A stretch of 64,000 nucleotides of DNA from Botryllus schlosseri. Lineage: Eukaryota. Where the stretch lies: NCBI GenBank assembly GCA_051294905.1, contig CM119371.1:28708001-28772000 (forward strand), written 5' to 3'. The number at the start of each line of letters is the position of its first letter. Within the stretch, counting starts at the first letter, position 1. This document shows, in pieces, positions 1 through 64,000 of the stretch. The notes under the pieces were generated by a model that saw only the letters and a program-made list of their open reading frames with translations, searched no databases and was not told where the DNA came from. The position numbers and the translations under genes are program-made.

Positions 1-102
1 GAGTCATAGTATTGTGACTCTAGTCCGAGTCATTGTGTTGACTGCTCAGGTTCCAGTTAAAGTCTTGTTCAACTCACTTTTTATAATTTTGTTTGGTGAT
101 AC

Positions 103-491
103 TAGGGTTACCATATTTTGGAAATCTGAAAACAGGACACTTTTACGAAATTTTCAGACTTGCAAAACCCGAGGAGAATTCCCAAAAATTGGTAAATTTT
201 CCCTCTTATGTAGTCGGTTGACTGAAAGGTCAACTTTCTCGCCCAGCGCCCGAAATACAGTTTTTTACTTCACATTGTCAGGTGGTTGACTAAGAAAAAT
301 CGTCAACCTTCCACTAAGTTCCCGACATACCCATCGGAGCGTCACCTGGGTGCTGATTTACGGCACCTCAGTCGAACTTTGCTATGAATATGACCAAAAT
401 TACCTAAAAAGAGGACAAAGGGGTGTCCTCCGAGGACACTTTCAGAAAAGATGACAAATCCTCCTAAAAGAGGACGTATATGGTAACACTA
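103..491. mobile_element. hAT-type MITE (TAGGGTTACCATA termini)
   Basis: TIRs TAGGGTTACCATA...TATGGTAACACTA; TSD GGTGATAC/GGTGATAT. Confidence 0.8.
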
Positions 492-513
492 GGTGATATC
501 GAATGGTTCACAT

Positions 514-1469
514 CAGATGAGTTGGATCAATTACAATAATTCAGTTGAATTACAATTACTCACTTGCATGTTTGTTTCAATTACATTACAATTACTCAAT
601 GCTAAAAATATCAAATTACAATTACAATTAAACATGTATTTAATTACAATTACAATACCAATTATAATTACTGTTAAACATGTAATTGATTCGGCAGAGA
701 GGTGTTCTTAGACAACCGTAACGACGTAATTAGCAACAATCTCAAGCTATTCATGTTTCATACAAACACAGAAAAATGTTTCAAGCTACTAACAACCAAA
801 AGTTTGAGCGACTAACAGCGTATAGGCTACATGACAGTCAATGAAATGTAATCAAACGATTATAGGCTACTCAGAGCTGAGTGAGGATAATGAAATGTAA
901 TTGGTAAGACGTCAGCGATAAGGATGATACCGATAAGATGTGTAAAATTAAAATAAATGCAAAAAGAAAGAACCTCCTCTTAACTACGAATTAGGCTACA
1001 ACATTTTGGTTCGCATTTACATTTTCACTTGCTTGGATGAACATTAGGGTGCGAAAATTTCTGGCCCAAGTAAATTTGATCAAGATTGGAGGTAAGATTG
1101 GGATAACATCTCGACAAATGCGTGATCAAGTTTGATGAAGCCTTGGTTGGAAACTTGAATTTCTTTTTGCAATTGTTGCAGCAAGCCTCGGTACTGGTCA
1201 AAGATTTAAAAATAAAACTCTGACCGTGGTGTAGGAAATGGTTCAGCACAGGATTTAGAAGAGTTTGGCTGTTTATCCATTTTTGAAATATTAGGATTTA
1301 GTTTAGCCCACTAGTTCTCTAACTTTTTTAGACACGCACCCCTTTATGACAGTGAAATATTTCAAATTTTCATCAAATTACAATTACACAAAATAGAAAT
1401 GCTTCAATTACAATTACATGAAAAATGCGATTTATTACATTCAGCTCAATTACAAATGATCCAACTCTG
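514..1469 (-). mobile_element. Non-autonomous hAT derivative with BED zinc-finger remnant
   Basis: TIRs CAGA(TGA)GTTGGATCA...TGATCCAACTCTG; perfect TSD GTTCACAT; CAATTA subterminal repeats; ORF 1025-1249 has CNNC..SSNLITHL. Confidence 0.8.
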
Positions 1470-1483
1470 GTTCACATGTATAT

Positions 1484-1945
1484 TAGGGTTACCATACGTC
1501 TTTTAAGAGGATTTGTCCTCTTTTTTGAAAGTGTCCTCGAAGGACGCCCTTTTGTCCTCTTTTTTGAAAATTTAGGTCAGATTTAGAGCAAATTGCGAGT
1601 GATATGTCGTAAATTAGCAAAGAAGTGACGCTCCGGCGGGTATTTCGGAGTGAAAAACGGTGATTTTAGCTCTGAGCGAAAAGTTGACCTCATTTTTTTA
1701 GTCATCCACCTAGCAATACGGAGAGAAAAACGGTATTTTGAGCTCTGAGCGAAAAGTTGACCTTTTTTTTTAGTCATCCATCTAGCAATACGGAGAGAAA
1801 AACGGTATTTTGAGCTATGAGCGAAAAGTTGACCTTTTTTTAGTCATCCACCTAGCAATACGGAGAGAAAAACGGTATTTTGAGCTCTGAGCGGAATTTC
1901 TGAAAAAGTGTCCTCTTTTTAGATTTCCAAAATATGGTAAGCCTG
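1484..1945. mobile_element. Second copy (inverted) of the TAGGGTTACC MITE with about three internal 63-bp tandem repeats
   Basis: Same TIRs as 103-491; TSD ATGTATAT/ATATATAT; repeats at about 1670-1890. Confidence 0.8.
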
Positions 1946-2084
1946 ATATATATCATACTTATATTCCTCACTTTTAGCAGCTCCTGGTCTCATTTCCCAG
2001 CACCGCGGTACTAAGACACGAAATCCCAATAGTGTGGTTACTTCATCGAAATTACAATGAAATATCGGTCTTGTCCGTCTGAGT

Positions 2085-2791
2085 CAGGGCTGGCCAACCT
2101 TTTCAGCCAACGGGCCACATTCGATTGACGAATTATTGCGCGGGCCACTAGCCGCGCGAAGCGCGAAATTTTTTTGAAGTTCATAGGTCAATAATATTGT
2201 CATTTGAATATTTTGTGGGCCTGCTGTATATCGCTGGGCTAATTTTTCGAGGACTGGGCTATTTGGCGCCTGGACATATCGATATCGAAAGATGCGACCA
2301 ACATGCGTCAATCATTTCGTGCCTAGGTTTCATAGTCGATGGTCTTACTGCGAGCGCAAACGGAATGTCGCATATGTTGAACGACACTTTGTCTCGTAAT
2401 CGCGAATATAGTTAGATTCAATCTGATACATTAGGTGTTCTTCCATTTTCACAAAAGGGCAACAATAATGAAAACAAGAAATCGAGTGACAACATGTTAC
2501 GCCAATCTTGTAGAAAATTTTTACCTTTGATAAATATACCCGCAAATTATTCTGCTTTATTGTAGTGTACGAAGATATAACAATATGTGAATGGCTGATG
2601 GATCTGTCAATGCGTCGGAACTGATATTTTAGTCATCACATCTCAAGTGTTGCGGCCAGACTAAACAAATTTTTGGTTGGCCTTGCAAGTTCACAACCTG
2701 TGCAATCCATTTTTGATGATATTAGAAATTTCGGAAATGACCTCGCGGGCCACTCAAAACCTTCTCGCGGGCCACGGGTTGGCCGGCCCTG
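2085..2791. mobile_element. hAT (Charlie/Buster-like) MITE
   Basis: CAGGGCTGGCCAACC...GGTTGGCCGGCCCTG; perfect TSD GTCTGAGT; paralog at 7095-7827. Confidence 0.85.
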
Positions 2792-4147
2792 GTCTGAGTC
2801 GTATGACTTGCTTCGAGTTATGCGCAATGACTCGAGTCCAAGTTGAGTCAATTCGCCATTTTGAGAAAACGACTCGAGAGTCAATACAAACCTGTAAAGT
2901 TTTGAGCTCACTGTTTTATTTTTAGATGGTACACGAACTCTTTTGGTTGACGTATTTTGATAAAAGTCGACTTCAATGAAGACAAATGAAAGAGTGAAGT
3001 CCTCTCCCGACGCGAAATCTGTCGTCTGGATAGTCTTACACAGACAGAATTATCCAACAGCCAGTTTAAAAGTCTATCCACACAACTTAAGAAGGCGGAA
3101 CCTATTCGAATACTCCCAAAAGGTGTAAGTACTTCGTAACTGATCACATCTGCCCACACGCAAAGCTCAAAATCTCAGATTAACTCAGTCTACAGAACTA
3201 GAGGATACTTGCACTGGCGTAATACCATACTTCCAACCCCACGTATAAATAACCAACAACGCGGTGCAAACAATCAAATTTTAACAGATCAAAATCAATA
3301 AATAACCATATACAATTCGCAAATAAGGCAAGACGCAGCAAGAAACACAGTGCTCGAACGAAAATGCAACTCAGTCAGGGCGATGAAATAGAAAAAAGTA
3401 ACAGTGGCAAACTACAGTGGCAGAAATCAAGTGTGCAGAAGATTATATTGTGATAAACCAACCGACGACCGTATAAGAAATACTAACAGGAAAAAATTGC
3501 ACAAAGAAGAACGGAAGACAGACAATACTAGAATTCATTACACAGCATAGTACAACATTAGAACACTTGACAAAAGCATCACAAGAAATATCTGGACTCA
3601 TGAAAATCCCAGAAACTCCAGATAATATACAATATATACAATTATTCATATATGTACATTGTACATACATTATCCTCCAAACAGACTATTTTCGACACTA
3701 TATCGTCACTGTGGAATCAAATTAGCTTATGTCCCTGTTACACTTGGCATGCACAACATATCGACAGGATAATATGAACTCAGACACAGTGCAATATATA
3801 GGCTATACATTATCCACCAAACAGACAGAATGGTATATTCGTATAGAAACAAACCCAAATATTTCCGTCAAGGGTAATAGTCAGCAACTAGTAGAGAAAG
3901 GGAAAGAACATTGTCAACAACAAATATCATGTTCTGACACGATTGTCGATATACCATGTTCTTTCCTATTCTCTACTAGGTGCTGACGATTACCCCTGAC
4001 CAGTGTCAGCTGAAAATATTCGGGTTTATCTCAATGTGAATGCACATCTCAATCTCATATTGAAGTTTTGTCTCTACAAATACGTGACGAAGAATTCAGC
4101 ACACCGTACCAATTGGCCTACATTTCATTTGGCACGACACCTCAATT

Positions 4148-4259
4148 TCAGACCACGCTCGGGACAGCGTAATCGGGTAATCTGATACTCAGCATCATAC
4201 AGACGACGAACGCGACAATCATGAGACGGAATTTCGACGGCGATAGCAACCCCAGGCAC
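4148..4259 (-). CDS. terminal exon 33, TM anchor plus tail (GCLGLLSPSKFRLMIVAFVVCMMLSIRLPDYAVPSVV*)
   Basis: ttccag acceptor, phase 2, TGA at 4150-4148; ORF 4148-4351. Confidence 0.8.
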
Positions 4260-7200
4260 CTGGAAGAGAAGATTCTCGATAAGCCCATTGATTTATTATT
4301 ACTATAATAATATAAATTTATACGCAGCATGACTCCACGTAATTTGGACACCGGACAATCGCTTTATTTGGCCTGAATGCTCAGGAACAGAACAAAAGTA
4401 AAACTAGCACATATTGAACTACATTTAATTGAGACAATTCTCAAAGGTTCTAATGATTCCAGTCACAATTTCCAAATCTGTGTCTTGACTCAACTTGTAC
4501 TCGGGTCATAGTCAAATTACGATATTATGAATGCCAGCCATTGTATATCAATCGAGCAGAGTTGAAAAAAAGTGGTTTGAACCGAATTGAACTAAAAACC
4601 GAACAGTGAACACAAAAAACTTGGCCTCGGACTTGACTCGGTGGCGAATTGAAAATGACTCGACACCAGTCAAAACTACAAAAGCGAGATTGACTGGCGA
4701 CTCGGGACGTTGTGACTTGGTTACAACCATGCACATCTCCGCGTAATCCAGACACAGACTCGCAATTCCTACCGTTAGGTTACGACACAAAAACAGTACT
4801 TTGTTCATTTTAATAGAAGATGTGTGATTATGGTGAAAGTGAAACAATGACGATCCATGTAGCATCAATCAATAATGAACTGTCGACTATCCGCATACTT
4901 TTGAGAAGTTAATCAGAGGTGGCAACTTCCGAAATTAGCAGATGCATCTTAACTAACACAAAACAATCAAAAATGTGTAGTGTTTGTAGAATAGGTGCAA
5001 TTTTGCCCAGTTGTCATCATAATTTTACTCATTAAATTGATTAAATAATTTTACTACTCGACGCCACTCAAAAGAATTAATAGTTGATTCAGAGCACGTC
5101 TAGCAACCTTACCCTGCTCCAAACAAGTCGAACAATTTCATCACGCCACCTCTCTGCAAAGAGAAACAAACGAATGAATGAATGAATGTGTCATGGCATG
5201 CTTGGTATCATCACCGACTTACTTCACAGTGGTAACATACCGGGACTGGGTCTGCGCAAACAGGTGAATCATCTGTCGAATCGGCTGAATGTTCCGAGTT
5301 AGGTTTCGTCTAGGTGTAAGGAAAAAATGTAGCAAACTGATGAAAATGCAAGAATCGGGATTCAGGGTTGTAATGACTCGAGTCATTATCTAAAAATTCG
5401 GAATTCGGAAAAGACTCAACTAGAGTTAATTTGTGTATTGACCCGGCTACTACTCGAGTGATTGCACATGACTCGAGACAGGTATTTCATTGTAACGAGA
5501 TAGCGTAGTGCCGTGCGTCGGAGATTATTCTCGGCTCCTCGTCTCAGGGTTGTAACCAAGTCACATGGCGCCGAGTCACAAGTCAATCAGACTTTTATAG
5601 TTTTGACTCAAGTCAAGTCGAGTCATTGTCACTTAACCACCGGGTCAAGTCCGTGTCCAAGTCATTGAGCAGAGGGTCGAGTCCGAGTCATGGTAATATG
5701 ACTTGAGTCCGAGACCAAGTCATAGTGTTGACCGCTCAGTTTCCAGTTAAAGTCTTGTGAAACCCACATTTTATAACTCTGTTTGGTCATATCGAATACT
5801 TCGCATTTAAATTATGCCAATTTTCCTCACTTTTAGCAGTTTCTGGTCGCATTTTCAAGTACCAGTACCAATAGACGAAATCCGAAGAGTGTGGGTACTT
5901 CACTTCTCTTCAAAATTACAATGAAATGTCAGTCTTGGCCGTCTGAGTCTCGAGTCATATGACTTGGTGTGACTCATGCGGACTCATTACAACCCTGCCT
6001 CGGCCCCCATGTCGCCAAAAGAGCACACAAAAAAAGAAAAGAGCAAGCAATATAGTATCACAACAACTCACTGTACCTGGGAGCCACCGCCACCGATGAC
6101 GTCTAGTATCTTCTCACAGGCGGAGCATGAGCATTTCATCGCGATAAAGAAAATTTGCCGAAGCTTCCATTTCGCGTCCGTGCATTTCTTCTCCCAAGAT
6201 TCGCTCTCATTCGTCAGAGTCTAAACGGCACAGATTAAAACCAATAAGGATTTCAAAAATGGCTTCAATGGTTTCGGTTGTATTTGAATTTGGCGTTGGA
6301 CACAAAATTTTCAATTTTTTTCAATTTACATACGACTGTTCCGATTGAATATCATACCATGTCGAAATCCAAAACTCGGGTTTTGACATGATATGATATT
6401 AAATCTGTTAATCTCTGGTAAACAGGCGAGAAAAATGCTACATCACAATAAGATTATTGTGGTATCTTTTTGATCGTGCCATTTCATTGCATTTGGTGAC
6501 AATGGCGTGGGTTGATCACGACATGCTTCATATGCTACGATGCGACCAATTGATGTTTCAAGGTTTTTACAGTGGAAAATGGCATAGAAGCTCTAATTTT
6601 TGTGGAAAAATAAACTCTTACTGGCAAGGAATGCATAATTTCAGTACTCGACTCAAAACTTCTCTCGCTACCCGACTCAAATCATCAGAATACTCAAATC
6701 ATTATGCTCAGTCTGATTTCGGGTGTGCGGCGCATTCATCTCACAAAGCCACAAAGTAGGTTCGAGAAAGAGGGCAGGGTCAGTTATCGACCAAGCTCTA
6801 ATCTCGAATCCACCGGCGTACCTTGACCAGGTCTCGCGACTTGCTTTCCTGCCCCGCGGCTCCTACGCATTTTTCCGCGTCCCGCAGCTTGAAGGACAGC
6901 GACAGCGCGCTCTCCCACATTTTCACGGCCTCCTGAGAGCCGTGGCCCGGTTCCTTGATGGCCTGCAGCACGCCACGGAAGTTCTGGAAATTAAATGTGA
7001 GCTAGTAGTGTCTTGAGTGCGGCTTGAAGTACGTAGGAAATAATTTATGTTCGTGCATTTACTTTGGCCTCATTTGACTCTTGTTTGTATAAGACAGGGC
7101 CGGCCTACCCGTGGCCCGCGGGCCACATGTGGCCCACGAGAAGGTTTCGAGTGGCCCGCGAGGTAATTTCCGAAATTAGTAATATAATACAAAATGGATT

Positions 7201-10200
7201 GCACTGATTGTGAACTTGCAAGGCCAATCAAAAATTTGCTTAGTCTTGCCGCAACACTTGAGATGTGATGATCAAAATATCAGTTCCGGCGCATTAGCAG
7301 ATCCATGAGCCAGTCACATTTTGGTAGATCATCGTACACTACGATAAAGCAGAATAATTTGAGATCGATTTATCAAAAGTAAAAATTTTCTTCACGTTTC
7401 GCGCAACATGTTGTCACTCGATTTCTTGCTTTAAATGTTGTTACCCCTTTGTGAAAATGAAAGAATGCCTAATGTATCAGATTGAGTGTAATTATATTCG
7501 CGATTACGAGACAAAGTGTCGTTCAACATATGCGACATTACGTTTGCGCTAGCAGAAAGACCGTCGACGCCCGACGGTGAAACCTAGGCACGAAATGACC
7601 GATGCATGTTGGTCGAAACTTTCGATGTCGATATGTCCAGGCGGCGAATAGTCCAGTCCTTGCAAACTGCGCCCAGCGATATACAGCGGGCACGCAATAT
7701 ATAGTTAAGTGACAATATTATTGACCTATGAACTTAGAAAAATATTCGCGCCTCGCGCGGTTAGTGGCCCGCATAATAGTTTGTCAATCGAATGTGGCCC
7801 TTCGGCCAAAAAGGTTGGCCAGCCCTGGTACAGGACTATAGGGCCAGTAGTGCCGATCATCATTTCCTAGTGTGCCTTACTTTGTATTTATACCCTGTGT
7901 TGTGTGATCTACTGGTACCGGGATCGTCACCAACGCTCATAATAGTTGTTTGTTGGCATGAAATATTGAGTTCTTTAACCAATCAATCATAACAGACAGA
8001 ATCCAGAGTCGGTGAGGCTTATTGTATGCACACTTATAAACGCCTGTACAAATATGACAAAATTTCAAGAACTTATTGCATCACAATGAAGTAATGCCTA
8101 CTATTTTAAGGGAGATTTGCTAGCACCATCTCATTCCTTGATAGTGTCTGTCGTGAGGTTCATATAGGATTGTGACTTTGAAATCGCATGTAGGGTGCTG
8201 CCCATGAATTATATCAACCTATAAACGTCATAAGCATAAATAAAACAACTTTTTGTTGATGATAGGTCGTAGGGGTGGGTTTGACACCTGTATTATATTG
8301 GTCAAAGAGGTTTTGTGTAAAAAAAGCTTAGGAAACTCTGCACTAGACCATCATTTGAAGTTTCCCGGCCATTTTTCTAATCCGAATAACCTTAGTGAGC
8401 ATGCGACACAATGAAAAACGACAGTGGAGCATGCGCCACTTGAGCACGGGCGTGAGCAGGGCAGTACCAAAGTTTCCTGACCATTTTTTATATCTGAACA
8501 ACCCTAGTGAGTATGCGACACAATCAAAAACTACGACTGCGCATGTGGCACTCGAGCATGAGCGTTAGCAGGGTATCACCAAAGTTTCGTGACAATTATT
8601 CAACTCTGAACAACCCTAGTGAGCATGCGACACTATGAAGACGACAGTTGAGCATGCGACACTCAAACATTAGCATGAACAGGGTAGCTCAGAAGTTTCT
8701 TAACAATTTTTCAGATCTGAACAACCATACTGAGCACTGGACATTTGACCATGCGCCGTGATGAAAATCAACAGTTGAGCATGTGACCCAACAGTTACCC
8801 CTACCCTAACCCTGACCCAAAAAACCCACATTCACAGATGTCACATGCTGATACGGCCATGGACCAGGCAGAAGTGCTATTTCGGTGCAAACAAATGCAA
8901 TGTGCCCGACGTCAAGTATTTCCACACCACGCACAAGCGATACGTACCGCTGCGAAAGATTCAGCGACCAAATCGCGACATACGTTGACAATCTTCCAAC
9001 GTGCCGAGTACGAGCCAGCGTCAACATCACAAAAATGAGAAATCTCACGGGCAGTCCCACCAAGGTTCTATATCAACGGAACGTCCGAATATCATGGACT
9101 TACAAATTTTGCGACCAAATCGTCGTAGAATTCACATAATTTCGAAAGGCTAAGACTAGGCGTGGACCAAATTTAGTACACGAGTGATTCGATTCAAAAT
9201 TGAGTATTTGGCTTTGAGTCTATTCGAGTAATACTTAGGATAAGATAGCGTAACGGTGAAGCGTCCGGCTTCTTGATCGGTAGGTCGTGGGTTCAATCTC
9301 CTGCCGGGTCAGACCAAAGACCTGATTAGTAACACTGGTATCCATGCCTTTCCCGCTTGGCGATCGCCATTACCAGGATAGCATGGAGAGGTGGTGCAAG
9401 ACTTGAAAAGCCTTACAAGGTAATATATGCACCTTCCTTGTCCAGCAGCATATGCACATCATGCACTTGTAGTACTCATTAGGGTTGTCCATAATTTGGA
9501 AAATCTTACAAATCCTCGGTTGTAATGTCTTATTCGATAGATTATTGATAAAAAACGACACTGAGCCTGAAAGAAGCTCACAGAAAGGCCGTTAACATTT
9601 CGTGCAAAGCGTTTGAAAGTAGCTGCCGAAGAATGGGCGTGCCACCGACCATAGAACGGCGAGAAGACTAGTAATCAAGAAACCACGGCTCTTGATTGGA
9701 TAATCGGCTATGCTTCAATGACCACGTCAGCAGCAGCTTGCTGATTAGGTGAACAAGGAGTCTGCTACTGGCGGCGATTCTGAAAGCGCATTGTATGCAG
9801 GTTGACAGATAATGATTTAGGATTGATTAAGGGTATGTTGAGGTACGAAATACATAATGAACAAACAACAGCTGCTTCACAAAAACGTCTAAAGCATGAC
9901 TGCTTTATTGTGAAAGAAACCGCCGCAGCCTATATGCCTTGTTTTCAACGAGGGAAAGCAGAGGCGCTTATGCAAGTGGCGACGGATTCCCAGTTTTAGA
10001 AATAATATATAATTATTGAATACAAAGATAAAGCTTAACAATGACACTATAGTTTGTGTGATCTCATTGGGCTCAGGTTGTAGTACATAGTTGAAGTTTT
10101 GAAAGCTCTAAGGGTCGGCTGAATCAGCGGGTCACGCTTGGCACTTGTCAGATGCTTGCATCAAACTGTATTCACTTGCAAGTGTTGTCAGAGTCCTTGA

Positions 10201-13200
10201 TGATGACGCAGAAAAGAGACGTAAAAGTAAGCACATAATATGCTGGATATGATATGTCAAATTCCTTAATAATCGCGCAGAAAAGGGGTGTTTGTTACCT
10301 TTACACCCCTTTCTGCTGCAAGTGATTAGTAAGCATAGTTTGCATATCATATCCAGCAGGATTATGTGCTTAGCATTTAAACCTCGTTTCTGCGACATCA
10401 TCTAGGGACTCTGACAACATTTGCAAGTGAATACAATTGCTGCAACATCTGACTGAGTGCTAAGCGTGACCCGTCTGATTCAGCCGATCGCTAGAGCAAT
10501 CAAAACTTTAACTATGTACTGGAACCTGAGCCCAATCAGATCACCTAACTTATAGTGTCATTGTTAAGCTTTATCTTTGTATTCAATAATGATATATTAT
10601 TTCTGAAACTAGGAATCCGTCGCCACTTGCATAAGCGCCTATGCTTTCCCTCGTTGAAAACAAGGCATATAGGCTACAGCGGTTTCCTTCACAATGAAGC
10701 GGTCATGCTTTAGACGTTTTTGTGAAGCAGCTGTTGTTTGTACATCATGTATTTCGTACCTCAAGATACCTTGAATCAATCCTAAATCATTATCTGTCAA
10801 CCTACATACAATGCGCTTTCAGAATCGCCGCCAGTAGCAGACTCCTTGTTCACCTTATCAGCAAGCTGCTGCTGACGTGGTCATTGAAGCATAGCCGATT
10901 ATCCAATCAAGAGCCGTGGTTTCTTGATTACTAGTCTTCTCACCGTTCTATGGTCGGTGGCACGCCCATTCTTCGGCAGCTACTTTCAAACGCTTTGCAC
11001 GAAATCTTAACGGCCTTTCTGTGAGCTTCTTTCAGGCTCAGTGTCGTTTTTTATCAATAATCTATCGAATAAGACATTACAACCGAGGATTTGTAAGATT
11101 TTCCAAATTATGGACAACCCTAGTACTCATATGCACAGATTGTGTGTATATAGTGTATACATACCATGAGTCGGTGTATATGCCGCAAAAAACATCAAGG
11201 ACAAAATACATAACGCCATTTCATAACTACCAGGCAGGTGAGAATTTTGTATATACATCTTTTATGGTATACCACAAGGAGTATATACCGCCAGTTCTAC
11301 ACCACGTTAGAGGTATTTTTTCGACCATGCCTATTTCATTGCACTTGTCACAATGCTGTGAGTTGATCACGACTTCACAGATATGTCAGAGACAAATATA
11401 TATTTGTTCACCAACCTCAGTAGCTTTATGCTGTATGTTTTGCATGCGGCGATAAGGCTAATCCTGGATTCAAGGCTTCCACGGTGGAGAACACTATCGG
11501 ACCTATAACTTTCGTGGTTATATAAACTCTTAGGGGCAAGGAGCGCGTGATTACAGCACCTGAAAAACCACCTCTCACTACTTGACTCGCAATAGAATTA
11601 ATAGTCGATTCCGATTAGAGTACTCACATCATTGTGCTCAGCCCTAGTAATGAATCAGCTTCCAATTTCTAGTACTCAGAGAACGTCTGTAAATTTCCAG
11701 CACGAAACCACTCGTATGAGCAGAGGTTACACGCTATGACTAGTCAAGGGAAAACAGATATGCTAGCACTAAACCACGAAACAATCTCTGAACATTGGCA
11801 TATTCTATGCCAGTGGTTCTCAACCTTTTTTACCTCGCGGATCGGTAAAATTCCAAAAAATATTCGGCGGACCGGTGATGTTTCAAAAATTGAAATCAAC
11901 TCAAAACGTGAAGTATGAAACTGTTTTATGCAAGTATATAATGCTAGAGAGACACATTTTGAGGGGTTTGATCGTAAATAAAGATGTTCAGTTTATTGTG
12001 GCATTCATTTGATTATACCGTAGTGGGTCTGCTGAGTCGAGGTAAAATTGCCCTGCCAAAATAAACGTGCTAGCGCCGAGAGTCTTTTACAGTCTTTTGC
12101 GCTGTCAGCATGTACTTCAAAACTTCAGCATTGTGGCATTATGTGGCCTCAGTCGTCGCTGCACATTATTATATCACTTCACTGAAATATGTAAGGTTGG
12201 AATTTGCAATTTGACGTCACATAACGTCATAGGTACATGATTGCGTTCACACAGAACTTTTCAAAAAGGTTCCCGTTCACACGAAATTGAACCTATCAGA
12301 GGTTCATACGATCCCTACTATGAATAGGCTAAATGCGCCGCACGAAAACACCTGACTACAGCTATACCTGGCCATCCACAGAATTAGGGCCGATCGTCAG
12401 CCTAATTGCCCAAAATCGGCAGTCTTCGGCCCCACAAAGCAATAAACCAAACTTTTAGCTAGGGGGCATCACCCCCAGACCCCACAGTTGGTTGGTTGTT
12501 TCCGCCAGGACTTCGAACGCATTCAATTTACTGAGCATAGGCAGATAGTTTTCAATAGGCAATTCATGGCTGAATCAGTCAACAAATTGTTGATTGCATA
12601 TATATTGCTGTAAATTTGTAGACTATCATAATTATCAGACTTTCTGCTAGAGTTGATTGAGGTGTCGTGTTGGAAAATTTAGGGCACGTAATAGATAATA
12701 ATTAAACATATTCGGGTGGGTCTGTTGGAATAATTACTTTATTGCACGTCAATATTTCGTCACCTTACTGTCTGTTATCTTGTGACTAGACATTGAAATC
12801 ACCCAAGCGTACTAAACCAAAGTACGCACACTATTCCCAATTAGTGTTTCTTCATCGGCAAATAATTTTACTCTGGGCTTTGTCATTTGTGCTATGGAGC
12901 ACAGATGGCCAGGACAGTGAGATTAGGTACCAGCCATTATGGAGCCTATGGACAAATGTACATATATATATATCGAAGTTATCGGTCAATAAAGGGAAGT
13001 CATTTTCGGCCAAAGTTATCCCACTGGTGAGCTTATCGCACACTTTCCGGATTCCTATGTTAGCCTGAACTTCATTACGTGATGGTGCGTCCCTTCACAA
13101 AAGGAATGAAGAGAAAACGAATGATCGAGCAAACTGCGCGGATTTGTGAGTCAGCTCGTATTAGTCCTTGCCGCTCATATTTCGTAAAATGACACGGATT

Positions 13201-16200
13201 GAACTTCAGGTCAAATCGAACATGCTCTCAGAGCTATACTATGTTACTTCACGACGTTCTGAATGAGTTTAAAATTTGATATTTGAGAGTTATTTTATTT
13301 TATCAACGGTCAAGCCTTCAACATATTGCATCTTGAAATTTTATTATAAAATTGCAAAATACCTCGCGGACCGGCTGGAAAGTCGTTGCGGACCGGCGGT
13401 CGAGAACCACTGTTCTATGCTACACATTCTGATTCACACAGGACTGCGCCTACCTCGAAATCTTGTACATTCCCTCTGTGAAACTGGTCGAAATTAGTTC
13501 CGTGCGAACTCATAAGACAGAGTGATTCTGGAAATAGACATATTTGATGATGATAAATTGACTGCAGCTACGACAGAAGCGAATTGAATATGAATACTTC
13601 GAAAGCTCATCTGACCATTCTTCTTTCATCAAAACGGTAGGCCTACTTTTTGATAAAAATATACGCACATATCCCAGCTTAGTACCGTTGATGTACCACA
13701 TTGTGTCCGCACGTATGTATTAGCACACACGTCTTGTGAGTTGTTGGAGTGATAGGGATTAGGCTAGTCGATGCAGCTGTTTTTTGTATTTTAGTTTGGT
13801 CATTTATTGCGGTATTTAACCTATGAATAAATGCAAAGTTGCACATGATCAAATTTCAAATTGAAAGTATATGACATTTTCAAATTTGAGGTAATGAAAT
13901 TTATGCATAGCTATCATCAGGGTGAACTGACACTATATTTTGACAATCTGTTCAAGATGCCTTCAGATACCCACCAACATCATACCGGATTTCTTCCAAC
14001 TTGTCTCTGTCTGTGCAACACCACTCTACCAGTCTTGTACAAAATTCAATCAGTTTTAATGGTGTTAATGTTTGGAATAAGCTGCCATCTACTCTCTGGG
14101 ATTTAGACTCTTGCGCTTTTAAAAAACAATGTTTGCATTCTCTTATCTCTAACTACCGCTAAATTGTATTTGCATTGAATTTCCAATTGGTCCATGTTTT
14201 TCTTTTCGTTCGTAAATTTTATTTTTAGTTATCGGCTGTGAAAATTGCTCCTGTGCTGGGTGGCTCGGCTCTGAAGACTTTGTCAAATCGAGCCTCCCGT
14301 CTACCTTGCATGTCGGATTTCACTGTTACATTTTTGTAGTGTAATGTTGATATGTAATGTATACGAATAAAGATTCTCTTTCTCTCATTTATTGCAACGT
14401 CAATTTTTGGTTCAACCACGCTAACAAACATCTAAAACTCATGGGCAGGTGCCAGTTTGTTATCTGATCAAATATTAAACACAATAATGTCACTCACCGA
14501 CAAGACGAGATTGTGACTTCAACGATATCTAAATAACAAATGTCAAAGTCAGTACGAAAATAATATCCCGGTATTGGCATGTAAGAGAACATAATATAGA
14601 ATCGAAGAAGATATCGAGTTTTTCAAGTCCCTGTGAATAACAGCATATCCTGGCAGAAGGTATGGAGCAAGGAGTAGGCACAGCACTCCAAACAGCACTA
14701 CCATTGCCAAAAGGTAAGGTAAATCACACAGGAATGGTGTTTCAAACGAAAACATCACATTAATACTAGCCATATATAGAAAGAGATACAGCAGGTTCTT
14801 ACCGCGATTTTTGATTCCGCATCAACTCTGCAAACTGTAACAAGAAGTCGTGCAGTTCAATCACTGCTAAACTGCAATTAACTGTCCGACAATTTACGTT
14901 TCTCAAATGTGTGATTGAGTCAAAATCTTTGAGAACAACAGGTTTCTTCTATCATATGCTAGCAGACTTGGTACTCAATTACGTGTGATCTCATAGATTT
15001 CACCTTAAGTACCGTTCAAGTAGTGTAAAAAAGTTGATTTGATCTAGGGGTCGCATACTTTTAGAAGGTAATCGAAGATTTCTACTTCTGAAATTTCAAA
15101 GCGGATCTTTGCGAATAGTGACTATTATTATAATGACTATTGACACTACAATAGGTAAAATTTTAGAAACCAAATTCAGTTACAATTGAATAGTATATTC
15201 ATGTGGAAATGAACCCGAATATTATCGGATGACACACGTCAGGGGTAATCGTCAGCAACTAGTAGAGAATTGGACAGAACATTTGTACATCAACAATCGT
15301 ATCACGAAATATGACGTCATAGGAATGAAATTTCGAACAATCAGGGCATAGAGAGCGCTTAAGCTCAATATAACTATTTTTAGATGATACATGAATTTCT
15401 TCTGCCGGCAGAGGCTTGGTTGGCGTATTTTGATATACAGCTACCATACCAGGAAAAGATTGAAATTCTACTACTTGTTGGTAGTGGGAATGGTAGTATA
15501 ATCTCAGTACTCGAACAAATAAATTCTCACTACCCGACTCATTACAATTAACGCTCTATTCGGATTACATTACTCTAATAATTGAGCCCAGCCCTAATCT
15601 TGTGTATGTCAATCAAAGGTACATCATAGTTTTATCAAGCTATCCGGGTTTCACACTACATTCAATCCAACTTTGAGTACATCTCAAACGTGACGTTTTC
15701 CATTTCCATGCCAAGCATAGGCGTGGACATCACTAATCACCATGGACCTGGGTATAATTTCACAATATCACCTCGTCAACTACATCTCCATAGTAAACAT
15801 AAAAGGATTACCTGATTTCAGAGAATCAAACTGGTCAAATCGATTGCTCCACCTGTAAGCAGAACACTTTTACAATCAGGGGCAATATTCCGCATCACAG
15901 GGTGGAACTGTCACAGATATTCTTCACCGGTATGACACATAATATTCAACTATCAACAGTTTCAAGCCCTATGAAAAGCATATTCTAGTGTTTTATCCAG
16001 AAAAATTTGAGAAACATAAGTATGAGGTTTAAATCCTGCTGCAACCATACTGAGACGGCTGCGTTTCAACGGTAAAGGCTGGCAATTTCTTTATCGACAT
16101 TGTGCAGAAAGGTATGGCGAATGCACCAAAAACAACTGTTTTCAGTCGAAAAATTAATATTTTGTGTCATTTCATTGAAAGTATTTCGGATCTGCACAAA

Positions 16201-19200
16201 AATATGATGCTATTGTAGTTGACAACACTACAGGACTTCTTTCCAACTAGAAAATACCGTTGTATAAAATCAAAGCTTGCACACATAGAGCAGTAGTGTC
16301 ACAGGGTGAGTAGGTCCAAAATCAGCTGTTTTAGTGTTATTTTGCTGAAAAATCTTTTAGCTACACATAAAAAAATGCCTTCATCACATTTGAGAATGCT
16401 TCACGATTTTTTTCAACTACAACATATCCTATTATGAAAGCTGAGGCACATGGTGATTCCCCGGAATTTACGGCAACGAGACAGAAATATGCTAGTCAAC
16501 AGTGGCCGAATACTAGAGTACAAGGATAACAGGGTTGCGATGATCATTCGCAATATTCAACCATTTCAGTGAAAAACAGAAAAAAGATAATCTCGCCATG
16601 GATAAGACCAATCCCAACATTGTAAAAAGAACCGTAGGGGCAAGAAATAGCGATAGCAATAAGTTTATGCGTAAGCAGTAACCGAATGAACTTCAGATTC
16701 CAAACTCACCAAGTATCCAGCTGCCCAGAGCATAATTGCTTTGCGGTGATGCCGGATAAATGTAATACTTTCTCCTGTTCTTTCAACAGGTCGCTACGTA
16801 AAGCGTCTGTAGTTCTGATACTCTTTTCTGCCTGTAACAATGCAATCGCACCAATTTGTGGTGTACTCACTATCAATGTCTCAACAACGGGATAAAATGC
16901 CCAGCGTTAATGGGACACTTCACTGCAAATGATTTTCTCTCACTTTATAAATGTCTTATTGACACTTTTCGCCATAATGCATTGTTGATGGTACTTAAAT
17001 GTGGCTATGTAAACAACATGCAATTGCTCGAGACATGCATGTGTATGTAAAACACATCTTCCTTAACATGGCAGTCTAAAACCCATAACATACAGGTATT
17101 AATCAGCACAGTCACGAAGCCTTACCAAGTTCCGCCAGTAGGCAGCATCACATTTCTCCTCTTCACATTCGGCATTCAACGAATGGTTTTGGCTTTGCTG
17201 CTTTTCCGGTTCGGCTAAAATTCAAACAGAGATCATCGGCACAATGGCCACGACCAAGGACTTGACAGCGAAACGCATCACAAGCAGTGTTAGGCGAGAT
17301 CTCGATATTACCAAGCTTAAGAATCGGAACAATCACCACATTGGTATTGCATCCAGTTTACAGAGAATCACAAAGACATTCCTATCTCTGCTGAAAATTA
17401 TAAGAACTGTACTGATCGTTTGTGACTAATCACTAAGCATATCACAATTTTTTATGATACAGAACAGTAGTATGTTAATCACTAAAACTGATCCAATCCA
17501 TCAATTGTTTTGAGTTCTTTCCTTAACATACAAGAATGGCCGACATGGATACATAGTATTACAAGTAAGTCTAATGAGCCAGGTGCACATAAAGTATCTT
17601 ACTGGCAGAATGGTCAACTATAATACACTCGGGTTAACTTATACTATGTAATGTGCATTGTTTGTGAGCTGTTGAAAAGCAAATGAATCCAGTGTCACTA
17701 GAACGGCTGGGCGCAATAAAATATCTGGGTGATTTGATTCTGAATAGATTATAAGGCTTCAGGTTGAGTATTTGAATGCCACTCATTACGTCGTCATAAC
17801 AGTATGGAAGATTTTGAAAGTTCAAATACGAATCTTATATGCGATTAAAAATAAAATAATGCCAGTTTTATAGGACTAAGATAACTTGGTATTTTTGATC
17901 ATCGATTTATTGTGCTTCGCAAAAATGTTGGGGATGTATAGCAACGTCATAGAAATGCCGTTTCTACAAATGCAGGTACCTTAGTGCTGTATGTTTTGGA
18001 TGCTGTGATATGAGCGATCGAGCTCTCAAGGCATTGACGGGAAGGAAGTATCGATACAATAATTCTTGTTGATAAAAAAATCTTTCGAGGTAAGAGGTAT
18101 AAAATTGTAGTACTCAATAGCATTATTTCTCACTGCTCGACTCACTGCAAATAATACTGGATTTGGATTCGACTACTCAAATCGCTGGGCTCAGCCCTAC
18201 TCTCGAGTTGAGTGGTTTTCAAACCTTAAGTTAATCGCACATCCCTCAAATTACCGTGGTTGACAAATGTGTGGAGCAAAGATCGATACGGGTAATATGA
18301 CACGGTTTCTTTGCTATTAATTCTTTTATTCAGGGCTTTACTAAATAGTTCTTCAATAAAACTTAATCTCACGATATTCTGTGGTTGCCGATCTGAAATA
18401 AAGCAATTCTACAATTTCGCATGCATGCATCACATATTTCTTATTACGCAAAACCAATTACCTTTTTACATATGGATTTTGCATACTATAAAGTAGATTA
18501 TGGATAGGTTTGCATCACTTTTACGGGTAAATTGGCCATGACAGCGGAATAAAAAAGCCCCTGTATCGCAGGAGCTGAATATTTTTGAGAAGAACACCTA
18601 TTTCCGTTGTCATTAGTCATTTTGTGATAGCCATGATGATGCAACTTCCTATTTCAAAATAAGCCCACCTCCAAATGACTACTATGAGTATGCAGCCCCT
18701 CGACCAAACTTCTTGGAGAAGTACTTACTCTCCCGTTCTACTTCAACTTGCAGTGATTATCTTGAAATTTGCTACATCTAACTTAGTCGTGATTAGCTGC
18801 TTTAAACACATCTGTATTTGACAAATTAGCAAGAGTCAAAGCACTCGCTACCCTGAATCCTTTGCCAATTTGCTCTAATTACACTCGCTATTTCAAATGC
18901 ATGTAATTCCACGTATTATCCTACGCCTTGTTGTGCTTCTGATATACCCGCAAGCTATCTTTTATCATCAATGTCAGGAAAATATCTGAAAAACCAACCA
19001 CTCTATGATCCCTTCATTGAGAATCTTAATCTGTACCATGCCAGAAGTACGATGATATATCACCACCGCTACCTTGCAATTGCACACCATAGCATCAACA
19101 AAGTTTTATTATCACTGTATTGTGCCAAAATATCAATAAACAACGACACAATGTGGTGAAACCTAGACGCAAAGTATGGGAGTTTCCAGTTGAGATCAGA

Positions 19201-22200
19201 GCTGAGCACTAGAAAGTAGATGAGGCCGCTACTTTGAGACCTCTACGTCACCACAGATAAACAATTGTATAATAAAGTTCTCCAAGAAGAAGTTCCTGAA
19301 AAGAAGATAAGTCTAAAAATGAACAGAAGTTCACAATAAGAGAAGTCCACAAGAAGAAGAGAATTCAAAACTAAAACAGAGATTCACAAAAAATACACAA
19401 GACCGTCGTCAAACATGCGCCCAACACCCTCAATGGCGGGGTGTCAGCAGTGTCCCAGACGTCTAGGTTTTGCCTCTGCGTCTCCGGCACACATAGCGAC
19501 ATGCACGTGGGGCAGCCCAGTTTGCTGTCAAAAGGATCTGAGAAGCCCTCAGCTTGATACTCAGGCCCATAACGGCTATCGCGTGACACCCGAGTCCTCG
19601 GAGAAAGGTCCCGCGGCCTAACACCATTGTTCAGTGACACGCCACTGGGTTTAGCAGAGAGTGTTGGTCGTCTTTCCGTCTTCTTAGCATGAGTGGCTGC
19701 TCCAGCTCGACGATTGGTGATTCGCGAAGATCTTTCACGGCGGGAGACTATGATTCAAAATTTGACGGGCTAGAATCTCTCTATATAAGGTACAAAACGA
19801 AGTGTCCGGTACCTGTAATCGGCGCCCGACTTGCCTTTGCGATATATCTGACTTGAATTATTTATTACTGTCCAGTATCTCTACCGTGACTTTTTACAAC
19901 TACGGAGGCAACGAACTATCAAACTTTTATGGGGAATAGTAATATATCAAAATGTTGTAGCTTGCGTTGCGTATTTAGCTACCTAAGTAGGTCGGTATGG
20001 CAACCATTGGCATTCTGTTGCCCCATGATGTTGCTTATAGTTATAGTTACATATCGCGTCCGCTCGGGACTCTTTATGCATGTTATTATCGCCAATTAAG
20101 GTGGCGAGTTGAGAACAGCTACGCTCTACAGCTGTATCATCAATGGATTCTTCGGCGATCGGACATTTTTATTACTATGGCATATTAATCATTAGATTCA
20201 AGTTGTTATTGATATGTTCCAATATTCAAAGGTAAATCTAACACTGATTCGATATGACTTCGGTAATGACATGATCAATAGCTTAGTTATCAGGAGTATA
20301 CCTGAAACCGTGATCAGGCAGTACTGCTCCAATCTTTATTAAATTCTAAAATATTCTACACATAATTGTGGCACGTCAAATTAAACGCTTTTACGATGTC
20401 ATGATGCATTTGTATTTTGCATGGTGTCTATTCCTAAATATTTCGACAAACTATACAAGTACAACAACAATCTTACTCAAAAATTTATAAATGAGATTTT
20501 TCGTGCCAGGTGTGAATTCAGAATAATAAATCACATTTTCACGATGCGTGTGGAACACCAGTCTACGAAGTCCCGTCAAATAAGGCCTACTTAGAAATCA
20601 TTGAATACCATTATTATTGGTGCTGCGGCCCCATCAAAAACTAGAAAATTGGTCCGCAAGCACATTAGAGTTTGAGACCCCTGATTTATAATGTATATAT
20701 AAGGTACCATAATCATCTTGGACTTGCGGCCACAACAATTCAACTTTGTCAGACCTGACTAGAATAGGCTTTGGTGTCCATGGAACGTTTCATCAACATA
20801 CCGAGCATGACTTAGCAAATGTTAAGTTACAAAAGCGTAAGATTTAACAAATGTAATGCGGTTAAACTACATACAAAATCCGGTAAGGCAGTATTGGCAA
20901 CATAGGCTATAAGGGAAATCGATTTATTTCTCTGTAATAGACACAGCTGGTGGTAGTATTGGCATTTTTATTTCTTGCTAGTTCTTTGAATCTTGGTTCT
21001 AAAGTGGTGAAGGTTTTCATCGGTCATAGAGATGCGAAAATCTATTTGAAAACATTGACTCGCGGATATAAGCTAGTAGATGTGAGTACAGCCAAACGCA
21101 GCGAGAATAAATACACCAAACCTTGTTTTTTAAAATCAGCGATAATGAATTTGGTTTTGTTAAGATGAAACCAGTAAATACCGAGACAGACTATGTCGGG
21201 ATTCGACATTGAAAATGTCCGCATTCAGACCGTGGTTTGTCAGTTGAGTAGCTCGGGTGTAACGCTTAATCATCATCCCCGGCACTTTGTCAGACTTTAA
21301 TAGACTAGGTTTTAATGTCCTCAATTATAATGTCCTGTAGGGGCCAGGTTTTATCGGGAGACTTCAATTTTATGTCTTACAAGTGTCCTGGTCTCAACGT
21401 TCTATCGGAAGACTCTGTCAGACCGAACTGTCCCTACAACGTTTCATTATCAACCAAGCCATGTCATTTTATTACGGGACTTTGTCAGACTTTACTAGAA
21501 TAGGTACCGTATACCTGAATCTACAGCATTTCATCAATATTACAGTAACGACGCTTCATCGGAAGATTTTGCCAGACTATAAATAATCACAATCTTCGAA
21601 GGCATATGCAGTTACCATGCCGCAGGGGCCATTTACCCGGTTCTTATGATTTGCATTTTGAAATATGAATTTGCTTTTCACAGGGACGTATTTGAACTGT
21701 ATGCTTACCTGGGCTAATCCACCGATGCGTTCTCTTGTAAAAGCGATCGAAGTGCCTCCAAAAAGTACTTTTCACTTGAAAAGATCAAGCAAGAAAAATT
21801 GAGTATATCTGCATGAAACCTGCTTAAGTGAAAGTAGCATGTAAATAAAAACACTCGAGTGATAAATACGAGTAGATAAAACTACTTTACTAGTTCAGTA
21901 AACAAGAAGATTTACCCCATTCATAATAAGATATGGCCTATGGGGGCGCTGAGTTTGAAACCCTGCGCCAAACAATACAAAACATGTTAATTCAGATCTG
22001 CTCACAGAAAAACGAACAAGTACATGAACAGACTTGTACAAACTATTGGGTTTTCAAAATGTGAAACTAGAACAAGAACTACTCCTTCTAAAACTTGCAA
22101 CTAGAACTGATGACGTTTGATATTTTGCAAATACCGAACTAATAAGGGATAGTACGAATGACTGAACTAGAAATGACCTAAGAAATATCGGAGAGAGAAT

Positions 22201-25200
22201 CGGAATGTCAAGGACGGGCTGTCGAGCATGAAATGGGAGGGGTTAATACCCCAAAACTCTCCCCCCGACTACGCTACTGTTGGTAGTGATGACTCTGGGC
22301 CCTAGCAATGGCTGCAAGAACATCACACAACAGGTCGCACGACTCACGACACATGTTTTCCAGCTGTTGTTTGGCAAGGTTCCGAGTCACAAGCCAATCA
22401 CACTCTTATAATTTTGACTCGAGTCAAGTCGAATCACTTTCAAGTCTGAGTCCAAGTCAGCGAGCAGAGGGTCGAGTCCGAGTCATGGTGTTTTGACTCG
22501 AGTCAGAGTCCGAGTCATTATGTTCAACGTTCAGTTTTCAGTTCAATCCACTTTCAACTCTGTAGTTATTTTCCCCAATCCTAACAGTTTCTGGCCCTAT
22601 TTTCCAAGTATCAGGACTGATAGACGAAATACCAATAATGTTGTAACTTTCAATACAACATCCATTGTAAAAGAATATTTATTTAACTCGAAGACTTTTT
22701 GGGTGCCTCTTTTCAAGAGTTAATCACAGGTATGTTGGACGTACATCTCAAAGATTGTTTGAGCGTATTAAGCAGCATATCCCCAAATTGATTCGGTCAA
22801 AAACATGCGCAAATACTCGCACGGAGCTTGCACGTCAGTGCAAATTGGCTGCCAAAACAGAAGACTGCTATGACGATTACCAAGCATATGCTTCGTCAAT
22901 TGGTCAGCATCTGAGTGAAAACCTCGCCTGCGCACAGCACTATAATGACAATATGTTCACTGTCAGTGCGCGTGGCAGATCTTTGTTTCATTTAAAAGTG
23001 TTGGAGTCTACTCCTATTCAGTTGAACAAGCCTATTTTATGCAGACAAAAAGATTTCCTCTGTAACCTACAAATTTCTCATTAGTGAGCGTTGTTTCGTG
23101 CGCATAACTGTTTATTTACAAATTGCGTTGCTACTATAGTACCGTATGTCCGTATACTTCTAGTTAGTTATTGTTGCCATTGGTACAATGCGAATTTCAT
23201 CGTCAGTATTTTGATTGTTGCGTCATACTTTGCCTTTTTGGTTTTGCTTTTAAATCTGTTTAAATCCCTTCAGTGTGCCGTTCTGTTTAAATCCCTTCAG
23301 TGTGCCGTTAACTCGTGATAAGAGGCACCCGAAAAGTCTTCGAGTTCAATAAATATTCTTTTACAATTGATGTTGTATTGGAAGCTATATTCTGTACCAC
23401 GAACCAGCTATTTTTAATGTGGTAGGTAACTCTACTATTATTCAAAGTTACAATGAAATGTCCGTCTTGGTCGTCCTAGTCTTGAGTAATATGATTATTA
23501 TTAAAACAATATCAATCGTAAGGCTAGTACCGTGCAACCGCGCAAGCTCAGCTTCAGCGCCGTTCTTCAGCTTAGCAAATTCATCTTGACGACTGCTCAA
23601 CTGCGCCAGTTCATCTTGCGCCAAATTCCATTTTTCGTAGACCTGCTGCAACTGTCGTACCAATCGAAGCACAACACAAAAGTTAGTCAGCAATCAGCAG
23701 GGATGCCCGAGGTAAATAACACCAGTTCTACATCAAAACAAAGATAACTTGCTAGTTATTCGACCATACCAATTTTATTCATACAATTGAATAGTGTATT
23801 CATATTGAAATAAACACAAATATTTTCGACTGACACTCGTCAGGGGTAATCGTCAGCAACTAGTAGAGAATTGGAAAGAACATTGTATATCAAGAATCGT
23901 ATCACAAAATATGACGTCACCAGCATGAAATTTCAAACGAGAGAGCGTTCAATGTACTATTTTCAGGTGATACACGAACTCCTTTTGTTGACGGAGTTTG
24001 GGTTGGTGTATTTTGATAAAAGTCGACTCCAAGGCACCCAAATGGAAGTGTGAACGGCCCCTCCCAACGGCGCGAAATCTGTCGTTGGGAGACGCGATTA
24101 CCCCTGACGAGTGTCAGCTGAAAATATTCGGGATCATTTCAATATGAATATACTATTGAATGGTATATTGAAGTTCTGTACCTCCAAGAAGCTCACGAAT
24201 TTTATTGCACAAATCTATAATTCTTGTATATAAATCAAAACAAGGAGCATATTATTTTCAGCACTACAAAAATAATCTCTCATCCCTCGACGCAAATCAT
24301 TAGAATTAATACTCGATTCAGATTCGAGTACTCAAATCACTGAGCACATCCCAATTAGTCAGTCAAGCAAAGTAATTTTATGACCTTAAATTTCTACTAA
24401 CACTGGAAGTACTGTTGTAAATCGCTAATTCTAGTTGTATTCCAATATAAATTTACAGTGTCACTCCTACTTGAGCACAAACGCTGACCAGCTTTGAGCA
24501 CATCTGACAAGTAATAAACAGTTCAACCATAACTGTGTATGTTGTAACCAAGTTGCGTTCAGCCTCACCTCATCCTCCCACGCTTCGATGACGAGCTTCT
24601 TCGTTTCATAGGACACTTTCAACGAGTGGTTATCGCATTTAAGTTGTCTCACTTCAGCTTAAATTTGAATGGAGATCGTCAGCGCAATAACAAGAACCAC
24701 AACGGAGGGGTGGTGCAAGACTTGAACAGCCTTACAAGGCTATTTCTGTACCTTCCTTATCTAGCCGCATTGGGGCTCTTCAAAAATCGAAACGATGTTC
24801 ACCAAATTTGGTTCAATTCCAGCCAGTGGAAGCGGAGTTATCGCCGTCGAAAAATTTGGATTATGAATAAAATAGTATTTACGGTGACCAATTCTTCAAT
24901 TATTTATTATAGCGGTGCCCACCGTAAATACTATTTTATTCAAATCCAAATTTTTCGACGGCAATAACTCCGCTTGTACTGGTTGGAATTCATCCAAATT
25001 TGGTGAACATCGTTTCTGTAGACAACCTAACACTTTCATGGGGTGAACAGAAAATTTTCAAATTTTTTGTTACTTATTTTTATATAATAAATAGAACCTT
25101 TCTTCTCCTATAGCAATGCGGCTACTGGTTGGAATTGAACCAAATTTGGTATGTAGGGTTAAATTAGGTAACCTAACAATTGTTTTTCAAGTAGCCAGTA

Positions 25201-28200
25201 CGATTTGAGAAAAAAAGTCATTTTTGAAGAGCCCTAAGCCGCATATGCACATGATGTACATGGTGACTCGACTTGACTCGAGTCAAAACTATAAAAGTGA
25301 GATTGACTTGTGACGTGGTTACAACCATGATACAATGTCCTAACCTGTCCTACGTAAACAAAGTCGCAAGGTTCCGAGTCACGGATCGTACAATTATAGT
25401 TTTGACAACAGTTAACTATTCGCTGACGATTACCCCCGACGAGTGTCAGTAGAAAATATTCGGGTTTATTTAACATGAATGCACTATTCAATTGTCTATT
25501 GAAGTTGTGCACCTCCAGGAAGCTCTTCAAAGTGTGAAAAGTAGTATCATCACAATAGGGACTGTGATTGCAATATGACTTGTCCTTCTGAACGCGAGCT
25601 TGAATCGTAACATGGCTCATTATTTTCAAAATTTAGACCCAAATTGCAAATCAACATTTTGCAAACTTGAGACTCGAATTGAAAGATGAACCATGCCGGA
25701 ATCATGACATGTATTGCAATTTACGAATTGTACACCGGCATATTTTTATTCTGTGGCACAGTCTACCAAGCCAATCCAAAAACAAATACAGCCGTCATGT
25801 AAGAGTACCTTGGGCAAGTTCAACAGCTTCATCCATGCCGCTTAGTTTTTCTTCCAGTTTCTCCACCTGTTCGGCAATCAGTCAAGACGATTAGTAAACC
25901 AGTAACAACCCATTTCAATGCAGACTTTCTTACACTACGAAGATCAAATCAATATTTAAGAAACAATGCTAATGTCAGAACGAAAAATGCATCAGTGATT
26001 TCAGTGAAGTAACAACAACTGCTTCACTGAGAATAACGATATGTTTAACATAGCTCAGGTGTCCAGATGAAAGGTTTCATTCCTGCCCAAAAACAGTAAA
26101 GGGTTGAAAGGCTGTTGTAATAAACCCTGCGGAGTTTTGAAAATGCGCCTCAAGCTAGATGCCACAACTAGAAAACCCTGTTCCACATTGAAGTTCATGC
26201 GTAAAGTCGGTTTGGTTTGATCCCGATAAAATAAAATTGAAAAAATTTCTTCAGAATTGAATCTACTTGGTTGGTTGCAGATTTTTAAATTTCTAGTTCT
26301 AGTTTGGAAAGGTCTGTCTGGTCGTAACCATTAGTAAGCATCATATTGAAGACACGAACAAGCGACTTCCGACAAACAAAATTCACAAACCTCTTCACAC
26401 TTTGCGCTATAAGCGGCGAGGTACAGCATGCAGTCAATCGTCTGTGATTCAGAGTCTCGCGTTTCCACCGAGACTGTTTGCGTCTCCGACTCGCACTGCG
26501 ATAGGTAGACGTAAGCGTATCAGTTCCAAAATATCACAACGGCATACTAGTTGGATGGTTCAGGAAATTGTCAGTCGTATATCAACAGAAAGTACGTATC
26601 CTCATTCATCAAGTAGGTTTTCTAGATTATAGAAAACACCGAGCCATTACTAGACATAGGCACATATTCTAATTGCATTGATCGAAGTCGAGCAGTTGAG
26701 AGACCATCTTTACCAGTGCTGATATTATACATCCGTTGCCCTCGATAGTTAAATCATCAACAAGAAACGCAGTTGACACAGCATTGTACAAAAATTAGAA
26801 TAATCGATGCGAACAGATGCCCCAAGCTCAAAGTTCTATTTTTAGAATTGGTGTATAATCTAAAAATACTGCATTGAGTTCAAGTTAAATCTTTGCCTAA
26901 ATTATTCGAATTTTCATGCCGGTGACGTCACATTTTGTGATACTATTGTTGATATACAAAGTTATTTCCAATTCTCTACTAGTTGCTCACGATCACCCCT
27001 GAGGAGTGTCAGTCGAAAATAGTTGGATCAATGTAAATATATTATTGGATAGTATACTCATATTGAAATGAACCCGAATATTTTCGGCTGACACTTGTCA
27101 GGGGTTATCATGCGCAACTCGTAGAGAATTGGAAAGAAAATTGTATATCAGCAAAACAATCATATCACAAAATGTGACGTCACCGGCATGAAATTTCGAA
27201 TAATCGGTGTTGCTCCCTCCTAGGGTTATGCAAGTGTTCTAATAAATCCATTCAATTGTATATGATGTTCTGTACCTCTAAGAAGTTGTAAATATATCAT
27301 TAAATCACCATCACACTCACGCAACACAATAGACATATTCGAAGAGCTTCTTGGAGGTAGAGAACTTCAATATACAATTGAATAGTATATTCATATTGAA
27401 ATGAACCCGAATGTTTTCGGCTGACACTCGTCAGGGACAATCGTCAGTAACTAGTAGAGAATTGGAAAGAACATTGTACATCAACAATCGTATCACAAAA
27501 TATGACGTCACCAACATGGAATTTCGTATAAAAGAGCGTTCAATGTACCATTTTTAGATGGTACACGAACTCCTTTTGTGTATACAGAAACAAGTATCTA
27601 CACAGAGCCACTAACCTCATGTAATTCCGTGCCATTCGTGTAAGAAAAAGAGAGATCGCCGGTCTGCGTATCGGACTCTCGCATTCCCACGGAAACAGTC
27701 TGCATCTCCGCCTCACACTGGGATTGATAAAAGCGCGCTTGACAGTTTCATAATGACACAGCGGTACACTGATCTCATAGTTTAATATTTATTTTTGCAG
27801 TTTTATTGCTTATATTCATTGTTAGACCGCTCCAGTTTTTTCGTCTGTTACTTTTCGTTCAGTAGTCTAGTTCTATTTATGGTTGCGCATTTTGAAAATC
27901 CAGAATTTGTATACGTCTACTACCGTTTTCATTGTGTCGCACACTCAAATGTCAGACAATAGCATGTCAAGATTCCTATTCAGGGTCTTTTCACAGCAAA
28001 ATTGTCAACATCCAACATATTTTCAAACAGTTGGCCGCAAATCAAGCGTATATGTGACGCTAGCAACGTAAAAACAAGCAACTAACGATAAACGAAAGCC
28101 ACAAACCTCGAGCGTTTTCACAGGATTTTTGCCGGACGCCGTAACGGTTTGTGTCTCTGCCTCGCGTACGTCGAACGAAGCATCTCCGTTGAAAGTAACA

Positions 28201-31200
28201 CGGTTCTCTGAAAGATATGTTCATTGTTTAGTCGACTTCATCATTTCATAAATATATATAATATATATATTATATATGGGCTAGGCCATGGTAGTCTAAC
28301 TAACAGCCAACTTCTATACATCATAAGCGCAATTTCGTTAACAGGAGGAAGCTTATCTGATACCTGTATTATTATTGGCATTTCCGCTTGTACTTAAACC
28401 TTCATAAATTGATGCTATCTTGCTAAATTTTCAAAGCCCCTCTATTTTTAGGGTGGAGTGAAAAATTTTGAATTTTGAATCAATTTCTATAACAATTTTG
28501 ATATCGTGCACCCTCTAGTGGTCGTGTCATTTCACAGAATGAGCCAAAAATAGGTAATTTCGCTATATATTGATAACCGCTGACACTAGAAAGCTGATTT
28601 CGGTCTTAAAAGATGCAGAAGCAACAAGTTTCTATCTCACTTCCACAGAAATTTGTCTTGAAAATATAAACAGAAAAAAATTATAAGCGAATTTTTAATT
28701 TTTACACCGTTTTTAGGTAAAATTAGGCACTGAAACAGTGGGTAAGACGCCAAATGCGTGTAGTAATTGATTTTATGACTCACAACTCCATATTGAAAGT
28801 ATAGACATTGCAAATCTGTATTGAAAGTCACACCAAGTCACCCTCCTTTTTTCACAGGATACACGCATGGTTGTATTCATTGAAAATGTCACCGTATGCA
28901 TAGTCAGGATGACAATTTGGCGCAGATTTTTATGAGAATTAAACTTTTAAGCATACAATTTATACGTTCACATTGAAATAAACCTGTATATATTCTTCTG
29001 ACTCTGACACTCGTCAGGTGTAATAGTCATCAACTAATTGAGAATTGAGAAAATCATTGGATATCAACAAACGTATCACCGAATATTATGTCACCGGCAT
29101 GAAAATTCGAATAATGAAGTCGAACAGATGGCTTTAGACTCAATGTACCGTTTTTGGATTATACAAGAGCTCATTCTGTTGTCTGATTTTATTTCAACAT
29201 GAATTCGTCATTCAATAGTATATTGGAGTTTTGTAACCCTATCCCCAAGAGTATCCAAAAACCTTTCAGCAGAATCGCAAAGTAAAAATTGAAATCTCGT
29301 GGGATCCATCAGCCAAGTAAAATTATAACTCGAGATCTCTAGCAAGCCTACCGTTGTCGAAAAGTATTTTCCTGGGAGACGACGCAGCCAGGAATGTGAA
29401 AGACGGCAGCTTGTTCTTGTGCACTTTGACGATCGGAGAATCGAAATTGCCCGTCCTGCGAGTGGCGGTGCCACAAATGGGCGAGTCGTAGCAGTTACGT
29501 TCCAAATTCTGCGGCAGGAAGAAAATAGGAAGTGGATGTTTTATATTTTTGTCGATGATTTGCGGCATATACACAGACTCATGATATACATACACTTGAT
29601 CTGTGCATATGCATACCATGAGTGCATGAGGTAGGCTACATATGCAGCTGGACAAGGAAGGTACAGATATAGCCTTGTAAGGCTTTTTAAGTCTTGCACC
29701 ACCCATCCCAGGTATCTGCATGCTAAGCATGACAATTCAAAATCACTCAAAATTCCGTAATCAAAACGAGTCCGGTCAGCATATTAGGGTTTCTACTGAA
29801 TCAATACTAGTCAGCCCGCAAGATTATCGGACCACAATCTGACATACCGGTATCGAGTTCGCCTACCGACACATGCAGTATTCATTTTCACCCCGTCCTT
29901 TTATGCTACCCTTTCTTAAATCCAGTGCGCATGTCTCTTATTTACACGCTGCAGGCCAGGGTGGGTGTCTGATTAAAAGACTACTCCAATTCGTTTTGGC
30001 TCCCACTTATATTTTCATTATATCGCAATCTTGTGACGAATTGATTTGATAAAAATTTCAATAAAATACTGATCTGTATTAGATATTTCCAAGTCTGAAT
30101 CCAGAGTCGAAATGGATTAAGTCATACTTGCTCGAAAAGACATTTAAAAATTCAAAATTACTAGAAATTACGTAGTTCAATAGAGATCTGGGTTTACGAA
30201 AATGGTAAATCCCGATCCGGCCGCCATTAGGAGGTCGGATTTCATATATTTAAACCAGAATTCTGAATTTATTCCCCACCTTGTGACCCACTCGAAAAAA
30301 ACATTGACCTATAGCTAATTAGCTAGTTCTGAGAGTTTTGAGTCTGATTTAAAGTGGAATGTCCCAACTAAATGGGCTGGTAGAATAGAAATTGTTCTAG
30401 CTTTTCGTAGAAGATTAAAAACTTTGCGCATTACCACACTGCTACCATTCTAGTTAAATTCACCTCGTCGGCAGTGGTCAATTCCTGTTCGATACTCTGC
30501 TTTACAGTACTGGAGTCGTTAAAGCTTCTGGTCCTGAAAATTTGAAGAGATTCTCAACACAGCAGCCTAAGTACAGTCGTTGCAATACCATAATACAGGT
30601 GATCAAAGTAGTCACTATCTTAGAGTAGATATAGAGCAGGGGTCACCAACTGAAAATGGGTCCCAAACCACTTTTTGAATTTCGTAGTGGCCGCTGGCCG
30701 CATAAATTCAATATCGATATATAATAGGCAACCACGTCTTAAAACTCTACGACAGCACAACGCTGTGCTACCTAACACACACTCAGGGAATACAAATTCA
30801 ACAAAAAATCATCATCAATTTCATTCTATTTTGAACTCTTGAGATGTGCACGATTCCCGGAAACGCTTTTCAGCGACTAAGGATTCGATATCGGGGCTAG
30901 CGAGAGAGGTTACTAGCTGAAAGACCATCTCCACGTAAAGCTTGATCTTGCGGGGAAGCCCTAAGACAATGGTTCTCAAACTTTTTTAGACACGCCCCCC
31001 TTTATGATAATGAAAAAAAAATTCGCGCCCCCCTAATCGTCATATCTCAAAATGCTACCAGAATGCTAGCAATCCCAACGGATAGTTTGATGGCATTGAA
31101 TAAGGTTATAACTTTTGATTGGAGAATACTTTGTTATGAATTCCGGACAATACACTGAGCAACAACGATGAATTTGAGCAACACTGAGCAACAAACTCGT

Positions 31201-34200
31201 TCAGTTGACTGCAGCTCTGCGCCCCTTCAGTTGCTTCCATGCCCCCACAAGGGGGGGGGGCACCCCCCAGATTGAGAACCACTGCCCTAAGCCGTTTTCT
31301 AAGCGTCTCGGTCTTAGCAGTGTTTGGGTCATTGCACGTCACGGCAATATGCTTATTGATATCAGCTGACTCTCCCTCGGTGGCAAGCTGTTGCCATCGC
31401 CAAAGCCATTTTAGTTAGCGACGGATAGTGATGTTGGGCACAGGAGAATATCTTATTTTGAAACAGCAACAGCAATATGTTGAAACTGTCGTCAAATTCA
31501 GCATTCTAAAATGGTTTTCTTAGATTTCTTCCAAAATCTCAAGTCAAGTAGCGGGCCGCAAAATATGACCGCGTGTTGCTGACCTCTGATATAGAGTGTC
31601 TAGAAGTAGGCAGAGATGGTTAAAGCAACCATCGTTGGCACCAAGTACAACTACAAGTAGCAATTTCCAAGTAAAAAATGACACTAAGTAGTTTACTCCT
31701 AGATTCCAAAAAATTTCAAGTAGAAGTGGAAGTACTCTATAATGTAGGTTTTCAAGAAAGAGCACATGGAACTATAAACGGACTACATATCAGAAAGGAG
31801 ATCGTTAAACTGAGATTTTTGAAGGCTCAACACTCTGCAAAATTTGTTTTCAAATTCTACCAATCCCCAAGCAAAATAAGGTTCAGAACAATTGACACAG
31901 AGCACATTACTTTGACAAGGTTAGCGCTACGCATAGAGCTTGCAAAATTGTAGCTTTAATAAGTAATCGCATCATCTCGTAACAAACTGTAGTATGTGCA
32001 TAACACTTACATGGAATACTCCAATTGCTGAGCGTGAAGCTGTTCGATTAGCCTCTTCTTTTCCTCGTTGATGGTCTGACAAGAAGCAAAGTTTCATCAG
32101 CGACACAACGACATTATTTCTATGCATCGTGACATAGGGATCAGGAATAATTTCGTAACGAGGTGGCTATCAGAGCCCTACCGATATCAAAATTTCACAA
32201 TATTATTCGTTTGGGCCAATATTTGTTGTCGAGAATTTCACAATATTTCCACTAAATCCAATTCAGTTGCAGGAACAATAGCAAGCCTATTATTATGCCT
32301 ACAAAAATTAGCTTCCGATAGTCCATTCCCTATTCAATTACTATCGGAATGTTGCGGCCATCCATCGTAGAATGCGGATTCTTTTACGGTTAGCTTACCT
32401 CGTACATACTTTCGAAATGATTCAACCTATCTTCTAGATCGGCGACTTGTTTGGTTTTCTGCAAGGAGAAACAGCAACCCTTTAGTGAACTATATAATCA
32501 CCGACAAAGTGATCAAACATAATCTGAATATATCATCTCTTTATATAAGACCAGAGTTGGCTGCAGCAGTCGGCGCTGGTATTCAAGTACCGTAAATTTC
32601 AATTCAATTACAATTACATGTAGCTATTTCCAAGACACATCAAAACTACTCCAAGTCGAAGAAGAAATTTGCCATCCCTGGCATGAAATCAGACTTGGTT
32701 AAACTAGTAAGCATTGGTACTCAAGTAGATGTGAAAGTAATGCCATAAATTTCTACTCGAAAACAATTAGGCTATAAGCGGACATTTCAAAGACATTGTC
32801 AAAACTACTTCAAATGGAAGGAGAAACTGATAGGCCAGAATACCACACCAGTACCGTACCTAGTTTCTAAAAGCAGATCTGTTCGAGTGATCAGATTTTT
32901 TTGAGCAGGTTATCAAGATTGCAATTTTCGCGACTAACACAAAACGAATATGACACTACAAGTAGGAGCAATATTGGGAAATGCATTTAGTTACCATGAT
33001 GCAAGGTATATTTCTTGCAGTTTTGATCACAATTTCACTCGGAAAAAGTGTCACAAACTCCACTACATTCCACTTTACAAAATCAAAATTGTAGAAAGCA
33101 AGTTGGATTGCCTAAAAAACTGTTGAAGTAGAATTGGGGGTATTCTAAAAACATATCAAATTAAGAAAGTATTGAAGTTCTGCACCTCCAAGAAGCTCAT
33201 TAAGAAAGTAGTACAAGCAGGAAAACCTTGCTTCAACACTACAGTAAAAGTACAAATCGTCACTAAAGTGTGCGGTTCAAACTCGAGTGATAACAGTGCG
33301 GTAGCCTAGTTGTATCAAAACTCACCAAGGCACATGCGTCCCTTTCGGTCTCCCATCTCAAATGCGTATCTTCGAATTTGTCCTTGACAAGAAACACATC
33401 GCCACTTAAACGTCAGGCATTACCGAAGATTTGCGAAGAGATTAAATCCCTGACTTTTTAACCCAAAATTCGAGCGTGAGCCTAACTCTGACTAAGATTT
33501 TGTCAAATCTCACTGTATTCATTACACCTTTTTTAACCGTAGCAAAATAACAGAAATATACAATCAAATTATGACATCAAAACGGACTTCACAGAACAGG
33601 TAAGGCACCTCACACAAGTGCTATAGTTGATTTGAGCTAAGCTTTTGCTACTAAGATTATAAAGATAACAAATTCAGAGTTATATCAAGCCCAGGACATT
33701 GTACTAACAACGGTTAAGCTATGACCTCGAATACAGCAATGAGTGATCACATAATTTATGTGAATACAAAAAATAAATACCTGTAATATCTGGTTGTCCG
33801 TCTGTATATTCGCACACATATCTCTTTCTTTCTCGAGTTGTGTGCACACTATGTCGTACTGTAATTCCAAACAGAATAATTTAATATTGAAGGCATATCA
33901 CAGTTTCACTTCATGCTTCGCAATTTTAATTAGAATCTATACCTTGCATGAGTGGGCTACTATGTAATCGAACAATTTGAGCATGAATTAGGATTAGATC
34001 AATATAGAATTGAAGATTTTCGACCGGTCTGAGATTACAATTTTTCTAAGACAACCTTTGTTTGTCCATAAATTATCAGAAAGACAGTTTTCGACTCTTT
34101 TCATTTGTTTGCATTGGAGCCGACATCAATCAAAATACAGCAACCTAGTCTGTCCCAACAGAAAGAGTTTGTGCGCTATCTAAAAACAGTACATTTCATG

Positions 34201-37200
34201 CCGGTGAATTCATATTTGGTGATACGATTGTTAAAGGGGCTCTGCACTCTGAAAATGATGTGGTCTCAAATTGATGGGCATTGAAAGAAAAATTTTGGTC
34301 GCAGCCGTTTTCTTCAGAACGCCACCGTAATGGAGCTGCAATGTATTGAAATTTCCATAGGGGCAAAACGCTCCAGCAGTCACGCAGAGATCAAACTTTA
34401 CATAGTTATATATAGTGTATAGGCCGATGTTATGAAGGGAATGGAATACACTAGTCCCGATTTTGACATAAATCTCCTGACTGGACATCTTCCGTTGAAT
34501 GCGGTATCTAAACCACCTTGGCATGTACGACATATATCCTTCATAACATCGGCTGATAACTATATACAGTTAGATCTCTGCATGACTGCTGGAGGGTTTT
34601 GCCCCTATGGAAATTTCAATACATTGCAGCTCCATTACCGTGGCGCTCTGAAGAAAACGGCAGCAGCCAAAATTTTTCTTTCGTTTTGCCCTTCAATTTG
34701 AGACCACATCATTTTCAGAGTGCAGTGCCCATTTAATATACAATATTCTTTTCAATTCCGTACTAGTTGCTGACTCGACCAGAGCAGCGTCAACCAAAAA
34801 TATGAATATATCATTCAATTACACTGACTTTGTTCTGAATCTCCGACAGCGTGATCCTGTAATCGTCAGCCTCTTCCTTCGCAACTTTCTCCCGATACGA
34901 CGCACTCTCCACGGCCTTCTGCAGTCTGTGATTGGCAGTTTGAATTTCGTCTTTTTCCGAGAGCAGCTCCTGGATGCCGGGCTTCACATCTTGAATTCTG
35001 AAGAACATTACAGATTACAACTGCAAAAGTCACTGCCGTATGCCATGGGGCTGGGAGTGGGGGTCACACACTAATACCGAGAATGCTGTTACTGTGAATG
35101 TGTACATCAAGAGAATGGACAATTTAGGGCTGTTCAGAATAACTATTCTTTTCAAATTTTACTGGCCACTTGACAAAATTGTTAGATAGCTTAAAAAACG
35201 CGGCACACCAGTTTTGGTTCGATTCCAACCTGTAGAAGCATTGATTTACGAGAGAGAAGTTTTGGATTTAATAAAAGTTTTTTCAAGGTAAAAAAATGTC
35301 AAAATTTTGATTTTTTAGGTAAAAATCTTCCGTTTTTAGGTTAAAAAAACGCCCAACTTATTATAGACCTACCCACCGTAAATACTCTTTTTTTCAAATC
35401 GAAAATTCTCTACTGCAATAACTTCCACTGGTTGGAATTGCGCTAAATCTCATAATCATCTGTTTTTCATACAACCTAACAATTACGTGTCCCGCATGTC
35501 TATGTGCAAGGTGCGATGGCACACGCAGTAGAATTACCTTCTGAGGTCTTTTTCCAGCGCGGCAATCCTCTGCTTTTGCAGGTCATATTCCTCGTCACCC
35601 ACCTCGAGCTGGCGCCTCACGTCTGAGACTTCACGTTTCAGACCCGTGTTGACGCTGATCAGATTCTTGTTCCTCAGAAGTAGCTCGCCAACATCGCTAA
35701 GGAAAGGACAAACAGCTTCTTGAAGATACACAACTTCAATATACAATAACATATCTGCGAGGTCGTGATCAGTCCTCAGCATTGCCATAAAATGCAATAA
35801 GTAGCAGGGTTGTCATGACTCGACTCGGGTCCGAATCTAGTCACGATTTTCTGATGCCTCGAGTCATTTTCTCAAAATAGGGAATAACTCGACTCGATTA
35901 AATCTGTATATTGACTCGACTTGGATTCGAGTCATTGCAGATGACTCGAATGAAGTCACATGACTCGAGACTCAGACGGCCAAGAACAACATTTCATTGT
36001 AATTTCGAAGAATAGTAACGTAACCACCCTATTGGTGTTTCGTCTATTGGTACTAGTACTTGAGACCGGAAACTGGAAAAACTTAGGAAAATTAGTATCT
36101 TATAATGCGAACTATTTGATATCACTAAACAGAGTTATAAAAGTGGGTTCAACAAGACTTGACCTGGATACTGAGCAGTCAACACAATGACTTGGACTCG
36201 AGTCATAATACCATGGTAGAACCACTGCTCGATGACTTGGACACGACTCGGTGGTGAATTGAAAATGACTCGAATCAAAACTATAAAAGTGAGATTGACT
36301 TGTGACTCAGGAGACTTGTGACTAGGTCGCAACCCTGATAGGTAGGCCTAGTAGGTACGGTCTACAAAATACCAAATAATCTTTAATACGATGGCCTTCA
36401 TATTCACTGTGGTGAACGAGCGATACTCGACTCGAAGTCTAATACTCGATTCAGAATCAAATGACTCACACTGCACTTAGTTTTCCATGGCCCTAGCTAG
36501 TTGTTACTACATGCAATTAAATAGGTATAGACGAAAACACACCAAATTCTCTTTATGGGGCATGCAACTTTCGTACCGCCATAGAGATAGTAAAGAAATA
36601 TTGAGCGATGCTCGAATACCCGCATAGCCTACTCGATTCAGAATCGCATCACTGATACGCTCGATTTCACTCAGCTCTAAACATCACCTATAACACATGC
36701 GATGAAACAGGACAAGCCTCAAAACTCAACTGTTCCATGATGGACATGGTCGAAATATCCCCACCGCACCCCTCCAGCTGGCTGCTCGTATTCAAGAAAG
36801 ATTCGTCTGGAAAGAATATTCAAAGAGATTGTGAAAAGCAAGGACTATGGCTCCGCAATTTTACCGGATCAGACCGATTCCATCCATTTTGGATTGCTTA
36901 CTTTGAAACATGATCAATGATCATACTAGTTAGAAACCAACACACAGAGGTGGTCAGTAACGAGTCAGTACAGTACTACAGTGCTAATTTTTTTGAGTAC
37001 TCCTTTCGGTTTCGTTTAATCTTTTCTGAGTCTAGTTGCACCAGTTAAGTAGTTGTTTTAGACTTCTGGCTGTTCTGAGGAACTGCTAAAAGCATGTGAC
37101 CCCAAATCTTCACTTTGAAACCAGACTAACAACCAATAAAACCCAATCAAAGCTTACCAGATGAAGGAATATCGCCAGCATTCAAGCTATCCCCAAATGA

Positions 37201-39603
37201 ATTCCTGAACAAAAGAGTGATTCAAATTAATCAAGCGAAACAACCGCACATGTGAATTAGCTTGAATGTAGTGAGTAATGGGGATATCCATATAAATTGG
37301 ACCCAACGATACTTATGCTTCATTCAGTTTGTGGCTGACACATTATTTTGGTGTACGCCACTTGATGTAGGCTACATCCTATTTTCAATGCCAAACCATC
37401 AAAATTTGTAGAGCATGAGGAACCGTTAGCGTTGAAATTGACCGATAATTTTGCAAAACTGAGCTCACATTCATAAATATCGGTATCAGTAAGCTTGAAA
37501 GCAGTATTACGGTCGAAACACATCAAACAGGATATGCTAAAAAATGCTTCGTTCAAGAACTAACAAACTGACAACTTGAATTAAGCACAGGTACCGAATA
37601 TTTTTGAAATAATAATGACATCAACTTGAAGCACGTTTACGGTAATTCAATTCAATACTTTATTTCCACGTTCGACTATGTATGGCAACAATAACTTCAC
37701 CTCCATTATTTTCTCCTTAATCAATAGTTGATATCAATATCAATTGGTATCAACAGTTGATCGTTATTCCTCATGCACTGGGCACAGTCTGCAACCAGCT
37801 CACTAACCCTCAAGGGATACTAAGACCACCTGCTCGGAACCAATAATGTGAAGGTTTATAAGATCATCAATAACTACACAAGAATATCAACTTGGCTTGA
37901 CAATATTATTGAAATTTGTGTGTCCTATTATCGCTAGCTATTGATGTGCCGAGAGAAACACAAGGATGTCGCAGTGTTAATGTACACATAGTCTAGCTAC
38001 TGGTTGAAAGTCACATCAACACGATTCTTCCAACCCGTTCAAATCTGCTCGCATCAGCAAAGGAAATTATACATCGATATGACTAGTATGGTATTTATTT
38101 CATTATTATGTAATAGGAAGATATAAGTGATAAAATTTGCATCAAACCTTTTTGTTTCCGCAAAGCTTTTTATCAGCGTGATGAGCGAGTCCACTGATAT
38201 TGACGTGTCAAGATCCAAACTTTCGCAGAGCGCAGATAGCTCGTCGGGTCCCGCAGCTGATATGTTACGTCATTACAGTAAGAAAGGCGCATCAACATAA
38301 TTTTTGGTAATGAACAGCAGGGCTTCTCAAACTTTTACCTCTATACCCCCAATTTAGATAGAAACTCTTTTAGGCAACAATGACAGAGGTCGTCCATAAC
38401 AAGATACTTTCAATTTTTAGAAGTACTAAACTGGCATTGTATAGTTTCAGTACGCAATCAAGCAATTTTGGTTTCAGATTTCTTCCACTTCTCACCCAAT
38501 AGTTTTTGAAGCCAAACTAATAGCTACAGTGTCTAATTTCCATATATTGTCAAGTAGCCTAAAGAGTAGTGGCACACCTTAATTCGACAGATTCACATCA
38601 ATTTCATCGGTAAAATTGCCACGACATTTCGGGTTAAACGCAAGGGTGGGTATTACAATTTTAAAAACTAACACCAACGATCTAAATCTATATTACCCCA
38701 GTCGTATATTTAGCTACACATACGCATTTGCACATCAAATGGCACAAACTGGAAGTTGAAAATTTAAGGTGACTTGACCCCAGTTACTTTGAAAATTTAT
38801 AAGCTATACCTCAATAAGGGGCTCGACTTATAAACTTCGGGAGGACTTGACTTGACTAAGTCAAAATTTGCAGTTGACTCGAAATGATTTGGGGCCAGAA
38901 GGTATTGAGTTGTTCTGAACGCTGACGCTGGTATGTACATTTAGCATTTATATTCTAGGCTAAATAATAAGGAATGGATGAAAGAGAGCTGAAAGACATA
39001 TCTTCAGAATTACCAAATTCATTAGGTATGAAATTGCAGTGCTTTTCTGTTTCTGCCTACTCAACAGTCGTATAGACTGTGGACAACCTAACAATTGTGG
39101 ATAGTTCATAATAAAAATCTAAAAGTAAAGATACCGGTACTTACACCGTAATGTGATGAAAAACTCCAAGACATCAGGAACAGAAATATTCCTATCAAAT
39201 TCATCTTCGATTTGATCCGATTGCTCGCCAACTGCCACTAAAATAAAAAATATCCTTGTTACTGGCTTTCGAAAAGAGCGAAAACAGCTGTGTAATGTCA
39301 CCAGCATCGGGAATTACGTATATAAGTCTCGCAAATTTATACAGTATAAAGATTAGAGTATTTCAGCATCCTTACAATTTTCCATTCCAAATATATCCCG
39401 CGCCTGATGCAAATATCATGTAGCAACACGCGAGATACAGTGCAGGACACGGTATTGGAATCATATACCGGTATACGGTGTAGTCAGTGAACCGATTAAT
39501 CCAAAACAACAATCGCCAATCGCATCGATAACTGTATATATGCAATATCACAATTCGTAAAATATAACTTACCTTCCACATCTTCAAAGGGAGCGTTATC
39601 CAT
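4148..39603 (-). CDS. LRMP: 33-exon gene, about 953 aa: LRMP/IRAG2 (Futile cycle)-KASH5-like tail-anchored coiled-coil protein (EF-hand-like N-terminus, coiled coils, QT-motif array, LRMP/MRVI1-like domain, C-terminal TM plus short tail)
   Basis: Manual assembly with all introns GT..AG and phases matching; summed CDS 2862 nt. N-terminal ISVPDVLEFFITLRSAGPDELSALCESLDLDTSISVDSLITLIKSF and QLEGCGGD resemble the KASH5 EF-hand region. ISHFCDVDAGSYSARWKIVNVCRDLVAESF and VGAAGQESKSRDLVKTL resemble LRMP/IRAG motifs (RDLAEE; LGAVHQESR). Ends FRLMIVAFVVCMMLSIRLPDYAVPSVV*. Family call is from memory of motifs. Confidence 0.8.
5113..5153 (-). CDS. exon 32 (RGGVMKLFDLFGA)
   Basis: ttgcag / gtaagg, phase 0/2. 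Confidence 0.8.
5223..5309 (-). CDS. exon 31 (TKPNSEHSADSTDDSPVCADPVPVCYHCE)
   Basis: acctag / gtaagt, phase 0/0. Confidence 0.8.
5545..5997. mobile_element. GACTCGAGTC-rich hAT-type MITE (CAGGGTTG termini)
   Basis: CAGGGTTGTAA...TTACAACCCTG; fragments of this family at 1-2900, 4480-4730, 5363-5490, 22380-23485, 25260-25325 and a full copy at 35805-36337. Confidence 0.75.
6077..6220 (-). CDS. exon 30 (TLTNESESWEKKCTDAKWKLRQ...GGGGSQ)
   Basis: tttag / gtacag, phase 0/0. Confidence 0.85.
6822..6983 (-). CDS. exon 29, LRMP-like (NFRGVLQAIKE...VGAAGQESKSRDLVK)
   Basis: GC-rich, ttccag / gtacgc, phase 0/0. Confidence 0.9.
7095..7827. mobile_element. hAT MITE, inverted paralog of 2085-2791
   Basis: Collinear reverse complement of 2085-2791; TSD GTATAAGA/GTACAGGA. 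Confidence 0.85.
8357..8790. repeat. Degenerate tandem repeat, about 108-bp unit, about 4 copies
   Basis: Recurring AAGTTTC...CTGAACAACCCTAGTGAGCATGCGACAC...GAGCATG units. Confidence 0.75.
8948..9067 (-). CDS. exon 28, start of LRMP-like domain (NLGGTAREISHFCDVDAGSYSARWKIVNVCRDLVAESFAA)
   Basis: atatag / gtacgt, phase 0/0. Confidence 0.8.
9104..9149 (-). CDS. exon 27 (SLSKLCEFYDDLVAKF)
   Basis: tcttag / gtaagt, phase 2/0; followed by a 36-nt intron. Confidence 0.65.
9243..9479 (+). mobile_element. tRNA-derived SINE (continues at about 11131-11210 after the foldback insertion)
   Basis: A-box TAGCGTAACGG, B-box GGTTCAATCTC; related heads at 46100 and 62610; body/3' part also at 24700-24770 and 29540-29720. 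Confidence 0.75.
9480..11122. mobile_element. 1.64-kb foldback/palindromic DNA transposon with 8-bp TSD
   Basis: TAGGGTTGTCCATAA...TTATGGACAACCCTA; perfect TSD GTACTCAT; arms pair almost to the centre (about 10292-10302). Confidence 0.9.
11811..13412. mobile_element. hAT (Buster/Charlie-type) non-autonomous element
   Basis: CAGTGGTTCTCAACC...GGTCGAGAACCACTG; perfect TSD TTCTATGC. Confidence 0.85.
13454..13475 (-). CDS. exon 26 microexon (EGMYKIS)
   Basis: tcacag / gtaggc, 22 nt, bridges phase 1 to phase 2. Confidence 0.5.
13861..14387 (+). mobile_element. CR1/L2-type LINE 3' fragment
   Basis: LKVYDIFKFEVMKFMH...YFDNLF motif of the RT ORF2 C-terminus; ends AATAAAGATTCTCTTTCTCTC. Confidence 0.65.
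14498..14528 (-). CDS. exon 25 microexon (ISLKSQSRLV)
   Basis: atttag / gtgagt, phase 0/1. Confidence 0.6.
14803..14834 (-). CDS. exon 24 microexon (VCRVDAESKIA)
   Basis: ttacag / gtaaga, phase 1/0. Confidence 0.6.
15812..15852 (-). CDS. exon 23 (WWSNRFDQFDSLKS)
   Basis: ttacag / gtaatc, phase 2/1. Confidence 0.75.
16710..16831 (-). CDS. exon 22 (AEKSIRTTDALRSDLLKEQEKVLHLSG...QLDT)
   Basis: ttacag / gtgagt, phase 0/2. Confidence 0.85.
17126..17214 (-). CDS. exon 21 (AEPEKQQSQNHSLNAECEEEKCDAAYWRNL)
   Basis: ttttag / gtaagg, phase 1/0. Confidence 0.8.
21709..21774 (-). CDS. exon 20 (VKSTFWRHFDRFYKRTHRWISP)
   Basis: ttcaag / gtaagc, symmetric phase 1/1 (skippable). Confidence 0.6.
22640..23400 (+). 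mobile_element. Penelope-like element 3' fragment: inverted partial pLTR, GIY-YIG endonuclease C-terminus, pLTR
   Basis: YVGRTSQRLFERIKQH...SSIGQHL...LKVLES..IQLNKPILCRQK; 22640-22722 is the reverse complement of 23310-23390. Confidence 0.8.
23531..23651 (-). CDS. exon 19, coiled coil (LQQVYEKWNLAQDELAQL...ELARLH)
   Basis: Several in-frame CAG acceptors at 23642-23651; donor gtacta, phase 0/1. Confidence 0.8.
24100..24133 (+). ncRNA. Minimal type I hammerhead ribozyme motif in a Penelope-like repeat
   Basis: CCC-CUGACGA-GUGUCAGCU-GAAA-AUAU-UC-GGG: core CUGANGA/GAAA/UH, stem I CCC/GGG, palindromic AAUAUU stem III. Confidence 0.65.
24569..24657 (-). CDS. exon 18 (AEVRQLKCDNHSLKVSYETKKLVIEAWEDE)
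   Basis: tttaag / gtgagg, phase 1/0. Confidence 0.8.
24771..25236. mobile_element. MITE with internal 100-bp-arm palindrome, inserted in a SINE
   Basis: TGGGGCTCTTCAAAAAT...TTTTTGAAGAGCCCTA; TSD AGCCGCAT; internal inverted repeat 24790-25015; related sequence at 35125-35480. Confidence 0.8.
25809..25866 (-). CDS. exon 17 (VEKLEEKLSGMDEAVELAQ)
   Basis: aacag / gtactc, phase 0/1. Confidence 0.8.
26391..26495 (-). CDS. exon 16 (CESETQTVSVETRDSESQTIDCMLYLAAYSAKCEE)
   Basis: tcgcag / gtttgt, phase 0/0. Confidence 0.8.
27405..27438 (-). ncRNA. Minimal hammerhead motif, same repeat family (sense to the host pre-mRNA)
   Basis: Reverse complement reads CCC-CUGACGA-GUGUCAGCC-GAAA-ACAU-UC-GGGU with one stem I substitution. 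Confidence 0.55.
27616..27717 (-). CDS. exon 15 (CEAEMQTVSVGMRESDTQTGDLSFSYTNGTELHE)
   Basis: tcccag / gttagt, phase 0/0; paralogous to exon 16. Confidence 0.8.
28107..28207 (-). CDS. exon 14 (ENRVTFNGDASFDVREAETQTVTASGKNPVKTLE)
   Basis: tttcag / gtttgt, phase 1/0. Confidence 0.85.
29352..29508 (-). CDS. exon 13 (NLERNCYDSPICG...SSPRKILFDN)
   Basis: ccgcag / gtaggc, phase 0/1; within ORF 29323-29730. Confidence 0.85.
30464..30533 (-). CDS. exon 12 (MTRSFNDSSTVKQSIEQELTTADE)
   Basis: tttcag / gtgaat, phase 2/0. Confidence 0.85.
30637..31588. mobile_element. hAT MITE containing a nested hAT MITE (30967-31284)
   Basis: CAGGGGTCACCAAC...GTTGCTGACCTCTG, TSD ATATAGAG; inner CAATGGTTCTCAA...TTGAGAACCACTG, TSD CCCTAAGA/CCCTAAGC. 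Confidence 0.8.
32011..32075 (-). CDS. exon 11 (TINEEKKRLIEQLHAQQLEYS)
   Basis: tgtcag / gtaagt, phase 0/2. Confidence 0.85.
32399..32458 (-). CDS. exon 10 (KTKQVADLEDRLNHFESMYE)
   Basis: ttgcag / gtaagc, phase 0/0. Confidence 0.85.
33326..33382 (-). CDS. exon 9 (DKFEDTHLRWETERDACAL)
   Basis: tcaag / gtgagt, phase 0/0. Confidence 0.8.
33781..33858 (-). CDS. exon 8 (YDIVCTQLEKERDMCANIQTDNQILQ)
   Basis: ttacag / gtattt, phase 0/0. Confidence 0.85.
34235..34732. mobile_element. TTAA-flanked long-TIR MITE (Kolobok-like termini)
   Basis: TTAA|AGGGGCTCTGCACTCTG...CAGAGTGCAGTGCCCAT|TTAA; about 180-bp arms; interrupts a hammerhead-family repeat. Confidence 0.8.
34829..34997 (-). CDS. exon 7, coiled coil (RIQDVKPGIQELLSEKDE...EIQNK)
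   Basis: ttcag / gtcagt (alternative in-frame donor 6 nt downstream); ORF 34811-35008. Confidence 0.9.
35538..35696 (-). CDS. exon 6, coiled coil (HDVGELLLRNKNL...ALEKDLR)
   Basis: ccttag / gtaatt, overlaps ORF 35534-35797. Confidence 0.9.
35805..36337. mobile_element. GACTCGAGTC-rich hAT-type MITE
   Basis: CAGGGTTG...CAACCCTG; TSD ATAAGTAG/ATAGGTAG. Confidence 0.8.
36731..36806 (-). CDS. exon 5 (DESFLNTSSQLEGCGGDISTMSIME)
   Basis: ttccag acceptor; weak gttgag donor gives the required phase 2. Confidence 0.8.
37158..37204 (-). CDS. exon 4 (RNSFGDSLNAGDIPSS)
   Basis: ttcag / gtaag, phase 2/1. Confidence 0.8.
38148..38256 (-). CDS. exon 3, EF-hand-like (SAGPDELSALCESLDLDTSISVDSLITLIKSFAETK)
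   Basis: atcag acceptor, gtttga donor, phase 1/2. Confidence 0.85.
39145..39237 (-). CDS. exon 2 (VAVGEQSDQIEDEFDRNISVPDVLEFFITLR)
   Basis: ttttag acceptor, gtaagt donor, 93 nt, phase 1/1. Confidence 0.85.
39573..39603 (-). CDS. LRMP/KASH5-like exon 1 (MDNAPFEDVE)
   Basis: ATG at 39603-39601, donor GTAAGT, phase 1. Confidence 0.75.
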
Positions 39604-39846
39604 CGCGACTTTTATATTACGATAACGAGGCCTTTAACACCCACGACTAATAATCTCAAGATTACCGTTCTGTAAACAAATGACGTAACGTACGGTAGCA
39701 GCTCAAAAGACGACTGACAATTTGTGACCTTTGAACTTGTTGAACCATTATAAACTACTATAGACAACTAGCCTAACCCTAGGTTAGTAATCTATAATAC
39801 TACCGACTGAGCATTAGATGACAATCAATAGCAAATCGTCCGTCAT

Positions 39847-40426
39847 ACTATAGAATGTTAGCATGCAATGGCACAGCAATAACGAGCGATATTGCAGCTT
39901 TGTTCCGCTTAGCTGAGGCTGGATTTTGCGCAGCGACTGTAGGATTTCTGGCAATCCAAAACTTATTTTCCAGAGCGCAGAATTTACTGAATCTGGTCTT
40001 GATCGAAAGGTACTGTCGCGCCAATTCCGAAAATATAAATTTAAATATGATCAGGCTCTGAACCACCCGGAATTCGCCCTCCAACTCTGAAATATCGGCA
40101 TTGTCCGAACATTCGGAGAGCCGCAATGTGTCATTGCTATGCGGTCATCACATCGTTTTGAACAATGCAGATTTTACATGTTGAGGATGATTTTTCGTCA
40201 AAGTACGGAGCCTGACCATATTTTAATTTATATTTTCGGAATCAGCACGACAGTAGCTTTCGATCAAGACCAGATTCAGTAAATTCTGCAAACGGGAAGA
40301 TAACTTTGGGATTGTCAGAAATCCTACAGTCGCTGCCGCAAAATAATTCTGGCCTCAGCCTCAGCGAAGCGGAACGAAGCTTCAAAATAGCTCGTTCGTT
40401 GTCATTCCATGTTTACATTCGATAGT
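39847..40426. mobile_element. Long-TIR MITE/inverted repeat just upstream of the LRMP-like start codon
   Basis: Arms 39847-40060 and 40207-40426 are diverged reverse complements; possible CAT TSD. Confidence 0.7.
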
Positions 40427-41192
40427 CATTAGTCATACATTCGTTAGTAGCAGGCATACACCAAAACTTAGCAAGCCAAGTCACATAATTTTGTTGCATA
40501 CTTATGTTCTCATGACACTAATCGCTTACTAGGCAGCATACGTAGCGGCCTACGTCTTCAGATGAACTTCACACATGCATAGTGCATACGGAATATTCAG
40601 AGCGCGCGTACGTTCGTAAATAAACAGAGACATTGCCAGTGAAGGTCAAATGAATCTCGTGAATTCGACCTAGCATACAAGGCTTTCTCCGAGTCTAAAT
40701 TGTAGGTCTTTTCTTTTCCTGGCGATACTTAATTACCTAATACTCAATCTTTGCTTGGCAGTCGTTTCAATGCAATATATATAGTATGTGATGATGAGCT
40801 ATGCACCTTGCACCTGCGAGACGTTGCTGCATATCCAATCTATGGTCGACTAGATTCATGATTCATACGGGGTAATTCGGAATTTTATTCATGATGAGAT
40901 CGACCCACAATCCCACATACTTAATTCCAGCAGCGCCTGTATAATCGCATCGGTAATTCATGCTGTGTAACCGAACGGATATTCCGCTTATAGTGCAGTG
41001 AGTATAATTACAGACTTATAGAGACTTTATTGTATTAATTTGATTAGGCGAATGTTGGTCGGAAATAGTGTGAGAAGCAAAGACGAACGTTGACTGATGA
41101 TTGCAGTCAATTATATCCGAATACACGGTAATAGCCGGTAATAACCTGTTTATCATGCGCTCGTCCACTGCCATCTTACATATGGAATAACA

Positions 41193-42014
41193 GTGTGGGG
41201 ATGCTCTTACAAGAAGCATATCAACAAGCTCCAGGTATTACAAAACAAAGCCAATAGGATTATATCTAATATACCTGCACGTAGCAGCGTCAGTCCTGAA
41301 TTTAGAAAATTGGGCATTCTCAAGGTCTCGGATTTGTATGAATTTGAAATTGTAAAAATCATGAAACAATATAATGAAAGAACATTACCTGAATATTTCG
41401 ACAACTTTTTTCAATGCCCCAATTCAATTAACCATTATAACACAAGATTCTCACAGAATCAGTCCCTATTTGTTAAATTGAATTCATCAAGACTGTCAAG
41501 AAATTCCCTATCTTATATAGGTGTGAAATTTTGGAACAATGTACCAACTTTGTACCGTACTCTTCCTTATCATACATTTAAAGCTCGCTATTGCAAATTT
41601 ATATTATCCAAGTACTGAGAAGAACATATCTCATGACCACAGCGATGTTGTTTGTTGTTTTGATTCATTTAATATGCTACAATAATATTACCACTGTGTA
41701 CATGGGTCAAATTGTTATTTTCTGATCACACTGTTAACTATGGTAACCGCCCTTCACTAGTGTTGCTGTCTTTTATTTACTTTTGTTTATTTCGTTACTC
41801 TTTGCGGTGCTACTTGACTGAGAGAAGAAATTGATTCATATTATAATCAATACTGCCAATATGCTTGGGTGACTCCGGCCTAGAAGACTTCGGTCATATC
41901 GGGTCTCCCAGTCTATACCGTGTAAATTATAGTTAGGAAGATTTTAAAAATGTATACTATTGGACGTGAATGTTTGTGGACATTGCCTTTACTATATTTC
42001 ATGGTTGACGAATA

Positions 42015-42045
<31 letters not shown>
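41193..42045 (+). mobile_element. CR1/L2-type LINE 3' end with (CT)n tail
   Basis: VWG..YK.HINKLQVLQNKA.RII...LKV.DLY...HYNTR...YIGVKFWN ORF2 C-terminus; AATAAA followed by a CT microsatellite. Confidence 0.85.
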
Positions 42046-42839
42046 GGTTAACGCTGTCGGAGTGAAGGTTGGTAGCCTACAGTAGGGTAGCAGCATGTGC
42101 TGCCGCCCATGGCTTTCGTTGAAAATGCCCCCACCCCCTAAGTAGACCGCAGCGATTTCGACATAGTTTCATGTACAAGCAATCTTTTCAATAAAAAGAT
42201 TTCCAAATAATTTGCCGCGTCCGAGAAGTTCTATATTGCTTAAAACATAAGCCTCGCCGTCTCAGCGTATATAAGGCCAAAAATAATAAAGACGAGAAAT
42301 GTTGAACGAATGTATTAGGCAAATATAAAATCGATAGCCGCCTCAAAACTGAACCTTTCGGGCTTTCGCCGAAGCGAAATCCGCAACAATATCCTCTAAA
42401 TCAGGGGCGGGCAACATACGGCCCGCGGACAGTTTCACGTCTTACATGATAATGTGGCCCGCGGCCCAAGTCCGCCGAGATTCCCCGCTACTTGCGTAAA
42501 CGTCAAATTTTAGTGACTGTATGAATTATATACGTGTGTGCGCAGCGTGCGAGAGTAGAGCTTACGCGTAAGTTCGTCGAAGCGAGAAGACTTGCATTAT
42601 ACCATAGTAAATTTGGGGTGCTGGGCTTATAGAGCGCCTTGAAATCTTATTAAGGATTGCACCGTGTGTTGATTGATCAGAGAGAAGCAGACATGGCGGC
42701 GCCTGTATAACAATGATGTTCTCAAATCCACATTGTCTTCGTCATTATCGGCGAGATATAGTTTTGCAGTGGCATTGCTGTCGGTAAAATACCTTCATTA
42801 AATACCACTTATCAGGTTTATTAATTAATATGTTCATCG

Positions 42840-43555
42840 TTTCAAAACATTACAAGACTGCGATACAATGAAAAGATAGGAGGGTGTCGAAACAACTTGG
42901 AGTAGCCTTCAAGATCAGACACCCACCTTAGTCTAGCTAGGCGAAGTAAATAAGAGGCATGCACAATTGCACATGCACACTGAATGAAAAGTAATGCAGA
43001 GAATATATGACGCAAGCGACAAAATGAGGTGGCATGTGGCGGAGGGCGAGGTCGATGTTAGGTCGTGGTCCGGTAATCCTGAAGACTAGCTAGTATTGAT
43101 TTAGAAGAAATTGCTTGTATTTCGACTTGAATAATGCGGACATGCTCGACCACTGTCGGATCGCCGGCGAGATGCTGTTCCACAATTGGGGTCCGGCATA
43201 CTTGATAGAGCAATGCGTTTTCTTGTATTCAGTCCTGATCATATGGTAGTTGTTCTTCGTTGACGCGCGTGTGCTGTATACTTGTACGCTTTTGTCTCCG
43301 AGGTGAAGTAGAAATTTGAGGGACATTGGCCGCAATGGAACTGATACACAAACTTGGCAATTTCTAGCTTCCTCATATCTTCTAAGTTTAGAAAACAAAT
43401 CTTTTGAGTAGCGATTTATCAGTTGCACATCCAGGCCCCCGTGGGGCTTTGGCAATGATTTGGATGATCCGATGTTGAAGTTTTTGCAGTGGGTCAATTG
43501 AATTCTTGCAGGCAGCACCCCAACAAAGAATTCCGTATTGTAACTTTGATAGGAA
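42840..43555 (-). mobile_element. CR1/L2-type LINE 3' fragment
   Basis: ORF 43090-43518 ends YSTRA...SIKYAGPQLWNSI...FKSKYKQFLLNQY. Confidence 0.7.
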
Positions 43556-43560
43556 TTGAC

Positions 43561-44660
43561 CTATAGTAAGAATGTATAGAGCTGATAGCCGATCATCATT
43601 CCAGTGTTGGGATGACTCGAGTCATGACTTGACTCGAGTCAGACTCGAGTCACCTTTTTCGCATGACTTGACTTGACTCGAGTCACTTTGCCAAAATGAC
43701 TTGACTTGACTTGACTCGGCGTATCAGAAATGTGGATTGACTCGTGACTCGGAGCAAAATTCACGAGTCAATTTCAAGTCATCAAGTAATCGGTGTCGAT
43801 AAAAATCACTGTATCTTGGATATGTTCGGATTGTTCGCGAAACGCATGTGTAACGCGTGAGAGCGACCAATTATTCAATAAGCGTGCATTTCATCGAGCC
43901 TCGATTGTTCTCTCACAAATAGATTGTCTGCAAACGAAGTGATCGAAGCTTAAAGCTTACGTTGTCGTAACTCTAGTGGTAAAGTAATAGAATAGCAAAA
44001 TGTCTATTTTTGTTCTCATCTTACCTTAACCAAACCGATTGTTTTATTGAAATTGAAGTCGAATATAGTTTATAGAGTCCTCAACCATTGGCACAGGCTC
44101 GAATGGTATCATATCTATTTGTAAATGGGTAACGTATTGCATGTTATCAATTCGTTTCCCTATTCTCTGTTTTGGCTGGTGACTATAAACTGAGGCTATG
44201 CAATTACGTAGTTTCACAGTTCTACGTATATGTGAGCGATAAAGCGCCTTCTTGCGTGTATAACTCTATATTCGTTCATCGGTTCGGAATCAATGACCAA
44301 TGACCACTCAAACTGTATTTCAGACAGCTAGCAAATTGCAATGACGTAATCATGCCTCATACATACATCGAAAAGGCAACTTGACTTGAAATGTGACTTG
44401 ACTCGTGACTTGACTTGACTTGACTCGACTTGACTCGAGTCACCTCCAAAAATCGAGTGACTGGACTTGACTCGAGTCACCTTTGAAAATCGATTGACTT
44501 GACTTGACTCGAGTCAAAATGTGCAATGACTCGAAATGACTCGTGACTCGAAGGTAGTGACTTGATCCCAACACTGCATCATTCATGGTAGAACGTAAAT
44601 AAGACTTTATCAGTTTGAGCTTTGAGAAGCGCGCTCCTCTCACAGCTCTCAATTGAAACA
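43561..44660 (-). pseudogene. hAT transposase C-terminal dimerization-domain remnant, split by a MITE
   Basis: Removing the insert and one TSD restores FSKLKLIKSYLRSTMNDDRLSALYILTI. Confidence 0.75.
43602..44576. mobile_element. hAT MITE with GACTT/GACTC subterminal arrays
   Basis: CAGTGTTGGGAT...ATCCCAACACTG; perfect TSD CATCATTC. Confidence 0.85.
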
Positions 44661-46094
44661 CCAATGGTCAGACAAAGTTTCAGACACGAGCATATATATA
44701 CGGCGTCGAATCAAGTAGGTGTGATTGAACTAACCACTGTAAAGCAGTTGGATTACGATCAATCGTGGTTTCACTGCTCCGCACCAGCCTCTTAAATCTG
44801 TCAATTTCCGCAGCAACTCCAAAAAGTCCACCTCGTCGTTATAAGTGCTTTTAAAAGCGCTGGTGATGCGTGGGGTCACGTTTCATTTTCGAGTCTTAAT
44901 TATCACTTGTATAAATTTAAGCACAACCTGTCATTTAAACGTTGACAATTATTACCAACTTAAACGTACCTAGGACTGGTTTACCTTCTACAGTATTCTC
45001 GGTCTGCTGTACCAAATCGTAACCCAGAATATAGATTACTAACCTACGGATAGACGCACAATTCAGTCGTGACACTTGGATACCAAGAGAACCCTCTACT
45101 GCTGATCCGGCTAAAATCAGCCTAATTGGTATTCCTATAGTTGGCCACCCGAGCGCTCAAATTCAGCAATACTGATCGTAATCGAAAGCTATTGTTGACC
45201 TGATTCCGGAAATACTATTTGAAAGTTGGTCAGGGCAACGGAACCACCCCGGAATAGCCTTCAACGTCTGAAAATCGGCGTTGTTCCGAATAATCGCCCG
45301 ATACAATTTCCATTATCACGGTCAATTAGTTATTGTGTTGCGGCTCCCCGATTGTTCGGAACAATCGGTCTTGACGGCTATTTCGGAGTGGTTCCATCGC
45401 CGTGCTCACATTTTAATTTGTGTTTTTGGAATCAGTGCGACACTATCTTTCGAATGAGACAAGTTTGCTTAGATTTTAGCTCTAGGGTCGCCAGCTATAT
45501 GACAGCCAATTACCCTGCTTTTAGCCGGCTGCGTATACACTCTGCAGCCTCATTTTGCCGCTTCTGGTGCAGAACCATAACTTCCAAGTGACTGCTACAC
45601 CACTGAGTAGGTATAGTGCGGGGGTGGCCAACATGCGGCCGTAGAAGCGAATTTGTGCGTCCGTGGACTCGTAATTCCATTACTATGCGTTGACGGCCGG
45701 CAACATGCAATTTGAATTTACGAATTGACTACCGATTTCTTGAGAGATTTCAATTTAAGATGAAATTTGTTCGCGCTTCGCGCGATTCAATGTGGCTTCA
45801 TTTTTCGATTTTAATACAGTAGCACCCTTTGCAATCAGGCCCAACAGTACCGATTCGAACGGCAGAGGATAATGACGCGCCCCATATAGAAGTATCAACT
45901 CGGAATCGTGCGCTCCTCCACCATACCGACAATCCTGATGGGAGGTCAAGAAATAACAACATGCAGCAAAGTGACTAAAAACAATTGTTCCACCCGAAGA
46001 TGCGTCATCATTTATAACTTTCACTAAATCTTCGAAAACACCCCTTCCGTCAACTCTACCAGTGAATCTGATCACATCGGCTGACAAAGAATAC

Positions 46095-46345
46095 CGAGCG
46101 AGATAGTGTAATGGTTATGCGTCCGGCTTCTCGATCGGTAGGTCGTGGGTTCAATCGTCGTGGGTTCGATCCCCGGCCGGGGTCATACCAAAGACTCGAA
46201 AATTGGTATCCGCAGCTATCCTGCTAGGCGCTCAGCAATCACGGATAGCATGGAGGAGAACAAAAAAACGGGGGCGCGGACTAGATGACCTCACGGCCGT
46301 ATCGCAACTCCGTCGTCAAAGCATCTCGATGGTGCCGGCGAAAAA
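46095..46345 (+). mobile_element. tRNA-derived SINE
   Basis: A-box TAGTGTAATGG, duplicated B-box GGTTCAATC/GGTTCGATCCC, GGTCATACCAAAGAC core. Confidence 0.75.
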
Positions 46346-46384
46346 GAATATCATATATATCTCTCTCTCTGTTTGATAGTAATA

Positions 46385-47349
46385 GGGGAGATGTGGTACC
46401 GATGGATCACTGGGACCGAAAATACTTTGAAAATTCTCTATGATAATTCCATGATTACACTCCGTGAACTTGTCTACAATTGCATGCTGGCAACATCTTT
46501 CCTCGCATACAAAAAAATTCGACGGGCGCGAACTATGGGGTCTCTCACAGATGTTTTTTGTTTTGGGGGGGTGTAAACTAAATTTAGATCGACATATACA
46601 TTTTTCTTTGTAACCTTCAACACGAACAAACCAGCAATCATTTTTATTGTGAAGTCAGGGGCTTGTATCAGGCTATATAATGGAACCTATTATTTTTTTC
46701 AGTACTATCCTTGAGTGGAATTTTTTTCGATTCATGTACAAAATTAGTGGGGTGGGGACCGATGATACAATAGCAAAATCAACCAAAATAATCAAGCATA
46801 CTAATCATGAAACAAATGAAACATGACTATACGTACAGAAAATCTTTATGTAATAATTGCATATGATGTTTTATCGCTATAACGAGGTATTTGGAAGTCA
46901 CACTGTCGATTTTCGGGCAATATGTATGTACCCTCAATTGTATAAGTCCGAGCCTAAATCGAAACGTGATTTTATGACAACATTTGAGTCAATATTTAAT
47001 CTATTTTTTGACGGTTTCGACCGAAAATTCTTCTTTGGCTTGCTGTAGCTTAGATTATAATACTGAGCAGGAAAAGTTGTCACATCTGAGTTTTTTTGGG
47101 TATATGTGTCATAGGTCCCCGGGTCGTGTGCCATTGGACCCACCGGGTGGGGACCGATGACAAGTTCGAGCAACAAATTTTAAACGTCCATAAATATTTT
47201 TTGAAATGACGGATATTCATGTATATGTGCGCGATAGGTAGGGCTTGTATCAAAGTGCTGAGCCAGCAAAAGATCTGCTATTTTCGGCGGAACATTTTAG
47301 GGCCAGCGATCATTTTCCAATTTTTGATCCATCGGTACCACATCTCCCC
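46385..47349. mobile_element. TA-flanked MITE with 25-bp TIRs
   Basis: TA|GGGGAGATGTGGTACCGATGGATCA...TGATCCATCGGTACCACATCTCCCC|TA. Confidence 0.8.
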
Positions 47350-50300
47350 TATGTAAAACCACTAATATTAATGACGAAATTCATTGGTCAACTGAAAAGA
47401 TTTTCGCGCTTAGCACGACTGTGAGTAAAGCCCATAACATGACCAGAACAGTGACCACTCGCGATTTCGATGCGTATAATATGCCTACGTATGATTAAAT
47501 AGTTTAGTCCGGAGTTCACCGGAAATGGACATAGTAGACACTTTAACATGGGTATTTGGCGTCCACCTAGTTCATTCCGATAACTGCCCTGGAATGCGGC
47601 AGTAGGCAATCTGAGCAGTCGAAATGCGGCCGTGAATGACAAAAAGGTTGACCACCCCTGGTATAGTGAATTACGTATAAGCACCAGCCATTCAGGCGTC
47701 TATGGACATTGGACAAGGGGAAATTCGACATTATATATCGGTTTCGGCCAACATGAGTTGGGCCTTTCTGGCCAATGTTCCCTCGCTGCCGAGCTTTTTG
47801 GGGCACATTTCGATGAGTCGCATGTTGGCTGAAACGTCAATGTCAACGTCTTATAGTGTGTCGTGACGTGGTAATGCCCGACGCCGAAATGCCTAGGCCC
47901 CTATCTCTATAAATTATGCGTGTTTTCGTTGGGGGAAGACTAGGCTAGTAGCCTAGGCTACCCATGTTGATATCAAGACAGCAGATGGCAATAAATCGCT
48001 CGTAGCGCGAGGAAAGTTTGAATATACAAGTTATATAAATATTAGGGATGGTGTGAACGTGAGGTTCACGTTCGCGTTCTGTATGTGAACCTTCGAAATT
48101 TAAAGGTTCACGTTTCACAAACGAACCTTTTTCATACATTACAATTTTCACTTCATTATAACATCTTTGGTTGAAATTTATTGCATTTCAACTGCAGGCC
48201 ACTCTATGCATGGCGCTGGCAGTACAACAAAAATCAACACTAAACGAACATGCCCCATGACAATCTCAAAAATTTTACTTGCTTTGTTACAAAAGTTTGC
48301 TCGAAATACCCAGCTTTCCGTTTGTGAATATTTAGTGACTTTCTGCTGTGAGCTTGACCCGCAATCAGACAACATCAAGAGCGAAATACACTATACATAT
48401 AGGTCAGGGGTGGGCAATTATTTTTCTCCGCGGGCCAAATGAGAAGCAGAAATATATTGGCGGGCCGAGTCAGAAATTTTAGAATATTCAGCGAATTGGT
48501 TTTATTTCTAAATTGGGAGAAGTGAATTACACGAATTGGTGCTCAGTGGGTGTGTTGGTATTGTAGGATGACGAGGTGACGGTTAATTACCCAAAAAATA
48601 TTTATTTGCCGTCATATTTTGAAACAATATTAAACGTGATACATTTTGAAGTCTCTTTAAACCCCTATCCGCGTTTTTCAATCAAAACAATAAAATGTTT
48701 TGGAATGGCCGAAACAACCCCTCGTCATCCCCCCAAACGTTGGTCTTGGCCCCCCATAGAGTTCTAAACCAAGCTTCTGGGGGCTTCGCCCCAAGATCAG
48801 CCCCCATCGAGATGAACGATGTACGAGATGTCTTGTATACACTAATTGGCAACGTTTATGCCCTAATCGCGCCAAGCGCGGAATTTTTTGATGATTTATG
48901 ATTCAATCGGTCAATAATATTGGTAATTGCATATAAATTGCTATATTTTGAACCTCTCTCAGCCCACGTAGTAGCCTACTCAGTTTTACCGCGAGAGCTG
49001 AGTGAGGTACTGTCTTGGAAATATTCGGGAGGGCCCGTTGGTATGGTACCGATTGGTATTTCTTCACTGGCAAATATTGCCTATGGACAATTGGACTTAG
49101 TGGTCGTCGCGTCGTGGCGCGGTAATGGCTACCGCCGAAATGCCCAATTCTGAAAACCATTGATCTCTAAATCGCGTGGAGCGCGAGAAAAATTAGAATG
49201 AAGTTGCATAAATTTTCAAAAATACCCTATAATTCATGTTCATTCACGAAATAATTTTGGGCGCCCGTCGAGCTCGCCACCTAATTGGGGGGTGCGGGGT
49301 GCGGGAGTTACGGTCCTGAGGATAATATATAGCTTATTGTCTAGGTAGCTGGGTCTTTTAAGAGGATTTGTCCTCTTTTTTGAGATTTTGTCCTCTTTTT
49401 TGACCACAGAATTCGACCACATTCTCTGGGAACCATTGAAATTCGCTGGGCTGGCGATATCATCCATCGCTTGTCGCCGTCTAGTATACGATAACTGCAT
49501 GATTGATGATTAAATGTCGCCGATACTGATGCACCAATTAATGCAATCGGAAAAAATTAATTTGCGTGCATCTGCTGACTTCGCTGCAAGGTCAAGAACT
49601 GCGCTTGGCGGGCCTCTAGCTACGTGAAGAGTATGGCCGGGCCCAGCAAACACCAAATTGTCGTGGGCTATCCGAGTCGGGTCCGAGCCGTGTTCGGGTG
49701 TCCGAGTGTCCTCTTGGACATACGGGGGCATATACTAGGCTATCCAGATATGGAACTGTCCTTTTTGAATATCCAAGAACATACCTCCGGACCAACATTT
49801 AGGAGAGTCAACTGAAATTCCAAATCAAATGTCCGATGGATATCACAATCTGACAGTGTGCGGATATTTCCACGTTGTTTGAGCTAAAAAGTCAACATCT
49901 CAAGTTCCTGTGCTGATAAGTGCACATATTTCATCCTTTCAAATGATATTTCGAGAGAAAATCGTAGATTTACTCATCAACATTCGGGATGAGAGTCCAC
50001 TGAAAGTACGAACCAAAGTTCCAATGGATATCATGTTCGGACAATGTGAGGATAGTTCCATTTTGTTTCAGCAAAAAGTCAATTCCCAACTCTGACGCTG
50101 ATATGCACAAATTGCACATATTTCAGGATTTCAAGAATATAGTTTGAAAGAAAATCGTCACTTGACGTGATTCTTCAGCGACGTGGCGTATAACCGCATT
50201 ATGCATGTTGGCATTGAATGGTCAATATATTCCCTGTCGGGCGTTCATTTCTAGCTTTTAGGCGTTACGATTTCGATGTCTTTTTAGTTGTCGCGTTACT

Positions 50301-50997
50301 GTTTGTTACTCCGGTGAATATTCATAATTCCGAAAGATATGTGACGAACTTTTCGCGTGCGTCACGTCGTCAGATACGTTTATAGCGTTTTTCGCTCGAA
50401 TGCGCTCAATCGGTCGGCAGAAATGGCGTCTGCGCACAATGAATCTGTATTTCGTTTATGACTTGATCGGGATTATATGCTTGACTTGACCGGAATTATA
50501 TGCTGGTATTGCTGGTTGATGGTATATTTTCTTTCGGACTTTTATTTCGAGCATGTAATGAACTATACCGTACCTATACTGTGCCGCCATATAAGGTGTT
50601 TTACCGAAGTTCCTGCGCTGAACATCACTGAACATTGTGAACGCGTCGCGCCCTTCGTGGATGAGATTATTAGCGTTTTTCCCTACATGCGCAATGGCTC
50701 AGTGCACACAGTCTCGTGACTCAAATTTTCGTCTGGCAAGTTCGAACTTACTGTCAGCGGCGAGAGAAGCATTTGGGAATCTGCTGTGCGCCACTAACCT
50801 CGTTGATTACTTATAACTACTGGCTCTAGTTAGCGTAGTCAGTCAATGATACGGTTAGTGTTATAGTCGTACTGTGTATAAAGGGTAAATCGCTACACAG
50901 AAATATAATTATCTATCTATCTAGTCACAAGTGGCTTATGCTCACAGCGAAAATGCGCTTGGTTGGTTATTGAATCCTTATATTATAGCAATGACGC

Positions 50998-52177
50998 ATG
51001 TTCGGTGTTGTTTAGAGTTCAGTTCATACTGTTATATATATAGTACGTCCTATTATTGCAATCAAACTTGATTTCTTGATCAACATGAGTTAAAAGCTAC
51101 TGTTCTGTGGTTTAGAACTGGGAATGGATATGATGGTAGCATTTTGACAGGATTTGATTAAGTTGAACATCCCTACTCAAAATCGTGCACGCTGGTATTG
51201 CAGATATTAATGCGTGGATTCGGAATTGTATTATTGAAGTACTGATATTCAATTCTACCAAGCCCTATTACAGTTATGTCTACAAGAGAAATTCAAGAAA
51301 AATATTTCAAGTAGATTGGGTGAAGAGAAAATGATCTCAAGCTAAAGCAAGAGTGGATAATGGCAGGAGCATTTCGGCCAAGATTGCTGTTCCCGGTTGA
51401 ATATCGGATCCATCACCACTCGCTGTATATTGCAATGAAAGACATGAAAAACGACTGTAAGAGGAACGAACAGTTGCTGATGCAGATACTATACAGTCTG
51501 TCAACCAGCCCCAAATATCCAATGAAAACCACAACAGAACTGGAGCAATGCTTATTGAAGATACGGTATCATTCCGCAACCATTTGAGGATGTTGTAGAA
51601 CTGGAAAGCTTCGTTCAAGAGGTATGGTAAATGATTAGGATATAATTCAGATTTCTGTCTCGTGTGATATAATTAGCATAAGTATCTTGTGGGCGTTTGC
51701 TATTTATCGTTTCCTTGATCGTCCTAGTAATAATTTCGCATAACTTGCTTTTCATAAAAAATATCCTTGGTATTCTGATGTAGTTAAACCTCGTTATATA
51801 GAGTTTTATGGCACATTCATGAAGATGTGTCAGCTTATAATTATTTTTCAGGTATCAGCAATGAATCCCCTCAGGGAGTCCACCATGAATGACTATGTAA
51901 GAAGAATGCTCTATAGAGTTTCAACCGATATAAAGTTTGGTGCGAATTCTCATTGAAGGGCTGAACTGGGAAGAGAGCTCTGTGCACTGAGTTCATACAT
52001 GATCGTATATTGTAGGTTGAACTAGCTTGTTGTCTCTATAAATTGTTTAATACAATCTTCCTATTTAGGTGCTTGTTGCAATATTCATACGACTGTTCCG
52101 GAAAAGGGCTACGACATTGCAGTCAGATCTGTGTTGCGCCATGCACATCTAAAAACGAAAATCGGCAGACCAAGGTA
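50998..52177 (+). pseudogene. Spliced DUF4806/BEN-like accessory gene remnant
   Basis: Pieces PQPFEDVVELESFVQE | VSAMNPLRESTMNDYVRRMLYRVSTD / VWCEFSLKG*TGKRAL | ACCNIHTTVPEKGYDIAVRSVLRHAHLK with GT-AG introns, stops and frameshifts; 5' boundary uncertain. Confidence 0.5.
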
Positions 52178-52879
52178 GATGCAATATTGATTGTCTGATA
52201 CATTACGCAGAGGGGATAATGGTTATAATGCGTAACCATACTCATATATTTACCCGTGTTTTACCTGCGTGTTGGTTTATTTCGTTTTCTTGGTCGTTAA
52301 TTTTAGTGTAAAAGTAGTTTATTCGTAAAGTATATCACCATAATTCAGACTGTACAAACTACCAATTTAGTTAGTTGAAGGTCAACCAACTAACGGTTTC
52401 TTGAGTAGTTCTAGTTGCTGATTTTGAAAATTGATTAGTTCTAATTCTAGTCGCACATTTGAAAAAAATAATAGTGGCCGAACATCTAGAAAACACGTGT
52501 CGTCGTTTCATGCGAATTGAGATGCCGGTGTTCTATTGAATGATGTATGTTGTACTGTACAGTACAGCCATAGGCGCCGAGTTACGGGGTGTTATGACGT
52601 CGCGTTACATTTTGCACACATTGGTTTCGTGTTTGACCCCTGACCCCCCCCCCCCCCGGGCTACGCGCCTGAGTAAATGAATAGTATATAATAGAGAATT
52701 GTCTGATGTAATACTACACATGGAATATGGTATCTTGTGATCGTTTACTGTTCATCATCTCTCTGTTTGTCTTAGTAATAATTTTGCAATTGCTTGCTGC
52801 GGTACAATACGATTGGTTTTTCTGATACAGTAAGCCTTTCCACATAGGTTTTATGACATTGTTGTATTGATGTAATGAT

Positions 52880-53200
52880 CGCACGGAGCTCGCACGTCAG
52901 TGCAAATTGGCTACAAAAACAGACTGCTATGATGATTACCAAGCATATATGCTTCGTCAATCGGTCAGCATCTGAGCGAAAATCTTGCCTGTGCACAGCA
53001 CTATGATGACAATATGTTCACTGTCATTGCGCGTGGTAGGTCTGTGTTTCATTTAAAAGTGTTGGAGTCTACTATTATTCAGTTGAGCAAACCTATTTTA
53101 TGCAGACAGAAAGATTTCCTCTATAACCTACAAACTTCTCATAAGTGCGTGTTGTTCCGTGCGTGTAATTGTTTATTTACAAATTGTGCTGCTACTATAG
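52880..53200 (+). mobile_element. Penelope-like GIY-YIG 3' fragment, paralog of 22815-23140
   Basis: Highly similar DNA; MFTVIARGRSVFHLKVLESTIIQLSKPILCRQK. Confidence 0.8.
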
Positions 53201-55458
53201 TGGTTGCCAGTAAACTCGCCCCAAAGTAAATTCGGCCATTACATCAGTAAATTCGGCCCACCGAGAATATTGTATTATAATGTATTACCAACCGTTAACA
53301 TGAATTAATTACATAATTATACTATTATTAAGTGATTTGGATGTCAGGGTATGCGTAGATCGCGTAATCACGGGAGATAGCGCGGATATTCACGGGGACC
53401 GAATTTACCGACGGCCGAATCCACCGGTCAATTCACTGGTTACTCGCGAGAATCGACTGCACAGCGGCACGAGATCTCCAACTGATACTGCTATTCATTT
53501 GAATGTGAAATCTGGTCATTGATAAATTAGCGCACGTCGTCACCACAGGCTTGAACATCCCGTACGCAATAAGGCCACAAGCCAAGCGTCAAGTCTCTGC
53601 CTGCTTGCTGCACCTGCCGTTAGGCACAGTCGATTGCCACCGTTGGCAACACTTGAAATAATGGTGGGGGGGCGAACCTTCGAACCGCCGGGACACGCAC
53701 CTGCTACTCAAGTAGCATAATGGAATAGTCTCTTGAGGCAGACTTGACTAACGAGATGATTCCAGTTGTCCAATCACAGATTAATTGGAGCGAAATGCGG
53801 CTAATCTAATTCTAATCTAACTTTGGAAATGTTTCTGTGCCCTTATTTTAATTCTAATCCAATTCCGTTTGCGAATCAAATTTGGAAAATATGGTGTAGC
53901 TATAATTGTCGTTGTTATTTTAATGCTAGTCAAGTAAAGTAGTTGGCAGCTGTTCCCTGGCATACGGCCGTTTGCTGTATGAGTAGTTGCAATGCAACCC
54001 TTCCCTAGGGAACTCGCGCTGCATTGGAAAGACTGGCAAGTAGTTCATTACGACTCATTGGCTTTTAGTTGTGACACTTTTCGTGTCTTGAATGCTCTGT
54101 ATTGAGTGATTTCTATCCACAGTTCTAACTAAGTCACAAATTCTGTTATATTCATGGTCTTTGCCATATGCACATCATGTCTTATTAGGTAATCTGTAAT
54201 GTTTGCATCAAGGTATTCCGAATATGCTAGCATTTTGAAAGATTATTTCATGTTTGCTGGAATTGATTTCTCGATTAATATTTCAGTAAGAGAATGCAAG
54301 GAAACTGAATATCTTGTCTCAACGTTGCACTCGAGATGGCAAAGATACTTTGTAAAGGTGTTCATCATCATCAATCCGACTCGTCTACCTGTATGAAGTT
54401 GAAGATGTTACCAGCCACAGGAATTGTTGTCTGCAAGTGTGCATATGTATAGTGTGCAGCGGTGCTTGTCTCGTTTTCACTCTCATGGACAAACTTTCTT
54501 TATTTTGATTGATTGATGATATTGTCAATGACTGTGTGGTGTTACAGTTAGCTTTCTGCTGTTTTCTGTTTTTTTTTTTATGTTAATATAAGTTTCGGAA
54601 ACGAAAAATCAATCGGTAAGTTGGTGCGTCTAGAGATCCTGGTGATGGTAGGGGCAGCTGAGGCAGGGGCGCACTGCCCAGGTATGTCTTGCCAGTGTCA
54701 GATGAATTCGCTTTGAAGGTATGGTTTGTTCCAACTTTCTCCCTCCACTGGCCCGGGAACAATTTACCGGACGGTCACTGACCAGTCAGTGAACGTCAAG
54801 GGGATTCAACACCTCCAGTCCAAGTGAACAGTCTGGGGGATAGATCTGGGACTTTTGATGGTACGTCCATGGGCTATATGTGGACCATCAAATGTTTGCT
54901 GGGGGGCTATATAGGATGTGCCTGCCTACTAAATTTGTTTAAATCTTTTATAATTATTTAACGTACATTTATTCGTATCATTGACGTGACGTGCAGGATG
55001 TACTTGTTAATAAAAGCAAATGTGAATAATGCGCTGAATAAAATCGTGCTTTTGAGTATATACAACACTTATGACGATATTTGTCAGCTTTCACATATTT
55101 GTAATCAACACGCCCTCGGGCAAATTCAAGTAATGCAACGATTTACTGTAGGCTACATAAATTATTTGATATGTCGCTTGATTCTAAATATGACTTCATC
55201 TCACGTTTACATTCGTTAGTCTGTATAATGTTGGAGAGTTTCAGTGGCAGAGAAATTGCGTTACTCGGGCTTTTGGTTTTGTCGCGGGTATAGCTAGTTC
55301 TACTTTGAGCGTGCAAATTCGATTTTGTTATCATGAAACAGGAATAATTATATAGCATAAGTAGTTATTTTCTAATGACATCGCGATTGACACGTCATTC
55401 ATGGATGAGTTTAGTTTGTAGAGCGTGAATGGAGACTTCGATTTGACTTCGATTTGAC

Positions 55459-55890
55459 TAGGGTTGCATTTAAAACAAACGCTGTCTTAAAAGTTGATAA
55501 TCAGTCTTCAGTGTTTAAAGGCCTTTAAAAAAATGTTTTTTCGTAAGTTTTAAAATTATGCCATAATTGTGTAAATACTTTCCAATAACATGTTGTATAA
55601 GCCTAATACGGAGAATTGCCACCGATTTAGCCGACTCATATCGATATGGGGTGGTGGGAACCCTTAAAATAGACGGTTCAACAGTTATAGTACAGATACT
55701 TCGTCAAAGGAGCTATATTTACCGTATGATTTTTATCAATGTCAATCCATCATGACGCCACAATTGAATATTAGTGACCTCATGGCTTTAAAAATCAAAC
55801 GAAAAATAACAATAAAAAACATGTTTCAAATAAAGACCTTATTTTAAACATGTTTGTTTTCAATTGATTTTTGTTTTAAATGCAACCCTT
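55459..55890. mobile_element. hAT-type MITE
   Basis: TAGGGTTGCATTTAAAACAAA...TTTGTTTTAAATGCAACCCTT; perfect TSD GATTTGAC. Confidence 0.8.
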
Positions 55891-57079
55891 GATTTGACCA
55901 TAAGAAGCGTGTGCAATTGTGTTAGATATAGATGTTGGCAATGCCACGAGCAGATAGTTATTTGCGAATTACTATTACTGAGCAATGAAAAGTGACCGTT
56001 TCACGACATTATCACATTGCATTATTATTCTATGCTGTGATGGTTTTGCTAAGTAGCTTCGGAATAAAGCAATGACGGGTGCAGAATCCAAACAGTGTTT
56101 GACTCGGTCAATTCAATTTAATAATGTGAAAGATTCTTATTCACAAAGAAAGCATTCAAGAACTATAGAGACTATAGTCAACTTATTCGAGTGACACTTG
56201 CAGTAGGCTACTTTCAAACGTATCAAAGTATATTATACGAAATTATACTCGGAGATGAAGATTCGATATAGAATTTGGGGAACACATATTGAGATTCAGA
56301 GGCTAATAATAAAGATCAATACCATCTAGGTCTCGTTGGTAGTGGTGGAATGACTTATATTTGCTTCTTCTGACTTCATTTATCGCAAGAACTGGAAAGT
56401 GATCAGATATTACGCATAAAAACACATCACGGCAGAATTTCCCGTTAGAGTATATTTCTGTCTAGATCACCGAGAAAAGTATACGCGACTCGGTTAAGAA
56501 CAAATACGAGGAAAGAGAATGAAAACAGAATTTTTATTTCGTAAAGCGTCGATGACTTTATTCGGTAGGGTGGAACCCTGAAATCGGTAGATTACACTAT
56601 CTTCGTTTGGACGATGGCAATTGGATATTATGAGTAGTTGAAATGCGGAGGTAGTCAGTAACGGCCCCCATTTAATTTTTCGACGTACTCAAGCGGGCTG
56701 TGCGTGCTTGCTCTACACTTACTCACGTTTTGAGATATGTTTGTATCGCTTTTATGTGTGAAAGTGCCAATGGAACTTGTCGAAATAACGCTAGTATCAA
56801 AGAATTGAATGTGGTTTCGAAAATATCGCACTGTCATTAGACATTTTGCATCATCAGAGAAGTTGTGCGCCCTGCGATTTCTGAAGTAAACTGCTACAAC
56901 TATGCCACAGCACTTCGACCAAATACTTTTAATACCTTCACTTTCCATTTCCACTCGAAATAGTTTTCACGCGTTTTATATATCGCTACATATACTTGTA
57001 AGTACGTAGAAATATATAGCGTTAATTCTATTTCGACTCGAGTTTACCAACGCCGACAACTTTGACCACCTCTGTTGAA

Positions 57080-57317
57080 ATGAGGATAACGAATGGGATA
57101 ATCGCGTCATGCATATTGGGTATGATTTCGGCTGCGGATCAACACGAGGAAATGCGCTGCAAAGCACGACCAGGCTGTCATCTGGCTAAATGCGAACCCG
57201 GACCGCTGTCTCCTAGTTTGAACGTGAATGAATATCCTGTTACTTGCGTGAGGACGTCCGCTCAAGACTGGGAGGAATACAAGGAATTGAAAAGCGAAAT
57301 GAGAATCATGCGAACAG
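57080..57317 (+). CDS. Probable first coding exon of a secreted Cys-containing protein (signal peptide plus short helical/coiled segment)
   Basis: MRITNGIIASCILGMISA-ADQHEEMRCKARPGCHLAKCEP...WEEYKELKSEMRIMRT; hydrophobic N-terminus, GC-richer than flanks, AG|GTACTT donor, TATA-like run near 57010. Confidence 0.6.
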
Positions 57318-57477
57318 GTACTTCCATTGTGTGCATCTGCATATAGGTTTGCATTCAAACAAATAATGTTTTAAAACAATTTGTTTGTAACATGTTTTGA
57401 ACGGTGGTTTAAAAATGACATTTTCTTTTTAATTTGTATAATTGTGCCTTAATTGTGTAAATACGTCCGAAAATAAT

Positions 57478-57480
<3 letters not shown>

Positions 57481-57543
<63 letters not shown>
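57481..57543. repeat. (GA)n microsatellite, tail of a minus-strand LINE 3' end
   Basis: About 31 GA units followed by TCTTTATT (AATAAAGA on minus), as at 42011-42045. Confidence 0.85.
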
Positions 57544-57545
<2 letters not shown>

Positions 57546-57672
57546 TTTATTTTCATCCAACCAAAATACATAACACACCGCAGTGGAGGTGGTACAGAAA
57601 ATATGCTTGCACAGTATTCGGTATTAGATAGGAATGATCGATAAGACCGTGAAGGTCATCTAGTCTGATCAC

Positions 57673-60670
57673 CAGTGGTGGCTTTTGGGGTGGGCGAGGT
57701 GGGCGGTCGCCCAGGGCCCCCCCTGTTTGAGGAGGGCCCCCCCTCCTCGGTTTACGCGCTTTTTTTCCAACTATTTCTCCGGTTTACGCGCTTTTTACCA
57801 ACTATTTCTCCGGTTTACGCGCTTTTTACCAACTATTTCTCCGGTTTATGCGCTTTTTTCCAACTATTACCATTTTCTAAATAACCGTGGAAATCCTTGT
57901 ATCCGTGAAGAATACGGTACAGTACCGTAAAAAGGCATGAATCATAATTCTCATTTTTTAAGTTATCATTTTTCGAATAACCATGAAAATCCATGCACCG
58001 ATGTAGAATATGGTCTCGTAAACAGTTGTCGATAATCAAATTTCTGCGCGCGTTAAAAGAGCTTACTTTGATTTTATGAGGGAAGGCCCTCCTACATTTA
58101 TGCAATTTTTGGTTATCATTTTGCGAATAACCGTGAAAATACATGCAGGCCTACCCATGTAGAATATGGCAGGTCAACCGTAAACAGTGGTCAATCATTA
58201 AATTTCTGCACCGGTTAAAAGAGCTCACTTTCATTTTATGGGAGACCCCTCATTTACTCAATTTATAGTTATCATTTTACGAATAACCGTGGCAACACAT
58301 GTAGGCCTACCCATGTAGTACCGTAAACAGTTTTCGATCATCAAATTTCTGTGCGCGGTAAAAGAGCTTACTTTGATTTTATAAGGGGGGGGCTTCTACA
58401 TTTACGCGATTTCTGGTTATCATTTTGTAAATAACTGAAAATACGCGCAGGCCAACTCATGTGGAATACGGTACTGTAAACAGCTGTCGATCATTAAAAT
58501 TCGGCACGCGTTCAGCTTGCGTGCGAGCTCACTTCGATTTATGAGGGGGGGGGGGCCCTACATTTACGCAATTTTTGGTTATCATTTTGTAAATAACTGA
58601 AAATACATGCAGGCCTACCCATGTAGAATATGGTACTGTAAACAGTTGTCAATAATTAAATTTCTGCACGCGTTATAAGAGCTTACATATATTTTATGAG
58701 GGGGGCCCCTGCTACATTTATGAAATTTATAGTTATCGTTTTGCGAATAACCGTGAAAATATATGTACCCATGTAAAATATGGTACCGTAAACGGTTGTC
58801 GATCATCAAATTGGTGATTTGTGTGAGAGACGCGATCGCATCCGCTAACATAAAATTTTGTTGTGAATGATTATCACTTCCAGTATATTTTTGAATAATA
58901 TTCAACACCTTTTTCTCAGTGCTATAAAATTACAATAACATTCACAAGAAACTACTACAGTGCATACAGGAAGTATACATTTTCAGTGACTGGTGCAGCT
59001 CGTTCATTTTCAGTACTAGGCTAACTCCATGTCAGTAGCCCTAAAACAATTAAATTGTTTATTTCAATTTTTAGATTTGACAGAAATTTGGATTAAGTGA
59101 TTTTGAAATATATCCGAGTAGCTTACATCACAATTTCAAGTTTTTAAATTCAATATCCAGCTTTTCAAGCCAGCGCATGATAAAAAACAAGCTTTTCCGG
59201 CTCATTCAATCGTAAAATTGATAGAATTTTTGGTAGGTCTGTACATGAGCTATCTTGTACATAAGTTGATCTAATATATCATTCAAGTTACAATTTAGCT
59301 TTTTTGTGTACTGCACTCAAGTTTAAAGTCATTTCTAATGAAAATCATTGCAGTATCCCTCTCATTTCAGTCAACTTGAAAATTTTCATGACTAGTCATC
59401 ATATGGAAGCTATTATAAGAATGCTGAAAAATGAGTTTTTATTGACTATATAATTTTCAAGTTGTGACAGCAATGTATGTTGTAGGCAGAAGTAGGCGAT
59501 TTGGATAATGTTTAGTTCCTCTTAAAACTAGCCTTCGAAATTTTCGTGTGGACAGTGTTGCGCCAACAATATTTGAATTTGACGCTGTTTATGACTTGAT
59601 TTTGAAAATTATTATGAGCCTAGTTTTGACCCCTTTCCTCATTTTATTGTCAGGTTCAAGAGCTTCTTCTATTCTATCTTTAGGCGTTGAGACTCTGTTG
59701 TCTGGTTAAGCTGTTTTATGACCGGCACCATTGCAAGGATTCATTGTAAAATTTACCATAAACATGCAGCTGTCTTGGTTGGGTAACTTCTGGGACAAGT
59801 GTTGGTTTGTAATATACCGGTATTTGTTCTTTTCTGCCGGTACTTTTGCTGTGTTAGCTGTTAGGAATAAATCATTTTTCTTTCACTGTACAAATATAGT
59901 CCTTCTTTAATGATCCAATAATAATTCTTGATGACCATAAACTCCTCTTGGTTGAGTCATCTTGTCAAAGAAGGGAAGTCATTGTTGTTTGTTGTTGTTG
60001 TTGTTGTTTTGAGTATTCATGAATCGCGATGTCTCGACTGCTTCGGTAAGTTTACACCAAGCCAATATCATTTTGTACCCGTATGATAGTTTCCATTTAG
60101 TTTCCATTTACTTTTGGTGTCATATTTGCTATCATCATTTTGATTTCTACTTTTTTGAAGAACTAAATGCATCAATTTAATTGTCCGGTCATAGTAGTTC
60201 ATTCATTGGAAGTTTCAATTCTATGGATGTGTTCTATAAACTTCATTGTTTGGTCACCTTCGTAATCGATTAGCTATTGGTCCTCATTCTGCTTATATAT
60301 TTTGATCTGAGCCAAGTCAAGTCACCAAAATATCACGATTTGAGTCATTGGAATCCTGCCATCGTTTCCTTGAAAAAGTATGAACTTTTTCTTTCTTAGT
60401 TTCCATTGTCACTGTATTTGTGATTACTTTCACGCATGAAAATCTCATCTTGAACTTGAATGACACAGTTGCCTTTTATAGTAAATAGTTACACACAGCA
60501 TCGACATTCCGTATAGTATCACAGAAACTGTAGACATGCAATATATAATACTTGTATGGAGAGGCGAGGGGGGTCTGGGGGGCGGAGCCCCCCAGAAGCT
60601 GCGTTTATGGATATATGGGGCCCCCCTGGAAGTTTCGCCCAGGGCCCCCCCAATCCTAGGGCCACCACTG
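57673..60670. mobile_element. 3-kb hAT-type element with internal tandem arrays
   Basis: CAGTGGTGGC...GCCACCACTG; perfect TSD CTGATCAC; 31-bp repeat x4 (57748-57870) and about 150-bp repeat x6 (57960-58810). Confidence 0.8.
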
Positions 60671-62624
60671 CTGATCACACCAGCATCAAACAGGTACACT
60701 TGACTCTAAACAGTCTGGCTACAGGCTACAGGCGTTTTGCACTGGATATAGTCAGCGGATAAGATATGGAATGGTTGGAACCCCAGAAATTGTCGTCGGT
60801 TCTAATATAGCACGTAGATTGAAGTTAAGTGTTTACCGCTGGAGTGCTATAGTAACATATTTGTTGCTTCATACCGACAATCTTGTCTACATCACACTTT
60901 TTAGCCCGCAGCCTAACTCCAAGTTTTGTTTACATTTCGCGATACACGCGAACGTGGAGAATCCCTGTGCTATGAGAGCAAATGTCCACATCGCAGTCAG
61001 ATTTCAGATTTGAGATATCGGTGTGCATGAGCTTGAAAACTTCGGACCTACTAAAATTTCAACTCGATTTTAGGTCATCGCGCCATTTCAACTTATTTAT
61101 TTCATTCGATGGTTAATGACTCACAATGTGTAATCAATGGGCCATCCGCAACAGTTATCCGACAGCGCAAACTTAACGGCACCAACGAAACGCAATTTGC
61201 CACAAAACTTTGCCTTTAAAAACAATTTAGACAAAATTTTGACATCAATTCAAAGGTATTCTTTGCTACAAATTTAATCTTCATATATATGCCCTTTTGC
61301 GCTTCTGGTAAAGCTCATCCATCAATTTGACTTCCCTTTCTGTTATTATGTTAGTGTCAGGGACATCTACAACGGACATATCCGACTGCCAATGGGATTT
61401 TAAGGCACTTTATCGCTGCAGGACATTCGATCGCAAAGATAGCAGTGAACAAACTTTGGTATACTCTCGAGCCCGACCGATATTGAATTTCTTGGTCGAT
61501 ACCGATATCTCACACCTTGACCGAGAACCCCAATACATTCAGCCGATATTCAAAAGAAGTTGGATATACCTAAGCACATTTTCAAAGCTTCAGAGCATTT
61601 ATTTGAACAGCTTTACAGCTATTGTTATACTTGAACATGAAATAAACTAGAAAAGCTACATCTGGACACCTGTTAAGTGTAAGCTATGTTACATATCTCA
61701 ATATTCGCAGTCTAGCGGTCAAAGATGATAGTTCTGTGACTTCTTATCGCAATGTTGTGACGTCACGAAAATTGCCGATAATTTTTCAGCTTCAATGGCC
61801 GATAGCGATAATTCGTTCAAAGTGTGATGTCGTCCCGATATTATCGGCGAACCGATAATAGGTCGGGTTCCAGTATATGCCATCTATAGACATCTGGTTA
61901 GAATACCAGGCTTCCTGAAACGTATTTGCGATGAATAAGCATGATATCTCAAGAGTTACTCTCCATCTGGGGACTTGGAAGTACGGAATTATACCCTTGA
62001 GCTCAGACTTGGACAACTAGATAATTCTAGTTGTCTAATTTCACTAAATTAGAGCGAAATGCGAGTAATCTAATTCTAATCTAATCTGTGAAATGTTTCT
62101 ATGCTCTAATTCTAATTGTAATCTAATTTGTGAAATGTGTCTATGCTCTAATTCTAATTCTAATCTAATTTATTGTTTTCCTGAAAATGCCTCGTTGTCC
62201 GCGGCATTTTGCAGCGAGTTAATAAGAATATCCCTCTCGCACAGCTCTCGCACAGGGAAATCTAGTGCCAACTGCCAAGCCGCCATCGCATTACTTACAG
62301 TACACAGTATACGTACGATCATTAGTAGTAATTGTGACGAATAATAATTAACCATGTGTTAGTGCAACGCCGAAGCCGCTTCTGCCAGTGCGGAATAGTG
62401 TTGTTGGGCACAGAAAAATGTATTATTTTGAAAAATAAACAATAATTTGAAACTGAAATGAATTTCATCATATCACAATGCTTTACTTCGCGTTCTTCCA
62501 AAATCACAAATCAGATCAAACCGGCCGCACGTGGCCCGCGTCTTGGTGAACCCTGGTTACTGCAAAACGAGCCAAGCTTGGTGTACAGACCATTCTCATG
62601 CTTACGACAAGATAGCGTAATGGT

Positions 62625-63980
62625 CAGGCCGTGTTATTTTTGGCATTTCAGGAGCCAGATGCCAAAACTGCCAAAAATAAAAATTTGAAAATGCCAAAAA
62701 TAAGCAATTTTTGGCATATGCCAAAAATAACATGGCCTGCCAAATAGTGTATTTCGTTCATGGTGTTGTGTTAACAGGACCGCGTTACAAGCGAGAAGAG
62801 CGTTTTTGAAAGGCAGGTTTCTTAATCTGGGTCCAGCCCACCCATTAGGGGTGAAAGCATGGTGTCCTAAATGGTGTGGGCACAGCGTGATTGAACGGCT
62901 GACTGCATTTGGTTTACTTCATACTTTCCATTTGTCCAAAGGCAATTTTACGACCATTTTTGACCGGCTTGTCGAGCACTAAATTTGATAAAACGCGTAT
63001 CAATGAGAAGTTGCCGCAGTACTGATTATTAAAATATAAATTATATTCTGCTCATGGAGCTGGAACCCCCAAAATCAACCACGATTTTTGCATTGTGATC
63101 GAGTTGAACATTGTGACGCAACAAACTGCCTGGCTATTTCTGAGCTGCATAGTCTCGTTTTGCCAGACAGTCTTGTTGCGTCAATGTTCTTAAACAAGCT
63201 AACCTTCCCAGGACTCTTCCATGCGAGTTGGTAATATTCAAGCCACCTGAAGTGACAAAAGTCCTCCGAAAATATATCGGTAGACTGAAGGAGAAATGAT
63301 AGTCGGGCTACTAAATGGAATGTGTTGAGAGACAACACAGGAAACTCCTGGAAAAGGATCGGGAAGAGAATTCTTTCCGCGATGAGATCGATGGCACTGG
63401 CGAAGTAATCTCTTTTCATGATGCATGGAAGCATGTTCGGCCCTCCAAAGATTTTGAAGCTCTGAAAACCTTTTGTGGATGACTGGCAACATTCTTTCCC
63501 TCAACGGCTACTGTTGAAGCCGATATTTCCCAGATTCGCTTGGCGAGAAATGAATTTAGGAGAAACTTAGCTGACCTGAGTTTGGAAGCACTGTTACAGT
63601 GCAAACGATTTATGTCTATTCAACAGCTGTAACAATCAGCTGTTGAGCGTGTTTGTTAGGCTTTTCTTTCTTTTTTTTTGCTTATTGGCACCGAGTCCGA
63701 TGGATACTGCACATTTTGTGGTTTCGTTTGATATTATTAACCTATGAAATCGCTAGGTTTTTTCTTCTTATTGTTTGTTGGCACTGATTATACGTGGATG
63801 CTGCACATTTTGTGGTGTCTTTTGACAAACTAGCCCAAATAAAGCGTTTTTGTGACTAATTCGAGGCTGAAACTATCTATTTAGAGGACGATGCCAAAAC
63901 TGCCAAAAATAAAAATCGAAAAATGCCAAAAATAAGTTATTTTTGGCAGTTTTGGCATATGCCAAAAATAACACGGCCTG
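62625..63980 (+). mobile_element. hAT deletion derivative with transposase C-terminal remnant, inserted in a SINE A-box
   Basis: CAGGCCGTGTTATTTTTGGCAT...ATGCCAAAAATAACACGGCCTG; perfect TSD GTAATGGT; FHDAW...FCG*LATFFPSTATVEADISQIRLARNEFRRNLADLSLEALLQCK at about 63370-63632. Confidence 0.85.
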
Positions 63981-64000
63981 GTAATGGTGAAGCGTCCGGC

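Follow-up and report, generated by a model that had tools for sequence, protein, structure and literature searches.

What kind of element underlies a short repeat that recurs in a 64,000-nucleotide stretch of the Botryllus schlosseri genome (contig CM119371.1, positions 28,708,001 to 28,772,000; in the following, "the window"), and how does the ribozyme motif it carries relate to known hammerheads? A preliminary description, made from the letters alone, had reported about ten copies of a roughly 200-bp repeat with minimal hammerhead motifs, likened to retrozymes and to pseudo-LTRs as found in Penelope-like elements (PLEs). The nine motif positions given there are correct to within a few bases; the core starts of the nine hammerhead-like copies, here termed family 1, lie at 3996(+), 15242(−), 23843(−), 24104(+), 25436(+), 26999(+), 27101(−), 27434(−), and 29017(−). 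The earlier consensus equals the majority sequence of 11 aligned pieces, in which the type I core elements CUGANGA, GAAA, and UH follow each other in this order. Allowing for at most one mismatch, the core pattern occurs five times in the window; 60 simulated, dinucleotide-matched windows serving as chance control contained it 0.15 times on average and never more than 2 times.

With high probability, the repeat belongs to a protein-coding retrotransposon of the Penelope/Poseidon type, whose pseudo-LTR it forms and which is present here only as old, 5′-truncated insertions. Tblastn and profile matches place ORF ends at both sides of the repeat, the order in family 1 being the end of a GIY-YIG ORF, a UTR of ~90 nt, the hammerhead, and then the ORF start. 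Both termini of a presumed RT-GIY-YIG ORF are contained in the repeat, whose copies are therefore truncated members of a coding family; the earlier view of a non-autonomous, retrozyme-like repeat without an attached ORF is not borne out. The window holds only the two family-1 ORF ends, whose closest relatives (87–89%) are fragments of 236–238 amino acids, and a full-length family-1 member was not found among the relatives (best match 56% identical to P0017). Related proteins carry a reverse transcriptase domain (Pfam RVT_1, E 1.6e-9); their GIY-YIG domain falls short of the Pfam cut-off (E 0.0068), with GIY-YIG motifs being seen. The CX2-5CxxC linker preceding the endonuclease is present in 0 of 40 relatives, including P0017 and P0018. 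Its absence marks Penelope/Poseidon (PMC8557442), and an assignment to the Neptune clade was rejected on the basis of the missing zinc-finger linker. Counted from the predicted cut site, the 3′ ends of family 1 fall near +38 and +67, in agreement with loose RNA ends at 27341 and 27371, and many copies possess an inverted 5′ piece together with a tail of ~30 nt; an inverted 5′ piece and a tail of 30–40 nt are known PLE traits (PMC8557442; PMC11167929). A Pfam search of six window ORFs gave no useful name for any of them, and the ORF at 25234–25632(−) was rejected as a GIY-YIG remnant, given that a tblastn match is absent there.

The most complete family-1 pseudo-LTR (27336..27589, minus strand) comprises the last 13 ORF codons, the UTR, the hammerhead, and the first 20 ORF codons, with profile matches at both the C-terminal (E 0.012) and the N-terminal side (E 6.9e-6); its ORF start occupies 27335..27394(−), the ATG at 27394 lying 15 nt past the predicted cut. 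The longest ORF remnant is contained in the copy at 23780..24095(−), which runs from a GIY-YIG end through the UTR and a hammerhead with core 23843 and disrupted stem I to the ORF start; the 48 C-terminal GIY-YIG residues at 24095–23952 (profile E 2.3e-20) are 89% identical to P0017 and 87% to P0018. The inverted 5′ piece of this insertion (24094..24195, plus strand; ATG 24144) contributes a second hammerhead and ORF start, with an intact core at 24104 and the 5′ strand of the pseudoknot described below missing. Further members are the piece at 3929..4079(+) (core 3996, G8 lost), the copy at 15176..15467(−), which includes an ORF end and lacks A9 and A14 in its core (15242), the piece at 25399..25531(+) (core 25436, U4 and C11.1 lost; ORF start 25475), and a degenerate copy at 28952..29189(−) (core 29017, small loop II duplication). 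The copy at 26845..27040(+), with an intact core at 26999 and disrupted stems I and III, adjoins the one at 27036..27207(−) (core 27101, G8 lost) tail to tail. Short inverted pieces accompany two of these copies: an ORF start at 27250..27285(+), adjoining the 27036–27207 copy, and a piece at 29188..29251(+), which starts 4 nt past the predicted cut site. Two extra degenerate pieces, 3827..3922(−), the inverted partner of the 3929 piece with its ribozyme centre deleted, and the strongly decayed 34734..34845(+), complete the list together with an ORF end and partial UTR without ribozyme at 34099..34236(+) (sequence and profile matches), a GIY-YIG C-terminus alone at 2905..3060(−) (tblastn and profile matches), an isolated "tail" fragment at 33169..33200(+) covering +36 to +67 from the cut site, and an isolated ORF-start/tail fragment at 35711..35752(−).

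All three inverted pairs reported previously exist and are PLE-like, two of them being divergent (3827–4079, 23780–24195) and one convergent (26845–27207); two further divergent pairs lie at 27036–27285 and 28952–29251. As dimer partners such pairs had to be rejected because their members lie on opposite strands, so that one transcript contains only one of the two in sense. Family-1 copies are mutually 68–91% alike, and none is complete. The whole catalytic core is kept in four of the nine, the core plus at least three stem I pairs in two, and every ribozyme element in none; most likely, the window copies are inactive relics. Most of the decayed transposon ends in the window are apparently intronic.

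For a non-autonomous non-LTR retrozyme, or a SINE-like family spreading as small circular RNAs, speak the shortness and dispersal of the copies, their type I hammerhead, and their abundance in RNA reads, and animal retrozymes are argued to stem from PLE pseudo-LTRs (bioRxiv 10.64898/2026.07.22.740005). However, head-to-tail arrays are absent from the window (spacings between copies of 333–11371 nt), 97–98% of the bulk RNA reads continue into unrelated sequence, and the 5′ ends vary continuously, reaching up to 48 codons into the ORF. The unit has ORF ends attached rather than being non-coding. Among the joints listed (15 of 27), no small-circle RNA joint was seen. We regard a retrozyme origin as improbable.

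The predicted ribozyme of the repeat combines a hammerhead core and a stem I of 4–5 bp with a 6-nt palindrome that stands in for helix III, so that the earlier designation as a minimal type I hammerhead of a PLE with palindromic stem III is supported by core, palindrome, and pseudo-LTR position. Helix II is reduced to 1 bp, and loop II can pair over 6 bp with a strand located 7–9 nt upstream of the core, 5′ of stem I. In the most complete copy, the hammerhead with intact core spans 27405..27448(−). There, the pseudoknot strands (5′ strand 27448–27443, 3′ strand 27425–27420) form 5/6 pairs; stem I pairs 27438–27435 with 27408–27405; the core at 27434–27428 is followed by the 1-bp helix II (27427/27419) and GAAA (27418–27415); and the predicted cut falls between 27409 and 27408. 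The palindrome of this copy is broken at one base, the helix III site being palindromic in six of the nine window copies, and the RNA majority letters at 27413, 27437, 27438, and 27448 agree with the family-1 pattern.

A second PLE family at 22716..23420(+) contains ~120 GIY-YIG codons (83% identical to P0001), a UTR, a hammerhead, and an ORF start remnant near 23390. Its degenerate hammerhead (23301–23346) likewise displays a 1-bp helix II and the pseudoknot (5/6 pairs); neither the pseudoknot nor this family had been recognised in the preliminary description. The inverted 5′ piece of the same insertion (22644..22723, minus strand) has a core reading as a U3-A8 variant with G12 lost, and a second family-2 ORF end at 52874..53201(+) ends before the ribozyme.

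Conservation was assessed on alignment A4, consisting of 14 hand-picked rows (six from the window, eight from related loci), from which the copies at 24104 (5′ strand truncated), 26999, 15242, and 29017 were omitted, as were 72 of the 80 related PLE loci, mostly repeats of one family. On A4, the whole structure is paired in 94.9% of the cells, with two-sided changes in nine of 14 pairs, a result not reached in any of 500 shuffles. The pseudoknot alone is 94% paired, compared with 21–46% in slid controls, and covaries across six element families in five of its six pairs (0/500 shuffles). Taking one row per family, 35 of 36 pseudoknot pairs form, which is matched by only one of 720 loop-to-flank assignments. 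Stem I is 94.5% paired with two-sided changes in three of four pairs, the inner pair of the palindrome is changed on both sides in 6/14 rows, and the core columns are mostly invariant. Position 10.1-11.1 is G-C in 11, G-U in two, and unpaired in one of the 14 rows, and all 14 have the 1-bp helix II, with position 9 directly followed by 10.1 and no extra base inserted. Among the 80 related loci, which are redundant and mostly of one family, the motif is found in 45, to which L004 was added on visual inspection. In the related family that is most common, U3 faces G8 instead of the C3-G8 pair. Related loci on viral contigs (0 confirmed from one candidate) and on genome contigs (alignment A3; 0 from 30) were not obtained.

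That the motif is a chance look-alike within an ordinary repeat, never having been a ribozyme, might be suggested by its broken core in most copies and by the missing Rfam match: the gathering-threshold search of the whole window returned no hammerhead, with models that perhaps do not cover minimal forms, and neither did a search of bases 1–36000 at E<=10. This is nevertheless scarcely credible, as the core is kept across six families with compensated stem changes and the motif sits where PLEs are known to carry hammerheads (PMC4209133). More weight has to be given to the possibility, still doubtful in our judgement, that the 6-bp pairing is real and yet no activating pseudoknot, forming instead a switch or plain hairpin by which the ribozyme is kept inactive within the 5′ leader, or serving the promoter or the reverse transcriptase. 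In minimum-energy folds, obtained with a program that does not handle pseudoknots, the 6-bp helix appears without stem I in three of six families. The same folds yield the stem I hammerhead frame for only two of six, and a competing hairpin of core and loop II is possible in family 1, both of which count against the favoured reading. Furthermore, a Poseidon hammerhead is dispensable for insertion in vitro and leaves no RNA ends at the cut (PMC11167929), and likewise no pile-up of read starts or ends was seen here at the predicted cut in the three informative RNA runs out of four, from libraries that are weak in this respect. Against such a role, stem I and the palindrome covary as well, the distance between flank and core is kept within 7–9 nt, and fast cleavage depends on a like pseudoknot in a type II hammerhead whose stem II is 1 bp long (PMC3088659).

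Returning to an activating pseudoknot, a tentative mechanism can be outlined. The upstream pseudo-LTR of a tandem parent element would act as promoter, whereby the ribozyme would form the very 5′ end of the element RNA; in several families, a TATA-like box precedes the pseudoknot strand by 31–35 nt (seen in only 7/12 rows). The pseudoknot may substitute for helix II as well as for the contact that loops I and II usually make, and two ribozymes could join via the palindrome, cutting slowly or with protein help, so that the element RNA would be trimmed just before the AUG. With uncut or re-ligated RNA as template, reverse transcription would begin within the ORF start; this would explain why every insertion spans the cut site. 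A bolder version, which we consider possible though rather unlikely, holds that this Poseidon lineage possesses a pseudoknot-activated hammerhead with 1-bp helix II at the transcription start, efficient once partnered, removing a capped leader of ~40 nt and leaving an uncapped RNA with the AUG 4–53 nt from its new end. If true, cleavage would act as a switch, uncut RNA being a template for reverse transcription and cut RNA a message that is circularised or translated cap-independently.

As far as the window is concerned, the outcome is ordinary, namely decayed transposon ends. Hammerheads at PLE ends have been known since 2014; their role is hard to assign because the tested examples cut poorly, and the PLE ribozymes assayed so far are sluggish. 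A covarying natural pseudoknot would provide a tertiary contact to a class of ribozymes which reviews describe as lacking one; the putative activating strand would be missing from constructs cut back to stem I, and the six natural sequence solutions are ready-made mutants for testing the pairing.

Among known systems, the closest are the minimal hammerheads (min-HHR) which metazoan PLEs carry at the pseudo-LTR position (Cervera and de la Pena 2014, PMC4209133). Shared are the type I topology, the catalytic core, G10.1-C11.1, a short stem I, the helix III palindrome, the pseudo-LTR position, mostly single decayed copies, and occasional U3 variants. The 1-bp stem II, which had been taken for the known PLE pattern, does not belong to this list: in all 56 rows of Fig. 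S3 of that source, helix II has at least 3 bp (3–8 bp), and A9 is usually followed by an extra base, whereas neither is found in our repeat. Moreover, the published forms are said to lack tertiary contacts (PMC4209133, PMC6155905, PMC7761336), unlike the loop II/5′-flank pairing predicted here. Judged by its sequence, the combination of 1-bp helix II and pseudoknot is a departure from the Cervera 2014 consensus and is treated as a variant standing outside it. The literature searched contains no description of such a pseudoknot for PLEs; Luense, Weinberg and Breaker 2017 may already show the variant.

Pseudoknots have been reported for all three hammerhead types (Perreault 2011, PMC3088659), and the same study presents a 1-bp stem II backed by a six-pair pseudoknot. 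That ribozyme is of type II, comes from a metagenome, and had a stable stem III in the assay (kobs >1.2 per min), while the predicted ribozyme described here is of type I, resides in an animal retrotransposon, and has no helix III as a monomer. The hammerheads of chrysoviruses and fusariviruses (PMC13725137) are likewise of type I with a helix II of 0–2 bp just upstream of an ORF, in one case cutting 7 nt before the start codon; they have a long helix III, are said to lack loop–loop contacts, and showed low rates. For these viruses, cleavage-linked cap-independent translation has been demonstrated, whereas for our repeat it is a conjecture. Non-LTR retrozymes (bioRxiv 10.64898/2026.07.22.740005; PMC7761336) are likewise short animal repeats akin to PLE ends that carry a hammerhead of type I, but are tandem and non-coding, in contrast to the dispersed copies with both ORF termini seen here. 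Finally, the Anolis Poseidon element PAc (Frangieh et al. 2024, PMC11167929) agrees in the clade, as judged by motif, in the ribozyme at the junction of pseudo-LTR and ORF, in two 3′ boundaries ~30 nt apart inside the ORF start, and in the absence of RNA ends at the cut; it differs in being cut 26 nt downstream of its start codon, instead of upstream of the AUG, and in that its reverse transcription starts near +111–118 of the ORF, compared with 3′ ends ~24 and 53 nt into the ORF here.

The dispersed repeat (family 1) carries a hammerhead motif at all nine positions named in the preliminary description, with cores starting at 3996(+), 15242(-), 23843(-), 24104(+), 25436(+), 26999(+), 27101(-), 27434(-) and 29017(-) of a window that is eukaryotic-looking, repeat-rich and of ~40% GC. 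Allowing at most one mismatch, the core pattern occurs five times in the window, against a mean of 0.15 and a maximum of 2 in 60 simulated, dinucleotide-matched windows. Pairwise identity among eight copies amounts to 68–91% (over ~120 nt); the whole catalytic core is intact in four of the nine copies, the core together with a stem I of at least three pairs in two, and every element in none. Rfam returned no hammerhead match, neither at the gathering threshold for the window nor at E ≤ 10 for bases 1–36000. At 3709(-), the two-mismatch scan alone picked up a loose string that resembles a hammerhead, its stem I having 3 pairs; it may be a chance occurrence.

With an ORF remnant at 22671–23084 as starting point, 15 longer relatives were retrieved, eight of them with a precomputed reverse transcriptase (RT) domain, and these match the window directly upstream of the family-1 repeat (24086–23952, 15467–15369, 34099–34194 and 3060–2917). 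A profile of 34 C-termini matched copy 23843 with E 2.3e-20, and two database fragments match the 48-residue ORF remnant of this copy at 89% and 87% identity. On the other side, an ATG lies 15 nt downstream of the predicted cleavage site, and a profile built from 11 full-length N-termini placed the three best-preserved copies at the top of 3459 translated segments (E 6.9e-6, 5.8e-5 and 1.4e-4). Given ORF remnants on both sides of the ribozyme, the family-1 unit is thus ordered ORF end, UTR, hammerhead, ORF start, and the earlier statement that no RT ORF is attached gives way to these C- and N-terminal profile matches, by which both ORF ends adjoin the repeat. A full-length family-1 member was not found, the best candidate being 56% identical to the database protein P0017. 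The CX2-5CxxC linker occurs in none of 40 relatives; its absence is described as a mark of Penelope/Poseidon (PMC8557442). The repeat is a real feature and most likely consists of pseudo-LTRs of the Penelope/Poseidon type, now decayed, that bear a minimal type I hammerhead, an already known kind. The preliminary assignment to the minimal type I hammerhead of Penelope-like elements (PLEs) stands, while its retrozyme part is not supported: non-LTR retrozymes are tandem and non-coding (bioRxiv 10.64898/2026.07.22.740005), and family 1 is neither.

The final six bases of loop II in family 1 are complementary to six bases ending 8 nt upstream of the core. Equivalent complementarity, in different letters, is present in family 2, a second PLE family at 22644–23420 that is organized likewise and has a degenerate ribozyme too. 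Since this pairing crosses stem I, it would be a true pseudoknot provided that the two helices form together. Among 80 loci obtained by scanning for related elements, 45, mostly of one family, share the hammerhead design; L004, a related PLE locus outside the window like the other L-numbered loci, was added to the design-bearing loci by eye. On an alignment of 14 hand-picked rows (six from the window, eight from related loci), the pairing is 94% satisfied, with two-sided changes in five of six pairs; its covariation score was matched by none of 500 shuffles, and slid controls were 21–46% paired. The full model, which adds stem I, the palindrome and the G-C pair to the pseudoknot, is 94.9% satisfied on this alignment, with covariation in 9 of 14 pairs. 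Taking a single row from each of six families (the two window families, L003, L004, L005 and L007), 35 of 36 pseudoknot pairs form, equalled by one of 720 reassignments. The families behind all these figures are mutually related, drawn from few assemblies and compared by a structure initially read from family 1. Minimum-energy folding recovered stem I in two of the six families only, and loop II of family 1 was also able to pair with the core itself. In the general hammerhead numbering, L003-type loci, the commonest related family, carry a U at position 3 of the core, facing G8; elsewhere, C3-G8 is kept in L002, L021 and L057, and U3-A8 is found in L001.

Seven of 12 rows have a TATA-like box 31–35 nt ahead of the pseudoknot strand, with the box present in family 1, L001, L002, L003 and L005 and absent from family 2, L004 and L007. 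By this spacing, transcription would start a few bases upstream of the ribozyme; PLE promoters are described as sitting in the pseudo-LTR (PMC6765202). Where a row agrees in frame with the ORF start, its first in-frame AUG follows 4–53 nt past the predicted cut. The pseudo-LTR of L001 and L003-type loci also contains repeated CCAAT boxes (3' UTR), which precede the TATA-like box.

Relative to the predicted cut, the 5' ends of family 1 are spread from ~-60 to -277 and the 3' ends are grouped at ~+38 and ~+67; both 3' clusters are matched by loose ends of RNA reads, at 27371 and 27341. Four divergent pairs consist of a truncated copy and an inverted piece, and two insertions are joined at one convergent junction at ~27040. 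Both inverted 5' pieces and a tail of 30–40 nt have been described for PLEs (PMC8557442), the tail being attributed to two internal RT start sites within the ORF start (PMC11167929). Because insertions extend across the cut site, the RNA template was presumably uncut or re-ligated there. At least 7 of 27 opposite-strand read joints (7 among the 15 listed), in rows possibly derived from few loci, have one side within ~7 nt of the predicted cut (27401–27412), and the inverted piece at 29188 begins 4 nt past it; this may hint that cut RNA ends sometimes set inversion points.

RNA reads were aligned at 80% likeness to 27300–27620, containing the best copy (core 27434(-)), in four runs, the three informative ones giving 4008, 3762 and 13368 reads and the fourth none. 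Most are <95% alike to this copy, both orientations are present and 97–98% of bulk reads continue into unlike sequence, so their sources are many copies scattered within other transcripts. Their majority letters at 27413, 27437, 27438 and 27448 restore palindrome, stem I and pseudoknot. The three informative runs contained neither a pile-up of read starts or ends at the best copy nor a dip in depth at the predicted cut, in which family 1 resembles an Anolis element, likewise with RNA lacking ends gathered at the cut site (PMC11167929).

Among other features of the window, short minus-strand open segments with many E, K, Q and R residues (~23450–35810), some of them bordered by splice-like sequence (near 35780, 35010, 26500, 24650 and 23650), resemble exons of a host gene for a coiled-coil protein, which would place the intervening PLE copies in introns. 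A hairpin-like inverted repeat at 24789–25016, with a sub-threshold Rfam match (RF02625, 32.7 versus 65.3 bits), is probably a MITE. A foldback or MITE-like inverted repeat at 9480–11122 has 648-nt arms, 95% complementary and 347 nt apart, and arms of ~700 nt at 2085–2785 and 7119–7827 are 85–89% complementary and ~4.3 kb apart. ORFs of ~157 aa at 41145–41618(+) and 43090–43560(-) had no useful Pfam match; we take them to resemble the C-terminal end of an L2/CR1-type LINE protein. Six ~155-nt units form a tandem array at 57945–58812.

As defined by Cervera and de la Pena in 2014 (PMC4209133), PLE minimal hammerheads have a long helix II and one additional base following A9 and show little activity as dimers, and helix II has at least 3 bp in all 56 rows of their Fig. 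S3; in contrast, the design in the window and related loci combines a 1-bp helix II with the predicted pseudoknot. Reviews present these hammerheads as lacking tertiary contacts (PMC6155905, PMC7761336), and no report of this pseudoknot in PLE hammerheads was found among the papers examined. A fast type II ribozyme combines a 1-bp stem II with a six-pair pseudoknot (PMC3088659), a stem I–II contact can take helix form (PMC10085705), and type I forms with a short helix II that precede viral ORFs are described as slow and tied to cap-independent translation (PMC13725137). Among PLE hammerheads, it is the putative, covarying pseudoknot of loop II with the 5' flank that would set family 1 apart as new.

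What the first reader, a model, noticed from the sequence alone, without database searches (positions are those of the whole stretch)
4148..39603. Invertebrate Futile-cycle-type gene joining a KASH5-like EF-hand/coiled-coil adaptor and an LRMP/IRAG domain in one tail-anchored protein
Seen: a phase-consistent 33-exon ORF of about 953 aa that the ORF track largely misses. Known: mammalian KASH5 (EF-hand dynein adaptor) and LRMP/IRAG2 (Jaw1) are separate genes, while zebrafish Lrmp/Futile cycle carries both halves and attaches pronuclei to the centrosome. Inference: this is a very divergent invertebrate member with the undivided architecture, and a candidate nuclear-envelope dynein anchor for meiosis or pronuclear congression.
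Basis: partly seen in the sequence, partly recalled or inferred. Interest (0 to 1): 0.8.

Follow-up and report, generated by a model that had tools for sequence, protein, structure and literature searches.

The report
Divergent Futile-cycle-like coiled-coil membrane gene
This is a real, heavily spliced gene, probably from a sea squirt, whose protein is laid out like the zebrafish fertilisation protein Futile cycle (a membrane hook for the dynein motor) but carries an extra row of dynein-light-chain docking motifs and lacks the usual nuclear-envelope tail; neither its family identity nor a single transcript across both halves could be proven.

Summary
A minus-strand, all AG/GT, phase-consistent chain of 33 exons runs from ATG 39603 to stop 4148 (974 aa). 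Exons 20 and 29 look spurious; a 31-exon, 933-aa model is likelier. One gene is favoured: a blind parse joined exon 19 to exon 21 in 6 of 6 settings, and exons 21-25 are coding-like but hold no Met. The one RNA lay supports several 3' exons but listed no exon-exon joint.

The layout fits Fue/long Lrmp: a helix-loop-helix N-terminus, a ~195-aa coil, a Spindly-like motif, a late helical block and a tail anchor. But every profile test, possible only exon by exon, was negative, and an unrelated coil exon scored better on the KASH5 coil model. Family identity therefore rests on layout and recalled motifs (about 0.7).

New here: five TQT-type LC8 motifs built by exon duplication, and an 11-residue tail without PPPX, so SUN anchoring is unsupported. 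Best reading: an LC8-braced, ER/outer-nuclear-membrane dynein adaptor of the Fue type. Earlier unchecked notes call invertebrate Fue-type genes common. Interest 0.4.

The parts
39573..39603 (-). Exon 1, ATG start
   Evidence: chosen as first exon in 6 of 6 blind parses
39145..39237 (-). Exon 2, first half of putative degenerate EF-hand pair
   Evidence: coding signal p 0.003; EF identity by eye only
38148..38256 (-). Exon 3, second putative EF-hand; folds as helix-loop-helix
   Evidence: pLDDT 77; no EF-hand among fold hits
37158..37204 (-). Exon 4, linker
   Evidence: p 0.095
36731..36806 (-). Exon 5, linker; donor site uncertain
   Evidence: donor score -6.0; blind parse used 36770
35538..35696 (-). 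Exon 6, start of coiled coil 1 (about aa 123-318 over exons 6-12)
   Evidence: single copy in genome
34829..34997 (-). Exon 7, coiled coil 1
33781..33858 (-). Exon 8, coiled coil 1
33326..33382 (-). Exon 9, coiled coil 1
32399..32458 (-). Exon 10, coiled coil 1
32011..32075 (-). Exon 11, end of coiled coil 1
30464..30533 (-). Exon 12, Spindly-like motif SIEQEL (aa 328-333)
   Evidence: the consensus it is compared with is recalled
29352..29508 (-). Exon 13, Ser/Pro-rich linker
28107..28207 (-). Exon 14, first TQT motif (aa 409)
27616..27717 (-). Exon 15, MQT and TQT motifs (aa 429, 441); duplicate of exon 16
   Evidence: 50% aa identity to exon 16
26391..26495 (-). Exon 16, TQT and SQT motifs (aa 463, 475)
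25809..25866 (-). Exon 17, coiled coil 2 (about aa 479-584 over exons 16-19)
24569..24657 (-). Exon 18, coiled coil 2
23531..23651 (-). Exon 19, end of coiled coil 2; weak donor; in phase with exon 21
21709..21774 (-).
   Evidence: frame not best, p 0.42; never chosen by blind parse; some RNA depth in its bin
17126..17214 (-). Exon 21, first exon of the downstream group, no Met
   Evidence: X1 implied depth 3.8
16710..16831 (-). Exon 22
   Evidence: X1 implied depth 15
15812..15852 (-). Exon 23
   Evidence: p 0.018; X1 implied depth 14
14803..14834 (-). Exon 24 (acceptor uncertain)
   Evidence: p 0.09; X1 implied depth 18 for exons 24+25
14498..14528 (-). Exon 25
   Evidence: p 0.045; X1 depth as above
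13454..13527 (-). Exon 26, first in-frame Met of the downstream group
   Evidence: (p 0.052)
8948..9067 (-). Exon 27, start of putative MRVI1/LRMP-like helical block
   Evidence: p 0.003; family likeness recalled, Pfam negative
6822..6983 (-). Exon 28, helix-loop-long helix, putative MRVI1/LRMP-like core
   Evidence: single copy; no relative found
6358..6414 (-). Exon 29 of the 33-exon chain: probably spurious, skippable in phase
   Evidence: GC 0.32, frame not best, p 0.61
6077..6220 (-). Exon 30
   Evidence: an X1 contig piece ends at about 6221, depth 16
5223..5309 (-). Exon 31, acidic linker (weak)
   Evidence: p 0.34
5113..5153 (-). Exon 32 (weak)
   Evidence: (p 0.17)
4148..4259 (-). Exon 33: 14-residue hydrophobic core, 11-residue tail without PPPX, stop
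   Evidence: X1 contig piece 4147-4258 at depth 19.9 with two synonymous and one Met/Leu difference in this frame

Best explanation
One gene, best modelled with 31 exons (exon 19 spliced to 21, exon 28 to 30; 933 aa), encodes a tail-anchored, dimeric dynein adaptor of the Futile cycle/long-Lrmp type. Proposed working: the degenerate N-terminal helix-loop-helix pair binds the dynein light-intermediate-chain helix; coil 1 (~195 aa) lies along dynein-dynactin; the motif after it contacts the dynactin pointed end; five TQT-type sites recruit a ladder of LC8 dimers that zips the two disordered linkers together; coil 2 and the late helical block dimerise and may bind the IP3 receptor as LRMP and IRAG1 do; the C-terminal segment inserts in the ER, which is continuous with the outer nuclear membrane. 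With no PPPX tail it is more likely to haul ER or nuclei without a SUN partner than to be a LINC component. SHOWN: the exons, the coils (home-made heptad score), the motif array, the hydrophobic tail, transcription of several 3' exons. INFERRED: the long transcript (about 0.75), homology to Fue/KASH5/LRMP (about 0.7), LC8 binding (about 0.75), all dynein and IP3R steps, the location.
For: Single frame: exon 19 joined to 21 in 6 of 6 blind parses; exons 21-25 are best in the chain's frame yet have no Met, and the 4494-nt gap offers only 7 ATG-first-exon candidates, all with donor scores of 2.0-3.9. Layout: KASH5 has EF-hands at 36-103, coils at 155-349 and a Spindly motif at 371-376 (PMC10071310 passages); here the putative pair is at about 20-73, the coil at about 123-318 and the motif at 328-333. 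Fue joins a KASH5-like N-terminal extension to LRMP (PMC3787381 passages). Exon 3 folds as helix-loop-helix and exon 28 as helix-loop-long helix without an alignment. Three TQT, one MQT and one SQT lie within aa 409-477; 2 of 20000 shuffles give three TQT and 0 of 20000 give five such motifs within 80 aa (the sites are not independent, exons 15 and 16 being duplicates). A Q anchor flanked by T is the LC8 motif (PMC12057147 passages). The tail frame is supported by differences in run X1: 2 of 3 synonymous and 1 Met/Leu, against 0 of 3 synonymous in either other frame.
Against: No homology test passed: 0 of 25 exon-sized pieces hit EF-hand_9, KASH_CCD or MRVI1; no window place among 0, 21 and 7 genome-wide candidates for PF05781, PF14662 and PF14658; an unrelated FYCO1-like coil exon scored E 3e-4 on KASH_CCD, better than any window exon, so coil likeness by eye is not diagnostic. 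A generic EF-hand profile did not separate the N-terminus from shuffles (64 of 500 as good). Exon 28 found only four bacterial-type TPR repeat proteins among 1.84 billion. No exon-exon joint was listed, and X1 depth steps from about 4 on exon 21 to 14-18 on exons 22-25, which could mean an internal start. The Spindly-like pattern was chosen after seeing the sequence (1.3% strict, 9% loose by shuffling) and lies 10, not 22, residues after the coil. The blind parse never recovered the TM exon.
Confidence: 0.55

Rival explanations
1. One reading: a true LINC component, held in the outer nuclear membrane by SUN proteins, pulling telomeres in meiosis or pronuclei after fertilisation.
For: Same layout evidence; Fue and KASH5 do this (PMC3787381); KASH5's own KASH domain is called degenerate there, so a divergent tail is conceivable; the 14-residue core sums to 37.7 kcal/mol on the GES scale, close to the 38.6 given for KASH5 (PMC8115505 passages; windows not identical).
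Against: No PPP anywhere in the protein; only 11 residues follow the core; PF10541 finds this genome's nesprin-type KASH at 56 bits but not this tail among 14 candidates; no convincing alternative PPPX exon within about 14 kb downstream; no germline expression shown.
Confidence: 0.15
2. Two tandem genes, or two non-overlapping transcripts: a KASH5-like upstream unit (ending through exon 20 and the transcribed element at 19772-18923, or by read-through of exon 19's weak donor into a short hydrophobic tail) and a separate LRMP-like downstream unit.
For: 4.5-kb gap; depth step in X1; run X9 has about 1285 bases in bin 19068-19733 and 67 in the exon-20 bin but almost none on exons 22-25; exon 19 read-through is open for 27 more codons with a hydrophobic run (ORF 23693-23448).
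Against: Exons 21-25 would be five coding-like exons with no start codon; the blind parse never broke the gene there; the 19772-18923 stretch is a low-copy element with 73-89% identical copies 150-185 kb away and no kept frame, so X9 reads there may come from elsewhere. Short isoforms could coexist with the long one.
Confidence: 0.17
3. An unrelated, lineage-specific tail-anchored coiled-coil scaffold (golgin- or centrosome-type LC8 client) that resembles Fue only in general layout.
For: All profile, fold and homologue searches were negative; long coils plus a tail anchor are common.
Against: These searches could use only 20-56-aa pieces; in the control 1 of 2 RUN-domain exons was also missed. 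The joint order of HLH pair, ~195-aa coil, motif, late helical block and tail anchor matches Fue.
Confidence: 0.13

Closest known systems
Zebrafish Futile cycle (Fue/long Lrmp)
   Same: Undivided layout: KASH5-like N-terminal extension, LRMP-like C-terminal part, tail anchor (PMC3787381 passages).
   Different: Homology not shown; tail lacks PPPX; five TQT-type motifs in the middle (whether Fue has such motifs was not checked, no sequence being available).
Mammalian KASH5/CCDC155 (Pfam EF-hand_9 PF14658, KASH_CCD PF14662)
   Same: Putative HLH pair, ~195-aa coil and a Spindly-like motif in the same order and at similar spacing.
   Different: About 370 aa longer, second coil and late helical block present, EF loops shortened, no KASH peptide, no exon-level profile match.
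LRMP/IRAG2/Jaw1 and IRAG1/MRVI1 (Pfam PF05781)
   Same: Late helical block followed by a linker and a C-terminal anchor; type II ER protein layout (PMC10298018 passages).
   Different: Luminal tail 11 aa against 39 aa in IRAG2; no PF05781 candidate in the genome search; IP3R binding untested. That IRAG1 also lacks a KASH end is recalled.
Multivalent LC8 clients with tandem TQT motifs (ASCIZ type)
   Same: Five Q-anchored motifs 12-22 residues apart in a polar linker between coils.
   Different: Here in a membrane-anchored protein and built by visible exon duplication; binding not tested.

Membership tests
Fue/long Lrmp (undivided KASH5+LRMP type) | Both halves on one transcript | tested here: inconclusive
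   No junction listed in the one RNA lay (180 joints hidden); computational support.
Fue/long Lrmp (undivided KASH5+LRMP type) | Profile or phylogenetic match of the whole spliced protein to Lrmp/KASH5/IRAG | not testable with these tools
   Remote tools take only unspliced stretches, and no family member could be fetched for a local test.
KASH5 (EF-hand dynein adaptors) | N-terminal EF-hand pair (PF14658) | tested here: inconclusive
   Exons 2 and 3 no Pfam hit; generic EF profile p about 0.13; exon 3 folds as helix-loop-helix, fold search uninformative, best Z 4.0.
KASH5 (EF-hand dynein adaptors) | Coiled coil of about 190-200 aa after the EF-hands | tested here: met
   Heptad-score segments 123-177, 179-259, 268-318 (home-made score); not specific.
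KASH5 (EF-hand dynein adaptors) | KASH_CCD (PF14662) match | tested here: inconclusive
   No window exon scored; an unrelated coil exon did, below the cut-off; exon-level test only.
KASH5 (EF-hand dynein adaptors) | Spindly-like motif after the coil | tested here: inconclusive
   SIEQEL at 328-333; consensus recalled; chance 1.3-9%.
KASH5 (EF-hand dynein adaptors) | Binds LIC helix 1 and activates dynein | not testable with these tools
   Needs biochemistry.
LRMP/IRAG (MRVI1 domain) | PF05781 match | tested here: inconclusive
   Exons 27, 28, 30 no hit; no candidate anywhere in the genome, and the tool warns this does not show absence.
LRMP/IRAG (MRVI1 domain) | Single C-terminal membrane anchor | tested here: met
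   14-residue hydrophobic core, 11 residues from the end; short, so marginal; frame supported.
KASH proteins (LINC complex) | Luminal tail ending in PPPX | tested here: not met
   Tail ends PSVV; no PPP in the protein; positive control L041 ends PPPV.
KASH proteins (LINC complex) | SUN-dependent outer nuclear membrane location | not testable with these tools
   Needs localisation.
LC8 (DYNLL) clients | Q-anchored TQT-type motifs in a non-coil linker | tested here: met
   Five motifs at aa 409-477 between the coils; definition from PMC12057147 passages.
LC8 (DYNLL) clients | Measured binding to LC8 | not testable with these tools
   Needs ITC or pull-down.

The most novel reading that the evidence does not exclude
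The vertebrates' sister group keeps the undivided Fue-type gene but has turned it from a SUN-bound nuclear anchor into a SUN-independent ER-dynein adaptor, with an LC8 ladder grown by exon duplication and an IP3-receptor-binding block. It would couple IP3R-rich ER to dynein and could be the link that drags cortical ER or pronuclei along the sperm aster in the ascidian egg (that movement is recalled, not from a call), and it might also make a short KASH5-like isoform by ending after exon 19, a within-gene preview of the split seen in tetrapods.
Probability: 0.12. Interest if true: 0.75.

Novelty: new variant of a known kind. Interest (0 to 1): 0.4.

Why it matters
PMC3787381 (passages) proposes that KASH5 and LRMP arose by duplication of a fish-type fused gene and loss of 5' or 3' exons. 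A tunicate gene with both halves would place the fused form before vertebrates and give a testable candidate for dynein recruitment to membranes in ascidian gametes and zygotes. No paper holding both 'KASH5' and 'ascidian' was found, nor one with MRVI1, LRMP, invertebrate and evolution; the one paper with KASH5, LRMP, phylogenetic and invertebrates did not address this in the passages seen. But an earlier unchecked note (e1-7708960) and my recall of database annotations say fused invertebrate members are already widespread, so the architecture itself is modest news. The LC8 array and the missing KASH end are the parts a specialist would want tested.

Tried and rejected
Homologue searches, all empty: exon 6 (27 candidates, none E<=10), exon 15/16 profile (18 candidates, none), exon 28 against 1.84 billion representatives (4 hits, all TPR-type repeat proteins, rejected), Atlas with exon 28 (no usable hit), PDB sequences with exons 6, 3 and 33 (chance hits or none), metagenome contigs with exons 6 and 28. 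A KASH_CCD hit on contig C15 looked like a better-conserved paralogue but belongs to a RUN-domain, FYCO1-like gene; rejected. EF-hand_9 hits in the genome are centrin/calmodulin-like. Foldseek and VIA-align with the exon 3 model gave nothing specific. The complex prediction of a truncated LC8 dimer with exon 15 returned no verdict (score 0.11). No RNA holder was listed as on record in the run search; in the lay, repeats swamped the joint table. Candidate exons at 13092-12962 and 11559-11416 were rejected (negative codon score, phases do not fit), as was 10871-10806 (inside an inverted repeat). The 19747-19371 'terminal exon with a hydrophobic end' was downgraded: codon score -49.5 and part of a low-copy element. 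Synteny: 50 kb on each side holds zinc-finger, transposon, BIR-type and fibrinogen-domain sequences by eye, nothing informative. Rfam: no match in the window. The original Fue paper was not held. The stretch around the element copies on C1 beyond the 3-kb loci was not seen, so paralogous exons there are not excluded. No supplements were opened; the alignments in the KASH5 papers are figures and could not be seen.

Full report
Setting. The window is G000:C1:28708001-28772000 of a 495-Mb, 219-contig animal assembly. Earlier AI notes on this genome call it an ascidian; I did not test this.

Gene model. Reading the minus strand, I built a chain from ATG 39603 to stop 4148. A codon-periodicity model trained on 18 coding pieces from elsewhere in the genome (one held two stops) ranks the chain's frame best in 30 of 33 exons; 23 of 33 beat stop-free intron pieces at p<=0.01. 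Exons 20, 29 and 33 are the three not best; 20 and 29 can each be skipped in phase, giving 952, 955 or 933 aa. A blind parse trained only outside the window began at 39603 in 6 of 6 settings, matched 14-16 exons exactly and 6-7 more in part, joined exon 19 straight to exon 21 in 6 of 6 and never used exon 20; scores were 114-173 against 1-13 for the other strand. It recovered the 3' half poorly, took in a repeat piece, never reached the TM exon, and in 1 of 6 settings split the gene between exons 11 and 12. Exons 6 and 28 are single-copy.

One gene or two. Exons 21-25 carry coding signal but no Met; the first is in exon 26. The 4494-nt gap holds seven ATG-first-exon candidates with modest donors and unconvincing peptides. 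This favours an upstream start. RNA is thin. I laid 4 of 24 listed runs on 3750-23700 only. Repeats dominated, and none of the 15 joints shown links model exons (180 hidden). In repeat-poor bins, contig set X1 (RNA by guess) implies depths of 18, 14 and 15 on exons 24+25, 23 and 22, 3.8 on exon 21 and 6.7 on the part of exon 20 in its bin. X1 pieces end at about 4258 and 6221, the acceptors of exons 33 and 30, and another runs from 4177 to 3804, consistent with a 3' UTR (ends inferred from the from_end column). The three raw runs, of which 6-13% was read, show almost nothing: X5 has 160 bases over exons 21-22, X9 has 53 in the exon-21 bin and none on exon 22, X7 none. X9 also covers 19068-19733, but that stretch is a low-copy element with 73-89% identical copies nearby. 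The depth step at exon 21/22 is unexplained. Exons 1-18 were not examined with RNA. I put a long transcript at about 0.75.

Anatomy. A home-made heptad score marks coils at 123-177, 179-259, 268-318 and 479-584. Exon 3 alone folds as helix-loop-helix (pLDDT 77) and exon 28 as a short helix, loop and 37-residue helix (pLDDT 72). SIEQEL at 328-333 resembles the Spindly motif as I recall it. Between the coils lie three TQT, one MQT and one SQT (aa 409-477); exons 15 and 16 are duplicates, 50% identical. The tail has a 14-residue hydrophobic core (GES sum 37.7; 21-29 for windows of 15-21, which take in charged residues) and 11 residues ending PSVV. Three X1 differences in exon 33 are two synonymous and one Met/Leu in this frame and all non-synonymous in the other two.

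Homology. The order and lengths match KASH5 (EF-hands 36-103, coils 155-349, Spindly 371-376; PMC10071310 passages) followed by an LRMP-like end, as in Fue (PMC3787381 passages). The hydrophobic pocket residues listed for KASH5 in PMC9242646 (passages) can be placed on F36, L40, L51, L66, I67 and I70 only by eye and with gaps, and exons 27, 28 and 30 recall the MRVI1 block only from memory; these are leads, not tests. The tests I could run were on single exons and were negative: Pfam 0 of 25 pieces for the three families, genome-wide family searches, a generic EF profile (64 of 500 shuffles as good), fold searches and homologue searches. Controls cut both ways: 1 of 2 RUN-domain exons was missed, so exon scans have false negatives, but an unrelated FYCO1-like coil exon scored E 3e-4 on KASH_CCD, above every window exon. 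I rate Fue-type homology at about 0.7.

KASH membership fails on its defining feature. KASH proteins end in PPPX (PMC10298018 passages). PF10541 finds this genome's nesprin-type tail at 56 bits, ending PPPV after 33 residues, and does not list this gene among 14 candidates. Five downstream P-rich stops within about 14 kb look like chance. A moderately hydrophobic anchor can also misdirect tail-anchored proteins to mitochondria (PMC8115505 passages), so even the ER location is inferred.

Mechanism. Most likely (0.55) a dimeric, ER/outer-nuclear-membrane dynein adaptor: HLH pair to LIC, coil 1 along dynein-dynactin, LC8 ladder on the linker (motif definition from PMC12057147 passages), late helical block possibly to IP3R (PMC9177832 and PMC10298018 passages). 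Rivals: SUN-bound LINC component (0.15), two units (0.17), unrelated scaffold (0.13).

Novelty. I found no paper on a tunicate or other invertebrate member in nine searches (listings only, and one search showed 20 of 568). Passages of PMC4284225, PMC12581424 and PMC7227075 did not address it, and the original Fue paper was not held. An earlier unchecked note describes an arthropod Fue-type gene as known from automatic annotation of many invertebrates, and another a chytrid KASH-like protein with QT repeats, so neither the fused layout nor QT arrays need be new. Verdict: a real gene, probably a divergent variant of a known kind, with two testable oddities; interest 0.4.

Noticed in passing
window 9242-9470 (+), related pieces at 11153-11206, 46101-46255, 29621-29716, 24704-24770: A SINE-like element matches a very abundant short RNA: thousands of reads begin at 9242 with a template-switch adapter and end in poly(A) near 11206-type sequence. 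The reads are from other copies (90-95% alike). No Rfam match.
   Followed up: partly
window 9480-11122: A roughly 1.6-kb imperfect palindrome (1031 nt aligned, 90% identity) inside the 4.4-kb intron before exon 27; it holds a false exon at 10871-10806.
   Followed up: partly
window 18923-19772; L050-L052: Low-copy GC-rich element with 73-89% identical copies at G000:C1:28877219-28878805 and 28912831-28913888; open for 126 codons here with a hydrophobic end, frame not kept in the copies; transcribed signal in run X9.
   Followed up: partly
window 23448-23530 (-): Read-through of exon 19's weak donor stays open for 27 codons and includes a run of about 12 hydrophobic residues, a possible short tail-anchored isoform.
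   Followed up: no
window 57217-57317 (+) continuing into L031:5510-5896: Neighbouring plus-strand gene with a coiled-coil part and a fibrinogen C domain; a related piece lies in L032.
   Followed up: partly
window 50423-54357 (+): Several short exon-like pieces with an ATG at 50423, not modelled.
   Followed up: no
L020-L022 (G000:C15:12860263-12877706, +): FYCO1-like gene (RUN domain by Pfam, long coils; the name and a GOLD-like end are by eye).
   Followed up: partly
L041 (G000:C8:1395229-1395402, -) and L036, L037 (C9): A canonical nesprin-type KASH tail and two canonical LC8 genes in the same genome.
   Followed up: partly
L032:8154-8786 (-) and L034:209-841 (+): Near-identical inverted copies of a two-ORF cassette, one ORF with a BIR-like domain by eye, about 14 kb apart; long C2H2 zinc-finger ORFs in L027, L030 and L035; a 1540-aa retroelement-like ORF in L028.
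   Followed up: no

Follow-up and report, generated by a model that had tools for sequence, protein, structure and literature searches.

Do the repeated QT motifs encoded by a minus-strand gene of Botryllus schlosseri form a multivalent docking array for LC8 (DYNLL), and does splicing set the number of sites that the protein carries? We addressed this question in a window of 64,000 nt (the whole stretch of DNA analyzed here), together with public sequencing runs. Our preferred reading, to which we assign a probability of roughly 45%, is that the motifs are likely weak LC8 docking sites placed between predicted coiled coils, and that the transcripts seen encode three of them, exon 15 having been skipped by, or being missing from, the sample.

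The gene and its splicing are established by reads of run X18, which join exons 11 to 14 and 16 to 18 and support a real, spliced gene (Table 1). Junctions 11-12 and 12-13 were seen in this run, junction 17-18 was seen in 48 reads, and exon 16 was covered both in depth and by its junctions with exons 14 and 17. Exons 1-4, which received no cover from the expressed reads of run X18, are predicted to encode an N-terminal domain that may be EF-hand-like by resemblance. As modeled, the product is a long protein with predicted coiled coils and a predicted membrane anchor, probably at its tail; hydropathy in the candidate last exon reaches at most 1.96 over 19 residues. A separate candidate exon near position 10871 was discarded because it lies within a 648-nt inverted repeat.

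Table 1. Features of the gene and of its duplicated exons (positions in the window).
Feature	Position	Strand	Description and basis
Exons 1-4	37158..39603	-	Predicted N-terminal helical domain, ~110 aa; open, in-phase model
Exons 5-12	30464..36806	-	First predicted coiled coil, ~residues 111-330; heptad heuristic
Exon 14	28107..28207	-	Phase 1/0, motif 1; AG/GT ends and frame
Motif 1	28146..28169	-	VREAETQT, then V; exon 14
Exon 14 donor flank	28067..28106	-	Homologous to exon 16 donor flank, 26351-26390; repeat family D8
Exon 15	27616..27717	-	102 nt, phase 0/0, AG/GT ends, duplicate of exon 16, frame open; passed over or lacking in every read observed
Exon 15 acceptor flank	27718..27773	-	Homologous to exon 16 acceptor flank, 26496-26551
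Motif 2	27697..27717	-	CEAEMQT, then V; exon 15; not seen expressed
Motif 3	27661..27684	-	MRESDTQT, then G; exon 15; not seen expressed
Exon 16	26391..26495	-	105 nt, phase 0/0, AG/GT ends, motifs 4 and 5
Motif 4	26475..26495	-	CESETQT, then V; exon 16
Motif 5	26439..26462	-	TRDSESQT, then I; exon 16
Exons 17-19	23531..25866	-	Second predicted coiled coil, ~residues 481-580, beginning in exon 16
Candidate last exon	4148..4259	-	Hydrophobic helix and short tail VPSVV-stop, w/o PPPX; connection to exons 14-16 modeled by eye

All five QT motifs named in the original prediction were found in exons 14-16, where they follow the pattern [DE][AS][DE][TMS]QT and occupy a linker outside the predicted coiled coils. 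The Q-T pair is retained in 5/5 motifs, with motif 2 reading MQT and thus having no S or T before the Q, and the Q-to-Q spacings of 20, 12, 22, and 12 correspond to linkers of 12, 4, 14, and 4 residues. Shuffling the 604-aa model produced five motifs within 75 aa in 0/20,000 trials, and shuffling the exon-15-less model produced three within 75 aa in 39/20,000; since the motifs include duplicate copies, both counts overstate their independence. The linker (~residues 331-480) scored low for coiled coil and for helix and was flanked by high-scoring stretches, all by heuristics only, while its FoldIndex was mixed (-0.29 to +0.18). Therefore, of the disordered linker between coiled coils that had been proposed, the placement agrees with these scores, but disorder is only partly supported.

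The run search named no RNA run as containing the sequence. Transcripts were sought in eight of the 24 runs listed, and the gene was expressed in one (X18) of the five that were informative. Depth was confined to repeats in runs X4, X6, and X8, of each of which 6-13% was read, and in run X17; runs X12 and X16 had no reads at the locus and provide no test of expression, and the contigs of run X1 span introns too, so that they provide no test of transcription. In run X18, the exon-16 acceptor is joined to exon 14 in every one of its 45 junction reads. Exon 15 shows zero depth and inclusion in 0/45 junction reads, a result confined to this single run. At the exon-17 acceptor, 22 reads match exon 16 with an agreement of 0.97. 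The protein expressed in run X18 thus carries three QT motifs, namely motifs 1, 4, and 5. The individual sampled in X18 differs from the window, with 3 differences over 30 nt where exon 14 ends, and its allele has two synonymous differences within motif 5; among the seven exon-16 differences that were listed, six are synonymous and none falls at an anchor residue (three classified, four read by hand).

Splicing had been proposed to tune the valency of the array, and absence of exons 15/16 from transcripts had been named as a finding that would speak against the proposal. An in-frame transcript lacking exon 15, which such tuning requires, does exist and is established, but the five-motif form was unseen (none of the 45 reads of the one run); exon 15 was missing from the transcripts of run X18, and exon 16 was present in them. 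Exon 15 nevertheless has an intact frame and splice scores of 5.5 and 8.6, equal to or above those of exon 16. By helix and coiled-coil heuristics its tail is non-helical, whereas the tail of exon 16 begins the second coiled coil. Considering the non-helical tail together with the splice scores, exon 15 fits an added spacer, and it is most likely a cassette exon that is used in unsampled cells.

The paralogy of exons 15 and 16 held in each particular that had been claimed for it. They begin with TGTGAG and TGCGAG, respectively, thereby sharing a TGYGAG start, both are of phase 0/0, and their upstream intron sequences are similar: the acceptor flanks are identical at 34/54 nt, whereas 351 pairs of other exons from the same gene average 15.6 and reach at most 29. 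Over the first 21 codons the two exons are identical at 44/63 nt and 13/21 aa, and their differences comprise 10 synonymous and 9 non-synonymous ones; the likeness stops after the motif block. The duplication is therefore established. Within the motif block, dN is 0.215 and dS is 1.72 (dN/dS ~0.13; Fisher p 0.0009), and by this comparison of the two copies the block is under purifying selection. Conservation of the motifs was seen between the paralogous exons 15 and 16 and in one other allele, that of X18. That exons 15 and 16 might be two alleles placed in tandem by an assembly artifact was ruled out by a dS >1, far above the allele differences of X18. The donor flanks of exons 14 and 16 are also homologous (26/38 nt identical; control maximum 19), which places exon 14 in the same duplication series as exons 15 and 16. 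If LC8 binds, the array would show a route of growth for such ladders, in which a 12-codon unit was doubled within an exon and the symmetric exon was then doubled.

These data bear on a different account of exon 15, in which it is unregulated, being either missing from the X18 haplotype as a presence/absence allele or recently silent, so that motif number would vary among individuals or lineages and not among cell states. The skipping in 45/45 reads, the zero depth, and the divergence of the X18 individual noted above speak for it. However, the intact frame, the strong splice sites, and a dN/dS of ~0.13 argue that translation of both copies prevailed through the greater part of their past, and the X1 contig depth over the bin that holds most of exon 15 is single-copy-like (5.75), a weak counterargument given that introns and exon 14 make up the larger share of this bin. 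We consider this account unlikely, although credible enough to be kept in view.

As to what the motifs bind, the genome encodes a canonical LC8, and the anchor [T/S/V/I/M]-Q-T is encoded five times and is present three times in the expressed form. We compared the motifs with 57 distinct LC8 binders of measured affinity, counted by hand. Each of the five has a favorable residue at -4 (acidic in 31/57 binders), a small residue at -3 (tolerated, with 12/57 binders), and two acids, and 4/5 have V or I at +2. An acidic -2 occurs in 6/57 binders and its combination with a small -3 in 0/57; neither M at -1 nor V at +2 is present in any of the 57. Published LC8 rules favor a polar residue at -4 and a large one at -3, and disfavor a small residue at -3, a hydrophobic one at +2, and stacked like charges (PMC6607443); these are preferences with known exceptions, such as the reported Egalitarian site (PMC6056235). 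The present linkers fall inside the range of 1-41 given for ASCIZ (PMC10046861). The QT motifs are non-ideal and likely weak putative LC8 sites, at which binding would depend on avidity, as it does in KANK1. A complex prediction with four LC8 chains and two exon-16 peptides, to which we give no weight, had a median score of 0.39, compared with 0.28 for one unrelated control, the peptides lying outside the calibration of the tool; the LC8 chain used was a metagenome LC8 identical to that of the genome at 87/89 residues.

The nearest tested peptides, those of PRSS36, ZZZ3, and EIF2S2 with acidic residues at -4 and -2, showed no binding by ITC, and many TQT peptides are reported not to bind LC8 (PMC6607443). 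Such results, the lack of any acidic -2/small -3 combination among the 57 binders, and the occurrence of a similar QT-containing repeat in folded domains of a bacterial adhesin (PDB 6xi3, E 0.0007), which shows the pattern outside LC8 clients as well, argue for a repeat selected as a spacer or as a site for another partner, with no LC8 binding at useful affinity. Against this stand the Q-T pair, kept five times while the flanks drift, a position between coiled coils that is typical of LC8 clients, and the function of weak sites in KANK1; we judge a spacer or foreign site improbable, though deserving of attention.

A cluster of S/T-Q sites is a target for phosphorylation by ATM/ATR-type kinases, and these kinases are not known to require a T after the Q. 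The array could conceivably be an acidic cluster of this kind, plausible in a germ-line nuclear-envelope protein, as TQ or SQ stands in an acidic context in 4/5 motifs, including all three expressed ones, within 70 aa. We give this only a slim chance, however, as motif 2 has lost the S/T (MQ) but retains QT, and 5/5 motifs have a T following the Q without exception; the two roles are compatible, and phosphorylation could switch LC8 binding off. That exons 15 and 16 are mutually exclusive, with valency fixed at three and splicing exchanging the strength of the sites and the helix at the entry to coiled coil 2, is very unlikely: they are tandem paralogues of 102 and 105 nt in the same phase, the first motif of each lies 20 residues after motif 1, and only exon 16 was seen used, but the intervening intron measures 1,120 nt, double inclusion keeps the frame, docking/selector RNA pairing never beat shuffles (six tests, best 19/200), and the 22 exon-17-acceptor reads match exon 16.

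If the motifs are weak LC8 docking sites, as we prefer to read them, the flanking coiled coils would hold two chains in parallel, presumably as a dimer, LC8 dimers would bind the paired weak sites through avidity, and LC8 would thereby zip the linker that follows the first coiled coil, making of it a short and stiff duplex. Inclusion of exon 15, if it is used as a cassette, would lengthen the protein by 34 residues and supply two more sites, so that splicing may possibly adjust the LC8 ladder. The exon-15-less transcript would then offer a natural comparison of three vs. five sites for valency, adaptor length, and dynein activation; in the absence of LC8 binding or of an inclusion isoform, the locus would represent an ordinary exon duplication in a linker.

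Judging from its sequence, the protein is probably a multivalent, weak-site LC8 client and a new member joining KANK1, ASCIZ, and Nup159. In KANK1, LC8 rods form from sites that fail as single peptides, with 7-15 LC8 dimers measured, and its linker L2 resembles the present one in having close, weak, non-ideal motifs in the linker of a coiled-coil adaptor, with stiffening or lengthening proposed (PMC12803091). Unlike these 7-15 measured dimers, the present array has three expressed and five encoded putative motifs, on duplicated symmetric exons. In ASCIZ/ATMIN and Nup159, QT motifs likewise stand in tandem, separated by linkers of short and medium length; ASCIZ contains ETQT-type motifs, and Nup159 resides at the nuclear envelope, in the pore (PMC10046861, PMC10886578). 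They belong to other protein families, however, and the ETQT sites of ASCIZ have I or M at -3 where A or S is found here. The AESQTLS site of Drosophila Egalitarian shares its class with motifs 1 and 5, having a small residue at -3, an acidic one at -2, and a hydrophobic one at +2, its interaction with LC8 being called putative in the same source (PMC6056235). Egalitarian differs in being an RNA-cargo adaptor, and removal of LC8 from dynein left motility unchanged (PMC6056235). Should LC8 bind here, a predicted membrane-anchored coiled-coil adaptor would join the short list of proteins stiffened by weak, cooperative LC8 sites.

The KASH5/LRMP label of the original prediction gained no database support. 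The EF-hand pair PF14658 had no match at the locus (six elsewhere in the genome) and none in single exons, across which the domain would be split by an intron; KASH_CCD (PF14662) had no profile match at the locus, where the heuristic coiled coil spans ~220 aa; MRVI1 (PF05781) gave no candidate genome-wide, nor in the controls, nor in single exons; and the KASH profile PF10541 matched another contig (E 2e-12) and not this locus. Two Pfam searches with 13 and 22 exon-sized pieces, weak as short queries, returned none above the cut-off. A hydrophobic helix and short tail are present in the candidate last exon, which is joined to the QT exons by the model alone, and the modeled C-terminus, VPSVV, lacks the terminal PPPX described as essential for SUN binding (PMC8115505).

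Predicted architecture is thus the sole pointer to KASH5/LRMP membership. Zebrafish Futile cycle (Fue/Lrmp) and mammalian KASH5/CCDC155 and LRMP/IRAG2 share with the model the order of N-terminal helical domain, coiled coil, cytoplasmic region, and C-terminal hydrophobic helix with short tail, and the KASH5 coiled coil is of similar length (~190 aa vs. ~220 aa here); dynein activation by KASH5 requires sequence past residue 349, directly after its coiled coil (PMC3787381, PMC10071310), a place that the QT linker would match in the present model. Expression of the present gene in only one of five informative runs is a further point of likeness, but they show no profile or sequence match to it, and its tail is without PPPX. 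Our literature searches found no LC8 array reported in KASH5 or LRMP. DLC-1 is an LC8 orthologue. UNC-83 of C. elegans, a KASH protein at the nuclear envelope, is reported as a binding partner of the dynein light chain DLC-1, but through a single mapped region near the KASH domain, with no tandem motif array described in the available text of that report (PMC4284225). We regard as rather unlikely the full scheme of a Fue/KASH5-like dynein adaptor in which duplicated symmetric exons serve as a splicing switch between a three- and a five-site LC8 duplex behind a dynein-activating coiled coil. Were the protein a Fue/KASH5 relative, the array would lie within the region that KASH5 needs past its coiled coil for activation, the LC8 duplex would extend or stiffen the arm, and, given the switch, splicing would determine how long and how stiff the nucleus-to-motor tether is.

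All homologue searches used single exons, which are weak as short queries, and none of them yielded an orthologue. Exon 7 gave 37 candidates, none at E 0.01, and exon 15 with its flanks gave one, none at E 10. Exon 30 had four matches among 1.84 billion representatives, all to unrelated helical-repeat proteins, and no usable match in an Atlas search. Exons 2, 3, and 34, taken singly, had no match in PDB, nor did exons 2 and 3 singly in Pfam, and the four PDB matches of exons 15/16 included no LC8 complex. Exon 6 had 24 weak PDB matches (best E 0.018), and the Atlas search with exon 3 gave a best score of 0.87 to a SAP-like protein, which we treat as a lead only.

Five LC8/DYNLL-type QT motifs had been proposed on exons 14-16 of a minus-strand gene, and a six-frame scan recovered all five at the positions named. 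Modelled by eye, the gene comprises ~34 exons running from 39603 to ~4148 (the assembly is 495.5 Mb in 219 contigs, its introns and canonical LC8 genes pointing to an animal-type eukaryote). Exons 1-20 joined in phase give 604 codons without a stop, and exons 21-34 are candidates only, with phases that do not all close. In the spliced model the motif glutamines are residues 410, 430, 442, 464, and 476, and the pattern [DE][AS][DE][TMS]QT matches all five motifs and nothing else in the 604 residues. None of 20,000 shuffles placed five motifs within 75 residues, a cluster explained by duplication rather than independent origin. Heptad and helix heuristics were high at ~111-330 and 481-580 and low at 331-480, as expected of the predicted disordered linker between coiled coils, but FoldIndex was mixed there.

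The original prediction that exons 15 and 16 are phase-0/0 paralogs with similar upstream introns was borne out, since 21 codons are alignable and the acceptor flanks are homologous (34 of 54 nt identical; control maximum 29 across 351 pairs). Over these codons, 18 first, 17 second, and 9 third positions are identical (dN 0.215, dS 1.72, Fisher p 0.0009), with identity falling to 15 of the final 39 nt. As estimated from the aligned sequence, purifying selection on these exons is concentrated in the motif block. Exon 14 belongs to the same duplication series, as its donor flank and that of exon 16 are identical at 26 of 38 nt (control maximum 19). Within exon 15, as within exon 16, the motifs lie 12 codons apart, and this pairing looks like an older internal duplication.

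The gene was visible in one of seven raw-read RNA runs, five of them informative. In this run (X18, from an individual diverging from the window sequence), 69 reads crossed the exon 12-13 joint, and loose ends were assigned manually to exon 11 (15 reads, 30/30 letters), exon 18 (48 reads, 29/30), and exon 16 (22 reads, 23/27); the rows listed are the best-supported ones, with 71 further loose ends outside them. A search for exon-skipping reads succeeded: 45 reads (agreement 1) joined the exon-16 acceptor not to exon 15 but to the 3' terminus of exon 14, which matched at 27/30 letters. Depth was 0 in both bins over exon 15; because allelic divergence thins the coverage of exon 14 too, this zero is weak alone and the junction is the evidence. 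Therefore, the protein in this sample holds motifs 1 (exon 14), 4, and 5 (exon 16). The QT motifs are real, selected, and duplicated in an expressed coiled-coil gene, three in the form seen and two more on the skipped exon. We read exon 15 as a cassette exon; its frame is open and its splice scores are 5.5 and 8.6 (exon 16, 5.3 and 5.9; leave-one-out medians of 25 other exons, 5.8 and 7.2). Exon 15 may instead be missing from the genome of the X18 individual, and its rare inclusion in X18 may also occur. RNA pairing tests gave no support to mutual exclusion of exons 15 and 16. Of the proposed splicing-tuned valency, the in-frame skipping transcript stood, but an inclusion junction was not seen among the loose ends listed; such tuning in a KASH5-like adaptor appears unlikely.

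At exon 16 codon 12 (26462-26460), the window encodes T and the X18 allele M, the exon 15 residue at that position, reflecting either a retained ancestral state or gene conversion. Read by hand, X18 differs from the window by two non-synonymous and one synonymous letter in the exon-14 tail (28107-28140) and by four synonymous letters in the exon-16 tail (26391-26420); the spacer drifts and the helix start does not.

The likeliest role of the protein is that of a weak, multivalent client of LC8, its LC8 binding putative; such clients are already known. We place the probability that the putative sites bind LC8 at ~0.6. In the accessible text of Jespersen et al. (PMC6607443), TQT peptides are often non-binders, residues that are small at -3 or hydrophobic at +2 are unfavorable, as are multiple charges of one sign, a polar -4 is favorable, and three peptides acidic at both -4 and -2 did not bind. 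In the LC8 affinity sheet of PMC12057147, counted by hand (62 rows, 57 distinct octamers), -4 is acidic in 31/57, -3 small in 12, and -2 acidic in 6, where -3 is always I, M, or K; -1 is S in 4 and M in 0, and +2 is V in 0 and I in 2. Egalitarian's reported LC8 site has a pattern identical to motifs 1 and 5 (PMC6056235, in part), and KANK1 forms LC8 rods from sites that fail to bind singly (PMC12803091, in part). Setting the flank preferences against these precedents, each putative QT site is probably weak. Linker length governs LC8 cooperativity in ASCIZ (excerpts of PMC10046861); here, binding would depend on two chains being pre-paired by coiled coils and also on the 4-residue linker that separates motif 4 from motif 5. 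Two canonical LC8 genes are present in the genome, near-identical and 48 kb apart on contig C9 of G000 (L002:1498-1833, minus; L003:1519-1704); three further dynein-light-chain-like genes lie elsewhere, locus L004 being divergent and apparently single-exon.

The N-terminal and late exons show a putative resemblance to Fue/Lrmp and KASH5. Neither the EF-hand_9, KASH_CCD, MRVI1, and KASH profiles at this locus nor single exons against Pfam gave a match, both weak tests given small exons and divergence. The candidate last exon encodes a hydrophobic helix. Since no profile supports membership and this exon ends without PPPX, we call the protein "built like" Fue/KASH5, not a member; its order of parts is that described for Fue/Lrmp and KASH5 (PMC3787381, in part). 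In excerpts of PMC10071310, KASH5 1-460 activates dynein and 1-349 does not, and the QT linker occupies a position matching the stretch beyond 349. The genome's only KASH match above cut-off (E 2e-12; locus L095, contig C8 of G000) is probably a nesprin. In the literature searched, with subscription papers mostly outside it, the one review naming LC8, TQT, and KASH together did not link them in the passages covered; the matches listed held none pairing LRMP with LC8, no obvious case of LC8 valency set by alternative splicing or exons, and, in a further search, neither KASH5 nor LRMP. As a KASH protein reported to bind DLC-1, UNC-83 offers a precedent (PMC4284225, in part).

Features of the window discussed in the text
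Feature	Position	Strand	Detail
Exon 14	28207-28107	minus	motif 1
Exon 15	27717-27616	minus	102 nt; motifs 2-3
Exon 16	26495-26391	minus	105 nt; motifs 4-5
Candidate exon 29	10410-10490
Inverted repeat	9480-10127, 10475-11122		648 nt, 95% complementary, loop 347 nt
MITE-like copies	26892-27580, 24083-24194, 25415-25531, 29004-29249		abundant inverted-repeat family; introns around exons 13-18
BED zinc-finger fragment	1025-1297	minus	Pfam E 0.001, below cut-off
Open frames	22671-23084, 52936-53229, 41145-41618	plus
Open frames	43090-43560, 42346-42441	minus
Tandem array	1646-1893		72-nt unit, 3.5 copies
Tandem array	8358-8736		112-nt unit, 3.4 copies

The five open frames, presumably retroelement or transposase remnants, gave nothing above cut-off in Pfam, and the BED zinc-finger fragment is likely a DNA-transposon remnant. 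Since candidate exon 29 straddles the loop and one arm of the inverted repeat inside the gene, it is doubtful or may be buried in a hairpin of the pre-mRNA. The MITE-like copies, two to three of which lie between exons 15 and 16, accumulate reads from other copies in the genome; exons 14 and 15 both sit between the members of one 121-nt pair (26892-27012 with 29004-29124).
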